Assembly: GCA_032718475.1 (NCBI GenBank)
Contig: JAUCBJ010006859.1
Coordinates: forward strand, 10,377 to 74,376
DNA from: Nemertoderma westbladi
Lineage: Eukaryota > Animalia > Xenacoelomorpha
Length of the DNA stretch: 64,000 nucleotides
Direction of reading: 5' to 3'
In this document: positions 1-64,000 of the stretch, one piece after another
Numbering within the stretch: position 1 is the first letter of the stretch
Layout of the letters: each line of letters starts with the position of its first letter
The notes under the pieces: generated by a model
What the model was told of the DNA's origin: nothing
Seen by the model: the letters and a program-made list of their open reading frames with translations, nothing else
Database searches by the model: none
Made by a program: the position numbers and the translations under genes

Positions 1-1
1 C

Positions 2-115
2 AATATATTAGTAGATTTTAGTAAAGCTTTTGACCGAATTTCATGTGTTAAACTGTTAGCAAAACTACTTACACTGGGTTGCGGCAGCCATATGATAAAT
101 ACGTATTATCTCTAA
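2..115 (+). mobile_element. Degenerate non-LTR retrotransposon reverse transcriptase fragment
   Basis: Frame starting at 2 reads NILVDFSKAFDRISCVKLLAKLLTLG, the LINE RT 'DFSKAFD' motif followed by the typical LLxKL helix. Stop at 113-115. Confidence 0.7.
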
Positions 116-272
116 CTACAATCGGACTGCTGCATTGCAGCTGCACATGAGAAGCTATGCTGTCTTAAAAAAAAATATTTTGACACTACCATTCAATCGA
201 CAATTGGCAAACCCAATGCAGCATGCATTAAGAATGATATGCCAGCTTATCAACAAATTTGCACCGCCACAA

Positions 273-560
273 CTACCTATCCACCATGGCTTTTGCGAGA
301 TTATCCGCCTCTTCAAGGCCAGTGTCCTTTAAGATGCGTCTCAAGAAAGTCATGGGCTGTCCACCATGCCTATTCACTCCATGGGGCCGCCAAAGCACAA
401 GATTGTGCACAGGCTGGACCTCTCGGCGAAAGCAATGCCTTGCAAAGCGGATGCGGCTTTGTTCAAGTATCAAGCTTGGGGGAACCAATGAGACACTTCC
501 AATGTTATATAGTGTCTGGTTGGAGATGTGTGCATTGTACTTTGTACGAACCATTGCATA
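273..560 (-). mobile_element. RTE-like LINE ORF2 C-terminal remnant
   Basis: Translation ISNQTLY...SRIRFARHCFRR...LVLWRPHG...GQPMTFLRRILKDTG...AMVDR resembles the post-RT C-terminus of RTE-type elements (RxRFAGHCxR, LWxP, GRP, DR). Confidence 0.65.
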
Positions 561-719
561 CTGATGTGATTGTGCAATGATTTCCTCAGGAATCATTGCA
601 CAACTTATATTGATAGTAACAATGTGTTGGCAAGCTGTATTTTTCGAGGTGTATTATTATACGTTTATTATATAGGAAGGGATCTAGGGGTCTTAACCTC
701 GAATGATAAGTTTATTATC

Positions 720-1160
720 GTACGTGTCCCGCACTTTACAGTGAAATGTCCCACACTTTACATGACTTTGCTGCACTTAAACTACTCCCCTGTTTCATTG
801 ATGTTACCTACCATCTTACTAAAGGCTAATTTACTTTCCCTACATATCTAGGAACATCACGGAACAAAAGTTTTCCCACTAACTTTACCCAATTCGCTGA
901 ACTTTAGCAATGAATTTGACAGTTGAGAATTTCACTTTCGTATGCGTCCCGCACTTTACAATTTTTTGAAGCAATAATTCTGAGACATAAACTGCTGCCG
1001 GTTTTCCAAACTGCTTTTTTTTTACTGAACCGATAATTGGTTTTTCTAAGAAACACAAGCATTATACTATTTTAGTTCATTTTCATGATGTACAGTGCTA
1101 AAGTATGCACAAAAAGTCGTACGAATGTCCCGCACTTTACATGGAATGAGCCACTATATT
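720..1160. mobile_element. Probable DNA-transposon remnant with dispersed subterminal repeats
   Basis: (T/C)GTCCC(G/A)CACTTTACA recurs at about 725, 748, 945 and 1126. The last copy runs into a TIR-like end (TGGAATGAGCCAC-TATA). No partner TIR seen. Confidence 0.35.
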
Positions 1161-2079
1161 CCAGGACATGGTGTAATACAGTAGACATATCAACCAATTA
1201 GGATATTAATGAACGAACAATAATTGCACAAACATAATATGCCAATTAAGATCTCATTAAGAGCACAGAAACCGTCGTTATCTATACTGGGTCGCATCTG
1301 GTCCCACGAGACTGAGGCAGAAAGGTCGCCGCTTTAGGTCCCACAGCCACCGCGAAAGGTCGCAAGTGCATTATCGGTCCCAGGAGATACAGTATGGGTG
1401 GGGGGTAACCAAACCAACTTAGTAGTTCCCAAAACAGACCCGTTATACTGTACTGCGTCATAAACTATTTTATAATTAAATAACAATAAATTAATTAATA
1501 ACACCAACAATCAAACTGCTAACCCAATTGTATTTCGTGAAAGATCTTACGTAACATTTAGTGGAATTTTATTAAATTTCCGAGCACTTACGAAAAATCA
1601 GTCACAATTAAAATAAATTATATTGTGATCATTAATAAAACACGAAGTGGGGCCTTCGCGCAGCACATGGCATAAACTTATGTTAAGTGTCAACTCGTAA
1701 GAATTATAAGCAAAATATAAGCAAATGTAACTTCACCACCTTGCGGCCCTCTAGAGCGGCAGACTGGCGAACTGTGGACTGATCACCTTCTTTATAAACC
1801 CAACATGTGGTATAGTACCGGTACATATATGCAAAGATTCAGCTTAAACGAAATAAAACCACGGAATTGGGAAAAGGATTTTACTTTCAGATATTTCGCC
1901 CTCTAGCGGCAGACTGGAGAGCTGCTAGTTATTAACATGTCAAAACGGTAAAAACGACGACATCAATTTGCCATTATTGACCAACCCCCCAAACAGTGTC
2001 AGTTCGCTATGGCTCCTCCAACTTCGTGGCTCTTCCCACAATATAATTACAAGGTAGGCCTAAACAACATTGCGTGGAA

Positions 2080-2268
2080 CTATTTATTTCGTTTTAACGT
2101 CCTTTGTTTCTCTCCGTGCTCCACTAGTTTTTCTTCCACAGACAGACCTTTCCTTCGTCTCACTGAGTCCCGATATCTTGCTGCCTGGTTCTCACTGTCT
2201 GCCTTCTCTCCGAAGTGCCGCAGTTCCTCGTCTGTTGTAGGCACCCAGTACGGGTCACTCTCTATGGT
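2080..2268 (-). CDS. EFL1: Elongation factor-like GTPase 1 (EFL1/EFTUD1/Ria1), terminal coding exon
   Basis: Acceptor ttatttcttcAG| then [62 protein letters not shown] (63 codons, phase 0), matching the conserved EFL1 C-terminus. Absent from the ORF track. Confidence 0.95.
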
Positions 2269-2379
2269 CTGAAGAAATAAAGTATTATTATTAATTACGG
2301 TATTTGAAGCGAATCAGTGGTTTCACATTGCAACTTTCGTTGGGTCCAGTTGATCAAATACGAATGTTTGTACATTGGG

Positions 2380-2570
2380 GTTGATTATTATAGTCGCTGT
2401 AGATGATTGGTATTGGGCATTTAGAAGGCGATGAGGACGTAAATGGCAGGCATACAACGTAATAGGTCCGTCCACAATTTATGTGAGAAATTGTTAGAAC
2501 GCCAGACTTCGGACAACCCGGAGGTCACCACTCACCCAACTACTTTCCTTTCCCTTTCCCTTTCCTTTCT
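2380..2570 (+). mobile_element. Possible SINE/LINE 3' remnant with (CCTTT)n-like tail
   Basis: Core-like segment GATGAGGACGTAAATGG followed by a short pyrimidine repeat tail at about 2543-2570. No A/B boxes seen. Confidence 0.25.
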
Positions 2571-2657
2571 TAATGTTACGTCGTACTAATGCCAAAATGC
2601 GACTGCTCGCAGAAAATAATGTGTTACATATTAGACACATCAAAAACTAATAATTAG

Positions 2658-5600
2658 CTTACCTCCCGCTCCCCGATTCTCGTGTTGTTCTATGTAAATG
2701 CCTCCCTTACTTACCTCCGGCTCCCTGATTCTCGTGTTGTTCTATGTAAATGCCTCCCTTACTTACCTCCCGCTCCCCGATTCTCGTGTTGTTCTATGTA
2801 AATGCCTCCCTTACTTACCTCCCGCTCCCTGATTCTCGTGTTGTTCTATGTAAATGCCTCCCTTACTTACCTCCCGCTCCCTGATTCTCGTGTTGTTCTA
2901 TGTAAATGCCTCCCTTACTTACCTCCCGCTCCCTGATTCTCGTGTTGTTCTATGTAAATGCCTCCCTTACTTACCTCCCGCTCCCTGATTCTCGTGTTGT
3001 TCTATGTAAATGCCTCCCTTACTTACCTCCCGCACCCCGATTCTCGTGTTGTTCTATGTAAATGCCTCCCTTACTTACCTTCCGCTCCCTGATTCTCGTG
3101 TTGTTCTATGTAAATGCCTCCCTTACTTACCTCCTGCTCCCTGATTCTCGTGTTGTTCTATGTAAATGCCTCCCTTACTTACCTCCCGCTCCCTGATTCT
3201 CGTGTTGTTCTATGTAAATGCCTCCCTTACTTACCTCCCGCTCCCCGATTCTCGTGTTGTTCTATGTAAATGCCTCCCTTACTTACCTCCCGCTCCCTGA
3301 TTCTCGTGTTGTTCTATGTAAATGCCTCCCTTACTTACCTCCTGCTCCCTGATTCTCGTGTTGTTCTATGTAAATGCCTCCCTTACTTACCTCCCGCTCC
3401 CTGATTCTCGTGTTGTTCTATGTAAATGCCTCCCTTACTTACCTCCCGCTCCCTGATTCTCGTGTTGTTCTATGTAAATGCCTCCCTTACTTACCTCCTG
3501 CTCCCTGATTCTCGTGTTGTTCTATGTAAATGCCTCCCTTACTTACCTCCCGCTCCCTGATTCTCGTGTTGTTCTATGTAAATGCCTCCCTTACTTACCT
3601 CCCGCTCCCTGATTCTCGTGTTGTTCTATGTAAATGCCTCCCTTACTTACCTCCTGCTCCCTGATTCTCGTGTTGTTCTATGTAAATGCCTCCCTTACTT
3701 ACCTCCCGCTCCCTGATTCTCGTGTTGTTCTATGTAAATGCCTCCCTTACTTACCTCGCGCTCCCTGATTCTCGTGTTGTTCTATGTAAATGCCTCCCTT
3801 ACTTACCTCCTGCTCCCTGATTCTCGTGTTGTTCTATGTAAATGCCTCCCTTACTTACCTCCCGCTCCCCGATTCTCGTGTTGTTCTATGTAAATGCCTC
3901 CCTTACTTACCTCCCGCTCCCTGATTCTCGTGTTGTTCTATGTAAATGCCTCCCTTACTTACCTCCCGCTCCCTGATTCTCGTGTTGTTCTATGTAAATG
4001 CCTCCCTTACTTACCTCCCGCTCCCTGATTCTCGTGTTGTTCTATGTAAATGCCTCCCTTACTTACCTCCCGCTCCCCGATTCTCGTGTTGTTCTATGTA
4101 AATGCCTCCCTTACTTACCTCCCGCTCCCTGATTCTCGTGTTGTTCTATGTAAATGCCTCCCTTACTTACCTCCCGCTCCCTGATTCTCGTGTTGTTCTA
4201 TGTAAATGCCTCCCTTACTTACCTCCCGCTCCCCGATTCTCGTGTTGTTCTATGTAAATGCCTCCCTTACTTACCTCCCGCTCCCTGATTCTCGTGTTGT
4301 TCTATGTAAATGCCTCCCTTACTTACCTCCCGCTCCCTGATTCTCGTGTTGTTCTATGTAAATGCCTCCCTTACTTACCTCCCGCTCCCTGATTCTCGTG
4401 TTGTTCTATGTAAATGCCTCCCTTACTTATCTCCCGCTCCCTGATTCTCGTGTTGTTCTATGTAAATGCCTCCCTTACTTATCTCCCGCTCCCTGAGTCT
4501 CGTGTTGTTCTATGTAAATGCCTCCCTTACTTACCTCCCGCTCCCCGATTCTCGTGTTGTTCTATGTAAATGCCTCCCTTACTTACCTCCCGCTCCCTGA
4601 TCCTCGTGTTGTTCTATGTAAATGCCTCCCTTACTTACCTCCCGCTCCCTGATTCTCGTGTTGTTCTATGTAAATGCCTCCCTTACTTACCTCCCGCTCC
4701 CCGATTCTCGTGTTGTTCTATGTAAATGCCTCCCTTACTTACCTCCCGCTCCCTGATTCTCGTGTTGTTCTATGTAAATACCTCCCTTACTTACCTCCCG
4801 CTCCCTGATTCACGTGTTGTTCTATGTAAATGCCTCCCTTACTTACCTCCCGCTCCCTGATTCTCGTGTTGTTCTATGTAAATGCCTCCCTTACTTACCT
4901 CCCGCTCCCCGATTCTCGTGTTGTTCTATGTAAATGCCTCCCTTACTTACCTCCCGCTCCCTGATTCTCGTGTTGTTCTATGTAAATGCCTCCCTTACTT
5001 ACCTCCCGCTCCCTGATTCTCGTGTTGTTCTATGTAAATGCCTCCCTTACTTACCTCCCGCTCCCCGATTCTCGCGTTGTTCTATGTAAATGCCTCCCTT
5101 ACTTACCTCCCGCTCCCTGATTCTCGTGTTGTTCTATGTAAATACCTCCCTTACTTACCTCCCGCTCCCCGATTCTCGTGTTGTTCTATGTAAATGCCTC
5201 CCTTACTTACCTCCCGCTCCCTGATTCTCGTGTTGTTCTATGTAAATGCCTCCCTTACTTACCTCCCGCTCCCTGATTCTCGTGTTGTTCTATGTAAATG
5301 CCTCCCTTACTTACCTCCCGCTCCCTGATTCTCGTGTTGTTCTATGTAAATGACTCCACTTACCTCCCGCTCCCTGATTCTCGTGTTGTTCTATGTAAAT
5401 GCCTCCCTTACTTACCTCCCGCTCCCTGATTCTCGTGTTGTTCTATGTAAATGACTCCACTTACCTCCCGCTCCCTGATTCTCGTGTTGTTCTATGTAAA
5501 TGCCTCCCTTACTTACCCCCCGCTCCCTGATTCTCGTGTTGTTCTATGTAAATGCCTCCCATACTTACCCCCCGCTCCCTGATTCTCGTGTTGTTCTATG

Positions 5601-8600
5601 TAAATGCCTCCCTTACTTACCTCCCGCTCCCTGATTCTCGTGTTGTTCTATGTAAATGCCTCCCTTACTTACCTACCGCTCCCTGATTCTCGTGTTGTTC
5701 TATGTAAATGCCTCCCTTACTTACCTCCCGCTCCCTGATTCTCGTGTTGTTCTATGTAAATGCCTCCCATACTTACCTCCCGCTCCCTGATTCTCGTGTT
5801 GTTCTATGTAAATGCCTCCCTTACTTACCTCCCGCTCCCCGATTGTCGTGTTGTTCTATGTAAATGCCTCCCTTACTTACCTCCCGCTCCCCGATTCTCG
5901 TGTTGTTCTATGTAAATGCCTCCCTTACTTACCTCCCGCTCCCTGATTCTCGTGTTGTTCTATGTAAATGCCTCCCTTACTTACCTCCCGCTCCCTGATT
6001 CTCGTGTTGTTCTATGTAAATGCCTCCCTTACTTACCTCCCGCTCCCTGATTCTCGTGTTGTTCTATGTAAATGCCTCCCTTACTTACCTCCCGCTCCCC
6101 GATTCTCGTGTTGTTCTATGTAAATGCCTCCCTTACTTACCTCCCGCTCCCTGATTCTCGTGTTGTTCTATGTAAATGCCTCCCTTACTTACCTCCCGCT
6201 CCCTGATTCTCGTGTTGTTCTATGTAAATGCCTCCCATACTTACCTCCCGCTCCCTGATTCTCGTGTTGTTCTATGTAAATGCCTCCCTTACTTACCTCC
6301 CGCTCCCTGATTATCGTGTTGTTCTATGTAATTGCCTCCCTTACTTACCTCCCGCTCCCCGATTCTCGTGTTGTTCTATGTAAATGCCTCCCTTACTTAC
6401 CTCCCGCTCCCTGATTATCGTGTTGTTCTATGTAAATGCCTCCCTTACTTACCTCCCGCTCCCTGATTCTCGTGTTGTTCTATGTAAATGCCTCCCATAC
6501 TTACCTCCCGCTCCCTGATTCTCGTGTTGTTCTATGTAAATGCCTCCCTTACTTACCTCCTGCTCCCTGATTCTCGTGTTGTTCTATGTAAATGCCTCCC
6601 TTACTTACCTCCCGCTCCCCGATTCTCGTGTTGTTCTATGTAAATGCCTCCCTTACTTACCTCCCGCTCCCTGATTCTCGTGTTGTTCTATGTAAATGCC
6701 TCCCTTACTTACCTCCCGCTCCCTGATTCTCGTGTTGTTCTATGTAAATGCTTCCCTTACTTACCTCCCGCTCCCCGATTCTCGTGTTGTTCTATGTAAA
6801 TGCCTCCCTTACTTACCTCCCGCTCCCTGATTCTCGTGTTGTTCTATGTAAATGCTTCCCTTACTTACCTCCCGCTCCCCGATTCTCGTGTTGTTCTATG
6901 TAAATGCCTCCCTTACTTACCTCCCGCTCCCTGATTCTCGTGTTGTTCTATGTAAATGCTTCCCTTACTTACCTCCCGCTCCCCGATTCTCGTGTTGTTC
7001 TATGTAAATGCCTCCCTTACTTACCTCCCGCTCCCTGATTATCGTGTTGTTCTATGTAAATGCTTCCCTTACTTACCTCCCGCTCCCCGATTCTCGTGTT
7101 GTTCTATGTAAATGCCTCCCTTACTTACCTCCCGCTCCCTGATTCTCGTGTTGTTCTATGTAAATGCTTCCCTTACTTACCTCCCGCTCCCCGATTCTCG
7201 TGTTGTTCTATGTAAATGCCTCCCTTACTTACCTCCCGCTCCCTGATTATCGTGTTGTTCTATGTAATTGCCTCCCTTACTTACCTCCCGCTCCCCGATT
7301 CTCGTGTTGTTCTATGTAAATGCCTCCCTTACTTACCTCCCGCTCCCTGATTATCGTGTTGTTCTATGTAAATGCCTACCTTACTTACCTCCCGCTCCCC
7401 GATTCTCGTGTTGTTCTATGTAAATGCCTCCCTCACTTACCTCCCGCTCCCTGATTCTCGTGTTGTTCTATGTAAAGGCCTCCCATACTTACCTCCCGCT
7501 CCCTGATTCTCGTGTTGTTCTATGTAAATGCCTCCCTTACTTACCTCCCGCTCCCTGATTCTCGTGTTGTTCTATGTAAATGCCTCCCTTACTTACCTCC
7601 CGCTCCCTGATTATCGTGTTGTTCTATGTAATTGCCTCCCTTACTTACCTCCCGCTCCCTGATTCTCGTGTTGTTCTATGTAATTGCCTCCCTTACTTAC
7701 CTCCCGCTCCCCGATTCTCGTGTTGTTCTATGTAAATGCCTCCCTTACTTACCTCCCGCTCCCTGATTATCGTGTTGTTCTATGTAATTGCCTCCCTTAC
7801 TTACCTCCCGCTCCCTGATTCTCGTGTTGTTCTATGTAAATGCTTCCACTTACCTCCCGCTCCCCGATTCTCGTGTTGTTCTATGTAAATGCTTCCACTT
7901 ACCTCCCGCTCCCCGATTCTCGTGTTGTTCTATGTAAATGCCTCCCTTACTTACCTCCCGCTCCCTGATTATCGTGTTGTTCTATGTAATTGCCTCCCTT
8001 ACTTACCTCCCGCTCCCTGATTCTCGTGTTGTTCTATGTAAATGCTTCCACTTACCTCCCGCTCCCCGATTCTCGTGTTGTTCTATGTAAATGCTTCCAC
8101 TTACCTCCCGCTCCCCGATTCTCGTGTTGTTCTATGTAATTGCCTCCCTTACTTACCTCCCGCTCCCCGATTCTCGTGTTGTTCTATGTAATTGCCTCCC
8201 TTACTTACCTCCCGCTCCCCGATTCTCGTGTTGTTCTATGTAAATGCTTCCCTTACTTACCTCCCGCTCCCCGATTCTCGTGTTGTTCTATGTAAATGCC
8301 TCCCTTACTTACCTCCCGCTCCCTGATTCTCGTGTTGTTCTATGTAAATGCCTCCCTTACTTACCTCCCGCTCCCTGATTCTCGTGTTGTTCTATGTAAA
8401 TGCCTCCCTTACTTATCTCCCGCTCCCTGATTCTCGTGTTGTTCTATGTAAATGCCTCCCTTACTTATCTCCCGCTCCCTGAGTCTCGTGTTGTTCTATG
8501 TAAATGCCTCCCTTACTTACCTCCCGCTCCCCGATTCTCGTGTTGTTCTATGTAAATGCCTCCCTTACTTACCTCCCGCTCCCTGATCCTCGTGTTGTTC

Positions 8601-11600
8601 TATGTAAATGCCTCCCTTACTTACCTCCCGCTCCCTGATTCTCGTGTTGTTCTATGTAAATGCCTCCCTTACTTACCTCCCGCTCCCCGATTCTCGTGTT
8701 GTTCTATGTAAATGCCTCCCTTACTTACCTCCCGCTCCCTGATTCTCGTGTTGTTCTATGTAAATACCTCCCTTACTTACCTCCCGCTCCCTGATTCACG
8801 TGTTGTTCTATGTAAATGCCTCCCTTACTTACCTCCCGCTCCCTGATTCTCGTGTTGTTCTATGTAAATGCCTCCCTTACTTACCTCCCGCTCCCCGATT
8901 CTCGTGTTGTTCTATGTAAATGCCTCCCTTACTTACCTCCCGCTCCCTGATTCTCGTGTTGTTCTATGTAAATGCCTCCCTTACTTACCTCCCGCTCCCT
9001 GATTCTCGTGTTGTTCTATGTAAATGCCTCCCTTACTTACCTCCCGCTCCCCGATTCTCGTGTTGTTCTATGTAAATGCCTCCCTTACTTACCTCCCGCT
9101 CCCTGATTCTCGTGTTGTTCTATGTAAATACCTCCCTTACTTACCTCCCGCTCCCCGATTCTCGTGTTGTTCTATGTAAATGCCTCCCTTACTTACCTCC
9201 CGCTCCCTGATTCTCGTGTTGTTCTATGTAAATGCCTCCCTTACTTACCTCCCGCTCCCTGATTCTCGTGTTGTTCTATGTAAATGCCTCCCTTACTTAC
9301 CTCCCGCTCCCTGATTCTCGTGTTGTTCTATGTAAATGACTCCACTTACCTCCCGCTCCCTGATTCTCGTGTTGTTCTATGTAAATGCCTCCCTTACTTA
9401 CCTCCCGCTCCCTGATTCTCGTGTTGTTCTATGTAAATGACTCCACTTACCTCCCGCTCCCTGATTCTCGTGTTGTTCTATGTAAATGCCTCCCTTACTT
9501 ACCCCCCGCTCCCTGATTCTCGTGTTGTTCTATGTAAATGCCTCCCATACTTACCTCCCGCTCCCCGATTCTCGTGTTGTTCTATGTAAATGACTCCCTT
9601 ACTTACCTCCCGCTCCCTGATTCTCGTGTTGTTCTATGTAAATGACTCCACTTACCTCCCGCTCCCTGATTCTCGTGTTGTTCTATGTAAATGCCTCCCT
9701 TACTTACCTCCCGCTCCCCGATTCTCGTGTTGTTCTATGTAAATGACTCCCTTACTTACCTCCCGCTCCCTGATTCTCGTGTTGTTCTATGTAAATGACT
9801 CCACTTACCTCCCGCTCCCTGATTCTCGTGTTGTTCTATGTAAATGCCTCCCTTACTTACCTCCCGCTCCCTGATTCTCGTGTTGTTCTATGTAAATGAC
9901 TCCACTTACCTCCCGCTCCCTGATTCTCGTGTTGTTCTATGTAAATGCCTCCCTTACTTACCTCCCGCTCCCCGATTCTCGTGTTGTTCTATGTAAATGC
10001 CTCCCTTACTTACCTCCCGCTCCCTGATTCTCGTGTTGTTCTATGTAAATGCCTCCCTTACTTACCTCCTGCTCCCTGATTCTCGTGTTGTTCTATGTAA
10101 ATGCCTCCCTTACTTACCCCCCGCTCCCTGATTCTCGTGTTGTTCTATGTAAATGCCTCCCTTACTTACCTCCCGCTCCCTGATTCTCGTGTTGTTCTAT
10201 GTAAATGCCTACCTTACTTACCTCCCGCTCCCCGATTCTCGTGTTGTTCTATGTAAATGCCTCCCTTACTTACCTCCCGCTCCCTGATTCTCGTGTTGTT
10301 CTATGTAAATGCCTACCTTACTTACCTCCCGCTCCCCGATTCTCGTGTTGTTCTATGTAAATGCCTCCCTTACTTACCCCCCGCTCCCTGATTCTCGTGT
10401 TGTTCTATGTAAATGCCTCCCTTACTTACCTCCCGCTCCCTGATTCTCGTGTTGTTCTATGTAAATGCCTCCCTTACTTACCTCCCGCTCCCTGATTCTC
10501 GTGTTGTTCTATGTAAATGCCTACCTTACTTACCTCCCGCTCCCCGATTCTCGTGTTGTTCTATGTAAATGCCTCCCTTACTTACCTCCCGCTCCCTGAT
10601 TCTCGTGTTGTTCTATGTAAATGCCTCCCTTACTTACCTCCCGCTCCCTGATTCTCGTGTTGTTCTATGTAAATGCCTCCCTTACTTACCCCCCGCTCCC
10701 TGATTCTCGTGTTGTTCTATGTAAATGCCTCCCTTACTTACCTCCCGCTCCCTGATTCTCGTGTTGTTCTATGTAAATGCCTCCCTTACTTACCTCCCGC
10801 TCCCTGATTCTCGTGTTGTTCTATGTAAATGCCTCCCTTACTTACCTCCCGCTCCCCGATTCTCGTGTTGTTCTATGTAAATGCCTCCCTTACTTACCTC
10901 CCGCTCCCTGATTCTCGTGTTGTTCTATGTAAATGCCTCCCTTACTTACCTCCCGCTCCCCGATTCTCGTGTTGTTCTATGTAATTGCCTCCCTTACTTA
11001 CCTCCCGCTCCCCGATTCTCGTGTTGTTCTATGTAAATGCCTCCCTTACTTACCTCCCGCTCCCTGATTATCGTGTTGTTCTATGTAATTGCCTCCCTTA
11101 CTTACCTCCCGCTCCCTGATTCTCGTGTTGTTCTATGTAATTGCCTCCCTTACTTACCTCCCGCTCCCCGATTCTCGTGTTGTTCTATGTAAATGCCTCC
11201 CTTACTTACCTCCCGCTCCCCGATTCTCGTGTTGTTCTATGTAAATGCCTCCCTTACTTACCTCCCGCTCCCTGATTATCGTGTTGTTCTATGTAATTGC
11301 CTCCCTTACTTACCTCCCGCTCCCCGATTCTCGTGTTGTTCTATGTAAATGCCTCCCTTACTTACCTCCCGCTCCCTGATTATCGTGTTGTTCTATGTAA
11401 TTGCCTCCCTTACTTACCTCCCGCTCCCTGATTCTCGTGTTGTTCTATGTAATTGCCTCCCTTACTTACCTCCCGCTCCCCGATTCTCGTGTTGTTCTAT
11501 GTAATTGCCTCCCTTACTTACCTCCCGCTCCCCGATTCTCGTGTTGTTCTATGTAAATGCTTCCCTTACTTACCTCCCGCTCCCCGATTCTCGTGTTGTT

Positions 11601-14600
11601 CTATGTAAATGCCTCCCTTACTTACCTCCCGCTCCCTGATTCTCGTGTTGTTCTATGTAAATGCCTCCCTTACTTACCACCCGCTCCCTGATTCTCGTGT
11701 TGTTCTATGTAAATGCCTCCCTTACTTACCTCCCGCTCCCTGATTCTCGTGTTGTTCTATGTAAATGCCTCCCTTACTTACCTCCCGCTCCCTGATTCTC
11801 GTGTTGTTCTATGTAAATGCCTCCCTTACTTACCTCCCGCTCCCTGATTCTCGTGTTGTTCTATGTAAATGCCTCCCTTACTTACCTCCCGCTCCCCGAT
11901 TCTCGTGTTGTTCTATGTAAATGCCTCCCTTACTTACCTCCCGCTCCCCGATTCTCGTGTTGTTCTATGTAAATGCCTCCCTTACTTACCTCCCGCTCCC
12001 TGATTCTCGTGTTGTTCTATGTAAATGCCTCCCTTACTTACCTCCCGCTCCCTGATTCTCGTGTTGTTCTATGTAAATGCCTCCCTTACTTACCTCCCGC
12101 TCCCTGATTCTCGTGTTGTTCTATGTAAATGCCTCCCTTACTTACCTTCCGCTCCCTGATTCTCGTGTTGTTCTATGTAAATGCCTCCCTTACTTACCTC
12201 CTGCTCCCTGATTCTCGTGTTGTTCTATGTAAATGCCTCCCTTACTTACCTCCCGCTCCCTGATTCTCGTGTTGTTCTATGTAAATGCCTCCCTTACTTA
12301 CCTCCCGCTCCCCGATTCTCGTGTTGTTCTATGTAAATGCCTCCCTTACTTACCTCCCGCTCCCTGATTCTCGTGTTGTTCTATGTAAATGCCTCCCTTA
12401 CTTACCTCCTGCTCCCTGATTCTCGTGTTGTTCTATGTAAATGCCTCCCTTACTTACCTCCCGCTCCCGCTCCCTGATTCTCGTGTTGTTCTATGTAAAT
12501 GCCTCCCTTACTTACCTCCCGCTCCCTGATTCTCGTGTTGTTCTATGTAAATGCCTCCCTTACTTACCTCCTGCTCCCTGATTCTCGTGTTGTTCTATGT
12601 AAATGCCTCCCTTACTTACCTCCCGCTCCCTGATTCTCGTGTTGTTCTATGTAAATGCCTCCCTTACTTACCTCCCGCTCCCTGATTCTCGTGTTGTTCT
12701 ATGTAAATGCCTCCCTTACTTACCTCCTGCTCCCTGATTCTCGTGTTGTTCTATGTAAATGCCTCCCTTACTTACCTCCCGCTCCCTGATTCTCGTGTTG
12801 TTCTATGTAAATGCCTCCCTTACTTACCTCGCGCTCCCTGATTCTCGTGTTGTTCTATGTAAATGCCTCCCTTACTTACCTCCTGCTCCCTGATTCTCGT
12901 GTTGTTCTATGTAAATGCCTCCCTTACTTACCTCCCGCTCCCCGATTCTCGTGTTGTTCTATGTAAATGCCTCCCTTACTTACCTCCCGCTCCCTGATTC
13001 TCGTGTTGTTCTATGTAAATGCCTCCCTTACTTACCTCCCGCTCCCTGATTCTCGTGTTGTTCTATGTAAATGCCTCCCTTACTTACCTCCCGTTCCCCG
13101 ATTCTCGTGTTGTTCTATGTAAATGCCCCCCTTACTTACCTCCCGCTCCCCGATTCTCGTGTTGTTCTATGTAAATGCCTCCACTTACCTCCCGCTCCCC
13201 GATTCTCGTGTTGTTCTATGTAAATGCCTCCCTTACTTAACTCCCGCTCCCCGATTCTAGTGTTGTTCTATGTAAATGCCTCCCTTACTTACCTCCCGCT
13301 CCCCGATTCTCGTGTTGTTCTATGTAAATGCCTCCCTTACTTACCTCCCGTTCCCCGATTCTCGTGTTGTTCTATGTAAATGCCCCCCTTACTTACCTCC
13401 CGCTCCCCGATTCTCGTGTTGTTCTATGTAAATGCCTCCACTTACCTCCCGCTCCCCGATTCTCGTGTTGTTCTATGTAAATGCCTCCCTTACTTACCTC
13501 CCGCTCCCCGATTCTCGTGTTGTTCTATGTAAATGCCTCCACTTACCTCCCGCTCCCCGATTCTCGTGTTGTTCTATGTAAATGCCTCCCTTACTTCCTC
13601 CCGCTCCCTGATTCTCGTGTTGTTCTATGTAAATGCCTCCCTTACTTACCTCCCGCTCCCCGATTCTCGTGTTGTTCTATGTAAATGCCTCCCTTACTTA
13701 CCTCCCGCTCCCTGATTCTCGTGTTGTTCTATGTAAATGCCTCCCTTACTTACCTCCCGCTCCCTGATTCTCGTGTTGTTCTATGTAAATGCCTCCCTTA
13801 CTTACCTCCCGCTCCCTGATTCTCGTGTTGTTCTATGTAAATGACTCCACTTACCTCCCGCTCCCTGATTCTCGTGTTGTTCTATGTAAATGCCTCCCTT
13901 ACTTACCTCCCGCTCCCTGATTCTCGTGTTGTTCTATGTAAATGACTCCACTTACCTCCCGCTCCCTGATTCTCGTGTTGTTCTATGTAAATGCCTCCCT
14001 TACTTACCCCCCTCTCCCTGATTCTCGTGTTGTTCTATGTAAATGCCTCCCATACTTACCTCCCGCTCCCCGATTCTCGTGTTGTTCTATGTAAATGACT
14101 CCCTTACTTACCTCCCGCTCCCTGATTCTCGTGTTGTTCTATGTAAATGACTCCACTTACCTCCCGCTCCCTGATTCTCGTGTTGTTCTATGTAAATGCC
14201 TCCCTTACTTACCTCCCGCTCCCCGATTCTCGTGTTGTTCTATGTAAATGACTCCCTTACTTACCTCCCGCTCCCTGATTCTCGTGTTGTTCTATGTAAA
14301 TGACTCCACTTACCTCCCGCTCCCTGATTCTCGTGTTGTTCTATGTAAATGCCTCCCTTACTTACCTCCCGCTCCCTGATTCTCGTGTTGTTCTATGTAA
14401 ATGACTCCACTTACCTCCCGCTCCCTGATTCTCGTGTTGTTCTATGTAAATGCCTCCCTTACTTACCTCCCGCTCCCCGATTCTCGTGTTGTTCTATGTA
14501 AATGCCTCCCTTACTTACCTCCCGCTCCCTGATTCTCGTGTTGTTCTATGTAAATGCCTCCCTTACTTACCTCCTGCTCCCTGATTCTCGTGTTGTTCTA

Positions 14601-17600
14601 TGTAAATGCCTCCCTTACTTACCCCCCGCTCCCTGATTCTCGTGTTGTTCTATGTAAATGCCTCCCTTACTTACCTCCCGCTCCCTGATTCTCGTGTTGT
14701 TCTATGTAAATGCCTACCTTACTTACCTCCCGCTCCCCGATTCTCGTGTTGTTCTATGTAAATGCCTCCCTTACTTACCTCCCGCTCCCTGATTCTCGTG
14801 TTGTTCTATGTAAATGCCTCCCTTACTTACCTCCCGCTCCCTGATTATCGTGTTGTTCTATGTAATTGCCTCCCTTACTTACCTCCCGCTCCCTGATTCT
14901 CGTGTTGTTCTATGTAAATGCCTCCCTTACTTACCTCCCGCTCCCTGATTATCGTGTTGTTCTATGTAAATGCCTCCCTTACTTACCTCCCGCTCCCTGA
15001 TTCTCGTGTTGTTCTATGTAAATGCCTCCCTTACTTACCTCCCGCTCCCTGATTCTCGTGTTGTTCTATGTAAATGCCTCCCTTACTTACCTCCCGCTCC
15101 CTGATTCTCGTGTTGTTCTATGTAAATGCCTCCCTTACTTACCTCCCGCTCCCTGATTCTCGTGTTGTTCTATGTAAATGCCTCCCTTACTTACCTCCCG
15201 CTCCCTGATTCTCGTGTTGTTCTATGTAAATGCCTCCCTTACTTACCTCCCGCTCCCCGATTCTCGTGTTGTTCTATGTAAATGCCTCCCTTACTTACCT
15301 CCCGCTCCCCGATTCTCGTGTTGTTCTATGTAAATGCCTCCCTTACTTACCTCCCGCTCCCTGATTCTCGTGTTGTTCTATGTAAATGCCTCCCTTACTT
15401 ACCTCCCGCTCCCTGATTCTCGTGTTGTTCTATGTAAATGCCTCCCTTACTTACCTCCCGCTCCCTGATTCTCGTGTTGTTCTATGTAAATGCCTCCCTT
15501 ACTTACCTTCCGCTCCCTGATTCTCGTGTTGTTCTATGTAAATGCCTCCCTTACTTACCTCCTGCTCCCTGATTCTCGTGTTGTTCTATGTAAATGCCTC
15601 CCTTACTTACCTCCCGCTCCCTGATTCTCGTGTTGTTCTATGTAAATGCCTCCCTTACTTACCTCCCGCTCCCCGATTCTCGTGTTGTTCTATGTAAATG
15701 CCTCCCTTACTTACCTCCCGCTCCCTGATTCTCGTGTTGTTCTATGTAAATGCCTCCCTTACTTACCTCCTGCTCCCTGATTCTCGTGTTGTTCTATGTA
15801 AATGCCTCCCTTACTTACCTCCCGCTCCCGCTCCCTGATTCTCGTGTTGTTCTATGTAAATGCCTCCCTTACTTACCTCCCGCTCCCTGATTCTCGTGTT
15901 GTTCTATGTAAATGCCTCCCTTACTTACCTCCTGCTCCCTGATTCTCGTGTTGTTCTATGTAAATGCCTCCCTTACTTACCTCCCGCTCCCTGATTCTCG
16001 TGTTGTTCTATGTAAATGCCTCCCTTACTTACCTCCCGCTCCCTGATTCTCGTGTTGTTCTATGTAAATGCCTCCCTTACTTACCTCCTGCTCCCTGATT
16101 CTCGTGTTGTTCTATGTAAATGCCTCCCTTACTTACCTCCCGCTCCCTGATTCTCGTGTTGTTCTATGTAAATGCCTCCCTTACTTACCTCGCGCTCCCT
16201 GATTCTCGTGTTGTTCTATGTAAATGCCTCCCTTACTTACCTCCTGCTCCCTGATTCTCGTGTTGTTCTATGTAAATGCCTCCCTTACTTACCTCCCGCT
16301 CCCCGATTCTCGTGTTGTTCTATGTAAATGCCTCCCTTACTTACCTCCCGCTCCCTGATTCTCGTGTTGTTCTATGTAAATGCCTCCCTTACTTACCTCC
16401 CGCTCCCTGATTCTCGTGTTGTTCTATGTAAATGCCTCCCTTACTTACCTCCCGTTCCCCGATTCTCGTGTTGTTCTATGTAAATGCCCCCCTTACTTAC
16501 CTCCCGCTCCCCGATTCTCGTGTTGTTCTATGTAAATGCCTCCACTTACCTCCCGCTCCCCGATTCTCGTGTTGTTCTATGTAAATGCCTCCCTTACTTA
16601 ACTCCCGCTCCCCGATTCTAGTGTTGTTCTATGTAAATGCCTCCCTTACTTACCTCCCGCTCCCCGATTCTCGTGTTGTTCTATGTAAATGCCTCCCTTA
16701 CTTACCTCCCGTTCCCCGATTCTCGTGTTGTTCTATGTAAATGCCTCCCTTACTTACCTCCCGCTCCCTGATTCTCGTGTTGTTCTATGTAAATGCCTCC
16801 CTTACTTACCTCCCGCTCCCTGATTCTCGTGTTGTTCTATGTAAATGCCTCCCTTACTTACCTCCCGCTCCCCGATTCTCGTGTTGTTCTATGTAAATGC
16901 CTCCCTTACTTACCTCCCGCTCCCCGATTCTCGTGTTGTTCTATGTAAATGCCTCCCTTACTTACCTCCCGCTCCCTGATTCTCGTGTTGTTCTATGTAA
17001 ATGCCTCCCTTACTTACCTCCCGCTCCCTGATTCTCGTGTTGTTCTATGTAAATGCCTCCCTTACTTACCTCCCGCTCCCTGATTCTCGTGTTGTTCTAT
17101 GTAAATGCCTCCCTTACTTACCTTCCGCTCCCTGATTCTCGTGTTGTTCTATGTAAATGCCTCCCTTACTTACCTCCTGCTCCCTGATTCTCGTGTTGTT
17201 CTATGTAAATGCCTCCCTTACTTACCTCCCGCTCCCTGATTCTCGTGTTGTTCTATGTAAATGCCTCCCTTACTTACCTCCCGCTCCCCGATTCTCGTGT
17301 TGTTCTATGTAAATGCCTCCCTTACTTACCTCCCGCTCCCTGATTCTCGTGTTGTTCTATGTAAATGCCTCCCTTACTTACCTCCTGCTCCCTGATTCTC
17401 GTGTTGTTCTATGTAAATGCCTCCCTTACTTACCTCCCGCTCCCGCTCCCTGATTCTCGTGTTGTTCTATGTAAATGCCTCCCTTACTTACCTCCCGCTC
17501 CCTGATTCTCGTGTTGTTCTATGTAAATGCCTCCCTTACTTACCTCCTGCTCCCTGATTCTCGTGTTGTTCTATGTAAATGCCTCCCTTACTTACCTCCC

Positions 17601-20600
17601 GCTCCCTGATTCTCGTGTTGTTCTATGTAAATGCCTCCCTTACTTACCTCCCGCTCCCTGATTCTCGTGTTGTTCTATGTAAATGCCTCCCTTACTTACC
17701 TCCTGCTCCCTGATTCTCGTGTTGTTCTATGTAAATGCCTCCCTTACTTACCTCCCGCTCCCTGATTCTCGTGTTGTTCTATGTAAATGCCTCCCTTACT
17801 TACCTCCTGCTCCCTGATTCTCGTGTTGTTCTATGTAATTGCCTCCCTTACTTACCTCCCGCTCCCCGATTCTCGTGTTGTTCTATGTAAATGCTTCCCT
17901 TACTTACCTCCCGCTCCCCGATTCTCGTGTTGTTCTATGTAAATGCCTCCCTTACTTACCTCCCGCTCCCTGATTCTCGTGTTGTTCTATGTAAATGCCT
18001 CCCTTACTTACCTCCCGCTCCCTGATTCTCGTGTTGTTCTATGTAAATGCCTCCCTTACTTACCTCCCGCTCCCTGATTCTCGTGTTGTTCTATGTAAAT
18101 GCCTCCCTTACTTACCTCCCGCTCCCTGATTCTCGTGTTGTTCTATGTAAATGCCTCCCTTACTTACCTCCCGCTCCCTGATTCTCGTGTTGTTCTATGT
18201 AAATGCCTCCCTTACTTACCTCCCGCTCCCCGATTCTCGTGTTGTTCTATGTAAATGCCTCCCTTACTTACCTCCCGCTCCCCGATTCTCGTGTTGTTCT
18301 ATGTAAATGCCTCCCTTACTTACCTCCCGCTCCCTGATTCTCGTGTTGTTCTATGTAAATGCCTCCCTTACTTACCTCCCGCTCCCTGATTCTCGTGTTG
18401 TTCTATGTAAATGCCTCCCTTACTTACCTCCCGCTCCCTGATTCTCGTGTTGTTCTATGTAAATGCCTCCCTTACTTACCTTCCGCTCCCTGATTCTCGT
18501 GTTGTTCTATGTAAATGCCTCCCTTACTTACCTCCTGCTCCCTGATTCTCGTGTTGTTCTATGTAAATGCCTCCCTTACTTACCTCCCGCTCCCTGATTC
18601 TCGTGTTGTTCTATGTAAATGCCTCCCTTACTTACCTCCCGCTCCCCGATTCTCGTGTTGTTCTATGTAAATGCCTCCCTTACTTACCTCCCGCTCCCTG
18701 ATTCTCGTGTTGTTCTATGTAAATGCCTCCCTTACTTACCTCCTGCTCCCTGATTCTCGTGTTGTTCTATGTAAATGCCTCCCTTACTTACCTCCCGCTC
18801 CCGCTCCCTGATTCTCGTGTTGTTCTATGTAAATGCCTCCCTTACTTACCTCCCGCTCCCTGATTCTCGTGTTGTTCTATGTAAATGCCTCCCTTACTTA
18901 CCTCCTGCTCCCTGATTCTCGTGTTGTTCTATGTAAATGCCTCCCTTACTTACCTCCCGCTCCCTGATTCTCGTGTTGTTCTATGTAAATGCCTCCCTTA
19001 CTTACCTCCCGCTCCCTGATTCTCGTGTTGTTCTATGTAAATGCCTCCCTTACTTACCTCCTGCTCCCTGATTCTCGTGTTGTTCTATGTAAATGCCTCC
19101 CTTACTTACCTCCCGCTCCCTGATTCTCGTGTTGTTCTATGTAAATGCCTCCCTTACTTACCTCGCGTTCCCTGATTCTCGTGTTGTTCTATGTAAATGC
19201 CTCCCTTACTTACCTCATGCTCCCTGATTCTCGTGTTGTTCTATGTAAATGCCTCCCTTACTTACCTCCCGCTCCCCGATTCTCGTGTTGTTCTATGTAA
19301 ATGCCTCCCTTACTTACCTCCCGCTCCCTGATTCTCGTGTTGTTCTATGTAAATGCCTCCCTTACTTACCTCCCGCTCCCTGATTCTCGTGTTGTTCTAT
19401 GTAAATGCCTCCCTTACTTACCTCCCGTTCCCCGATTATCGTGTTGTTCTATGTAAATGCCCCCCTTACTTACCTCCCGCTCCCCGATTCTCGTGTTGTT
19501 CTATGTAAATGCCTCCACTTACCTCCCGCTCCCCGATTCTCGTGTTGTTCTATGTAAATGCCTCCCTTACTTAACTCCCGCTCCCCGATTCTAGTGTTGT
19601 TCTATGTAAATGCCTCCCTTACTTACCTCCCGCTCCCCGATTCTCGTGTTGTTCTATGTAAATGCCTCCCTTACTTACCTCCCGTTCCCCGATTCTCGTG
19701 TTGTTCTATGTAAATGCCTCCCTTACTTACCTCCCGCTCCCTGATTCTCGTGTTGTTCTATGTAAATGCCTCCCTTACTTACCTCCCGCTCCCTGATTCT
19801 CGTGTTGTTCTATGTAAATGCCTCCCTTACTTACCTCCCGCTCCCCGATTCTCGTGTTGTTCTATGTAAATGCCTCCCTTACTTACCTCCCGCTCCCCGA
19901 TTCTCGTGTTGTTCTATGTAAATGCCTCCCTTACTTACCTCCCGCTCCCTGATTCTCGTGTTGTTCTATGTAAATGCCTCCCTTACTTACCTCCCGCTCC
20001 CTGATTCTCGTGTTGTTCTATGTAAATGCCTCCCTTACTTACCTCCCGCTCCCTGATTCTCGTGTTGTTCTATGTAAATGCCTCCCTTACTTACCTTCCG
20101 CTCCCTGATTCTCGTGTTGTTCTATGTAAATGCCTCCCTTACTTACCTCCTGCTCCCTGATTCTCGTGTTGTTCTATGTAAATGCCTCCCTTACTTACCT
20201 CCCGCTCCCTGATTCTCGTGTTGTTCTATGTAAATGCCTCCCTTACTTACCTCCCGCTCCCCGATTCTCGTGTTGTTCTATGTAAATGCCTCCCTTACTT
20301 ACCTCCCGCTCCCTGATTCTCGTGTTGTTCTATGTAAATGCCTCCCTTACTTACCTCCTGCTCCCTGATTCTCGTGTTGTTCTATGTAAATGCCTCCCTT
20401 ACTTACCTCCCGCTCCCGCTCCCTGATTCTCGTGTTGTTCTATGTAAATGCCTCCCTTACTTACCTCCCGCTCCCTGATTCTCGTGTTGTTCTATGTAAA
20501 TGCCTCCCTTACTTACCTCCTGCTCCCTGATTCTCGTGTTGTTCTATGTAAATGCCTCCCTTACTTACCTCCCGCTCCCTGATTCTCGTGTTGTTCTATG

Positions 20601-23600
20601 TAAATGCCTCCCTTACTTACCTCCCGCTCCCTGATTCTCGTGTTGTTCTATGTAAATGCCTCCCTTACTTACCTCCTGCTCCCTGATTCTCGTGTTGTTC
20701 TATGTAAATGCCTCCCTTACTTACCTCCCGCTCCCTGATTCTCGTGTTGTTCTATGTAAATGCCTCCCTTACTTACCTCGCGCTCCCTGATTCTCGTGTT
20801 GTTCTATGTAAATGCCTCCCTTACTTACCTCCTGCTCCCTGATTCTCGTGTTGTTCTATGTAAATGCCTCCCTTACTTACCTCCCGCTCCCCGATTCTCG
20901 TGTTGTTCTATGTAAATGCCTCCCTTACTTACCTCCCGCTCCCTGATTCTCGTGTTGTTCTATGTAAATGCCTCCCTTACTTACCTCCCGCTCCCTGATT
21001 CTCGTGTTGTTCTATGTAAATGCCTCCCTTACTTACCTCCCGTTCCCCGATTCTCGTGTTGTTCTATGTAAATGCCCCCCTTACTTACCTCCCGCTCCCC
21101 GATTCTCGTGTTGTTCTATGTAAATGCCTCCACTTACCTCCCGCTCCCCGATTCTCGTGTTGTTCTATGTAAATGCCTCCCTTACTTAACTCCCGCTCCC
21201 CGATTCTAGTGTTGTTCTATGTAAATGCCTCCCTTACTTACCTCCCGCTCCCCGATTCTCGTGTTGTTCTATGTAAATGCCTCCCTTACTTACCTCCCGT
21301 TCCCCGATTCTCGTGTTGTTCTATGTAAATGCCCCCCTTACTTACCTCCCGCTCCCCGATTCTCGTGTTGTTCTATGTAAATGCCTCCACTTACCTCCCG
21401 CTCCCCGATTCTCGTGTTGTTCTATGTAAATGCCTCCCTTACTTACCTCCCGCTCCCCGATTCTCGTGTTGTTCTATGTAAATGCCTCCACTTACCTCCC
21501 GCTCCCCGATTCTCGTGTTGTTCTATGTAAATGCCTCCCTTACTTACCTCCCGCTCCCTGATTCTCGTGTTGTTCTATGTAAATGCCTCCCTTACTTACC
21601 TCCCGCTCCCCGATTCTCGTGTTGTTCTATGTAAATGCCTCCCTTACTTACCTCCCGCTCCCTGATTCTCGTGTTGTTCTATGTAAATGCCTCCACTTAC
21701 CTCCCGCTCCCCGATTCTCGTGTTGTTCTATGTAAATGCCTCCCTTACTTACCTCCCGCTCCCTGATTCTCGTGTTGTGCTATGTAAATGCCTCCCTTAC
21801 TTACCTCCCGCACCCCGATTCTCGTGTTGTTCTATGTAAATGCCTCCCTTACTTACCTCCCGCTCCCTGATTCTCGTATTGTTCTATATAAATGCCTCCC
21901 TTACTTACCTCCCGCTCCCCGATTCTCGTGTTGTTCTATGTAAATGCCTCCACTTACCTCCCGCTCCCCGATTCTCGTGTTGTTCTATATAAATGCCTCC
22001 ACTTACCTCCCGCTCCCTGATTCTCGTGTTGTTCTATGTAAATGCCTCCCTTACTTACCTCCCGCTCCCCGATTCTCGTGTTGTTCTATGTAAATGCCTC
22101 CCTTACTTACCTCCCGCTCCCTGATTCTCGTGTTGTTCTATGTAAATGCCTCCCTTACTTACCTCCCGCTCCCTGATTCTCGTGTTGTTCTATGTAAATG
22201 CCTCCACTTACCTCCCGCTCCCTGATTCTCGTGTTGTTCTATGTAAATGCCTCCACTTACCTCCCGCTCCCTGATTCTCGTGTTGTTCTATGTAAATGCC
22301 TCCACTTACCTCCCGCTCCCTGATTCTCGTGTTGTTCTATGTAAATGCCTCCCTTACTTACCTCCCGCTCCCTGATTCTCGTGTTGTTCTATGTAAATGC
22401 CTCCCTTACTTAACTCCCGCTCCCTGATTCTCGTGTTGTTCTATGTAAATGCCTCCACTTACCTCCCGCTCCCCGATTCTCGTGTTGTTCTATATAAATG
22501 CCTCCACTTACCTCCCGCTCCCTGATTCTCGTGTTGTTCTATGTAAATGCCTCCCTTACTTACCTCCCGCTCCCCGATTCTCGTGTTGTTCTATGTAAAT
22601 GCCTCCACTTACCTCCCGCTCCCTGATTCTCGTGTTGTTCTATGTAAATGCCTCCACTTACCTCCCGCTCCCTGATTCTCGTGTTGTTCTATGTAATTGC
22701 CTCCCTTACTTACCTCCCGCTCCCCGATTCTCGTGTTGTTCTATGTAAATGCCTCCCTTACTTACCTCCCGCTCCCTGATTCTCGTGTTGTTCTATGTAA
22801 ATGCCTCCCTTACTTACCTCCCGCTCCCCGATTCTCGTGTTGTTCTATGTAAATGCCTCCCTTACTTACCTCCCGCTCCCCGATTCTCGTGTTGTTCTAT
22901 GTAAATGCCTCCCTTACTTACCTCCCGCTCCCTGATTATCGTGTTGTTCTATGTAATTGCCTCCCTTACTTACCTCCCGCTCCCCGATTCTCGTGTTGTT
23001 CTATGTAAATGCCTCCCTTACTTACCTCCCGCTCCCTGATTCTCGTGTTGTTCTATGTAAATGCCTCCACTTACCTCCCGCTCCCTGATTCTCGTGTTGT
23101 TCTATGTAATTGTCTCCCTTACTTACCTCCCGCTCCCCGATTCTCGTGTTGTTCTATGTAAATGCCTCCCTTACTTACCTCCCGCTCCCTGATTCTCGTG
23201 TTGTTCTATGTAAATGCCTCCCTTACTTACCTCCCGCTCCCCGATTGTCGTGTTGTTCTATGTAAATGCCTCCCTTACTTACCTCCCGCTCCCCGATTCT
23301 CGTGTTGTTCTATGTAAATGCCTCCCTTACTTACCTCCCGCTCCCTGATTATCGTGTTGTTCTATGTAATTGCCTCCCTTACTTACCTCCCGCTCCCCGA
23401 TTCTCGTGTTGTTCTATGTAAATGCCTCCCTTACTTACCTCCCGCTCCCTGATTATCGTGTTGTTCTATGTAATTGCCTCCCTTACTTACCTCCCGCTCC
23501 CTGATTCTCGTGTTGTTCTATGTAAATGCCTCCCTTACTTACCTCCCGCTCCCTGATTCTCGTGTTGTTCTATGTAAATGCCTCCCTTACTTACCTCCCG

Positions 23601-26600
23601 CTCCCTGATTCTCGTGTTGTTCTATGTAATTGCCTCCCTTACTTACCTCCCGCTCCCTGATTCTCGTGTTGTTCTATGTAAATGCCTCCCTTACTTACCT
23701 CCCGCTCCCTGATTCTCGTGTTGTTCTATGTAAATGCCTCCCTTACTTACCTCCCGCTCCCCGATTCTCGTGTTGTTCTATGTAAATGCCTCCCTTACTT
23801 ACCTCCCGCTCCCCGATTCTCGTGTTGTTCTATGTAAATGCCTCCCTTACTTACCTCCCGCTCCCTGATTCTCGTGTTGTTCTATGTAAATGCCTCCCTT
23901 ACTTACCTCCCGCTCCCCGATTCTCGTGTTGTTCTATGTAAATGCCTCCCTTACTTACCTCCCGCTCCCTGATTCTCGTGTTGTTCTATGTAAATGCCTC
24001 CCTTACTTACCTCCCGCTCCCCGATTCTCGTGTTGTTCTATGTAAATGCCTCCCTTACTTACCTCCCGCTCCCTGATTCTCGTGTTGTTCTATGTAAATG
24101 CCTCCCTTACTTACCTCCCGCTCCCCGATTCTCGTGTTGTTCTATGTAAATGCCTCCCTTACTTACCTCCCGCTCCCTGATTCTCGTGTTGTTCTATGTA
24201 AATGCCTCCCTTACTTACCTCCCGCTCCCCGATTCTCGTGTTGTTCTATGTAAATGCCTCCCTTACTTACCTCCCGCTCCCTGATTCTCGTGTTGTTCTA
24301 TGTAAATGCCTCCCTTACTTACCTCCCGCTCCCTGATTCTCGTGTTGTTCTATGTAAATGCCTCCCTTACTTACCTCCCGCTCCCTGATTCTCGTGTTGT
24401 TCTATGTAAATGCCTCCCTTACTTACCTCCCGCTCCCTGATTCTCGTGTTGTTCTATGTAAATGCCTCCCTTACTTACCTCCCGCTCCCTGATTCTCGTG
24501 TTGTTCTATGTAAATGCCTCCCTTACTTACCTCCCGCTCCCCGATTCTCGTGTTGTTCTATGTAAATGCCTCCCTTACTTACCTCCCGCTCCCCGATTCT
24601 CGTGTTGTTCTATGTAAATGCCTCCCTTACTTACCTCCCGCTCCCTGATTCTCGTGTTGTTCTATGTAAATGCCTCCCTTACTTACCTCCCGCTCCCTGA
24701 TTCTCGTGTTGTTCTATGTAAATGCCTCCCTTACTTACCTCCCGCTCCCTGATTCTCGTGTTGTTCTATGTAAATGCCTCCCTTACTTACCTCCCGCTCC
24801 CTGATTCTCGTGTTGTTCTATGTAAATGCCTCCCTTACTTACCTCCCGCTCCCCGATTCTCGTGTTGTTCTATGTAAATGCCTCCCTTACTTACCTCCCG
24901 CTCCCTGATTCTCGTGTTGTTCTATGTAAATGCCTCCCTTACTTACCTCCCGCTCCCTGATTCTCGTGTTGTTCTATGTAAATGCCTCCCTTACTTACCT
25001 CCCGCTCCCCGATTCTCGTGTTGTTCTATGTAAATGCCTCCCTTACTTACCTCCCGCTCCCTGATTCTCGTGTTGTTCTATGTAAATGCCTCCCTTACTT
25101 ACCTCCCGCTCCCTGATTCTCGTGTTGTTCTATGTAAATGCCTCCCTTACTTACCTCCCGCTCCCTGATTCTCGTGTTGTTCTATGTAAATGCCTCCCTT
25201 ACTTATCTCCCGCTCCCTGATTCTCGTGTTGTTCTATGTAAATGCCTCCCTTACTTATCTCCCGCTCCCTGAGTCTCGTGTTGTTCTATGTAAATGCCTC
25301 CCTTACTTACCTCCCGCTCCCCGATTCTCGTGTTGTTCTATGTAAATGCCTCCCTTACTTACCTCCCGCTCCCTGATCCTCGTGTTGTTCTATGTAAATG
25401 CCTCCCTTACTTACCTCCCGCTCCCTGATTCTCGTGTTGTTCTATGTAAATGCCTCCCTTACTTACCTCCCGCTCCCTGATTCTCGTGTTGTTCTATGTA
25501 AATACCTCCCTTACTTACCTCCCGCTCCCTGATTCTCGTGTTGTTCTATGTAAATGCCTCCCTTACTTACCTCCCGCTCCCTGATTCTCGTGTTGTTCTA
25601 TGTAAATGCCTCCCTTACTTACCTCCCGCTCCCCGATTCTCGTGTTGTTCTATGTAAATGCCTCCCTTACTTACCTCCCGCTCCCTGATTCTCGTGTTGT
25701 TCTATGTAAATGCCTCCCTTACTTACCTCCCGCTCCCTGATTCTCGTGTTGTTCTATGTAAATGCCTCCCTTACTTACCTCCCGCTCCCCGATTCTCGTG
25801 TTGTTCTATGTAAATGCCTCCCTTACTTACCTCCCGCTCCCTGATTCTCGTGTTGTTCTATGTAAATACCTCCCTTACTTACCTCCCGCTCCCCGATTCT
25901 CGTGTTGTTCTATGTAAATGCCTCCCTTACTTACCTCCCGCTCCCTGATTCTCGTGTTGTTCTATGTAAATGCCTCCCTTACTTACCTCCCGCTCCCTGA
26001 TTCTCGTGTTGTTCTATGTAAATGCCTCCCTTACTTACCTCCCGCTCCCTGATTCTCGTGTTGTTCTATGTAAATGACTCCCTACTTACCTCCCGCTCCC
26101 TGATTCTCGTGTTGTTCTATGTAAATGCCTCCCTTACTTACCTCCCGCTCCCTGATTCTCGTGTTGTTCTATGTAAATGACTCCACTTACCTCCCGCTCC
26201 CTGATTCTCGTGTTGTTCTATGTAAATGCCTCCCTTACTTACGCTCCCGCTCCCTGATTCTCGTGTTGTTCTATGTAAATGCCTCCCATACTTACCCCCC
26301 GCTCCCTGATTCTCGTGTTGTTCTATGTAAATGCCTCCCTTACTTACCTCCCGCTCCCTGATTCTCGTGTTGTTCTATGTAAATGCCTCCCTTACTTACC
26401 TCCCGCTCCCTGATTCTCGTGTTGTTCTATGTAAATGCCTCCCTTACTTACCTCCCGCTCCCTGATTCTCGTGTTGTTCTATGTAAATGCCTCCCATACT
26501 TACCTCCCGCTCCCTGATTCTCGTGTTGTTCTATGTAAATGCCTCCCTTACTTACCTCCCGCTCCCCGATTCTCGTGTTGTTCTATGTAAATGCCTCCCT

Positions 26601-29600
26601 TACTTACCTCCCGCTCCCCGATTCTCGTGTTGTTCTATGTAAATGCCTCCCTTACTTACCTCCCGCTCCCTGATTCTCGTGTTGTTCTATGTAAATGCCT
26701 CCCTTACTTACCTCCCGCTCCCTGATTCTCGTGTTGTTCTATGTAAATGCCTCCCTTACTTACCTCCCGCTCCCTGATTCTCGTGTTGTTCTATGTAAAT
26801 GCCTCCCTTACTTACCTCCCGCTCCCCGATTCTCGTGTTGTTCTATGTAAATGCCTCCCTTACTTACCTCCCGCTCCCTGATTCTCGTGTTGTTCTATGT
26901 AAATGCCTCCCTTACTTACCTCCCGCTCCCTGATTCTCGTGTTGTTCTATGTAAATGCCTCCCTTACTTACCTCCCGCTCCCTGATTCTCGTGTTGTTCT
27001 ATGTAAATGCCTCCCTTACTTACCTCCCGCTCCCCGATTCTCGTGTTGTTCTATGTAAATGCCTCCCTTACTTACCTCCCGCTCCCCGATTCTCGTGTTG
27101 TTCTATGTAAATGCCTCCCTTACTTACCTCCCGCTCCCTGATTCTCGTGTTGTTCTATGTAAATGCCTCCCTTACTTACCTCCCGCTCCCTGATTCTCGT
27201 GTTGTTCTATGTAAATGCCTCCCTTACTTACCTCCCGCTCCCTGATTCTCGTGTTGTTCTATGTAAATGCCTCCCTTACTTACCTCCCGCTCCCTGATTC
27301 TCGTGTTGTTCTATGTAAATGCCTCCCTTACTTACCTCCCGCTCCCCGATTCTCGTGTTGTTCTATGTAAATGCCTCCCTTACTTACCTCCCGCTCCCTG
27401 ATTCTCGTGTTGTTCTATGTAAATGCCTCCCTTACTTACCTCCCGCTCCCTGATTCTCGTGTTGTTCTATGTAAATGCCTCCCTTACTTACCTCCCGCTC
27501 CCCGATTCTCGTGTTGTTCTATGTAAATGCCTCCCTTACTTACCTCCCGCTCCCTGATTCTCGTGTTGTTCTATGTAAATGCCTCCCTTACTTACCTCCC
27601 GCTCCCTGATTCTCGTGTTGTTCTATGTAAATGCCTCCCTTACTTACCTCCCGCTCCCTGATTCTCGTGTTGTTCTATGTAAATGCCTCCCTTACTTATC
27701 TCCCGCTCCCTGATTCTCGTGTTGTTCTATGTAAATGCCTCCCTTACTTATCTCCCGCTCCCTGAGTCTCGTGTTGTTCTATGTAAATGCCTCCCTTACT
27801 TACCTCCCGCTCCCCGATTCTCGTGTTGTTCTATGTAAATGCCTCCCTTACTTACCTCCCGCTCCCTGATTCCTCGTGTTGTTCTATGTAAATGCCTCCC
27901 TTACTTACCTCCCGCTCCCTGATTCTCGTGTTGTTCTATGTAAATGCCTCCCTTACTTACCTCCCGCTCCCTGATTCTCGTGTTGTTCTATGTAAATACC
28001 TCCCTTACTTACCTCCCGCTCCCTGATTCACGTGTTGTTCTATGTAAATGCCTCCCTTACTTACCTCCCGCTCCCTGATTCTCGTGTTGTTCTATGTAAA
28101 TGCCTCCCTTACTTACCTCCCGCTCCCCGATTCTCGTGTTGTTCTATGTAAATGCCTCCCTTACTTACCTCCCGCTCCCTGATTCTCGTGTTGTTCTATG
28201 TAAATGCCTCCCTTACTTACCTCCCGCTCCCTGATTCTCGTGTTGTTCTATGTAAATGCCTCCCTTACTTACCTCCCGCTCCCCGATTCTCGTGTTGTTC
28301 TATGTAAATGCCTCCCTTACTTACCTCCCGCTCCCTGATTCTCGTGTTGTTCTATGTAAATACCTCCCTTACTTACCTCCCGCTCCCCGATTCTCGTGTT
28401 GTTCTATGTAAATGCCTCCCATACTTACCTCCCGCTCCCTGATTCTCGTGTTGTTCTATGTAAATGCCTCCCTTACTTACCTCCCGCTCCCTGATTCTCG
28501 TGTTGTTCTATGTAAATGCCTCCCTTACTTACCTCCCGCTCCCTGATTCTCGTGTTGTTCTATGTAAATGACTCCACTTACCTCCCGCTCCCTGATTCTC
28601 GTGTTGTTCTATGTAAATGCCTCCCTTACTTACCTCCCGCTCCCTGATTCTCGTGTTGTTCTATGTAAATGACTCCACTTACCTCCCGCTCCCTGATTCT
28701 CGTGTTGTTCTATGTAAATGCCTCCCTTACTTACGCCCCGCTCCCTGATTCTCGTGTTGTTCTATGTAAATGCCTCCCATACTTACCCCCCGCTCCCTGA
28801 TTCTCGTGTTGTTCTATGTAAATGCCTCCCTTACTTACCTCCCGCTCCCTGATTCTCGTGTTGTTCTATGTAAATGCCTCCCTTACTTACCTCCCGCTCC
28901 CTGATTCTCGTGTTGTTCTATGTAAATGCCTCCCTTACTTACCTCCCGCTCCCTGATTCTCGTGTTGTTCTATGTAAATGCCTCCCATACTTACCTCCCG
29001 CTCCCTGATTCTCGTGTTGTTCTATGTAAATGCCTCCCTTACTTACCTCCCGCTCCCCGATTGTCGTGTTGTTCTATGTAAATGCCTCCCTTACTTACCT
29101 CCCGCTCCCCGATTCTCGTGTTGTTCTATGTAAATGCCTCCCTTACTTACCTCCCGCTCCCTGATTCTCGTGTTGTTCTATGTAAATGCCTCCCTTACTT
29201 ACCTCCCGCTCCCTGATTCTCGTGTTGTTCTATGTAAATGCCTCCCTTACTTACCTCCCGCTCCCTGATTCTCGTGTTGTTCTATGTAAATGCCTCCCTT
29301 ACTTACCTCCCGCTCCCCGATTCTCGTGTTGTTCTATGTAAATGCCTCCCTTACTTACCTCCCGCTCCCTGATTCTCGTGTTGTTCTATGTAAATGCCTC
29401 CCTTACTTACCTCCCGCTCCCTGATTCTCGTGTTGTTCTATGTAAATGCCTCCCATACTTACCTCCCGCTCCCTGATTCTCGTGTTGTTCTATGTAAATG
29501 CCTCCCTTACTTACCTCCCGCTCCCTGATTATCGTGTTGTTCTATGTAATTGCCTCCCTTACTTACCTCCCGCTCCCCGATTCTCGTGTTGTTCTATGTA

Positions 29601-32600
29601 AATGCCTCCCTTACTTACCTCCCGCTCCCTGATTATCGTGTTGTTCTATGTAAATGCCTACCTTACTTACCTCCCGCTCCCCGATTCTCGTGTTGTTCTA
29701 TGTAAATGCCTCCCTTACTTACCTCCCGCTCCCTGATTCTCGTGTTGTTCTATGTAAATGCCTCCCTTACTTACCTCCCGCTCCCTGATTATCGTGTTGT
29801 TCTATGTAATTGCCTCCCTTACTTACCTCCCGCTCCCTGATTCTCGTGTTGTTCTATGTAATTGCCTCCCTTACTTACCTCCCGCTCCCCGATTCTCGTG
29901 TTGTTCTATGTAATTGCCTCCCTTACTTACCTCCCGCTCCCCGATTCTCGTGTTGTTCTATGTAAATGCTTCCCTTACTTACCTCCCGCTCCCCGATTCT
30001 CGTGTTGTTCTATGTAAATGCCTCCCTTACTTACCTCCCGCTCCCTGATTCTCGTGTTGTTCTATGTAAATGCCTCCCTTACTTACCTCCCGCTCCCTGA
30101 TTCTCGTGTTGTTCTATGTAAATGCCTCCCTTACTTACCTCCCGCTCCCTGATTCTCGTGTTGTTCTATGTAAATGCCTCCCTTACTTACCTCCCGCTCC
30201 CTGATTCTCGTGTTGTTCTATGTAAATGCCTCCCTTACTTACCTCCCGCTCCCTGATTCTCGTGTTGTTCTATGTAAATGCCTCCCTTACTTACCTCCCG
30301 CTCCCCGATTCTCGTGTTGTTCTATGTAAATGCCTCCCTTACTTACCTCCCGCTCCCCGATTCTCGTGTTGTTCTATGTAAATGCCTCCCTTACTTACCT
30401 CCCGCTCCCTGATTCTCGTGTTGTTCTATGTAAATGCCTCCCTTACTTACCTCCCGCTCCCTGATTCTCGTGTTGTTCTATGTAAATGCCTCCCTTACTT
30501 ACCTCCCGCTCCCTGATTCTCGTGTTGTTCTATGTAAATGCCTCCCTTACTTACCTCCCGCTCCCTGATTCTCGTGTTGTTCTATGTAAATGCCTCCCTT
30601 ACTTACCTCCCGCTCCCCGATTCTCGTGTTGTTCTATGTAAATGCCTCCCTTACTTACCTCCCGCTCCCTGATTCTCGTGTTGTTCTATGTAAATGCCTC
30701 CCTTACTTACCTCCCGCTCCCTGATTCTCGTGTTGTTCTATGTAAATGCCTCCCTTACTTACCTCCCGCTCCCCGATTCTCGTGTTGTTCTATGTAAATG
30801 CCTCCCTTACTTACCTCCCGCTCCCTGATTCTCGTGTTGTTCTATGTAAATGCCTCCCTTACTTACCTCCCGCTCCCTGATTCTCGTGTTGTTCTATGTA
30901 AATGCCTCCCTTACTTACCTCCCGCTCCCTGATTCTCGTGTTGTTCTATGTAAATGCCTCCCTTACTTATCTCCCGCTCCCTGATTCTCGTGTTGTTCTA
31001 TGTAAATGCCTCCCTTACTTATCTCCCGCTCCCTGAGTCTCGTGTTGTTCTATGTAAATGCCTCCTTACTTACCTCCCGCTCCCCGATTCTCGTGTTGTT
31101 CTATGTAAATGCCTCCCTTACTTACCTCCCGCTCCCTGATCCTCGTGTTGTTCTATGTAAATGCCTCCCTTACTTACCTCCCGCTCCCTGATTCTCGTGT
31201 TGTTCTATGTAAATGCCTCCCTTACTTACCTCCCGCTCCCCGATTCTCGTGTTGTTCTATGTAAATGCCTCCCTTACTTACCTCCCGCTCCCTGATTCTC
31301 GTGTTGTTCTATGTAAATACCTCCCTTACTTACCTCCCGCTCCCTGATTCTCGTGTTGTTCTATGTAAATACCTCCCTTACTTACCTCCCGCTCCCTGAT
31401 TCTCGTGTTGTTCTATGTAAATGCCTCCCTTACTTACCTCCCGCTCCCTGATTCTCGTGTTGTTCTATGTAAATGCCTCCCTTACTTACCTCCCGCTCCC
31501 TGATTCTCGTGTTGTTCTATGTAAATACCTCCCTTACTTACCTCCCGCTCCCTGATTATCGTGTTGTTCTATGTAAATACCTCCCTTACTTACCTCCCGC
31601 TCCCTGATTCTCGTGTTGTTCTATGTAAATGCCTCCCTTACTTACCTCCCGCTCCCCGATTCTCGTGTTGTTCTATGTAAATGCCTCCCTTACTTACCTC
31701 CCGCTCCCTGATTCTCGTGTTGTTCTATGTAAATACCTCCCTTACTTACCTCCAGCTCCCTGATTCTCGTGTTGTTCTATGTAAATACCTCCCTTACTTA
31801 CCTCCCGCTCCCTGATTCTCGTGTTGTTCTATGTAAATGCCTCCCTTACTTACCTCCCGCTCCCTGATTCTCGTGTTGTTCTATGTAAATGCCTCCCTTA
31901 CTTACCTCCCGCTCCCCGATTCTCGTGTTGTTCTATGTAAATGCCTCCCTTACTTACCTCCCGCTCCCTGATTCTCGTGTTGTTCTATGTAAATGCCTCC
32001 CTTACTTACCTCCCGCTCCCTGATTCTCGCGTTGTTCTATGTAAATGCCTCCCTTACTTACCTCCCGCTCCCCGATTCTCGTGTTGTTCTATGTAAATGC
32101 CTCCCTTACTTACCTCCCGCTCCCTGATTCTCGTGTTGTTCTATGTAAATACCTCCCTTACTTACCTCCCGCTCCCCGATTCTCGTGTTGTTCTATGTAA
32201 ATGCCTCCCTTACTTACCTCCCGCTCCCTGATTCTCGTGTTGTTTTATGTAAATGCCTCCCTTACTTACCTCCCGCTCCCTGATTCTCGTGTTGTTCTAT
32301 GTAAATGCCTCCCTTACTTACCTCCCGCTCCCTGATTCTCGTGTTGTTCTATGTAAATGACTCCACTTACCTCTCGCTCCCTGATTCTCGTGTTGTTCTA
32401 TGTAAATGCCTCCCTTAATTACCTCCCGCTCCCTGATTCTCGTGTTGTTCTATGTAAATGACTCCACTTACCTCCCGCTCCCTGATTCTCGTGTTGTTCT
32501 ATGTAAATGCCTCCCTTACTTACCCCCCGCTCCCTGATTCTCGTGTTGTTCTATGTAAATGCCTCCCATACTTACCTCCCGCTCCCCGATTCTCGTGTTG

Positions 32601-35600
32601 TTCTATGTAAATGACTCCCTTACTTACCTCCCGCTCCCTGATTCTCGTGTTGTTCTATGTAAATGACTCCACTTACCTCCCGCTCCCTGATTCTCGTGTT
32701 GTTCTATGTAAATGCCTCCCTTACTTACCTCCCGCTCCCTGATTCTCGTGTTGTTCTATGTAAATGCCTCCCTTACTTACCTCCCGCTCCCCGATTCTCG
32801 TGTTGTTCTATGTAAATGCCTCCCTTACTTACCTCCCGCTCCCCGATTCTCGTGTTGTTCTATGTAAATGCCTCCCTTACTTACCTCCCGCTCCCTGATT
32901 CTCGTGTTGTTCTATGTAAATGCCTCCCTTACTTACCTCCCGCTCCCTGATTCTCGTGTTGTTCTATGTAAATGCCTCCCTTACTTACCTCCCGCTCCCC
33001 GATTCTCGTGTTGTTCTATGTAAATGCCTCCCTTACTTACCTCCCGCTCCCTGATTCTCGTGTTGTTCTATGTAAATGCCTCCCTTACTTACCTCCCGCT
33101 CCCTGATTCTCGTGTTGTTCTATGTAAATGCCTCCCTTACTCCCGCTCCCTGATTCTCGTGTTGTTCTATGTAAATGCCTCCCTTACTTATCTCCCGCTC
33201 CCTGATTCTCGTGTTGTTCTATGTAAATGCCTCCCTTACTTATCTCCCGCTCCCTGAGTCTCGTGTTGTTCTATGTAAATGCCTCCCTTACTTACCTCCC
33301 GCTCCCCGATTCTCGTGTTGTTCTATGTAAATGCCTCCCTTACTTACCTCCCGCTCCCTGATTCTCGTGTTGTTCTATGTAAATGCCTCCCTTACTTACC
33401 TCCCGCTCCCTGATTCTCGTGTTGTTCTATGTAAATGCCTCCCTTACTTACCTCCCGCTCCCCGATTCTCGTGTTGTTCTATGTAAATGCCTCCCTTACT
33501 TACCTCCCGCTCCCTGATTCTCGTGTTGTTCTATGTAAATACCTCCCTTACTTACCTCCCGCTCCCCGATTCTCGTGTTGTTCTATGTAAATGCCTCCCT
33601 TACTTACCTCCCGCTCCCTGATTCTCGTGTTGTTCTATGTAAATGCCTCCCTTACTTACCTCCCGCTCCCTGATTCTCGTGTTGTTCTATGTAAATGCCT
33701 CCCTTACTTACCTCCCGCTCCCTGATTCTCGTGTTGTTCTATGTAAATGACTCCACTTACCTCCCGCTCCCTGATTCTCGTGTTGTTCTATGTAAATGCC
33801 TCCCTTACTTACCTTCCGCTCCCTGATTCTCGTGTTGTTCTATGTAAATGACTCCACTTACCTCCCGCTCCCTGATTCTCGTGTTGTTCTATGTAAATGC
33901 CTCCCTTACTTACCCCCCGCTCCCTGATTCTCGTGTTGTTCTATGTAAATGCCTCCCATACTTACCTCCCGCTCCCCGATTCTCGTGTTGTTCTATGTAA
34001 ATAACTCCCTTACTTACCTCCCGCTCCCTGATTCTCGTGTTGTTCTATGTAAATGACTCCACTTACCTCCCGCTCCCTGATTCTCGTGTTGTTCTATGTA
34101 AATGCCTCCCTTACTTACCTCCCGCTCCCCGATTCTCGTGTTGTTCTATGTAAATGACTCCCTTACTTACCTCCCGCTCCCTGATTCTCGTGTTGTTCTA
34201 TGTAAATGACTCCACTTACCTCCCGCTCCCTGATTCTCGTGTTGTTCTATGTAAATGCCTCCCTTACTTACCTCCCGCTCCCTGATTCTCGTGTTGTTCT
34301 ATGTAAATGACTCCACTTACCTCCCGCTCCCTGATTCTCGTGTTGTTCTATGTAAATGCCTCCCTTACTTACCTCCCGCTCCCCGATTCTCGTGTTGTTC
34401 TATGTAAATGCCTCCCTTACTTACCTCCCGCTCCCTGATTCTCGTGTTGTTCTATGTAAATGCCTCCCTTACTTACCTCCTGCTCCCTGATTCTCGTGTT
34501 GTTCTATGTAAATGCCTCCCTTACTTACCCCCCGCTCCCTGATTCTCGTGTTGTTCTATGTAAATGCCTCCCTTACTTACCTCCCGCTCCCTGATTCTCG
34601 TGTTGTTCTATGTAAATGCCTCCCTTACTTACCTCCCGCTCCCTGATTCTCGTGTTGTTCTATGTAAATGCCTCCCTTACTTAACTCCCGCTCCCTGATT
34701 CTCGTGTTGTTCTATGTAAATGCCTCCCATACTTACCTCCCGCTCCCTGATTCTCGTGTTGTTCTATGTAAATGCCTCCCATACTTACCTCCCGCTCCCT
34801 GATTCACGTGTTGTTCTATGTAAATGCCTCCCATACTTACCTCCCGCTCCCTGATTCTCGTGTTGTTCTATGTAAATGCCTCCCTTACTTACCCCCCGCT
34901 CCCTGATTCTCGTGTTGTTCTATGTAAATGCCTCCACTTACCTCCCGCTCCCTGATTCTCGTGTTGTTCTATGTAAATGCCTCCCATACTTACCTCCCGC
35001 TCCCTGATTCTCGTGTTGTTCTATGTAAATGCCTCCCTTACTTACCCCCCGCTCCCTGATTCTCGTGTTGTTCTATGTAAATGCCTCCCATACTTACCTC
35101 CCGCTCCCTGATTCTCGTGTTGTTCTATGAAAATGCCTCCCATACTTACCTCCCGCTCCCTGATTCACGTGTTGTTCTATGTAAATGCCTCCCATACTTA
35201 CCTCCCGCTCCCAGATTCTCGTGTTGTTCTATGTAAATGCCTCCCATACTTACCTCCCGCTCCCTGATTCTCGTGTTGTTCTATGTAAATGCCTCCCTTA
35301 CTTACCCCCCGCTCCCTGATTCTCGTGTTGTTCTATGTAAATGCCTCCACTTACCTCCCGCTCCCTGATTCTCGTGTTGTTCTATGTAAATGCCTCCACT
35401 TACCTCCCGCTCCCTGATTCTCGTGTTGTTCTATGTAAAGGCCTCCCATACTTACCTCCCGCTCCCTGATTCTCGTGTTGTTCTATGTAAATGCCTCCCT
35501 TACTTACCCCCCGCTCCCTGATTCTCGTGTTGTTCTATGTAAATGCCTCCCATACTTACCTCCCGCTCCCTGATTCTCGTGTTGTTCTATGTAAATGCCT

Positions 35601-38600
35601 CCCTTACTTACCCCCCGCTCCCTGATTCTCGTGTTGTTCTATGTAAATGCCTCCCATACTTACCTCCCGCTCCCTGATTCTCGTGTTGTTCTATGTAAAT
35701 GCCTCCCTTACTTACCTCCCGCTCCCTGATTCTCGTGTTGTTCTATGTAAATGCCTCCCTTACTTACCTCCCGCTCCCTGATTCTCGTGTTGTTCTATGT
35801 AAATGCCTCCCTTACTTACCTACCGCTCCCCGATTCTCGTGTTGTTCTATGTAAATGCCTCCCTTACTTACCTCCCGCTCCCTGATTCTCGTGTTGTTCT
35901 ATGTAAATGCCTCCCTTACTTACCTCCCGCTCCCTGATTCTCGTGTTGTTCTATGTAAATGCCTCCCTTACTTACCTCCCGCTCCCTGATTCTCGTGTTG
36001 TTCTATGTAAATGCCTCTCTTACTTACCTCCCGCTCCCCGATTCTCGTGTTGCTCTATGTAAATGCCTCCCATACTTACCTCCCGCTCCCTGATTCACGT
36101 GTTGTTCTATGTAAATGCCTCCCATACTTACCTCCCGCTCCCTGATTCTCGTGTTGTTCTATATAAATGCCTCCCTTACTTACCTCCCGCTCCCTGATTC
36201 TCGTGTTGTTCTATGTAAATGCCTCCACTTACCTCCCGCTCCCTGATTCTCGTGTTGTTCTATGTAAATGCCTCCCTTACTTACCCCCCGCTCACTGATT
36301 CTCGTGTTGTTCTATGTAAATGCCTCCCTTACTTACCTCCCGCTCCCTGATTCTCGTGTTGTTCTATGTAAATGCCTCCTTTACTTACCTCCCGCTCCCT
36401 GATTCTCGTGTTGTTCTATGTAAATGCCTCCCTTACTTACCTCCCGCTCCCCGATTCTCGTGTTGTTCTATGTAAATGCCTCCCTTACTTACCTCCCGCT
36501 CCCCGATTCTCGTGTTGTTCTATGTAAATGCCTCCCTTACTTACCTCCCGCTCCCTGATTCTCGTGTTGTTCTATGTAAATGCCTCCCTTACTTACCTCC
36601 CGCTCCCCGATTCTCGTGTTGTTCTATGTAAATGCCTCCCTTACTTACCTCCCGCTCCCTGATTCTCGTGTTGTTCTATGTAAATGCCTCCCTTACTTAC
36701 CTCCCGCTCCCTGATTCTCGTGTTGTTCTATGTAAATGCCTCCCTTACTTACCTCCCGCTCCCCGATTCTCGTGTTGTTCTATGTAAATGCCTCCCTTAC
36801 TTACCTCCCGCTCCCTGATTCTCGTGTTGTTCTATGTAAATGACTCCACTTACCTCCCGCTCCCTGATTCTCGTGTTGTTCTATGTAAATGCCTCCACTT
36901 ACCTCCCGCTCCCTGATTCTCGTGTTGTTCTATGTAAATGCCTCCACTTACCTTCCGCTCCCTGATTCTCGTGTTGTTCTATGTAAATGCCTCCACTTAC
37001 CTCCCGCTCCCCGATTCTCGTGTTGTTCTATGTAAATGCCTCCCTTACTTACCTCCCGCTCCCTGATTCTCGTGTTGTTCTATGTAAATGACTCCCTTAC
37101 TTACCTCCCGCTCACTGATTCTCGTGTTGTTCTATGTAAATGCCTCCACTTACCTCCCGCTCCCTGATTCTCGTGTTGTTCTATGTAAATGCCTCCCTTA
37201 CTTATCTCTCGCTCCCTGATTCTCGTGTTGTTCTATGTAAATGCCTCCCTTACTTACCTCCCGCTCCCCGATTCTCGTGTTGTTCTATGTAAATGCCTCC
37301 CTTACTTACCTCCCGCTCACTGATTCTCGTGTTGTTCTATGTAAATGCCTCCCTTACTTACCTCCCGCTCCCCGATTCTCGTGTTGTTCTATGTAAATGC
37401 CTCCCTTACTTACCTCCCGCTCCCCGATTCTCGTGTTGTTCTATGTAAATGCCTCCCTTACTTACCTCCCGCTCCCTGATTCTCGTGTTGTTCTATGTAA
37501 ATGCCTCCCTTACTTACCTCCCGCTCCCCGATTCTCGTGTTGTTCTATGTAAATGCCTCCCTTACTTACCTCCCGCTCCCTGATTCTCGTGTTGTTCTAT
37601 GTAAATGCCTCCCTTACTTACCTCCCGTTCCCTGATTCTCGTGTTGTTCTATGTAAATGCCTCCCTTACTTACCTCCCGCTCCCTGATTCTCGTGTTGTT
37701 CTATGTAAATGCCTCCCTTACTTACCTCCCGCTCCCCGATTCTCGTGTTGTTCTATGTAAATGACTCCACTTACCTCCCGCTCCCCGATTCTCGTGTTGT
37801 TCTATGTAAATGACTCCACTTACATCCCGCTCCCTGATTCTCGTGTTGTTCTATGTAAATGCCTCCACTTACCTCCCGCTCCCTGATTCTCGTGTTGTTC
37901 TATGTAAATGCCTCCCTTACTTACCTCCCGCACCCCGATTCTCGTGTTGTTCTATGTAAATACCTCCCTTACTTATCTCCCGCTCCCTGATTCTCGTGTT
38001 GTTCTATGTAAATGCCTCCCTTACTTACCTCCCGCTCCCTGATTCTCGTGTTGTTCTATGTAAATGCCTCCCTTACTTACCTCCCGCTCCCCGATTCTCG
38101 TGTTGTTCTATGTAAATGCCTCCACTTACCTCCCGCTCCCTGATTCTCGTGTTGTTCTATGTAAATGCCTCCCTTACTTACCTCCCGCTCCCCGATTCTC
38201 GTGTTGTTCTATGTAAATGACTCCACTTACCTCCCGCACCCCGATTCTCGTGTTGTTCTATGTAAATGCCTCCCTTACTTACCTCCCGCTCCCTGATTCT
38301 CGTGTTGTTCTATGTAAATGCCTCCCTTACTTACCTCCCGCTCACTGATTCTCGTGTTGTTCTATGTAAATGACTCCACTTACCTCCCGCACCCCGATTC
38401 TCGTGTTGTTCTATGTAAATGACTCCCTTACTTACCTCCCGCTCCCCGATTCTCGTGTTGTTCTATGTAAATGCCTCCCTTACTTACCTCCCGCTCCCTG
38501 ATTCTCGTGTTGTTCTATGTAAATGCCTCCCTTACTTGCCTCCCGCTCCCTGATTCTCGTGTTGTTCTATGTAAATGCCTCCCTTACTTACCTCCCGCTC

Positions 38601-38856
38601 CCTGATTCTCGTGTTGTTCTATGTAAATGCCTCCCTTACTTACCTCCCGCTCCCTGATTCTCGTGTTGTTCTATGTAATTGCCTCCCTTACTTACCTCCC
38701 GCTCCCTGATTCTCGTGTTGTTCTATGTAAATGCCTCCCTTACTTACCTCCCGCTCCCCGATTCTCGTGTTGTTCTATGTAAATGCCTCCCTTACTTACC
38801 TCCCGCTCCCTGATTCTCGTGTTGTTCTATGTAAATGCTTCCCTTACTTACCTCCC
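2658..38856. repeat. About 36.2-kb tandem array (about 700 copies) of a 52-bp unit filling the last EFL1 intron
   Basis: Plus-strand unit CTTACCTCCCGCTCCC(T/C)GATTCTCGTGTTGTTCTATGTAAATGCCTCCCTTA, very homogeneous, with 49-bp (3-nt deletion) and 58-bp (CTCCCG duplication) variants. Copy number estimated as length/52. Confidence 0.99.
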
Positions 38857-39036
38857 AATGCGTAAATTCAAGTTGAGGATTCGCTAATCCACTAGTCCGT
38901 TTTCTTATTTCGTCAGCGAAACCTAAACTTTCTGCAACGGGTAATATTGCAGATATATTGAATATAGAAGACCCCTCCAGCATCGTGTCGCTAAGGATAC
39001 GCCCTTGGCGCTTGTTCAATACAGCGTAGAGTTTAC
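38852..39036 (-). CDS. EFL1: EFL1 penultimate coding exon
   Basis: tctttAG|GT AAA... encodes (G)[61 protein letters not shown], then |GTAAGT. EF-G domain V, with phases compatible with both neighbouring exons. Confidence 0.95.
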
Positions 39037-39411
39037 CTAAAGATAATGTAAGCATGTACCAATGTTACAAATGGAAAAAATGTAGACTTTAGTTTTAGAG
39101 AAAAACATACGCCTTGGACACTAGGCCTACGACTTTAGGATGATTAATTAAAATATACAAACTGATTAGGGAAAAAAATAGGTGAGATATTTACCCGCAT
39201 CCAATCTGCGCTAATTAATGGAAAGGAGTAGGTTATCAGTGGCATGAAAAACAATAAACAGGTTACAGTTTCATAATCAGCTACACAATGACTTAATTAA
39301 GTTGTAATTATTTATCGGGCGGAGATTGGACGATGGAGAGGAAGTTTCCACTAAAATGCCGTCACATTTATAAACGGATTATTTCTGAATTACTACCAAA
39401 GCGAGACTCAC

Positions 39412-39580
39412 CCAAAACATCCGCGGTAGCTTGAATGTTACAAGTGTACATTGCTGCGACTAGTCGCAGCGGTTGAACTTGCATACATCTACGACAACAT
39501 TCCTTTACTGTTGATATAAGTTGCCCTGACAACATACCCAAATCAACATGAGTTGAGATTTTCTCGGTTTTATTATTGTC
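39412..39580 (-). CDS. EFL1: EFL1 antepenultimate coding exon
   Basis: gtttctAG|GAC... encodes [56 protein letters not shown](G), then |GTGAGT. Matches the EFL1 'SGQLI...QPxRL.AAMYTC' region. Confidence 0.93.
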
Positions 39581-39719
39581 CTAGAAACACAATAAAAACA
39601 AACAAACTGTGAAGGAAATAAATACCGTAGAAACATGAAAAACTTCATCAGTAAAACTGAAAGTAATATATCTTTATCGTTGAGTCGGAGTATTGCCTCG
39701 CTCTCCGTAAAGTTGTACG

Positions 39720-39925
39720 AGTGTCATTACATTTTATATTGGTTTTAGGTTAGCGTAGTGTAATATTGTATTTGTAACCAAGTAACACAAAGGGACCCCC
39801 TTGGAAATAAGCTGCAAAGCTTTAGGGGTAATCCTATATGTTATGTTGGAGCAATACCTTTATACCGGTACATTGTTTGGTGTATTTGTTATTGTTTTTA
39901 AATAGTGTATAAATAAATCTATCTT
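39720..39925 (+). mobile_element. Probable CR1/L2-group LINE 3' UTR remnant
   Basis: GGACCCCCTTGGAAATAAG...GGGGTAATCC stem-loop followed by ATAAATAAA, a tail architecture typical of CR1/L2-group elements. Confidence 0.35.
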
Positions 39926-40075
39926 GCCATCTCAGCGATAACGAGCAGTTACTGATTGGTTGGTTACATGGATGGCAGTGAGTGGCCGCCCTAACTACGT
40001 AGTGTGGTAGAGCACCGAATCGAAGCTCACTCAGGCAGGGCGCTGTTCGATTTTGTAATAATATTCGCAATATAT

Positions 40076-40077
<2 letters not shown>

Positions 40078-40121
<44 letters not shown>

Positions 40122-40146
40122 ACCCCCCCCCCCCCCCCCCCCCCCC
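40078..40146. repeat. Poly-C tract (about 69 nt, one interruption)
   Basis: Directly visible. Poly-G on the EFL1 sense strand; it explains the spurious poly-Pro/poly-Gly ORFs. Confidence 0.95.
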
Positions 40147-40240
40147 TATTTGGAAAACGGGCATCCTCATAAGTTTTGACTCGCCACACACTGACACAGT
40201 CCAATCATGAATTACTGTAACTACTGTAGTGGTGAAAAAT

Positions 40241-41262
40241 GGAAGGTACTTAAAGAGCAACACGACCGAACACAGTCGAACACACTCCAAAAACTGCCGA
40301 ACACAATCGAACACAGTCGAAAATAGAAAGAGCGCAAAAAATTACACAGGGTACCAACTTTTAGATAAAATTATCCACGCGTTGCTTTTCTATAAGTCAA
40401 TTCCCGAAATTATTGAATAAAATTGTCGCGAAATTAAATATTCAGGTACCGGTAGCTATGTTGTACCGATACAGTACGTCATGTACGTACGGTAACCGGT
40501 GGTAGGCCTAACTTCCTAATTCAACTTCAGCAATCAGTTCCAGCTCACTGAGCTGTTCCAGTACACAGTCAGTTACACGGGTTAGCTAACCCGCTCTTAC
40601 TATATTTATGTGACAGGTACGGTATCCGGTAGGCTTCCCTACATAGTTTGTTGTACATTACAACAGTACACAACAAATTAATAATTTTTTGTTTCCAACC
40701 TACCGGTAGGCGACAAGCTGATCTGATAAGAAATGAATATTTAATTTCGCGACGATTTTTTTTTTTTTTTAATAACTACACCCCAGTCGGGGTAAAATGA
40801 CTGTATATTAATTAATTTTAATTAAATACCATATAATATTATATACACCGAAATAACATGATAATTATTGAAGTCGATACAGTACAGTTTAGTTAGGCCT
40901 TATATTGATTTATTATGGTTGTGCTAAGGTTGATAAGGGTGGACAAAGTGTACATGAAAGACAGTGATAGCGGTCCGAGCATGAGTGCTGGCAGAATCGG
41001 CAGACGCAGTTCTGTGACAGCGGGTGAAAAGGAGTTTGATCGGTGCAGATCGGATTTCGCGACGATTTTATTCCATAATTTCGGGAATTTACTTATAGAA
41101 AAGCAACGCGTGGCTAATTTTATCTATTTAAGGTTTGGTACCAGGTGTTATTGTTTTGTGCTCTTTCTATTTTCGACTGTGTTCGATTGTGTTCGGCAGA
41201 TTTTGGAGTGTGTTCGGGTGTGTTCTTGTGTGTTCGGTCGTGTTGCTCTTTAAGTACCTTCC
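40241..41262. mobile_element. Non-autonomous Mutator-like (MULE) element, 1022 bp
   Basis: Imperfect TIRs of about 195 bp (GGAAGGTACTTAAAGAGCAACACGACCGAACAC... / ...GTGTTCGGTCGTGTTGCTCTTTAAGTACCTTCC) flanked by an exact 9-bp TSD GTGAAAAAT (40232-40240 and 41263-41271). Confidence 0.88.
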
Positions 41263-41518
41263 GTGAAAAATAAAGTTATTGTTTTCAGATCGTCAAAGTC
41301 TATGGAGCGTCGAGCGTAGTTCTGGTCAAATAGACAAGTAATTTTCGTTGCATGGGTCTCATGCGAGATTGCCGTTTCGCTGCTGGCTGAAGCTGCGCTC
41401 CTCGTTGTGAAAAATGCATTCTTACGTATTGCGTCCTGCTTCGCTTACGCATATTTCTAGTATTCTGTACAATTTCTGTGCATGGTGGATGATACATGGT
41501 AAACTTTAATGCTAATGA

Positions 41519-41970
41519 TACGGTGGCTATTTGCGGGCAATTATTTCCATTTTTTAAATTATTTTTCACCGGGTAAAAACACTTATCACCCGGGTGAAAA
41601 TAGTTATCACACGGGTGAAAAACATTTATCACCCGGGTGAAAAACATTTATCACCTGGGTGAAAAACATTTATCACCCGGGTGAAAAACATGTATCAGAA
41701 CTCTGAACATATGTAGTTAGTTTCCTTATAAATAATATCAAAAGCTCATTTTGATCCAGATTCACTCTTGGCGAATTAACATCTCGACCAATGTTAATGA
41801 TCAATTAAGGGAAATGATCAGGTTACAGTGGCATGATATTCTAACCAAAACAATAAACGAAAGTCAATATAGTTAAACATTTAAATATTTTTCACCCGGT
41901 TGATAAATGTTTTTCACCCGGGTGAAAAACATTAAAAAATGGAAATAATTGGCCGCAATCAGCCACCGTG
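41519..41970. mobile_element. MITE, 452 bp, with 6-bp TSD (superfamily unassigned)
   Basis: TIRs TACGGTGGCTATTTGCGGGCAATTATTTCCATTTTTTAA / TTAAAAAATGGAAATAATTGGCCGCAATCAGCCACCGTG, TSD TAATGA (41513-41518 and 41971-41976), subterminal repeats of about 22 bp with palindromic core TCACCCGGGTGA. Confidence 0.85.
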
Positions 41971-42938
41971 TAATGATGAAGATCGTTTACGTTTTACATA
42001 TATATACAGTAATAAAGATCATCATTTTTAGTGGATTTGCGATGTTTTTTAGTGATACTACAGTATAAATGAATTACTGCATTTGTTGTATTTTTTAGCG
42101 ATTTTGGCATTAAATTTATTGAAAAACAAAAACTTATTATTTTTTAGTGCGGTATATGATAATTTCATTATTTTTAGTGAGTCGAGGAATAGTTGTAACT
42201 CTGTCAGTCTGTAACTGTAACTCTCGTAAACAATTGTAAATCTGTCAATTTTGTCTATGTGATGCCGTATCACAGGATTACCACATAGCTCGCGTTCTTG
42301 TACATTCTGGCTCCAGTCTTCTATCTAGCGCAGTATCTACTATGAGACTATATATACCGGTACCTGTATACTGTTACAGTGTTAGTTGTGGTTACTGCAG
42401 TACTGGCTCAGGACTGCACAGCACACCACACAGATTTACACGGTCTTACAGTCTGACGGTTGGAGATTATAGGATTAATATTACAGCTACAGTACAGCAG
42501 TAGTATCCCGGTCCGGTACCGGTAATGCGGTAGACAACGGGGAAAAGTGAACACTATTCAAAATTTTAACTTATTAACAGTAGTATTACTGTATTACCGT
42601 ACAGCCGCACCTCGCAGGCTACAGTCTGACAGTATACGGTACCGGTAGCTGGACTGTGCAGCTGCTGAGCTGTGAGCTGGTGAGCGTGGGGTACCGGTAA
42701 GCCAGTGAGCGTGACAGCGTGAGGAGGTCTGGAGGTGAGACTGAGACAGAGACAATCTTCTGATCTTAATCTAACAATCTAAAACACAGGTTATGTTAGG
42801 CCTATACTGTTATACAGTTATCTGGTTATAGGCCTACTCCTACTCCTACTGTACCTAATAGAATAAGAACCAGGGAACGTATTATCCAATAAACTGCCAA
42901 TTGTGTTACCGGTACGCTATCTTTTGAAAGACTGAAAG

Positions 42939-43267
42939 ATGGCTGCGAGTTTCTTGAGCTACCTACCGGCAAGTCAGATGTCCCATGAGAAGAAATCCAC
43001 TCTCCTAACTCTCATGATCCTAACTATAGCAGCGATTCTCTCCTTCCTAATCAGACTCTTCTCTGTACTCAGATTCGAATCGGTTATTCATGAGTTCGAT
43101 CCCTACTTTAACTACCGTACCACGAGATTTCTTGTTGACAATGGCTACTACGACTTCCATAACTGGTTCGATGACCGCGCCTGGTATCCTTTGGGAAGGA
43201 TTATTGGTGGAACCATCTACCCCGGGTTGATGATTACATCTACTATATTATATAACCTACTCCATAG
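42939..43267 (+). CDS. STT3A: Oligosaccharyltransferase catalytic subunit STT3A, coding exon 1
   Basis: MAASF...[24 protein letters not shown]...[25 protein letters not shown]. Phase-2 donor AG|GTTTGT. The short N-terminus is A-type. Confidence 0.95.
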
Positions 43268-43438
43268 GTTTGTGAGTCGTCATTTCTCATTTTGTCTTTA
43301 TGTCCTACCGCCATCGTACAGTCGTTGTAATTCTGTAACTTACCTTATATAATAACATATTTGTGTATATATACCGGTACTGTAGTAGCGTGTACTGGTG
43401 TAGGCCATATACACGGATACATGACCGAACGTAATCAG

Positions 43439-43521
43439 GATCGAATGTAACATAGTTATTACGTATCGAACGTAACCGCAATTATGTTACATTGGATCCT
43501 ATAACTATGTTACATTCGATC
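43439..43521. repeat. Perfect 21-bp inverted repeat (probable MITE remnant)
   Basis: GATCGAATGTAACATAGTTAT (43439-43459) and its exact reverse complement (43501-43521). The related motif CGAATGTAAC recurs at about 44646, beyond the LINE. Confidence 0.75.
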
Positions 43522-43579
43522 TACAATTTACTAATATTACTATTTATAATATTACTAATATACTATTTACTATTTATAC

Positions 43580-44638
43580 ACGTTCACTCGCAAATGTGAT
43601 AAGGAAATACGGACTGTCCCTACATCTCAACGCAGATGATACTCACATATACATAACATTTAAAAAATCAAACCTGAATGATGCAGTGGATATCACTGAA
43701 AAGTGCCTTTCTGAAGTTCGAGCATGGATGGACTCACATCTTTTAAAGATGAACTCAGATAAGACTAAAGTGGTCATGCTGCAGTCGCAATTCGGTAAAC
43801 AAGTTGAATCCCCGCACGTGATAATCGGTTCCGAGACTATTGGTTGTAGCGCAACTGCGCGTAATATCGGTGTTGAAATCGATTCTCATCTGACATTCCG
43901 TAAGCACATTGGAATTACTGTCAGAGAAGCTTTCTATCACCTCAGGAATCTTGGAAAAATTAAGCGCTATTTATCCAAAGACAATCTTGAGATTTTGATT
44001 CATGCGCTTGTCACAAGTAAATTGGACAACTGCAACTCCCTTTATTACGGTCTTCCGACTGATTCCATTAAAAAGCTACAATATGTGCAGAACTGTGCGG
44101 CGCGTCTTTTAGTTGGTCTCAAGAAAGGTGACAGGCAACGAATGACCCCTGTACTAATGCGACTACATTGGCTTCCAGTGCAACGTCGGATAGACTATAA
44201 AATTGCGATGATTACCTACAAGTGTCTGAATGGAACAGCACCAGTATATCTGCGAGATCTACTGTCACCCTACACGCCCTCCCGGTCACTGAGGTCGTCC
44301 CACTACGAACTGCTGATGATCCCTAGATTCAACATGGTGCACTACGGCAAGCGCGCTTTCTCAGTTGCTGCCCCGACTATTTGGAACAAACTGCCAATCA
44401 ACGTTCGACAATCACCAACCATCGCGGTTTTTAAGTCGAGGCTAAAAACACACTATTTCCACCTGGAGTACGAGTAAATCTGCATAATCATATTCACACG
44501 ATGTTATCAATGTCCGTTTTTAATTAAACTGTTTTTATCTAATTTTTTAGCAATCCTACATTTTAACAGTGCCATGCGCCTTGCTCTTAATTTAGGAAAG
44601 GCGCTATATAAATATTTTAATTATTATTATTATTATTA
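43580..44638 (+). mobile_element. 5'-truncated L2-clade LINE in STT3A intron 1
   Basis: ORF 43596-44477 carries the RT C-terminal half (HLNADDTHIY, LKMNSDKT, HALVTSKLDNCNSL, LHWLPV, RAFSVAAPTIWNKLP, FKSRLKTH). The 3' UTR has a GCGCCTT...AAGGCGCTATATAAAT stem-loop and a (TTA)n tail. Confidence 0.92.
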
Positions 44639-44913
44639 CTAAGCCCGAATGTAACATGCCATTTAAAGGAGCAGGTTACAGATACGTGTTGGGGGAACCA
44701 AAACAATAAACGAAAGTTAACACATGTTACACGATTATGCAGGTTACTTTTATTTAAAGGCAGAAAGGAGCAGGTTACAGAGGCGTGTTGGCGTACATCT
44801 ATCAATACTTAAACAGTGATTAGCTTCTACTAAGTCTGAAACTTACTTTCAGTTTCTGTAGTCTAGTATAGACCTAACTCATATAACAGTCTAAAAATCA
44901 TTATATATTTTAG

Positions 44914-46266
44914 CCTCAACATTACAATCGACATCCGTAACGTATGTGTCTTCCTGGCCCCCCTCTTCTCCTCACTAACTAGCATCGTCACCTACCATCT
45001 CACCAAAGAGCTCTGGTCCACAGGGGCTGGCCTCGTCGCTGCTAGTCTCATTGCTATCGTCCCTGGTTACATATCCCGTTCGGTGGCTGGAAGTTACGAC
45101 AACGAAGGAATCGCCATCTTCTGCATGCTCCTCACCTACACATTGTGGATAAAGGCTGTTAAACGTGGCAGCGTTGCCTGGGCGACCGCCTGCGCAGTCG
45201 CATACTTCTACATGGTATCATCCTGGGGAGGCTACGTCTTCCTTATCAACCTCATACCAATGCATGTATTCGCTCTCATAGTAACCGGTCGTTTCAACGT
45301 TAAGGTCTACGTTAGCTACTGCACCGTCTATTGCCTCGGTACCGTAATGTCAATGCAGATCCCCTTCGTGGGGTTCCAGCCTATACAGAGCTCGGAGCAC
45401 ATGGCCGCCTTCGGGGTCTTTGGACTCTGTCAGATAGTCGGTTTCTACCAGTACGCCGCGAGCAAGTTGTCCAAAGAAGAGTTGAATCTCTTGTCGCGGT
45501 TCGTTATCTCGGCGACGGTGGTGGTCTCGTTGGTTGTCGCCATGGCTCTGCAACTCTCCGGTAAGATCGCGCCCTGGACCGGTCGCTTCTACAGTTTGCT
45601 GGATCCCAGTTACGCCAAGAACAACATCCCCATCATCGCGTCCGTCTCCGAGCATCAACCGACCGCCTGGAGTTCCTTCTACTTCGATCTGCAACTCCTC
45701 GTCTTTATGTTCCCCGTTGGCCTCTACCACTGCTTCGCTAACCTCACCACCGAGAACATCTTTATCATTCTGTACGGCGTCACTAGCATTTACTTCGCCG
45801 GCGTTATGGTTCGATTGATGTTGGTTCTAGCGCCGGTTATGTGCATCCTTGCGAGCATAGGTCTCAACAAAACGATGACGTCCTTTATGAAGAACTTGGA
45901 ATCGACGAATAAGGAAACCCCGCAGCCGAAGAAACGAGCCGACAACTCGTACTCCGTTAAGAACGAGGTCGCCATGGCTGTGGTCGCGATGATCACGCTG
46001 TTCCTGACCACCTACGTGTTCCACTGCACCTGGGTGACCAGCGAGGCCTACAGCAGTCCGTCCATCGTGCTGGCGGCTAGGGGCGGCAGCGATGGAAGTC
46101 GGATGATATTCGACGACTTCAGGGAGGCCTACTACTGGATGCGGCAGAACACCGAGGAAGACGCGAAGATAATGTCCTGGTGGGATTACGGATATCAGAT
46201 AACCGCGATGGCTAACCGAACCATACTAGTCGACAATAACACCTGGAACAACACTCACATATCGAG
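44914..46266 (+). CDS. STT3A: STT3A coding exon 2
   Basis: ttttAG|C CTC AAC... [16 protein letters not shown]...[11 protein letters not shown]...SVSEHQP...WWDYGYQ...[11 protein letters not shown], donor AG|GTTATT. Contains the catalytic WWDYG motif. Confidence 0.96.
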
Positions 46267-46457
46267 GTTATTATTACATTGTACACACCTTATATATTAA
46301 TGTTAAGAAATTTACTATTCGCAACAATAAACTCAGTTCAGTTACCATCGTTTTAAAAAAAAACCAATTGCGAGAAAAATTGCGGTACCCTGTGATATTA
46401 TTTGGATACCGGAACGTTTTATTGGTATACTTCATCGTGATTCCTCTTGTTTTACAG

Positions 46458-46905
46458 AGTCGGCCAAGCGATGTCTTCCACTGAGGATAAAGCCTACGAG
46501 ATAATGCAGGAGCTGGACGTTGACTACGTGCTCGTAATATTCGGCGGCATGGTCGGCTACTCCTCCGACGACATCAACAAGTTCCTCTGGATGGTCCGGA
46601 TCGGCGGCTCCACAGACAGGGGGACCCACATACACGAGAAGGATTACTACACCCCCAGCGGCGAGTTCCGAGTCGACAGAGAGGGCTCCCCCACCCTCCT
46701 CAACTGTCTCATGTACAAACTCTGCTACTACAAGTTCGGTAACGTCTACACCGACGCCAACAAACCGATGGGTTACGATAGAGTTCGCAACGTCGAGATC
46801 GGTAACAAAGACTTCGAGTTGGATGTACTGGAGGAGGCCTACACCACTCAGCATTGGTTGGTGCGGATATACAAGGTGAAACCGATGTCTAATCGGGGTA
46901 TATAG
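46458..46905 (+). CDS. STT3A: STT3A coding exon 3 (terminal)
   Basis: ttttacAG|A GTC... (R)VGQAMSS...[16 protein letters not shown]...LLNCLMYK...[10 protein letters not shown]...*. The spliced CDS totals 2130 nt (709 aa), normal for STT3A. Confidence 0.96.
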
Positions 46906-48046
46906 AGGGTCCCCCTGGGGTTGTATTACTTGAGTTTATTTATTGAGGTGGAGTTGAGACAAGGTGCCGGGTATAGGAATCGGTTGAGTGGCTCGATCCA
47001 GTCCATCGTTATGTCTTCACAGACTTTGGCGGATGCTTTTAGCGACTAAATTATTGTTTGTCTATATATTTATATACAAAGACTCGATAAAAATAATGAA
47101 ATAAGATGATTAGGGACGGGTTGATAATTTTTTATATCATTGCCAGGTGATTTTTATAATAACATCAGTGCCGGTGGTCCAATACACTATTATATTCTGT
47201 AAACCTGCAAACTGCAAGTCTAAACATCGGAATATAAGTTTATTAATCCAAATCGGTGTAGTAATTATGATTAATTATTATCCTAATTGTTTAGGTGAAG
47301 GAAATAAAGACATAAATGGTTAATAGGTGCACATTATTTAACACCTATTTATACACAACACGTGAAATTAATTGTTTTACATTCTTTATTTTGGTTTCTA
47401 TCAGGTATTGTGACCATTTGGTTTTGGATCTCTCAGTTAACTCGAACATCCACCAACACCAGTTAGGTGATAACATACAGTGAGGCTATGTATTTTCAAT
47501 ATCAATAGTAATATTTTTGGGGACATAATATATTACGTGCTAAACTTATTTTCGTTACTGGTTTATAGCTAACTATTTATTTTCTCCAGGTTATAGGTGT
47601 ACGATACCAGTGTTGCTCGAGTTTGTGCAGTTTATATCAAACAAACCTTGTATAGTAAACAACTTGCATACAAAATGTGAATTAATACATTCCTGCGGTT
47701 TTCGGTGTCAGCTTAATCTTAAAGCTAATCTATAATCAACGATATTAGTTTCAATGATGGGAAGGCCCACTTTGAGAAGCTCCAAAACGATGGCAGTGTA
47801 TTGAATGATAACGTAGTGTGATACATCCTGTGTGTGTCTGAGTATCTAGGAAGTACTCCATACTCACAGACACAGATATACACAGAGAGACATACATAGC
47901 TCCTTTGCCAAAGTCTAGATTGATGCAAAGAGAATGAAGCATCAGCATCAAGCAAACAGCATACCGATAGATAGAGCCAGTAAATATCAGTCGGCTTCTT
48001 CAAGACATACTCTAAAGATCAGCCCCCAGCGGCAAATTTCACAAAA

Positions 48047-50020
48047 AGGGAACCCCAAAATTCAAGAAAAAAAGGGGGAAAGGAGCCACAAATGTTAAAA
48101 TAAAGGGGAAAAGGGAACCACAACAGATAAATTAAAGGGGAAAAAGGAACCACAAAAGATAAAATAAAGGGGAAAAAGGAACCACAAAAGATAAAATAAA
48201 GGGGAAAAAGGAACCACAAAAGATAAAATAAAGGGGAAAAAGGAACCACAAAAGATAAAATAAAGGGGAAAAAGGAGCCACAAAAAGATAAAATAAAGGG
48301 GAAAAAGGAACCACAAAAGATAAAATAAAGGGGAAAAAGGAACCCCAAAAGATAAAATAAAGGGGAAAAAGGAGCCACAAAAGATAAAATAAAGGGGAAA
48401 AAGGAACCACAAAAGATAAAATAAAGGGGAAAAAGGAACCACAAAAGATAAAATAGAGGGGAAAAAGGAACCCCAAAAGATAAAATAAAGGGGAAAAAGG
48501 AACCACAAAAGATAAAATAAAGGGGAAAAGGAACCACAAAAGATAAAATAAAGGGGAAAAAGGAACCACAAAAGATAAAATAAAGGGGAAAAAGGAACCA
48601 CAAAAGATAAAATAAAGGGGAAAAAGGAACCCCAAAAGATAAAATAAAGGGGAAAAAGGAACCACAAAAGATAAAATAAAGGGGAAAAAGAAACCACAAA
48701 AGATAAAATAAAGGGGAAAAGGGAACCACAAAAGATAAAAATGGGAAAAAGGAACCACAAAAGATAAAATAAAGGGGAAAAAGGAACCCCAAAAGATAAA
48801 ATAAAGGAGAAAAAGGGAACCACAAAATATAAAATAAAGGGGAAAAAGGAACCACAAAAGATAAAATAAAGGGGAAAAGGGAACCACAAAAGATAAAATA
48901 AAGGAGAAAAGGGAACCACAAAAGATAAAATAAAGGGGAAAAAGGAACCACAAAAGATAAAAATAAAGGAGAAAAAGGAACCCCAAAAGATAAAATAAAG
49001 GGGAAAAAGGAACCACAAAAGATAAAATAAAGGGGAAAAAGGAACCACAAAAGATAAAATAAAGGGGAAAAAGGAACCACAAAAGATAAAATAAATGGGA
49101 AAAAGGAACCCCAAAAGATAAAATAAAGGGGAAAAAGGAACCACAAAAGATAAAATAAAGGGGAAAAAGGAACCACAAAAGATAAAATAAAGGGGAAAAA
49201 GGAACCACAAAAGATAAAATAAAGGGGAAAAAGGAACCACAAAAGATAAAATAAATGGGAAAAAGGAACCCCAAAAGATAAAATAAAGGGGAAAAAGGAA
49301 CCACAAAAGATAAAATAAAGGTGAAAAAGGAACCACAAAAGATAAAATAAAGGGGAAAAAGAAACCCCAAAAGATAAAATAAAGGGGAAAAAGGAACCCC
49401 AAAAGATAAAATAAAGGGGAAAAAGGAACCCCAAAAGATAAAATAAAGGGGAAAAAGGAACCCCAAAAGATAAAATAAAGGGGAAAAAGGAACCCCAAAA
49501 GATAAAATGAAGGGGAAAAAGGAACCACAAAAGATTAAATAAAGGGGAAAAAGGAACCCCAAAAGATAAAATAAAGGGGAAAAAGGAACCCCAAAAGATA
49601 AAATAAAGGGGAAAAAGGAACCCCAAAAGATAAAATAAAGGGGAAAAAGGAACCACAAAAGATAAAATAAAGGGGAAAAAGGAACCACAAAAGATAAAAT
49701 AAAGGGGAAAAAGGAACCACAAAAGATAAAATAAAGGGGAAAAAGGAACCACAAAAGATAAAATAAAGGGGAAAAAGGAACCCCAAAAGATAAAATAAAG
49801 GGGAAAAAGGAACCCCAAAAGATAAAATAAAGGGGAAAAAGGAACCCCAAAAGATAAAATAAAGGGGAAAAAGGAACCCCAAAAGATAAAATAAAGGGGA
49901 AAAAGGAACCCCAAAAGATAAAATAAAGGGGAAAAAGGAACCACAAAAGATAAAATAAAGGGGAAAAAGGAACCCCAAAAGATAAAATAAAGGGGAAAAA
50001 GGAACCACAAAAGATAAAAA
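48047..50020. repeat. Purine-rich 32-bp minisatellite (about 60 copies)
   Basis: Unit GGAACC(A/C)CAAAAGATAAAATAAAGGGGAAAAA. It produces spurious Phe/Leu-rich ORFs in all three minus frames. Confidence 0.97.
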
Positions 50021-50933
50021 GAGATAAAGAGTTGCTTCCCTCATTTTTCAGTAATTTTATGGATTACCTACCAAATAGTTTACATAGAGGTCTCGTGGAG
50101 TTTGATAGTTAATGGATGTGATGCAGTAGTGTAGAAAGTGGAAAATAAAACCTGAAGTTTTCCATTTTTTAATGTTAGAAAATGAGAAATTTCAGCGAAG
50201 TAAAATTGAGCGCAGTGCTACAGTATGTAGGCGGCAGCATCATATTTTAAAAATTAAAATCATTAAATTTCCTTAAGAATGTGATCTATAATGACTAGGG
50301 TTTAAAAAAATTCATGATACAGAATATTACCCATGAAACTTTTGAATTTTTTAAATTTGTTATGAAATATAATGAATTATTTAAATTGAACAATGTATGG
50401 GGGGGGGTGGGGGGGGGTGGGTGATGGGTACCTGGGGCGCGCCTATTTTATGAAGCGGGTAGGAAGTTTATGAAGGGCCCACATGAGTTAACAAACTTAT
50501 GGTTATTGCGTACAACCATCGCCTACAGTCGATCACTAAGACGGAGTCTTCAAAGCAAAGGGCAATTCGACAATCCTTCTGTGTTGTAGCGACGGAGGAC
50601 GATGTAACCATGGGATATGACTACGCTCTGGGTCATTTGACAGATGCTGATGACACCAGCGATGAAGAATTGGAGTTCGAGAGGTTTGAAGACTATACTG
50701 TTTAGTTTTAGTTAGTTAAAGATTGGGTTGTGACTTATTGTTATATGATTTTAATTAATATAATTATAATATTACAACTATATTATTCAAAAACCATTTT
50801 ACTACTATTATTATTGCTACATTAATACTATTATTTAAGTAACAAATATTGATGATTTTCAAGCTTACACCGATGATTATATGTAGTGGGAAGAGGTAGA
50901 AGCAAAATACAGTCTAGTAAAACAGTCAAAAAT

Positions 50934-52049
50934 AACAGTCTCCAAAATAAAATATATAAAACAGTCTAACTCCAAAATAAAATATATAAAACAGTCTAAC
51001 TCCAAAATAAAATATATAAAACAGTCTAACTCCAAAATAAAATATATAAAACAGTCTAACTCCAAAATAAAATATATAAAACAGTCTAACTCCAAAATAA
51101 AATACATAAAACAGTCTAACTCCAAAATAAAATATATAAAACAGTCTAACTCCAAAATAAAATATATAAAACAGTCTAACTCCAAAATAAAATATATAAA
51201 ACAGTCTAACTCCAAAATAAAATATATAAAACAGTCTAACTCCAAAATAAAATATATAAAACAGTCTAACTCCAAAATAAAATATATAAAACAGTCTAAC
51301 TCCAAAATAAAATATATAAAACAGTCTAACTCCAAAATAAAATATATGAAACAGTCTAACTCTAAAATATAATATATAAAACAGTCTAACTCTAAAATAA
51401 AATATATAAAACAGTCTAACTCCAAAATAAAATATATAAAACAGTCTAACTCCAAAATAAAATATATAAAACAGTCTAACTCCAAAATAAAATATATAAA
51501 ACAGTCTAACTCCAAAGTAAAATATATAAAACAGTCTAACTCCAAAATAAAATATATAAAACAGTCTAACTCCAAAATAAAATATATAAAACAGTCTAAC
51601 TCCAAAATAAAATATATAAAACAGTCTAACTCCAAAATAAAATATATAAAACAGTCTAACTCCAAAATAAAATATATAAAACAGTCTAACTCCAAAATAA
51701 AATATATAAAACAGTCTAACTCCAAAATAAAATATATAAAACAGTCTAACTCCAAAATAAAATATATAAAACAGTCTAACTCCAAAATAAAATATATAAA
51801 ACAGTCTAACTCCAAAATAAAATATATAAAACAGTCTAACTCCAAAATAAAATACATAAAACAGTCTAACTCCAAAATAAAATATATAAAACAGTCTAAC
51901 TCCAAAATAAAATATATAAAACAGTCTAACTCCAAAATAAAATATATAAAACAGTCTAACTCCAAAATAAAATATATAAAACAGTCTAACTCCAAAATAA
52001 AATATATAAAACAGTCTAACTCCAAAATAAAATATATAAAACAGTCTAA
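50934..52049. repeat. AT-rich 30-bp minisatellite (about 37 copies)
   Basis: Unit TCCAAAATAAAATATATAAAACAGTCTAAC, nearly invariant. Confidence 0.98.
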
Positions 52050-52149
52050 AACTAATAAAGACTAATCGAATAAGTGACGAAAGTTATGAGTCGCTGAATA
52101 CTCTGATTGGAATACATTTCATGAACCTTCATTTCATGAAGGCAACTTG

Positions 52150-52590
52150 GGAAACAGATTGGAATGGTTTACTGTGGAAGATCACCCGTGGTGGTGAACA
52201 GGCATTCCTTTAGGAAACAGATTGAATGGTTTACTGTGGAAGATCACCCATGGTGGTGAACAGGCATTCCTTTAGGAAACAGAGCGGAAGGGTTTACTGT
52301 GGAAGATCACCCGTGGTGGTGAACAGGCATTCCTTTAGGAAACAGATTGGAATGGTTTACTGTGGAAGATCACCCATGGTGGTGAACAGGCATTCCTTTA
52401 GGAAGCAGAGTGGAAGGGTTTACTGTGGAAGATCACCCATGGTGGTGAACAGGCATTCCTTTAGGAAACAGAGTGGAAGGGTTTACTGTGGAAGATCACC
52501 CATGGTGGTGAACAGGCATTCCTTTGGGAGACAGAATGGAAGAAGGGTTTACTGTGGAAGATCACCCATGGTGGTGAACAGGCATTCCTT
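52150..52590. repeat. 63-bp minisatellite (about 7 copies)
   Basis: Unit GGTTTACTGTGGAAGATCACCC(A/G)TGGTGGTGAACAGGCATTCCTTTAGGAAACAGAGTGGAAG with minor indels. Confidence 0.93.
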
Positions 52591-52867
52591 GGCTTAACGA
52601 GTCTAAAAGATTCTCCCATTCATTAATTTCATGAAATTCGTGAATTTGAATTGCGAATTAGTTTTGGGTCACCTCTCACCTCTTTTTTCCTCAATTGAGG
52701 AGACAGACAGACAGACAGACAGACAATTATTGTAAAACGATGCAAAATACTACATATACAACATCAAAAAGTAAATAATTTCACATAAACAATGATATAT
52801 TAATATTGCAATAATTTTGACATTCAAATTGTAAACATTAAACTAAATAATATCCTCACGTTCGTTC

Positions 52868-55310
52868 TGTACCAAGGCGAAGTCTAGGTACAAAGTGTAC
52901 TATACTGTACTATACAAAATGTACTGTACTCTAGTGTACGAAGTATAGGTACAAAGTGTACTATACTGTACTATACAAAATGTACTGTACTCTAGTGTAC
53001 GAAGGCTAGTTTTGCTATCAGAGCTTTATTGTCAGTCTCTCTCAGTGGCAGTAATAAAATATTTCTGCAGTATACTTGATAAACAACCGCGACCTCTATA
53101 CTAACAGCAGAACTGTTGAACAGACCAATACCCGTTAATATCCTTCTGTCAACCTAATGAGCTCTCGCCTAACCAATAAGACACAAAGAATGCTCTACTG
53201 TTAAGTAAAGGGGATCAGGAGCGTGATATTACTAAATTGTAAAGGTGGCTAAATACAAAACCGCTACTTACCGTTGGATGGCGCTAATCTGCCGTCCGCT
53301 AATATATTTTACTAATTTTACACAACTCCTGCAAAATCGCTTGTTCCTTTCTCTACCGATCGCTCGATAGAGAGCTAACTGTTCGAATCTATGAGCCACG
53401 CGGGAATAACCAAAACAATAAACCCGAGTCGGCTCCCTAAGCTTACTTAAGACGAGTGCGAGAGGCCTTGCACTCAGAGTATTCTTACGCCTAATTCTAT
53501 CACTATTAAAACACGCTATTGTCTACGTCTTTCTAATCGCGAATACTGGAGGTTCCCTAACGTAATGTGTGAATGCGAGAATATTTAAAATAATCAAAAT
53601 GATACAGTAATTGTTTTTACGTGGATAGTACCACTCTGGGTCTAAACTTGCCTGCGGCTGGCTTTAGGCCAGCAAATTACTAGCGTATCGTGCGTACCGA
53701 ATAGTGCGATCTAGCTGATTGCCCGCTAGTGCAAATAACCGCTCAGCGTGAATAGTTTACAGTACTCTAATTATTACCTTAGCTACTCTCCGCTATGCTG
53801 CGTACTAATTCTTAATTTTTACTAATCAATTACAGTCACAAATATTTAACAGCGTACTAATTACTAAGAGTTCCAGAATACGTAATTCTAATTTATTACG
53901 CAACAGGTTTCGCTAGTAATAGCCTAAATTGCCGTATTACTTTGACCTAATCAGTAACTAATTATTGTAACTAAGAAATAGAAATCAATCAAAAGAAAAG
54001 GGCGCCTACCTAAACATTCATAATCATAGGCACACTTCAATAACACACCAATCAGCGTCAGAAATCACAGTTCGCAATTATGCAGTTAACTACTGTATAG
54101 CCCACAATTATGCGATTCACTACTCGTACTCTACACTCAACGTTGTAATACGCGCAGGCCTCTCCCGGATACATCTAGGATTCCTAACTAACCCGATTCC
54201 TGCCCCCCTAATACTAAATAGAGATAAAACCTGGATCATCAGCCCCCTAGTTACTGTATCGGCGAATGGTCTGCGTGTTACAGTGCAAGATACCCGCCCG
54301 CAACGGTGACCCTAGCCAGCGTTGCCCGCTTTGAATCCTCCGCTCTCTCCTAGTCGCTCAACCCCCCGATGTGCCCACCGCCCACTGGCACCTTAGCCCT
54401 CCATTATGCTAATAGCTACCGTAGCGGCGCATGCAAATCACAAAGTCTGACAGTCTCAGAAATCCCTTAGGATTATTGCGCAGAAAGGAATCACATAGAA
54501 CCATTAATCAAAAGTAGAAATCATAGTTCAGTTGTAATTAGCAGTAATCGAAGGAATTAATTGAGAAACACAATCGAGAGTAATCGCACTAGCAAATCAT
54601 TCCAAGAAATTAATCAAAATTAGCAAATTGCAGAAAATACGCTAAAATATCCGTCAAAATTGAATAGAGACAGCTCAACAAGTACAAAGGTGATAGCAGA
54701 TCATGTGAGGTGTCATGTGAGGCTCTACCGGCACACCGCCAATTTATAGGTGATCCGGATGGGGTGATGCAATAGGGTGACTCAATCGCTCTCCTATTGG
54801 CTCTCCAGTCCGTGCTAGCATTAGACCAACCTGGAAGCAGTTAGTCCAATAAGGAGGCCGGATTGTAGCCCTATCGCTTGCCCAAACCTCAAATTATTAC
54901 CATATATGGTAATGGTTCACGTCCCTGGCTGCTGAATGGCCAGGACAGCGTCCCTATATGCTAGCCCTATCGATGCTAATATCAGCAAGCACAAAATCCA
55001 GGGTCCGAATAAACTCGCTACCCTGGAACTATCTACATATATCCTAATACAAAATTACGTAGGTAGGGCTACATACTATACAAAATGGATGGATTCAAAT
55101 ATATGGGTGTTTCGATTTCCCTATCTAAATACCACTGCGTTATTATGCCTTATCTAAAATATCATGCTGCACAATGGACTAATATTACGTACAGTATAAC
55201 GGACTAATATTGCATACTGCATAACGGACTAATATTGCATACAGTATAACGACTAATAATGTGGATACAGCGCCATATACCGTAACACCGCTCCAAGGGA
55301 AATCATACAA
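52868..55310 (-). mobile_element. Probable 3' LTR / 3' non-coding region of the BEL/Pao element (boundaries unresolved)
   Basis: Non-coding region downstream of the element ORFs. Minus-strand CCAAT (about 54796-54800), TATAAA (about 54742-54747) and AATAAA (53025-53030), a candidate TGT terminus at 52868, and a 61-bp tandem duplication at 52878-53004. The 5' LTR is outside the window, so this cannot be confirmed. Confidence 0.4.
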
Positions 55311-55783
55311 TGTTTCCCTCCAATTGTAGAAGAGTATAAGGTGATGTATACAAAACAAAATAAATTTCTTCCAACCAATCTAAACACTTGATACTATAAA
55401 TCCTACTATTTACAAATATTGCTATAGATATTGCATAATGAATTACATACAAATTAAATTTACAAAAATATTATCTCTCTCATTGTTTAACGATTATTAC
55501 ATACAAATTAAATTTACAAAATATTGTTTCTCGTTCATTCTTACTACATAATGATTACTACATACAAAATCAAATATAAAAATTGGCTAGGGCAAGTGAA
55601 AGGAGTAAGCCAAACCCGCAGGTTTGTCTCCCCAATCACTTCCTTCGCCTCTCTCATAATATAAATTCCAAAATAACTCAACTAGTGTATATGAGTCTAG
55701 TCGAAGAATTCCAAATGCTACAATATACATCAGAGCGACGATGATGTATATATCTAGAGTCTGTCGCCCTGTGCTATAATGTA

Positions 55784-58700
55784 TTATCGACCCGCTCCTG
55801 GGTTCTTTGGGCTCGCTCCTCTCTTTCGCCCTCTTCCCAGATACACTAATCTACCTCCAGTCGACTCCATTGACGGCGTCCGTGAGGCGTCACTCCCCGG
55901 AACCGGCGACGACGTTCCCTGAGCCCCGACAGACTCCCGGCTTGTGCTTCTTCCTCGGCCTCGTCCCAATTGTCGCGCTCCCGTGGTCGCTTCCGCCAAC
56001 TCTTCCTTATGCAGTTGCACTCGCGCCTTCTCCGACGCCCCCTGCGCCTTGCGCTGCAACCTCTGTGCTTCTATAATAGAGTGGTAGTGGTCGTCCTTGA
56101 CTTGACGCTTGTCTTGGACCCCTCCTCCTGGTTCTTTCCGCGAGCTTTGAGCTCCAGCGGTCGTCGCTGTGGTCGCTGCGATCCTTTGCTCCTGTATCCT
56201 CTCAGCGGTCAATGAACCCACTGGCACATGAGTCAACAAGAATTCGTTGCGGTATTGTATAGCCGCCATCCTCCAATCACCTCGCGCGCGTACCACTTTT
56301 CTAGTCTCCGTAAATACACCCTTCGTGATGCGATCGCAAATAGCAACGAAGTTCCATGTGTACTTATTGTCCATGTTCAATTGTCTGAAGTATTCTCGGA
56401 CTACGATAACTCCAGTGTTCTGTGGAAGGTCTTGAGCAGTTAGGATGAGCTCCTGATATTGTGGTAGCGATTGTAGATATGGCTCGTACGCAACATGCGA
56501 TGGGTCTACCGCCCAAAACCCATATCCCGCTTTAAATGGTAACCAACGCATCTGCGCTTGAATATGGTAATCAGCCACACCCTCCCACTTATCTAACATC
56601 TCCCGAAGTAGGTTAGCGCTATGGTTTTGAAAGGAATCATCTCGCAGCTGACATCTCGCGCTACGATGTCCCTTTACCCAACAATATCCACATTGAGAAA
56701 TGAAGACGGTGCACGTGTGAAACGAATGGTCGGTCTCATTACACCAACGACAGACCTTATGCGCCGCCTCTACTACCGCGTCGCACGACTTTAGATTGTG
56801 CCTTGTGCTGCCGCACAATTTGCACCTACGCGCTTGTGGAAACCAGGCCCTCTCGTATATGAGGTCTCCAATCGGTTTCGCACTTCCTTCCTTCCCAATG
56901 TCTAATACGATGTCGTCCTCTCCGGTCAACGGTTGTCGATCCGGAACAAAGTAAACATCCTCGCCCTTGTCCTCTATCTCCAATATTTCCTCCCGCGTTC
57001 GTTTCGGATATGTCTTCTCCACCGGAAGATCTACTCCGAACACCTCTACTAACGTCTCCGGCCAGCCCTCCTTAACAGGTCTATCAGCCTCCGAGTGGAA
57101 GGGAGTACCAAACCCGCGGGTTTGATTCCCGAACCACTTCTCCAAAGCTTCTGGCGTCGGATACTCCATCGACGGTCGGTCTCCCAAATCTCCGATGTTC
57201 TGTTGATATACTCCTTCGAATATCGCTAATCCTCTCCTAACCATCGACGTATTCTCTAACGATTGGTTGAAGAACGGGGTTAAGAAACGCTTCATCACGT
57301 CGGATTGGATTCCCCCTTTCGAGCGAACGTATTGATCTCCTCCGAATACCAATGGATGACGCTTCAAAACTCGCGCAACGATATCCGCTAATAAACAAGT
57401 CACCGTGTTCGACTCAAGCACCAAATAATATTGTAGCAACGCACGGGGTGGCGCGCAAATGTTCCAATACACTAATGCTTGCCGCTTGAAGTGGGATTTG
57501 AACTCCGCTCCCGGTGGCGTGTTGTATTCACCATACGCCTCCTCGTACTTCTTCTGCGTCTTTAACTTAAAGTCCCAATTATACAACAAGTGTGCTATAA
57601 AGCCCATACCAGTCTTGGCAGAGTTGGGATACTCCCTATAAATTCCAATATCCTGTGCCCATAGCAACAATAGCTTGGTGTCGACAAACGGTCTCGGCAA
57701 TCTATCTTCCAGATCAGTCATGGCGTTGAAGTCACTCTCCAAATCGCTCTGGACTCCCGATCCCACCTTGACGTAATCTTGGTTGAGAATAGCCTCTCTA
57801 ACTTTCTTGGGTAACATCCTGGCGTCGATACGCTCCGCTCCGTGCATACCTCCTCGCCTGCATACCTCCAAAATCTGTTCCCTAGGATCCTTCCCCTTCC
57901 GATATTGTGTCGTTATGATGGGCTCCGGTCTCTCTCGATCCGCCCTCACACGCATAAACACATGAGTCACACCATCGGCCGCACGAATTTGAATACACTT
58001 GCTGGTCAAACATTCCTGATGGGACCCTCCTTCATTGTCGTAGAACATCACCCTCCAATCCTGCAGTGATTCCTCCGTTTTCCTCCACTGACGCTGAATC
58101 TCGTCTGATGGGGTCCACATGCGCTCGATAGCCTTGTGGTCATCATATCGGGTATAAGAACCCTTCCTCCTCAGCCACGTCTGGTCTACCTCCTCGTCAT
58201 CTGGGAATGTAGCCACCGCGACCCATACCTTGATGTACTTATCCAACCATCCGAATAGCTTACTCTCCTTCCCCGGAGCTCCAATCTTATCCAACGTGTC
58301 GTAATCTGTGATCTGCATTGGGACATCACGCAAGAACTTCGCGCATAAAACTTCCCGTAGACAGTCAACGTTCCAATGGTCCGCCATTCTTACCATCGGC
58401 AAGAATCGTATCGCTTCTCGCGACTCCGGATGATCTACTAATATCGCAGGTTCGGTGCCGTCGGAATAATACACCGGTCCGGGTTGAGATACGACCTGTG
58501 GAACAAATCCGGTCACTCTCCTCGTCTCCTCTTGATGTCTATCCGCGGTCTTATTATACTCCGCTATCCTGTTCTCAAATAACTCTTTCGCCTTCGCCGC
58601 TCGCTCCTCCTGCCGCAACGCGTCTATGTCGTCCTGATGCTCAGGCGTGAGGCTTCTCACTCGGTGAGGTGAAGTAAACGCAGTCCAGGGACTCGAGAGC

Positions 58701-59491
58701 TCCAAACCCGCGGGTTTGGTACCCGAGTCCCGCGCCGCTTCGCGCCGCGCCTCTAGATCCTTGTAGGCTCGGTACAGCGAAATGGCCGCTGCCGTCTCTA
58801 TCAAACTGGGTGTCGAACAGGGTTTAATCTCCGTATACGGATCCAATGTCGTAACGGTCGGCGTAATGGGTCTCGGAGGTCGCTTTCCGCTGAAGTCGAT
58901 ACTGATCATCGGGTTGCTCATCGGGTAACCTCCCTCGTTGTATCTAAGGAATTGGTGAGCTGGACATCGCGTTAATATCGGTTCCGGATGTTGCTCGTCT
59001 AATCGGTCGGGAATCGCCACGTCTTGTTTATTCATGCATTCACCACACTTGTAGAAGAGCTTGTATACGCTGAAGACTTTCGGCGTCTCCTGATCCTCGC
59101 CTCGAGTCCTCCGGTACAGATGCATTCCGTCAAACTGATCTCGGACTGCAGGTAGAGGCTCCTCGTGTCGTAAATACATATTCATATGGTATAGTCGTGC
59201 GATTTCCTCGTCCGGATCTGCGCTAATGTCACATACGTCCAAAGCGAAGTCGTAGGGATACCGCGTGCGATACTCTCTCCGCAAAACTTCCATCCGGTCC
59301 CCCAACGCTCTCATTCTTTCCCTCCGTAATTCTTTATCATAACTCGGCTTGTATTTCCCATTTAGCTCCATCACGGACCGCCCATGGTAGTAAACGTTAG
59401 AGTCTTTACATCCTGGTCGCGCGAATGGTAGCTCCGCCTCCTCTCTGGCAGTAAATCCTCTGCGCGGTTGCGCTCTAATATCCCTCTCCAT
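55784..59491 (-). CDS. 1235-aa accessory ORF of the BEL/Pao element: DEDDy-like (WRN/EXD2/RNase D-type) 3'-5' exonuclease plus three CCHC zinc knuckles
   Basis: Intact ATG-initiated ORF. Motifs VMFYDNEG (ExoI), CIQI, LPKKVREAILNQDYVKVGSGVQSD (ExoII), FVDT, GMGFIAHLL and W...LLQYYLVLE (ExoIII-like). Knuckles CKLCGSTRHNLKSC, CRWCNETDHSFHTC and CGYCWVKGHRSARC. Basic RG-rich tail. Confidence 0.8.
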   Translation of the reverse strand: MERDIRAQPRRGFTAREEAELPFARPGCKDSNVYYHGRSVMELNGKYKPSYDKELRRERMRALGDRMEVLRREYRTRYPYDFALDVCDISADPDEEIARLYHMNMYLRHEEPLPAVRDQFDGMHLYRRTRGEDQETPKVFSVYKLFYKCGECMNKQDVAIPDRLDEQHPEPILTRCPAHQFLRYNEGGYPMSNPMISIDFSGKRPPRPITPTVTTLDPYTEIKPCSTPSLIETAAAISLYRAYKDLEARREAARDSGTKPAGLELSSPWTAFTSPHRVRSLTPEHQDDIDALRQEERAAKAKELFENRIAEYNKTADRHQEETRRVTGFVPQVVSQPGPVYYSDGTEPAILVDHPESREAIRFLPMVRMADHWNVDCLREVLCAKFLRDVPMQITDYDTLDKIGAPGKESKLFGWLDKYIKVWVAVATFPDDEEVDQTWLRRKGSYTRYDDHKAIERMWTPSDEIQRQWRKTEESLQDWRVMFYDNEGGSHQECLTSKCIQIRAADGVTHVFMRVRADRERPEPIITTQYRKGKDPREQILEVCRRGGMHGAERIDARMLPKKVREAILNQDYVKVGSGVQSDLESDFNAMTDLEDRLPRPFVDTKLLLLWAQDIGIYREYPNSAKTGMGFIAHLLYNWDFKLKTQKKYEEAYGEYNTPPGAEFKSHFKRQALVYWNICAPPRALLQYYLVLESNTVTCLLADIVARVLKRHPLVFGGDQYVRSKGGIQSDVMKRFLTPFFNQSLENTSMVRRGLAIFEGVYQQNIGDLGDRPSMEYPTPEALEKWFGNQTRGFGTPFHSEADRPVKEGWPETLVEVFGVDLPVEKTYPKRTREEILEIEDKGEDVYFVPDRQPLTGEDDIVLDIGKEGSAKPIGDLIYERAWFPQARRCKLCGSTRHNLKSCDAVVEAAHKVCRWCNETDHSFHTCTVFISQCGYCWVKGHRSARCQLRDDSFQNHSANLLREMLDKWEGVADYHIQAQMRWLPFKAGYGFWAVDPSHVAYEPYLQSLPQYQELILTAQDLPQNTGVIVVREYFRQLNMDNKYTWNFVAICDRITKGVFTETRKVVRARGDWRMAAIQYRNEFLLTHVPVGSLTAERIQEQRIAATTATTAGAQSSRKEPGGGVQDKRQVKDDHYHSIIEAQRLQRKAQGASEKARVQLHKEELAEATTGARQLGRGRGRSTSRESVGAQGTSSPVPGSDASRTPSMESTGGRLVYLGRGRKRGASPKNPGAGR

Positions 59492-60253
59492 TATGCCTCG
59501 CGTATATACATATATATATATCCCAATAAGTGTCGTTACGTAACCAATTACACTGTGGGTAAATCAGTTAGATGTCGCCGAAGGACAGAACTCCCGAACC
59601 CCCCCCCCCACCTTCCAGCAGTTCAGGTTCGACTCTCTAGATTCCGTCTCTTCCTAACTAACTATCCTCTAACCTATTCCCATGCATAGCGCAAAAACTT
59701 TGGAGATAAACTGGCCGTGACCAACTCACTTTTTGATGCCCAAACTACTCCCATTACTCGTACTAAACTACAGTAGTTAGAAAGGACCATAGCCACAATA
59801 CTCGACTATACCAAACCCACAGGTTTGATAATCGAACATCACACATCCTGCAAACTACTGAGTGGGGTCCATGTACGCCTCTGGTGCTACTAACCTTTAG
59901 CACCTTAGTTGCACTGTTGGCACCAATCTGTGGAAGTTGCTAAACTCAATTTACACTCCTACGTAATATAGCCGTCACCATGGTTTCTAAATGCTATTTT
60001 CCTGGCTTCACGACTTTTCAAATTACTGTTTATCTATAGACGAATTCTAAAACGCGTCTATACACAGCATCTGGAATTGTCTTGGGTTCACTTCTAATTT
60101 TTTAAAATTTTAAATTTTTCAAAATTTTTGAAAATAAAATTTTGTTTTGATACCCACTAGACAAAACTCAACGCAAATCACCACAACCCCGCTCCTATGC
60201 ATTTCCTTGTATTTGCATACGAGGAATGCATACGAAGTGAGTTGCGTCCAACA

Positions 60254-63200
60254 CTAATTCTGTTTTGAGGCAGGAGACAAATTATAATCTCCCGTCTCGA
60301 TACGTGTCTCCTCTAATAACACAATATCTTGGACCGGTCGGTCCAAGGTGTGTAAACCATTAGTTTTACACTTTTTTGGGTGCGGACACTTGCACCTAAT
60401 TTTCACAGTGACTGTGCGCACTATGTTTTGCACGTCTGGGTGTGTGTGCAAGATCACTCCTGTCTCCCAATACTTTCTCTTGACAATCGGCTCGGTTATC
60501 AGTACGTAATCTCCCCTTTGGAGACTCCGAACCGTTTTGTACCACTTTGTTCTGGTGGATATGGTGGGAAGATAGTATTCCCGCCAATATTCCCAGAATG
60601 TGTACGCGACTAATTGAGTCATTTTCCAGCTCTTACGACTATATAGGTCGGCACTAACGGGTTCTGATGCCGGCACAAGAAATGCTGGACTCTGCATTAG
60701 CAAATGATTCGGCGTTAATGCAACACCGTCTGGCAACATAGCTATCGGCCTCGAGTTTAGGGTATGCTCGATTTCAATGAAAGCTGTGACCAGTTCGTCG
60801 TCGGTAAGTTGTTTGTTTACAGGCAACGTCTTAGCAATGGCCTGCTTCACAGAGCGAACTAAACACTCCCAACTTCCTCCTCTCCAAGGACTTTCTGGAG
60901 TATTAAATCTCCACTCTACTCTTTGCGGCAAAAGTGCTGCAGAAATTTCCTTATTCTGTGCCGCTTTATGAGCCGCGTTCAACTCGCTATTCCCTCCGAC
61001 AAAGTTTGTACCCTTATCGGAGTAGAACGCCTTTACTAGTCCTCTCCTGGCCATAAATCTCTTTAAGGCCAGGAGCAGAGATTTGGTCGACATGTCTGCC
61101 ACACGCTCAATGTGTATGGCTCTACTAGCCATGCATGTCAGTAGCAGACCCCATCGCTTGTGGGTCAGCCGTCCACTCTTTGCTTCAATCGGACCAAAAC
61201 AATCCACCCCTGTGTTCGTAAAGGGTGGGTCATATGCCTGCACTCTCGCTTCCGGGAGTTCAGCCATCTCCTGTTCCAATACTCTGGCGTTCACCCTCTT
61301 GCAAACCAGACAGGCGTCATACATAGTGCCGACTGCCCTGCTTGGCTGCAATAGAATGAATCGCTGTCTCGCTGCCGACAGACAGTGTAACTTTCCCGCG
61401 TGATGCAACCTCTTGTGTATATCCCATAGAATCGCTCTTTGCAATTCTATCGGGTAACTAGGGATTATCACTGGGAACCGAAACTGTGAGTTTATGTCGA
61501 CAGTCTGGATTCTCGATCTATGACAAATCAAACCCTTATGGATTAATGGACTCCATTTTCTAAGGGGTTTATAGAGAACTGGTCGTTGAGCCGATAATAG
61601 ATGGAATTCTTTCGGGAAGGCACACATTTGATAATGTTTCAAATGCTTTAATTCCGCTTGATCAATCTCATCCTCTGTCAGAGGTTGTTTCAATTTCCGA
61701 ATTCGCTCACTATTGGTGCTCAATGGTTCTCTCAAATGTTTCGAATGTTTTATACAAAGGTACAAAATGTATCGGCTTAACCACGCAGTGCTTTTACAAA
61801 TTGTCAGCCAAGAGGCAGACGAATTTAGTAATTTGTCATAAATACTACATGGCTCTAATGCCAGCGACGGTTGTCCGCTAATTAATGGAAGTTTCGAATC
61901 CAAACCCGCAGGTTTGGAAACCAAAGACTCCATTGTGTCGGTCATTTTCTGTCCGTCACTTACCAATTGTGACTCCGGTTTAGTCTGTAAGGGTGGTTTT
62001 ACGTCGTAACTTACCCTTCCGGATCTAGTAGTCACGTAAGTCTGTTGGTCTGACAGGTCTCCGGGCCGCTCCAATGACTCTTCAGGCCGCTCCAATGACT
62101 CTTCAGGCCGCTCCAATGACTCTTCAGGCCGCTCCAATGACTCTTCAGGCCGCTCCAATGACTCTTCAGGCCGCTCCAATGACTCTTCAGGCCGCTCCAA
62201 TGACTCTTCAGGCCGCTCCAATGACTTGAGTTTGGCTTTAGAGTTCGACTTAGAGACTTTCTCCACCTTGACTTCTGCATCTTCAGGCATCGGATTGGTC
62301 ACAATCTTTAGTCGCTCTGGCCAATGTTCCTGTGTCCTTGTTAGAAAATCAGGTCCATGCAACCAAAACTCCTGCGACTCTTCCTGACAGAATTCCGCCG
62401 GCATTGCACCTCTCGAAGTTATGTCGGCCGGGTTCAACACTCCCGGACAATGTCTCCATTGTTCCTTCGTCTAAAAATCAACGATCTGAGCGCGTCTATT
62501 GGCCACAAATGTCTTTAGTGCAATATTGTCGGCCGCAATGTATACTAACACCAAGGATGCGTCCGTCCAATAGAATAAGGTCAATGTCGTGTCTAACTCC
62601 TCAGTTATTTGCTTACTTACCTCGACTGAAACTACAGCCGCCTGTAACTCTGCACGAGGGACAGTCATGTATTTGACCGGCATTGTCTTTGATCTAGAAG
62701 TCACAAAGGCCGTCTCAAACTTGTCCTGACTTACCTCTCGGCGAAGGTAGGCTACCATACCAAAGCCGGTGTCACTTGCGTCACTGAACAAATGCAGTTC
62801 GAGATCAGCTGGAAATACCAGCTGATTCGGAAAGTAGGAACGGGGTACGTCTATGTTTTTCAATAGATGTAACTCGGCTTCCCACTCCCTCCACTGCTTT
62901 GCATGTATAGGAGATATTGGTTCGTCCCACTCTAAGTCGGACAACCAAATTTTCCTCATGCACGCTCGTGCCTGTAATATAACCGGACTGATAAAATTCA
63001 TCGGGTCAAATAGTCTACTTAATGTCGATAAGCAAATCCTCTTTGTCAAAACTTTGTCTGGGCTACTGGGCTCAAATCTAACTCTTACCTGGAATTTATC
63101 TGAGTTCGGGTTCCAAGCGAGTCCCAGTACTCGCGCCATGGGGATTGGTTCTACCCCCAATTCTATGTCTCCGCTCCCGCGATCTTTCACCGGGAATGAC

Positions 63201-64000
63201 TCTAATAGGGCCTCCGAGTTTGTAGTGAACTTGGTCAGAGGAAATCCCCCTGTAGCCAAGCACTCTTGCAGGCCGTGAGCCACTTCTATGGCTTGTTCCG
63301 CTGTATCCTTGGACACCAATCCGTCGTCCATGTAGAAGTTTCTCAAGATGGACTCGATTACTTCTACTGGATACTTACCAATCTGGGCTGTTGCCGTTTT
63401 CTTTAAAACGAACAGCGTGCCATTCGGACTATCGCGGGCGCCAAATATCCTAACGTACATCTGGTATGTAACCACTGGGCCGGATAAGTCTTCATTCTCG
63501 TACCAGAGAAAGCGAAGGCTATCCTGGTCTGCCTTACAGGCTCTTACCTGGTGGAACATCGCCTCGATGTCACAAGTAAATGCGAATCGCCGCTGTCTAA
63601 AACGCAACAGTATTCCAATCAAATAGTTGTTCAGGTTGGGACCATCCATCAACTCTGAATTCAGGGACATACCTCTATAGACTGCTGCGCAGTCGTTGAC
63701 TACTCGGACTTTGTCTGGCTTGTCAGGGTGAGTCACATAGTGGTGTGGAAGGTAATAAGTCTGGTCTGTCACTAAGTCAGGGTCCTCTACCTTCCCAGAA
63801 AATCCCTTGGTGAAATAGTTGTTGATCTGGGCGCAATACTTCTCCCTAATATCCGGATTCTTCAACAACCGAGCCCTTACTCCGTTTAATCTTTTCAAGG
63901 CTAAGTTGTAGTTGTTCTCCAACTTAGGTGGTTGTCGACGCCACAACATTCCAACTTCAAAATGTCCAGTCGGTAGCAGACGTATGGTATCTTCCATCAT
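60254..64000 (-). mobile_element. BEL/Pao LTR retrotransposon pol (RT, RNase H, integrase), one in-frame stop, 5' part beyond the window
   Basis: YYLPHH, KVRVVNDCAA, SLNSEL.DGPNL, DIEAMFHQV, FYMDD, RLFDPM, LHLFSDAS, VPRAELQAA, WTDA, QWRHCPG.NPAD..SRG, integrase HHCC, GVDCFGP, SDKGTNFVG, GGSWE.LVRSVK. TAG at 62471-62473; the same frame continues after it. Confidence 0.96.
62064..62226 (-). repeat. In-frame 21-bp coding minisatellite (SLERPEE, about 7.7 copies) in the RNase H-integrase linker
   Basis: Plus-strand unit GGCCGCTCCAATGACTCTTCA, identical copies, reading frame preserved. Confidence 0.97.

Follow-up and report, generated by a model that had tools for sequence, protein, structure and literature searches.

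EFL1 and the Array in Its Last Intron

The window, i.e., the whole stretch of 64,000 nucleotides of Nemertoderma westbladi DNA analyzed here, carries the last three exons of EFL1 on its minus strand. EFL1 is an essential gene, needed for 60S maturation. The three exons (39580–39412, 39036–38852, and 2268–2080) form an open EFL1 C-terminus of 180 codons, out of about 1,120 in the whole protein. Nearly all the named matches listed are EFL1, at 61–81% identity, and an EFG_C domain was found. The N-terminal GTPase and domains II–IV are absent from the window, and searches with 32 homologues (tblastn) and with an HMM found no further EFL1 exon on 39,600–64,000. This interval holds a whole STT3-family gene on the opposite strand and a Pao-type retroelement, and the STT3 gene is probably nested in an EFL1 intron longer than 24 kb. 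One further candidate, a possible upstream exon near 42,324, was set aside because it had no homologue support and the wrong phase. EFL1 from N. westbladi itself was not found among 38 and 279 protein candidates.

The sequencing runs compared with the window are called X1 to X5. X1 and X3 are DNA runs; X4 and X5 are taken as cDNA-type from their coverage, which is confined to exons and stops or joins at splice sites, and no run is recorded as RNA. X5 was compared with the acceptor side only and X2 with the donor side only. The features of the locus, in the order of EFL1 transcription and with a slash for the exon–intron boundary, are the following.

39412..39580, minus strand: first of the three EFL1 exons, 169 nt (homology; 375-nt CT..AC skip in X4)
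38852..39036, minus strand: penultimate EFL1 exon, 185 nt, with the EFG_C domain; its last 5 nt begin unit 1 of the array (homology; spliced X4 contig)
38844..38854, minus strand: authentic 5' splice site, donor 1, GAG/GTAAGTAA (X4 contig match ends at 38852; its loose end at the acceptor consists of exon letters)
2658..38856, minus strand: array of 699 tandem units, most of them 52 nt long, followed by a 10-nt tail (TRF and unit decomposition)
2655..2665, minus strand: last donor-like site, GAG/GTAAGC, where the terminal 10-nt repeat ends (predicted U1 pairing of -9.6 kcal/mol)
2269..2657, minus strand: unique 3' segment of the intron, which holds a pyrimidine tract and the CAG acceptor (present in the DNA runs X1 and X3; in X4 and X5 the depth over 2295–2644 is zero)
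2080..2268, minus strand: last EFL1 coding exon with the stop codon (homology; transcript contigs extend to about 1870)

The array fills 36,199 of the 36,583 nt of the last EFL1 intron. TRF describes it as a repeat of period 52 with 699.2 copies and 96% matches, and decomposition of the minus strand gave 699 units and a tail of 10 nt with the same letters as the first 10 nt of the array, which bears out the original prediction of about 700 tandem donor copies in a 36-kb intron. Unit length is 52 nt in 627 of the 699 units, 49 nt in 61, and another value in 11. Each unit spans positions -5 to +47 of the last-intron donor, and unit 1 overlaps the authentic exon–intron boundary at 38852/38851. 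The units are arranged head-to-tail, are of minisatellite size, and reiterate the donor, so the array is a donor-spanning minisatellite. The 85 distinct unit types (44 of them singletons) form a mosaic of recurring blocks, the mean pairwise divergence between units is 2.5%, and the longest exact duplicate covers 34 units, or 1,765 bp; given this mosaic and the limited length of exact duplication, the array looks like a naturally evolved minisatellite and not an artefact of reads.

The intron is older than the array, since other animals have ORFs that read through or into it at this place (P0001, P0002, and P0029 read through at donor 1), and its position is shared with them. Of six exonic differences among the matches listed, four leave the protein unchanged and the other two are E>D and V>A, a pattern that suggests EFL1 exons under constraint.

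Donor Copies and the Products of Internal Splicing

The donor motif AG/GTAAGT is intact in 653 of the 699 units, and 643 units are identical to donor 1 over positions -3 to +6. Outside the array, AGGTAAGT occurs only three times in 27,801 bp, counting both strands, and donor repetition within it is therefore far beyond chance. Predicted U1 pairing is -12.3 kcal/mol for donor 1 and equal to that in 556 of the 699 units; it is weaker for the last donor-like site (-9.6 kcal/mol) and poor for the shifted GT at +5 (-5.0 kcal/mol). Three units have a predicted folding energy of just -9.9 kcal/mol, whether or not G-quadruplexes are allowed for, so the donors are not hidden by structure. Acceptor-like AGs were not found within the array, nor was a single AATAAA or ATTAAA; donors are thus in large excess over acceptors and poly(A) signals are missing, the sequence pattern of LL2R-type RNAs. 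The internal donors are under no visible selection and are conserved no better than the rest of the unit, since substitutions are not depleted at donor positions (10 of 47 distinct substitution alleles hit the 9 donor positions among 52; binomial p=0.44, Mann-Whitney p=0.86) and the GT is lost in 23 of the 699 units.

Frame consequences were computed for the 12 first and three last donor-like sites, and they agree with what had been predicted: only donor 1 yields full EFL1, donor 2 adds 52 nt and shifts the frame, and donor 3 and later ones place a stop inside unit 2. The stop that follows the use of donor 2 lies 14 nt into the last exon, that of donor 3 (+104) lies 44 nt before the last junction, and from donor 4 onward the distance to that junction is at least 96 nt. 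By the 50–55-nt rule, NMD targets mRNAs whose stop lies farther than that before the last junction. The +52 and +104 products would escape it, because their stops sit in the last exon or within that limit, and an NMD-inhibition test scored on the +52 isoform, as had been suggested, would accordingly target the wrong isoform.

These distances bear on the suggestion that the array is a dosage control, i.e., a selected device in which regulated internal donors send EFL1 mRNA to NMD. Products from donor 4 onward would qualify as NMD targets. However, the likely leak sites are donors 2 and 3, judging by the IFI6 and CBS precedents in the available text that cites them (cited in PMC1557585), and the stops that these two give evade the rule; the donor positions are not conserved among units, and an allele free of the array exists (see below). 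The reasoning also assumes that NMD in this animal depends on exon junctions. We consider such a device very improbable, and this part of the original prediction was not supported.

A second suggestion was stepwise intron removal, in which internal AG/GT sites would act as zero-length-exon ratchet points that regenerate the donor. A ratchet point is defined by a pyrimidine tract and a YAG immediately 5' of an internal donor. In the 653 units with an intact motif, AG directly precedes GTAAGT, so splicing there would rebuild the same donor, and the repeat-only lariats expected from such a route would fit the repeat-rich pattern of run X5 described below. The sequence upstream of the internal sites speaks against it: they read GAG, preceded by 24% pyrimidines and 6% T, versus 71–76% pyrimidines and 47–71% T at the three real EFL1 acceptors. 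None of the eight AGs per unit has an upstream pyrimidine share above 47%, four branch-type motifs that were tested are absent from the array, and the array as a whole is 73% purine. An intron of 36 kb can, moreover, be removed without a stepwise route. There is hardly any probability left, in our estimate, for recursive removal at this locus.

Alleles and Transcripts

Support for the array in DNA comes from X1, whose contigs lead from unique sequence on either side into the unit (at 38840 and at 2673) and whose depth gives at least 73–144 units per single copy, a summed contig depth that was used for bounds only and with 31-letter words assumed. The last letters of these contigs fall at unit positions +12 and +42, a hint of two versions of the junction, from a short allele or a second array. 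The array is not bridged by any read or contig, the window itself may derive from X1, and the length of the array is that of the assembly. One could therefore imagine that the assembly is wrong about its length or placement, or that the three exons are an orphan 3' fragment; the stretch 39,600–64,000, with a whole STT3 gene on the other strand and no EFL1 similarity, would be in keeping with the latter. An artefact is unlikely because exact duplication ends at 1,765 bp, below 1.8 kb, within a mosaic of 85 unit types, and because X1 contigs enter the unit from both flanks; the depth bound points the same way. The EFL1 fragment is probably no orphan either, since the spliced X4 contig carries 1,846 extra nt on the 5' side of the most upstream exon in the window and the DNA runs X1 and X3, compared at 80% likeness, hold each exon in a single version. 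Taken together, error or orphan status is quite improbable. The same data answer the concern that this copy might be silent beside a functional paralogue: EFL1 is transcribed, and no paralogue was seen over the three exons in the two DNA runs compared (2/2).

The array is not present on every chromosome. In DNA run X3, one 1,133-nt contig among the matches listed joins both flanking exons, with letters 1–375 corresponding to 39182–38795 and letters 344–1133 to 2689–1900. Its intron measures about 433 nt, versus 36,583 nt in the window, so that the intron is polymorphic in length; about 12 nt separate the exon end from unit position +26, leaving one shortened unit. Contig depth is 14.5, the same as the single-copy flanks (11–14.5), and we read this contig as a real array-free allele because a passage through high-copy words would not keep single-copy depth. 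It differs from the window at 11 of 375 letters and at 5 of 473. Other alleles may have junction contigs beyond the matches listed. X3 also holds the unit at summed depths of 8,889 and 11,924, on the other chromosome or elsewhere, and the short allele may thus be heterozygous. The short allele is either ancestral or a deletion from the array. Because unit divergence (2.5%) is similar to the allelic differences between X3 and the window, and because block duplications reach 34 units, the expansion is likely to be young on the scale of the species itself. An array-free allele, and a pattern that belongs to a class already described (in the available text of PMC1557585 and PMC3087553), also count against the idea that the locus needs special machinery.

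Which donor is used was read from the cDNA-type runs. The X4 contig, of 2,601 nt, covers 39582–39410, skips 375 nt (CT..AC), covers 39034–38852, and continues at 2270–1870, and the loose end at the acceptor consists of exon letters; it joins donor 1 to the acceptor at 2268, and both the exon end at 38852/38851 and this acceptor had been placed correctly. The X5 contig matches the window as far as 2270 and has another 225 nt unmatched beyond, which by position fits donor 1 joined to the same acceptor. Two observations define whose splicing this is. At both array ends the depth of the unit in X4 is zero, so its animal may lack the array, and the contig of X5 has letters other than those of the window at 1939, 1942, 1952, and 1985, all in the 3' UTR, where X1, with the same sample label, is identical to the window. 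Donor-1 use therefore holds for the EFL1 gene, as X4 lacks the unit and the X5 contig is not of the window haplotype, and it would extend to the array-bearing allele by inference. Assembled contigs drop rare isoforms, and leakage to donors 2 and 3 would be missed in them. The original prediction had offered strict donor choice or stepwise removal as alternatives; the X4 contig agrees with choice of the most upstream donor, and the composition upstream of the internal GAG (24% pyrimidines) counts against the other.

The reading that we prefer, with a probability of roughly 0.7, is that this is a real 699-unit minisatellite beside an array-free allele, likely young and near-neutral, and tolerated as the spliceosome likely takes the most upstream donor. 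A direct repeat of 10 nt, with one copy at -5 to +5 and the other a few dozen bases into the old intron, would have seeded slippage, and it is the terminal repeat of the array that suggests slippage as the first duplication; unequal exchange would then have enlarged the array block by block. Donor 1 would be defined across the 185-nt exon and, being transcribed first, would be committed before later copies compete, with the intron leaving in one step. Leakage would go mostly to donors 2 and 3 and give C-terminally truncated EFL1 that largely escapes NMD. The three G-triplets in each unit perhaps help donor 1, a speculative step: when hnRNP F/H sites follow each of two competing donors, the distal donor is favoured in vitro and U1 occupancy changes little, in the part of the report available (PMC1326234), but the step is weakened by the human F7 study, which, in its available text, saw no role for neighbouring intronic elements (PMC1557585).

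One set of observations sits uneasily with plain neutral splicing. In X5, probably cDNA, the unit reaches a summed depth of 235,973, while the last exon has 9.39 and the unique 3' segment of the intron has none. With an interspersed repeat nearby as reference, the X5 unit is about 660-fold above X1, a conservative overlap bound gives at least about 810 unit-equivalents per exon contig, and DNA carry-over predicts only about 360 of the 235,973. Plain neutral splicing does not account for this excess. The array allele might, then, be a hypomorph or an RNA scaffold, whose U1-loaded transcripts stall or accumulate while mature EFL1 drops, possibly with a body of splicing factors like that of LL2R. 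That the spliced X5 contig is not of the window haplotype would be in line with this, as would the donor density of the array, 36 per 2 kb versus more than 5 per 2 kb in the snRNP-recruiting LL2R, a figure from the accessible part of that report (bioRxiv 10.64898/2026.03.19.712899). The U1 landing array suggested in the original prediction would thus have a precedent in LL2R and a single hint in X5. X5 is, however, one small run whose library type and strand are not on record, and depth summed over contigs reflects expression poorly. X1 and X2 come from the same sample, yet their unit-to-single-copy ratios (2,270 and 74) lie about 30-fold apart, a sign of large library bias. The unit transcripts may stem from other loci, the haplotype of a contig at depth 9 may be chance, and the sample may mix several animals. 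We regard a hypomorph or scaffold as unlikely, and slightly less likely again the specific proposal that a segregating array with about 650 intact donors makes U1-saturated RNA that piles up at the gene, cuts the mRNA of that allele, and builds a nuclear body, which the 0.4-kb allele does not.

Relation to Known Donor Arrays

In the open-access literature, we found no exon-spanning array with hundreds of copies and no report of a tandem repeat or satellite in an EFL1 intron. Smaller arrays of the same kind are well documented. One is the 37-bp VNTR in intron 7 of human F7, where, in the available text of the study, only the most upstream of 5–9 identical donors is used and the next one takes over once it is mutated (PMC1557585). 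As in EFL1, the first unit spans the exon end (by 4 nt in F7 and 5 nt in EFL1), identical pseudo-donors follow downstream, and the array is polymorphic; the differences are copy number (5–9 versus 699), the array-free allele, of which the available text on F7 makes no mention, and the kind of evidence, as F7 was tested experimentally and EFL1 is known from sequence and contigs. The same source, in the part available, lists minisatellites with 10–26 copies that reiterate a donor in IFI6 (6-16), CBS intron 13, lamin B2, and PDGF; donor 1 alone is used in lamin B2 and PDGF, while 6-16 and CBS use donor 1 and the two nearest copies (cited in PMC1557585). In copy number the EFL1 array exceeds the largest (26) of these published exon-spanning cases about 27-fold, as far as that list extends.

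Among invertebrates, the 'mirage' repeats of amphioxus Adh3 and globin genes are likewise tandem duplications of exon–intron boundaries that are length-unstable between haplotypes, and regular splicing was not disturbed there, according to the accessible text (PMC3087553). They are far smaller in copy number, with three and six units in the BflGb6 haplotypes, have units of 150–160 bp (10–72 bp in Adh3), and may lie on the donor or the acceptor side, to judge by the same portion of that report (PMC3087553). The 30-mer repeat of human CACNA1C resembles the EFL1 array in being intronic, 3 to more than 30 kb long, grown from a single copy, polymorphic, and endowed with a splice consensus in its unit; in the available text it is not described as a copy of the donor of its own exon, it has enhancer activity, and all 362 human alleles tested are expanded (bioRxiv 10.1101/311795). 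The giant introns of the Drosophila Y chromosome are also enlarged by tandem repeats, but they reach megabase scale and are not described as donor copies in the parts of the reports available (PMC6508621, PMC11207136).

At the level of RNA, there is a likeness to the chicken LL2R 'lumpy loop' transcript, which, as far as its accessible text describes, is also a tandem repeat RNA rich in donors and poor in acceptors and poly(A) signals (bioRxiv 10.64898/2026.03.19.712899). LL2R differs in having a non-coding unit, a retrotransposon promoter, and snRNP recruitment that was imaged, whereas the EFL1 array is the intron of a coding gene and known from sequence, again by the accessible text for LL2R (bioRxiv 10.64898/2026.03.19.712899). 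If the excess of repeat RNA in X5 is real and comes from the EFL1 intron, it would link arrays of this kind to RNAs that recruit snRNPs in the manner of LL2R; should the excess stem from the library, the locus is a known oddity on a large scale. Should the U1-saturated reading prove true, the two alleles would form a natural test of donor choice and of the trapping of a transcript by donor density alone.

The class to which the EFL1 array belongs is thus already known, and what is new is its size, its essential host gene, and the array-free allele. Donor choice among identical copies has so far been studied on arrays of 5–26 copies, and about 650 are intact here. With the two alleles side by side, one could measure what an 84-fold longer, donor-saturated intron costs and see how first-come donor choice fares at its limit.

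Sequence differences in EFL1

The window was compared with contigs assembled from four sequencing runs (X1–X4), and at window position 39477, within EFL1, it encodes Val where all four runs encode Ala; the Val may belong to an allele private to the window or be an error in its assembly. The array-free short allele of EFL1, a 1,133-nt contig assembled from the DNA run X3, differs from the window at 11 of 375 letters on its 5' side (39182-38795) and at only 2 of 790 on its 3' side (2689-1900). From sequence comparison, this imbalance may be the mark of recombination at the array of splice-donor copies in the last EFL1 intron, or may reflect a mosaic contig.

A probably nested gene and open frames, some of retroelement type

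Upstream of the three EFL1 exons and antisense to them lies a whole STT3-family gene, whose first intron holds one of the open frames listed below.

42939-46905 (+): STT3-family oligosaccharyltransferase gene, whole (Pfam STT3)
43476-44474 (+): 333-codon open frame holding the last part of a reverse transcriptase domain (RVT_1, weak match)
60257-64000 (-): Pao/BEL-type pol frames (Pfam Peptidase_A17, integrase zinc domain, DUF5641)
55787-59563 (-): 1,259-codon open frame following the Pao/BEL-type pol, with Cys-rich knuckle-like motifs and no Pfam match

Searches up to position 64,000, using tblastn with 32 homologues and an HMM, found no EFL1 exon beyond those three, and the STT3-family gene probably sits inside an EFL1 intron longer than 24 kb. 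The intronic 333-codon frame is probably a 5'-truncated LINE, and the Pao/BEL-type pol carries an in-frame 21-nt repeat (62064-62226).

Interspersed and tandem repeats

Two interspersed repeats of very high copy number, one of which is contained in the EFL1 3' UTR, accompany a C run and three minisatellites additional to the EFL1 array.

39720-39925: interspersed repeat (summed depth 10^5 in DNA runs)
1870-2030: interspersed repeat (summed depth 10^5 in DNA runs)
40078-40146: almost pure C run, 69 nt
48067-50019: minisatellite, 32-nt unit
50940-52049: minisatellite, 30-nt unit
52150-52590: minisatellite, 63-nt unit

The stretch holding the C run has, by eye, inverted-repeat-like ends (about 40,250-40,350 and 41,150-41,250) and is perhaps a non-autonomous transposon. 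The minisatellites, with 94-98% matches, are young; all three fall within 5 kb, which suggests a region, or a genome, prone to tandem expansion.

Follow-up and report, generated by a model that had tools for sequence, protein, structure and literature searches.

A Predicted DEDDy Exonuclease with Three Zinc Knuckles in the env Position of a BEL/Pao Retrotransposon from Nemertoderma westbladi

Juno and Vesta are gypsy-like elements of bdelloid rotifers. Together with Athena/Terminon, these rotifer LTR elements are described as carrying a DEDDy-exonuclease ORF3, for which a role in the processing of replication intermediates was put forward (Rodriguez et al. 2017, PMC5408684). In that description neither activity nor selection is demonstrated for these third genes. 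The RNase D of T. brucei (TbRND), a cellular guide-RNA trimming enzyme, joins an Exo domain through a 28-aa linker to four C-terminal CCHC fingers that touch the RNA substrate (PMC7797062). In the Belpaoviridae the LTRs measure 0.2–1.2 kb and the elements 4.2–10 kb, a polypurine tract of about 10 nt precedes the 3' LTR, and some members have an env-like third gene (PMC8742986). An exonuclease of viral origin, that of arenaviruses, is described as suppressing innate immune signalling (PMC7968707).

The sequence analyzed here is a 64,000-nt stretch of N. westbladi contig JAUCBJ010006859.1 (the window), which contains a BEL/Pao element with a third gene, likewise designated ORF3. It resembles the rotifer ORF3s, as these are described, in being a non-env third ORF after pol, in its predicted DEDDy fold, in the absence of a transmembrane or coiled-coil anchor and in the alteration of one acidic position (DEED in the rotifer proteins, ExoIII here), and exonuclease activity is a prediction in both (PMC5408684). 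It differs in its BEL/Pao host, its 1235 aa, its three CCHC knuckles and its conserved tail; for the rotifer ORFs, compared by description, only a Cys-His-Cys motif is given, and only in some. The rotifer ORFs are reported to show no significant departure from neutrality (PMC5408684), whereas strong purifying selection is found here. Like TbRND (PDB 7c42 and 7c45), ORF3 has a predicted 3'–5' Exo domain with CCHC motifs in tandem on its C-terminal side, and both domains match; unlike TbRND, it is borne by an element, has three fingers and a linker of some 155 aa, and begins with a long N-terminal region. This is a likeness of layout, and no common descent is claimed. The EXD2/WRN/Nibbler (Mut-7) group provides the best profile match (EXD2) and the best fold matches, and EXD2 shares the KVG-x-G-x3-D form of ExoII. 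Domain insertions, the Glu in ExoIII and the knuckle fusion set ORF3 apart from this group, and orthology is assigned to no single host gene. A literature search returned no report of a BEL/Pao DEDDy third gene or of such an exonuclease–knuckle fusion. The first-pass annotation had mentioned DEDDy accessory ORFs in rotifer and nematode LTR elements; the rotifer part is borne out, whereas the rotifer study makes no mention of nematodes in its main text (PMC5408684).

Organization of the element and its third gene

All features described below lie on the minus strand. The reverse transcriptase and RNase H part of pol (62471–64000) runs off the end of the window and closes with an in-frame stop at 62471–62473, which interrupts pol in this copy. 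The same frame continues through a spacer with a 21-nt tandem repeat into the integrase (60254–62470). Pfam matches in pol are Peptidase_A17 (E 8e-40), weak hits to RVT_1 and RT_RNaseH_2 and, in the integrase part, Integrase_H2C2 (E 5e-5) and DUF5641 (E 2e-17). RT and RH precede IN, which is the Pao-type order; the protease would fall beyond the window. By Peptidase_A17, DUF5641 and this domain order, pol is of the BEL/Pao (Belpaoviridae) type, as had been proposed from the sequence at first sight.

A probable 3' LTR of 2442 nt (52868–55309) has TGTA...TACA ends, a TATA-like box at 54749 and AATAAA at 53030; it was called from one LTR, the 5' LTR, gag and primer-binding site lying beyond the window. 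Contig depth exceeds 46,000 in six of six bins between 52981 and 55266 in runs X1 and X3 and falls to 302 and 57, respectively, in the bin below. The probable polypurine tract (55310–55322), GGAGGGAAA, was recognized by its place, three bases ahead of the TGTA at 55309. The part of the element inside the window is 11.1 kb long, exclusive of gag, protease and 5' LTR. The Pao-type pol and the placement of a third ORF after the integrase and before the polypurine tract agree with the Belpaoviridae, whereas the third gene is not env-like and both the 2.4-kb probable LTR and the 11.1-kb element exceed the ranges stated for the family. Between pol and LTR no bin of either run has a depth of 22,000 or less, and the element is a high-copy BEL/Pao retrotransposon family. 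Rfam gave zero matches across 52600–64000, and four proteins of the window have no counterpart in the exact-match protein collection.

ORF3 (55784–59491, ATG to stop, 1235 aa) is intact, intronless and in the same orientation as pol, and starts 762 nt past the integrase stop, against the roughly 760 bp first estimated. It sits upstream of the polypurine tract and the probable 2.4-kb LTR, which supports the 3' side of its expected placement between LTRs; the 5' side lies past the window. No terminal repeat pair is listed around it. An env identity, already rejected in the first-pass annotation, is not supported, as ORF3 has no transmembrane stretch (best 19-residue Kyte–Doolittle mean 1.34) and, by eye, no signal peptide at its charged N-terminus. 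The N-terminal region of about 457 aa (58121–59491) gave nothing below E 0.1 in Pfam, NCBIfam and PHROGs. It had been put at about 480 unassigned residues; unassigned it is, with a length nearer 450, the fold match beginning near residue 458. This region is far shorter in the nine aligned homologues than in ORF3, and 109 codons of it are lost in frame in a subset of copies (joint 59016–59349, three of four runs). It is followed by the predicted DEDDy-type 3'–5' exonuclease domain (residues about 458–733; 57293–58120), three zinc knuckles (residues 890–947; 56651–56824) and a conserved tail of the type FE-x2-AD-x-G ... WGFF (56444–56650) that was delimited by homologue alignment and profile.

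Predicted exonuclease domain, zinc knuckles and homologues

The catalytic motifs named in the first-pass annotation were placed at D485-N-E487 for ExoI (58039–58031), KVGSGVQSD for ExoII (57769–57743; the Asp is D583) and Y689-x3-E693 for ExoIII (57427–57413), where Glu replaces the canonical Asp of Y-x3-D. A carboxylate is thus kept at all four acidic positions (D485, E487, D583 and E693). Direct searches with ORF3 or its parts returned nothing significant in Pfam, NCBIfam, PHROGs, PDB sequences or phage tblastn; a rotavirus VP4 match among the PDB sequences (E 0.05) was taken as chance. Nine distant homologues with the same exonuclease and triple-CCHC layout were recovered by unindexed search only, the word-indexed homologue searches giving none, and are known by protein rather than by genomic setting. 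A profile built from these homologues only matches human EXD2 at E 6.4e-8 (6e-8 to 1e-8 across searches). On the homologue-only profile ORF3 scores 152 bits, against 3.4 for the best of 200 shuffles, and its exonuclease domain scores 74 bits (98.5% in a further comparison). The ExoI segment does not rise above shuffles on an ExoI-only profile and is in register at E 0.64 only; the placement of D485 and E487 therefore rests on the global alignment and the predicted model.

The predicted AlphaFold model has a mean pLDDT of 55, with 77–81 in the blocks of the ExoI segment; the model from the single sequence (pLDDT 33) was unusable. The best structure match of the predicted model in VIA is the Nibbler EXO domain (Z 11.7, rmsd 3.8, 184 aligned residues), followed by RNase D (Z 10.7), WRN (10.4) and Exd1 (10.3). 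The top 20 rows (Z 9.3–11.7) are 3'–5' exonucleases, exonuclease-bearing polymerases and their relatives, apart from two with uninformative titles. Identities are 7–19%, with insertions in the ORF3 domain, and since the top rows lie within 1 Z of one another, the rank of Nibbler tells nothing about substrate. Foldseek ranked EXD2 first (E 2e-3), none of its matches reaching E 0.001. Egalitarian–RNA complexes, one with the I-factor signal, and the exonucleases of EXD2, WRN and PolA are among the fold matches. The DnaQ-like fold sought in the fold check is thus the one predicted; the domain is assigned a predicted DEDDy/DnaQ-like fold, and its catalytic register is likewise a prediction.

Across the ten sequences (ORF3 and the nine homologues), the ExoI Asp is present in 9, the ExoI Glu in 8 and the ExoII Asp in 9. 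The ExoIII column holds Asp in 6 and Glu in 3, homologues P0003 and P0004 sharing the Glu of ORF3, so that most homologues are canonical DEDDy. The three knuckles begin at residues 890, 914 and 934 of ORF3 and fit CX2CX4HX4C exactly, as first read, and their Cys and His columns are invariant or nearly so in the ten sequences. The family profile of the knuckles matches those of Lin28, retroviral NC and TbRND; in a Pfam search of ORF3 itself the knuckle matches fell below the cut-off. No relatives were found in viral contigs. A metagenome scan gave four loci, three of which (L002–L004) match one or two knuckles only. The fourth, L001, belongs to the family but is cut off on the 5' side, with no pol in view, and carries the conserved post-knuckle tail.

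Variation among copies and a repeated hairpin

Among the listed variants in 56300–58150 (40 of 185 rows, picked by support), 34 of 40 are synonymous, as are 33 of the 36 polymorphic ones; random transitions would give 34%. The rough pN/pS from these listed variants is 0.05, and none of them falls in a motif codon, E693 included, or is an indel. Across the whole of ORF3, 15 of 20 listed variants are synonymous (from 40 of 594 rows, picked by support). This synonymous excess shows that ORF3 is kept by strong purifying selection in many family copies. Depth over ORF3 is 0.42 (X1) and 0.50 (X3) of that over pol, a ratio that is not a copy number; in many copies the gene may be missing or diverged. 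ORF3 is flanked by depth steps near 55650 and 59840, and at 55656 loose ends occur where other sequence follows in some contigs, with the same first letters in three runs. No single contig piece among those listed covers the span from pol to ORF3.

The hairpin that had been noticed in both ORF3 and pol occurs at five sites, against 0.06 expected from 100 shuffles. The copies lie inside pol (61885–61935, z −4.0), in the spacer between pol and ORF3 (59795–59845, z −4.5), twice inside ORF3 in different reading frames (58686–58736, z −4.2; 57092–57142, z −3.3) and in the 3' UTR (55594–55644, z −3.7), that is, every 1.1–2.1 kb along the element RNA. Their common core is CAAACC-YGYG-GGTTTGG. The 6-bp top stem is invariant and the lower stem covaries, with two-sided changes in 7 of 17 pairs; 86% of the alignment cells are paired, compared with 33–60% when the alignment is slid. 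The transcript strand folds better in four of the five hairpins, by 2–7 kcal/mol, and worse in one, which favors a role in RNA over a DNA palindrome. By raw energy three of the five are in the element's top 20 50-mers, and they are not uniquely the most stable. The hairpins probably serve the element RNA as a cis signal, which the Gag nucleocapsid or the ORF3 knuckles would read. Since hairpins 2 and 5 lie close to the depth steps, recombination between the two was weighed as a way of losing ORF3; the 15 joints listed, of 43, include none of this kind.

Possible functions of ORF3

ORF3 is very probably real cargo of the element with a DEDDy fold. It is scarcely credible that ORF3 is an unrelated protein whose exonuclease motifs match by chance: the domain has no direct sequence match in Pfam, NCBIfam, PHROGs or PDB, but the transitive profile link to EXD2 and the concordant fold match largely refute this explanation. 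It is very unlikely that ORF3 belongs to another mobile element or to a host gene nested in a BEL/Pao copy. The flanking depth steps, the loose ends at 55656 and the lack of a listed contig piece joining pol to ORF3 would fit such nesting. Against it, the same hairpin recurs in pol, spacer, ORF3 and 3' UTR, the gene is intronless and co-oriented with no terminal repeat pair listed around it, depth stays above 22,000 from pol to LTR, and the loose end starts alike in three runs, as a family variant would, and not as many insertion sites would.

The preferred reading, held tentatively and at somewhat less than even confidence, is that ORF3 is a selection-maintained third gene whose product carries out knuckle-guided 3'-to-5' trimming of RNA, acting in trans against the silencing small RNAs of the host. 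ORF3 would be expressed from a subgenomic RNA, as suggested by the 13 ATGs in the 762-nt spacer. As in TbRND, the knuckles would keep single-stranded RNA in place upstream of the catalytic site; the enzyme would work with Glu in the fourth acidic position, and its targets would be small RNAs or the precursors of these. TbRND is a precedent for the domain layout, and the arenavirus exonuclease is a viral one for the suppression of host defence. Action in trans agrees with a depth that is lower over ORF3 than over pol. Catalytic activity is judged somewhat probable; given activity, an anti-silencing target would be about equally probable. Egalitarian is host-encoded and catalytically inactive. 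This RNA localization adaptor of the same EXO fold has no knuckles, unlike ORF3, and is described as binding stem-loops, including that of the I-factor retrotransposon. A comparable RNA-binding adaptor, of the Egalitarian/EXD1 kind, with a weak or inactive nuclease fold and recognition of the hairpins that routes, packages or shields the element RNA, is a less probable role for ORF3, though one of some weight. It would account for the Glu in ExoIII, the diverged ExoI, the five hairpins with their invariant top stem and covarying lower stem and the Egalitarian–RNA complexes among the fold matches, and Maelstrom and EXD1 are described as inactive DEDD derivatives that retain RNA binding (PMC5408684). 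The carboxylates at all four positions and the canonical DEDDy sites of most homologues speak for a nuclease instead; moreover, a hairpin also present in pol could be read by the Gag nucleocapsid, and the hairpin core is absent from the 5'-cut L001. Action on the element's own replication intermediates in the particle (the genomic RNA 3' end, the primer or cDNA ends), in a proofreading-like or end-trimming manner, is unlikely. DEDDy enzymes are described as acting on structured RNA 3' ends and ssDNA, and this role is the one proposed for the rotifer ORF3s (PMC5408684); the matches include the exonucleases of EXD2, WRN and PolA, and the element is longer than the 4.2–10 kb of its family. However, gag and pol suffice for the replication of other BEL/Pao elements (PMC8742986), the lower ORF3 depth suggests that many copies spread without ORF3 in cis, and ORF3 is separate from the Gag-Pol polyprotein. 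As an extension of the anti-silencing reading, the exonuclease might destroy silencing RNAs while the hairpins mark the element RNA as self or recruit the enzyme to it; such a self-sparing RNase system, representing an undescribed and widespread counter-defence family, is improbable.

To our knowledge, few animal retrotransposons encode their own counter-defence proteins. The present case offers a high-copy family under strong purifying selection and a separable, expressible enzyme-plus-knuckle unit, and it adds distant homologues with canonical active sites together with a candidate RNA ligand in the hairpin. Non-env enzymatic cargo is thereby extended to BEL/Pao elements.

Organization and copy status of the element

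The BEL/Pao pol gene is present on the minus strand as two pieces, one at 62471–64000, which is cut by the end of the window and matches Peptidase_A17 (E = 8e-40), and an integrase piece at 60254–62470 with Integrase_H2C2 and DUF5641. Both pieces lie in one frame and a stop at 62471–62473 splits it, so the copy in the window is defective. A 21-nt tandem repeat of about eight units (62016–62246, minus strand) lengthens the part of pol that lies between RNase H and integrase and keeps the frame.

ORF3 (55784–59491, minus strand) starts 762 nt past the integrase stop and is unbroken for 1235 codons, confirming the intact reading frame that the first-pass annotation had placed about 760 bp after integrase. 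No segment of ORF3 is hydrophobic enough to serve as a membrane anchor (best mean hydropathy of 1.34), as that annotation had also held. A UTR of ~460 nt separates the ORF3 stop from a purine tract recognized by sequence 3′ of this UTR (55322–55310, minus strand). A probable LTR follows (55309 to 52868, minus strand); it is bounded by TGTA...TACA and contains a TATA-like box and an AATAAA motif. At 2.4 kb it is double the maximum quoted for the family, and a 2 × 61-nt tandem close to its end seems peculiar to this copy.

Copy status was gauged from the summed depth of public contigs from sequencing runs X1 and X3 along the window. Between 52981 and 64000 every bin exceeds a depth of 22,000 for both runs, and the bin below has 302 and 57, respectively; the element stretch including ORF3 is therefore a high-copy repeat. 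The depth edge of the repeat fits the predicted LTR end, and the position of the 5′ LTR falls outside the window. The ratio of ORF3 to pol depth, which is no copy number, is 0.42 for X1 and 0.50 for X3, and many copies may lack ORF3 or carry a diverged version. In three of four runs, a subset of copies is shorter by a net 327 nt with the frame kept (59016–59349), a change that affects the N-terminus of ORF3 (residues ~48–159) and removes a CxxC pair.

Elsewhere in the window, a 52-nt satellite array of ~36 kb occupies 2501–39000, with copies ~98% alike. An STT3 oligosaccharyltransferase frame of 477 uninterrupted codons (44867–46300, plus strand; Pfam E = 8e-107) adjoins an RT fragment at 43476–44477 and may be either a retrocopy or a gene with few introns.

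Homologues and predicted fold of ORF3

Library searches of ORF3 gave no identification. Residues 311–1063, searched without an index against 1.84 billion representatives, gave nine homologues of 514–727 aa (E = 1e-11 to 3e-4), all from unannotated assemblies. All nine carry a conserved tail along with the cluster of knuckles, and most also have the full exonuclease-like N-terminal domain; the first 450 residues of ORF3 have no counterpart of that length among them. ORF3 scores 152 bits against the nine-homologue profile (domains 559–718 and 884–1016), compared with 3.4 for the best of 200 shuffles. A profile of eight homologues, built without ORF3, matches the EXD2 exonuclease domain (E = 6.4e-8) as well as the Lin28, retroviral nucleocapsid, and TbRND (Trypanosoma brucei RNase D) knuckles. 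In one homologue, P0002, the complete knuckle-plus-tail module is duplicated and the exonuclease motifs are degenerate; together these features suggest that the module is an independent unit. One further member, from a metagenome scan, has its 5′ end cut off and no pol in view.

An AlphaFold model of residues 450–1050, built on 11 sequences, has a mean pLDDT of 55, with values of 70–84 over much of the nuclease core. Among 48,161 chains, Nibbler EXO ranks first (Z = 11.7, rmsd 3.8, 184 residues), followed by diDNase, RNase D, WRN, Exd1, RRP6, Egalitarian, and TbRND, and Foldseek ranks EXD2 at the top, though at no better than E = 2e-3. The fold comparison that the first-pass annotation had proposed, with WRN-exo, EXD2, and RNase D, returned members of this group, and its exonuclease motifs and three CX2CX4HX4C knuckles are found where it had placed them. 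In the ten aligned sequences, the active-site columns hold D in nine, E in eight, D in nine, and D in six or E in three; in ORF3 these are D485, E487, D583, and E693. The alignment is firm at ExoII and ExoIII (98.5%). ExoI is in register and by itself not significant (E = 0.64), with an ExoI-only score not above shuffles. The strict Y-x3-D pattern is not matched by ORF3. From its modeled fold, ORF3 is predicted to work like a DEDDy nuclease.

Sequence constraint and the repeated hairpin

The 40 best-supported of 185 variant rows in 56300–58150 include 34 that are synonymous. A comparison of dN/dS across copies had been suggested earlier; among these variants, 33 of the 36 that are polymorphic between copies are synonymous, whereas random transitions would be expected to give 34% (P = 6e-13; pN/pS of roughly 0.05). 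The other four are nearly private to the copy in the window; just one of these is synonymous, the pattern that drift following insertion would give. No variant among the best 40 falls in a motif codon, and no indel appears among the rows listed for this interval. Across the whole ORF3, 15 of 20 listed rows are synonymous. ORF3 has been maintained as a protein.

Five dispersed hairpins of ~45 nt are located on the minus strand at 55611, 57109, 58703, 59812, and 61901, at spacings of 1.1–2.1 kb. One lies in pol, one in the pol–ORF3 spacer, two in ORF3, and one in the 3′ UTR, with 0.06 matches expected, which bears out the motif reported earlier as common to pol and ORF3. The top stem (CAAACC/GGTTTG) is invariant, the loop reads YGYG, and the lower stem is covarying. 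Each hairpin folds with a z of −3.3 to −4.5; none was found outside the element, and none has an Rfam match. The two copies within ORF3 are read in different frames, and therefore the constraint acts on the nucleic acid. Two-sided changes occur in 7 of 17 consensus pairs, and 86% of cells pair versus 33–60% with slid partners, a control that leans toward the hairpin since the structure was derived from the same five sequences. Loose contig ends occur in runs X4 and X6 at 55594 as well as at 55656; they bracket the hairpin of the 3′ UTR, which thus seems to be kept in a related, otherwise different sequence.

Proposed role of ORF3

The closest architecture is that of TbRND, in which CCHC fingers at the C-terminus contact the part of the RNA that lies upstream of the nuclease site (PMC7797062). 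By analogy, the ORF3 knuckles would hold RNA upstream of the nuclease site, with the same division of labor. ORF3 lies apart from gag-pol, is kept by selection, and may be missing from many copies, all of which is most compatible with a role in trans. Tentatively, and at somewhat less than an even chance, ORF3 may trim or destroy the small RNAs of host silencing, or the precursors of these RNAs. Arenaviruses offer a viral precedent for an exonuclease directed against host defense (PMC7968707).

The hairpins are a candidate packaging, export, or localization signal, and ORF3 could be a noncutting adaptor for them, which we consider possible and rather unlikely. That it processes replication intermediates of the element itself appears less likely still. 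The hairpin common to pol, spacer, ORF3, and 3′ UTR is a second tie of ORF3 to the element, and it is very improbable that ORF3 is part of an unrelated element nested in a BEL/Pao copy. A false call of the exonuclease fold is hardly credible. The preferred reading remains action on host small RNAs.

DEDDy third ORFs are described by Rodriguez et al. 2017 (PMC5408684) for the bdelloid rotifer LTR retrotransposons Juno and Vesta and for Terminons, as the first-pass annotation had mentioned for rotifers; their activity is predicted, and they show no significant departure from neutrality. The same account of the rotifer elements is given in a review (PMC5718144). The third genes listed for Belpaoviridae in the ICTV profile are env-like only (PMC8742986), and the terms "exonuclease", "accessory", and "additional ORF" do not occur in a BEL/Pao survey (PMC3118150). 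Neither a BEL/Pao exonuclease ORF nor an exonuclease–triple-knuckle ORF in any retroelement appears among the literature search results, which were mostly judged from listed entries and cover sources other than Repbase, GyDB, subscription journals, and supplements; such an ORF may thus have been annotated in a database alone or in unpublished work. Overall, ORF3 is a genuine and conserved accessory gene. It joins a predicted DEDDy fold to zinc knuckles, and the BEL/Pao element that carries it also has a repeated hairpin.
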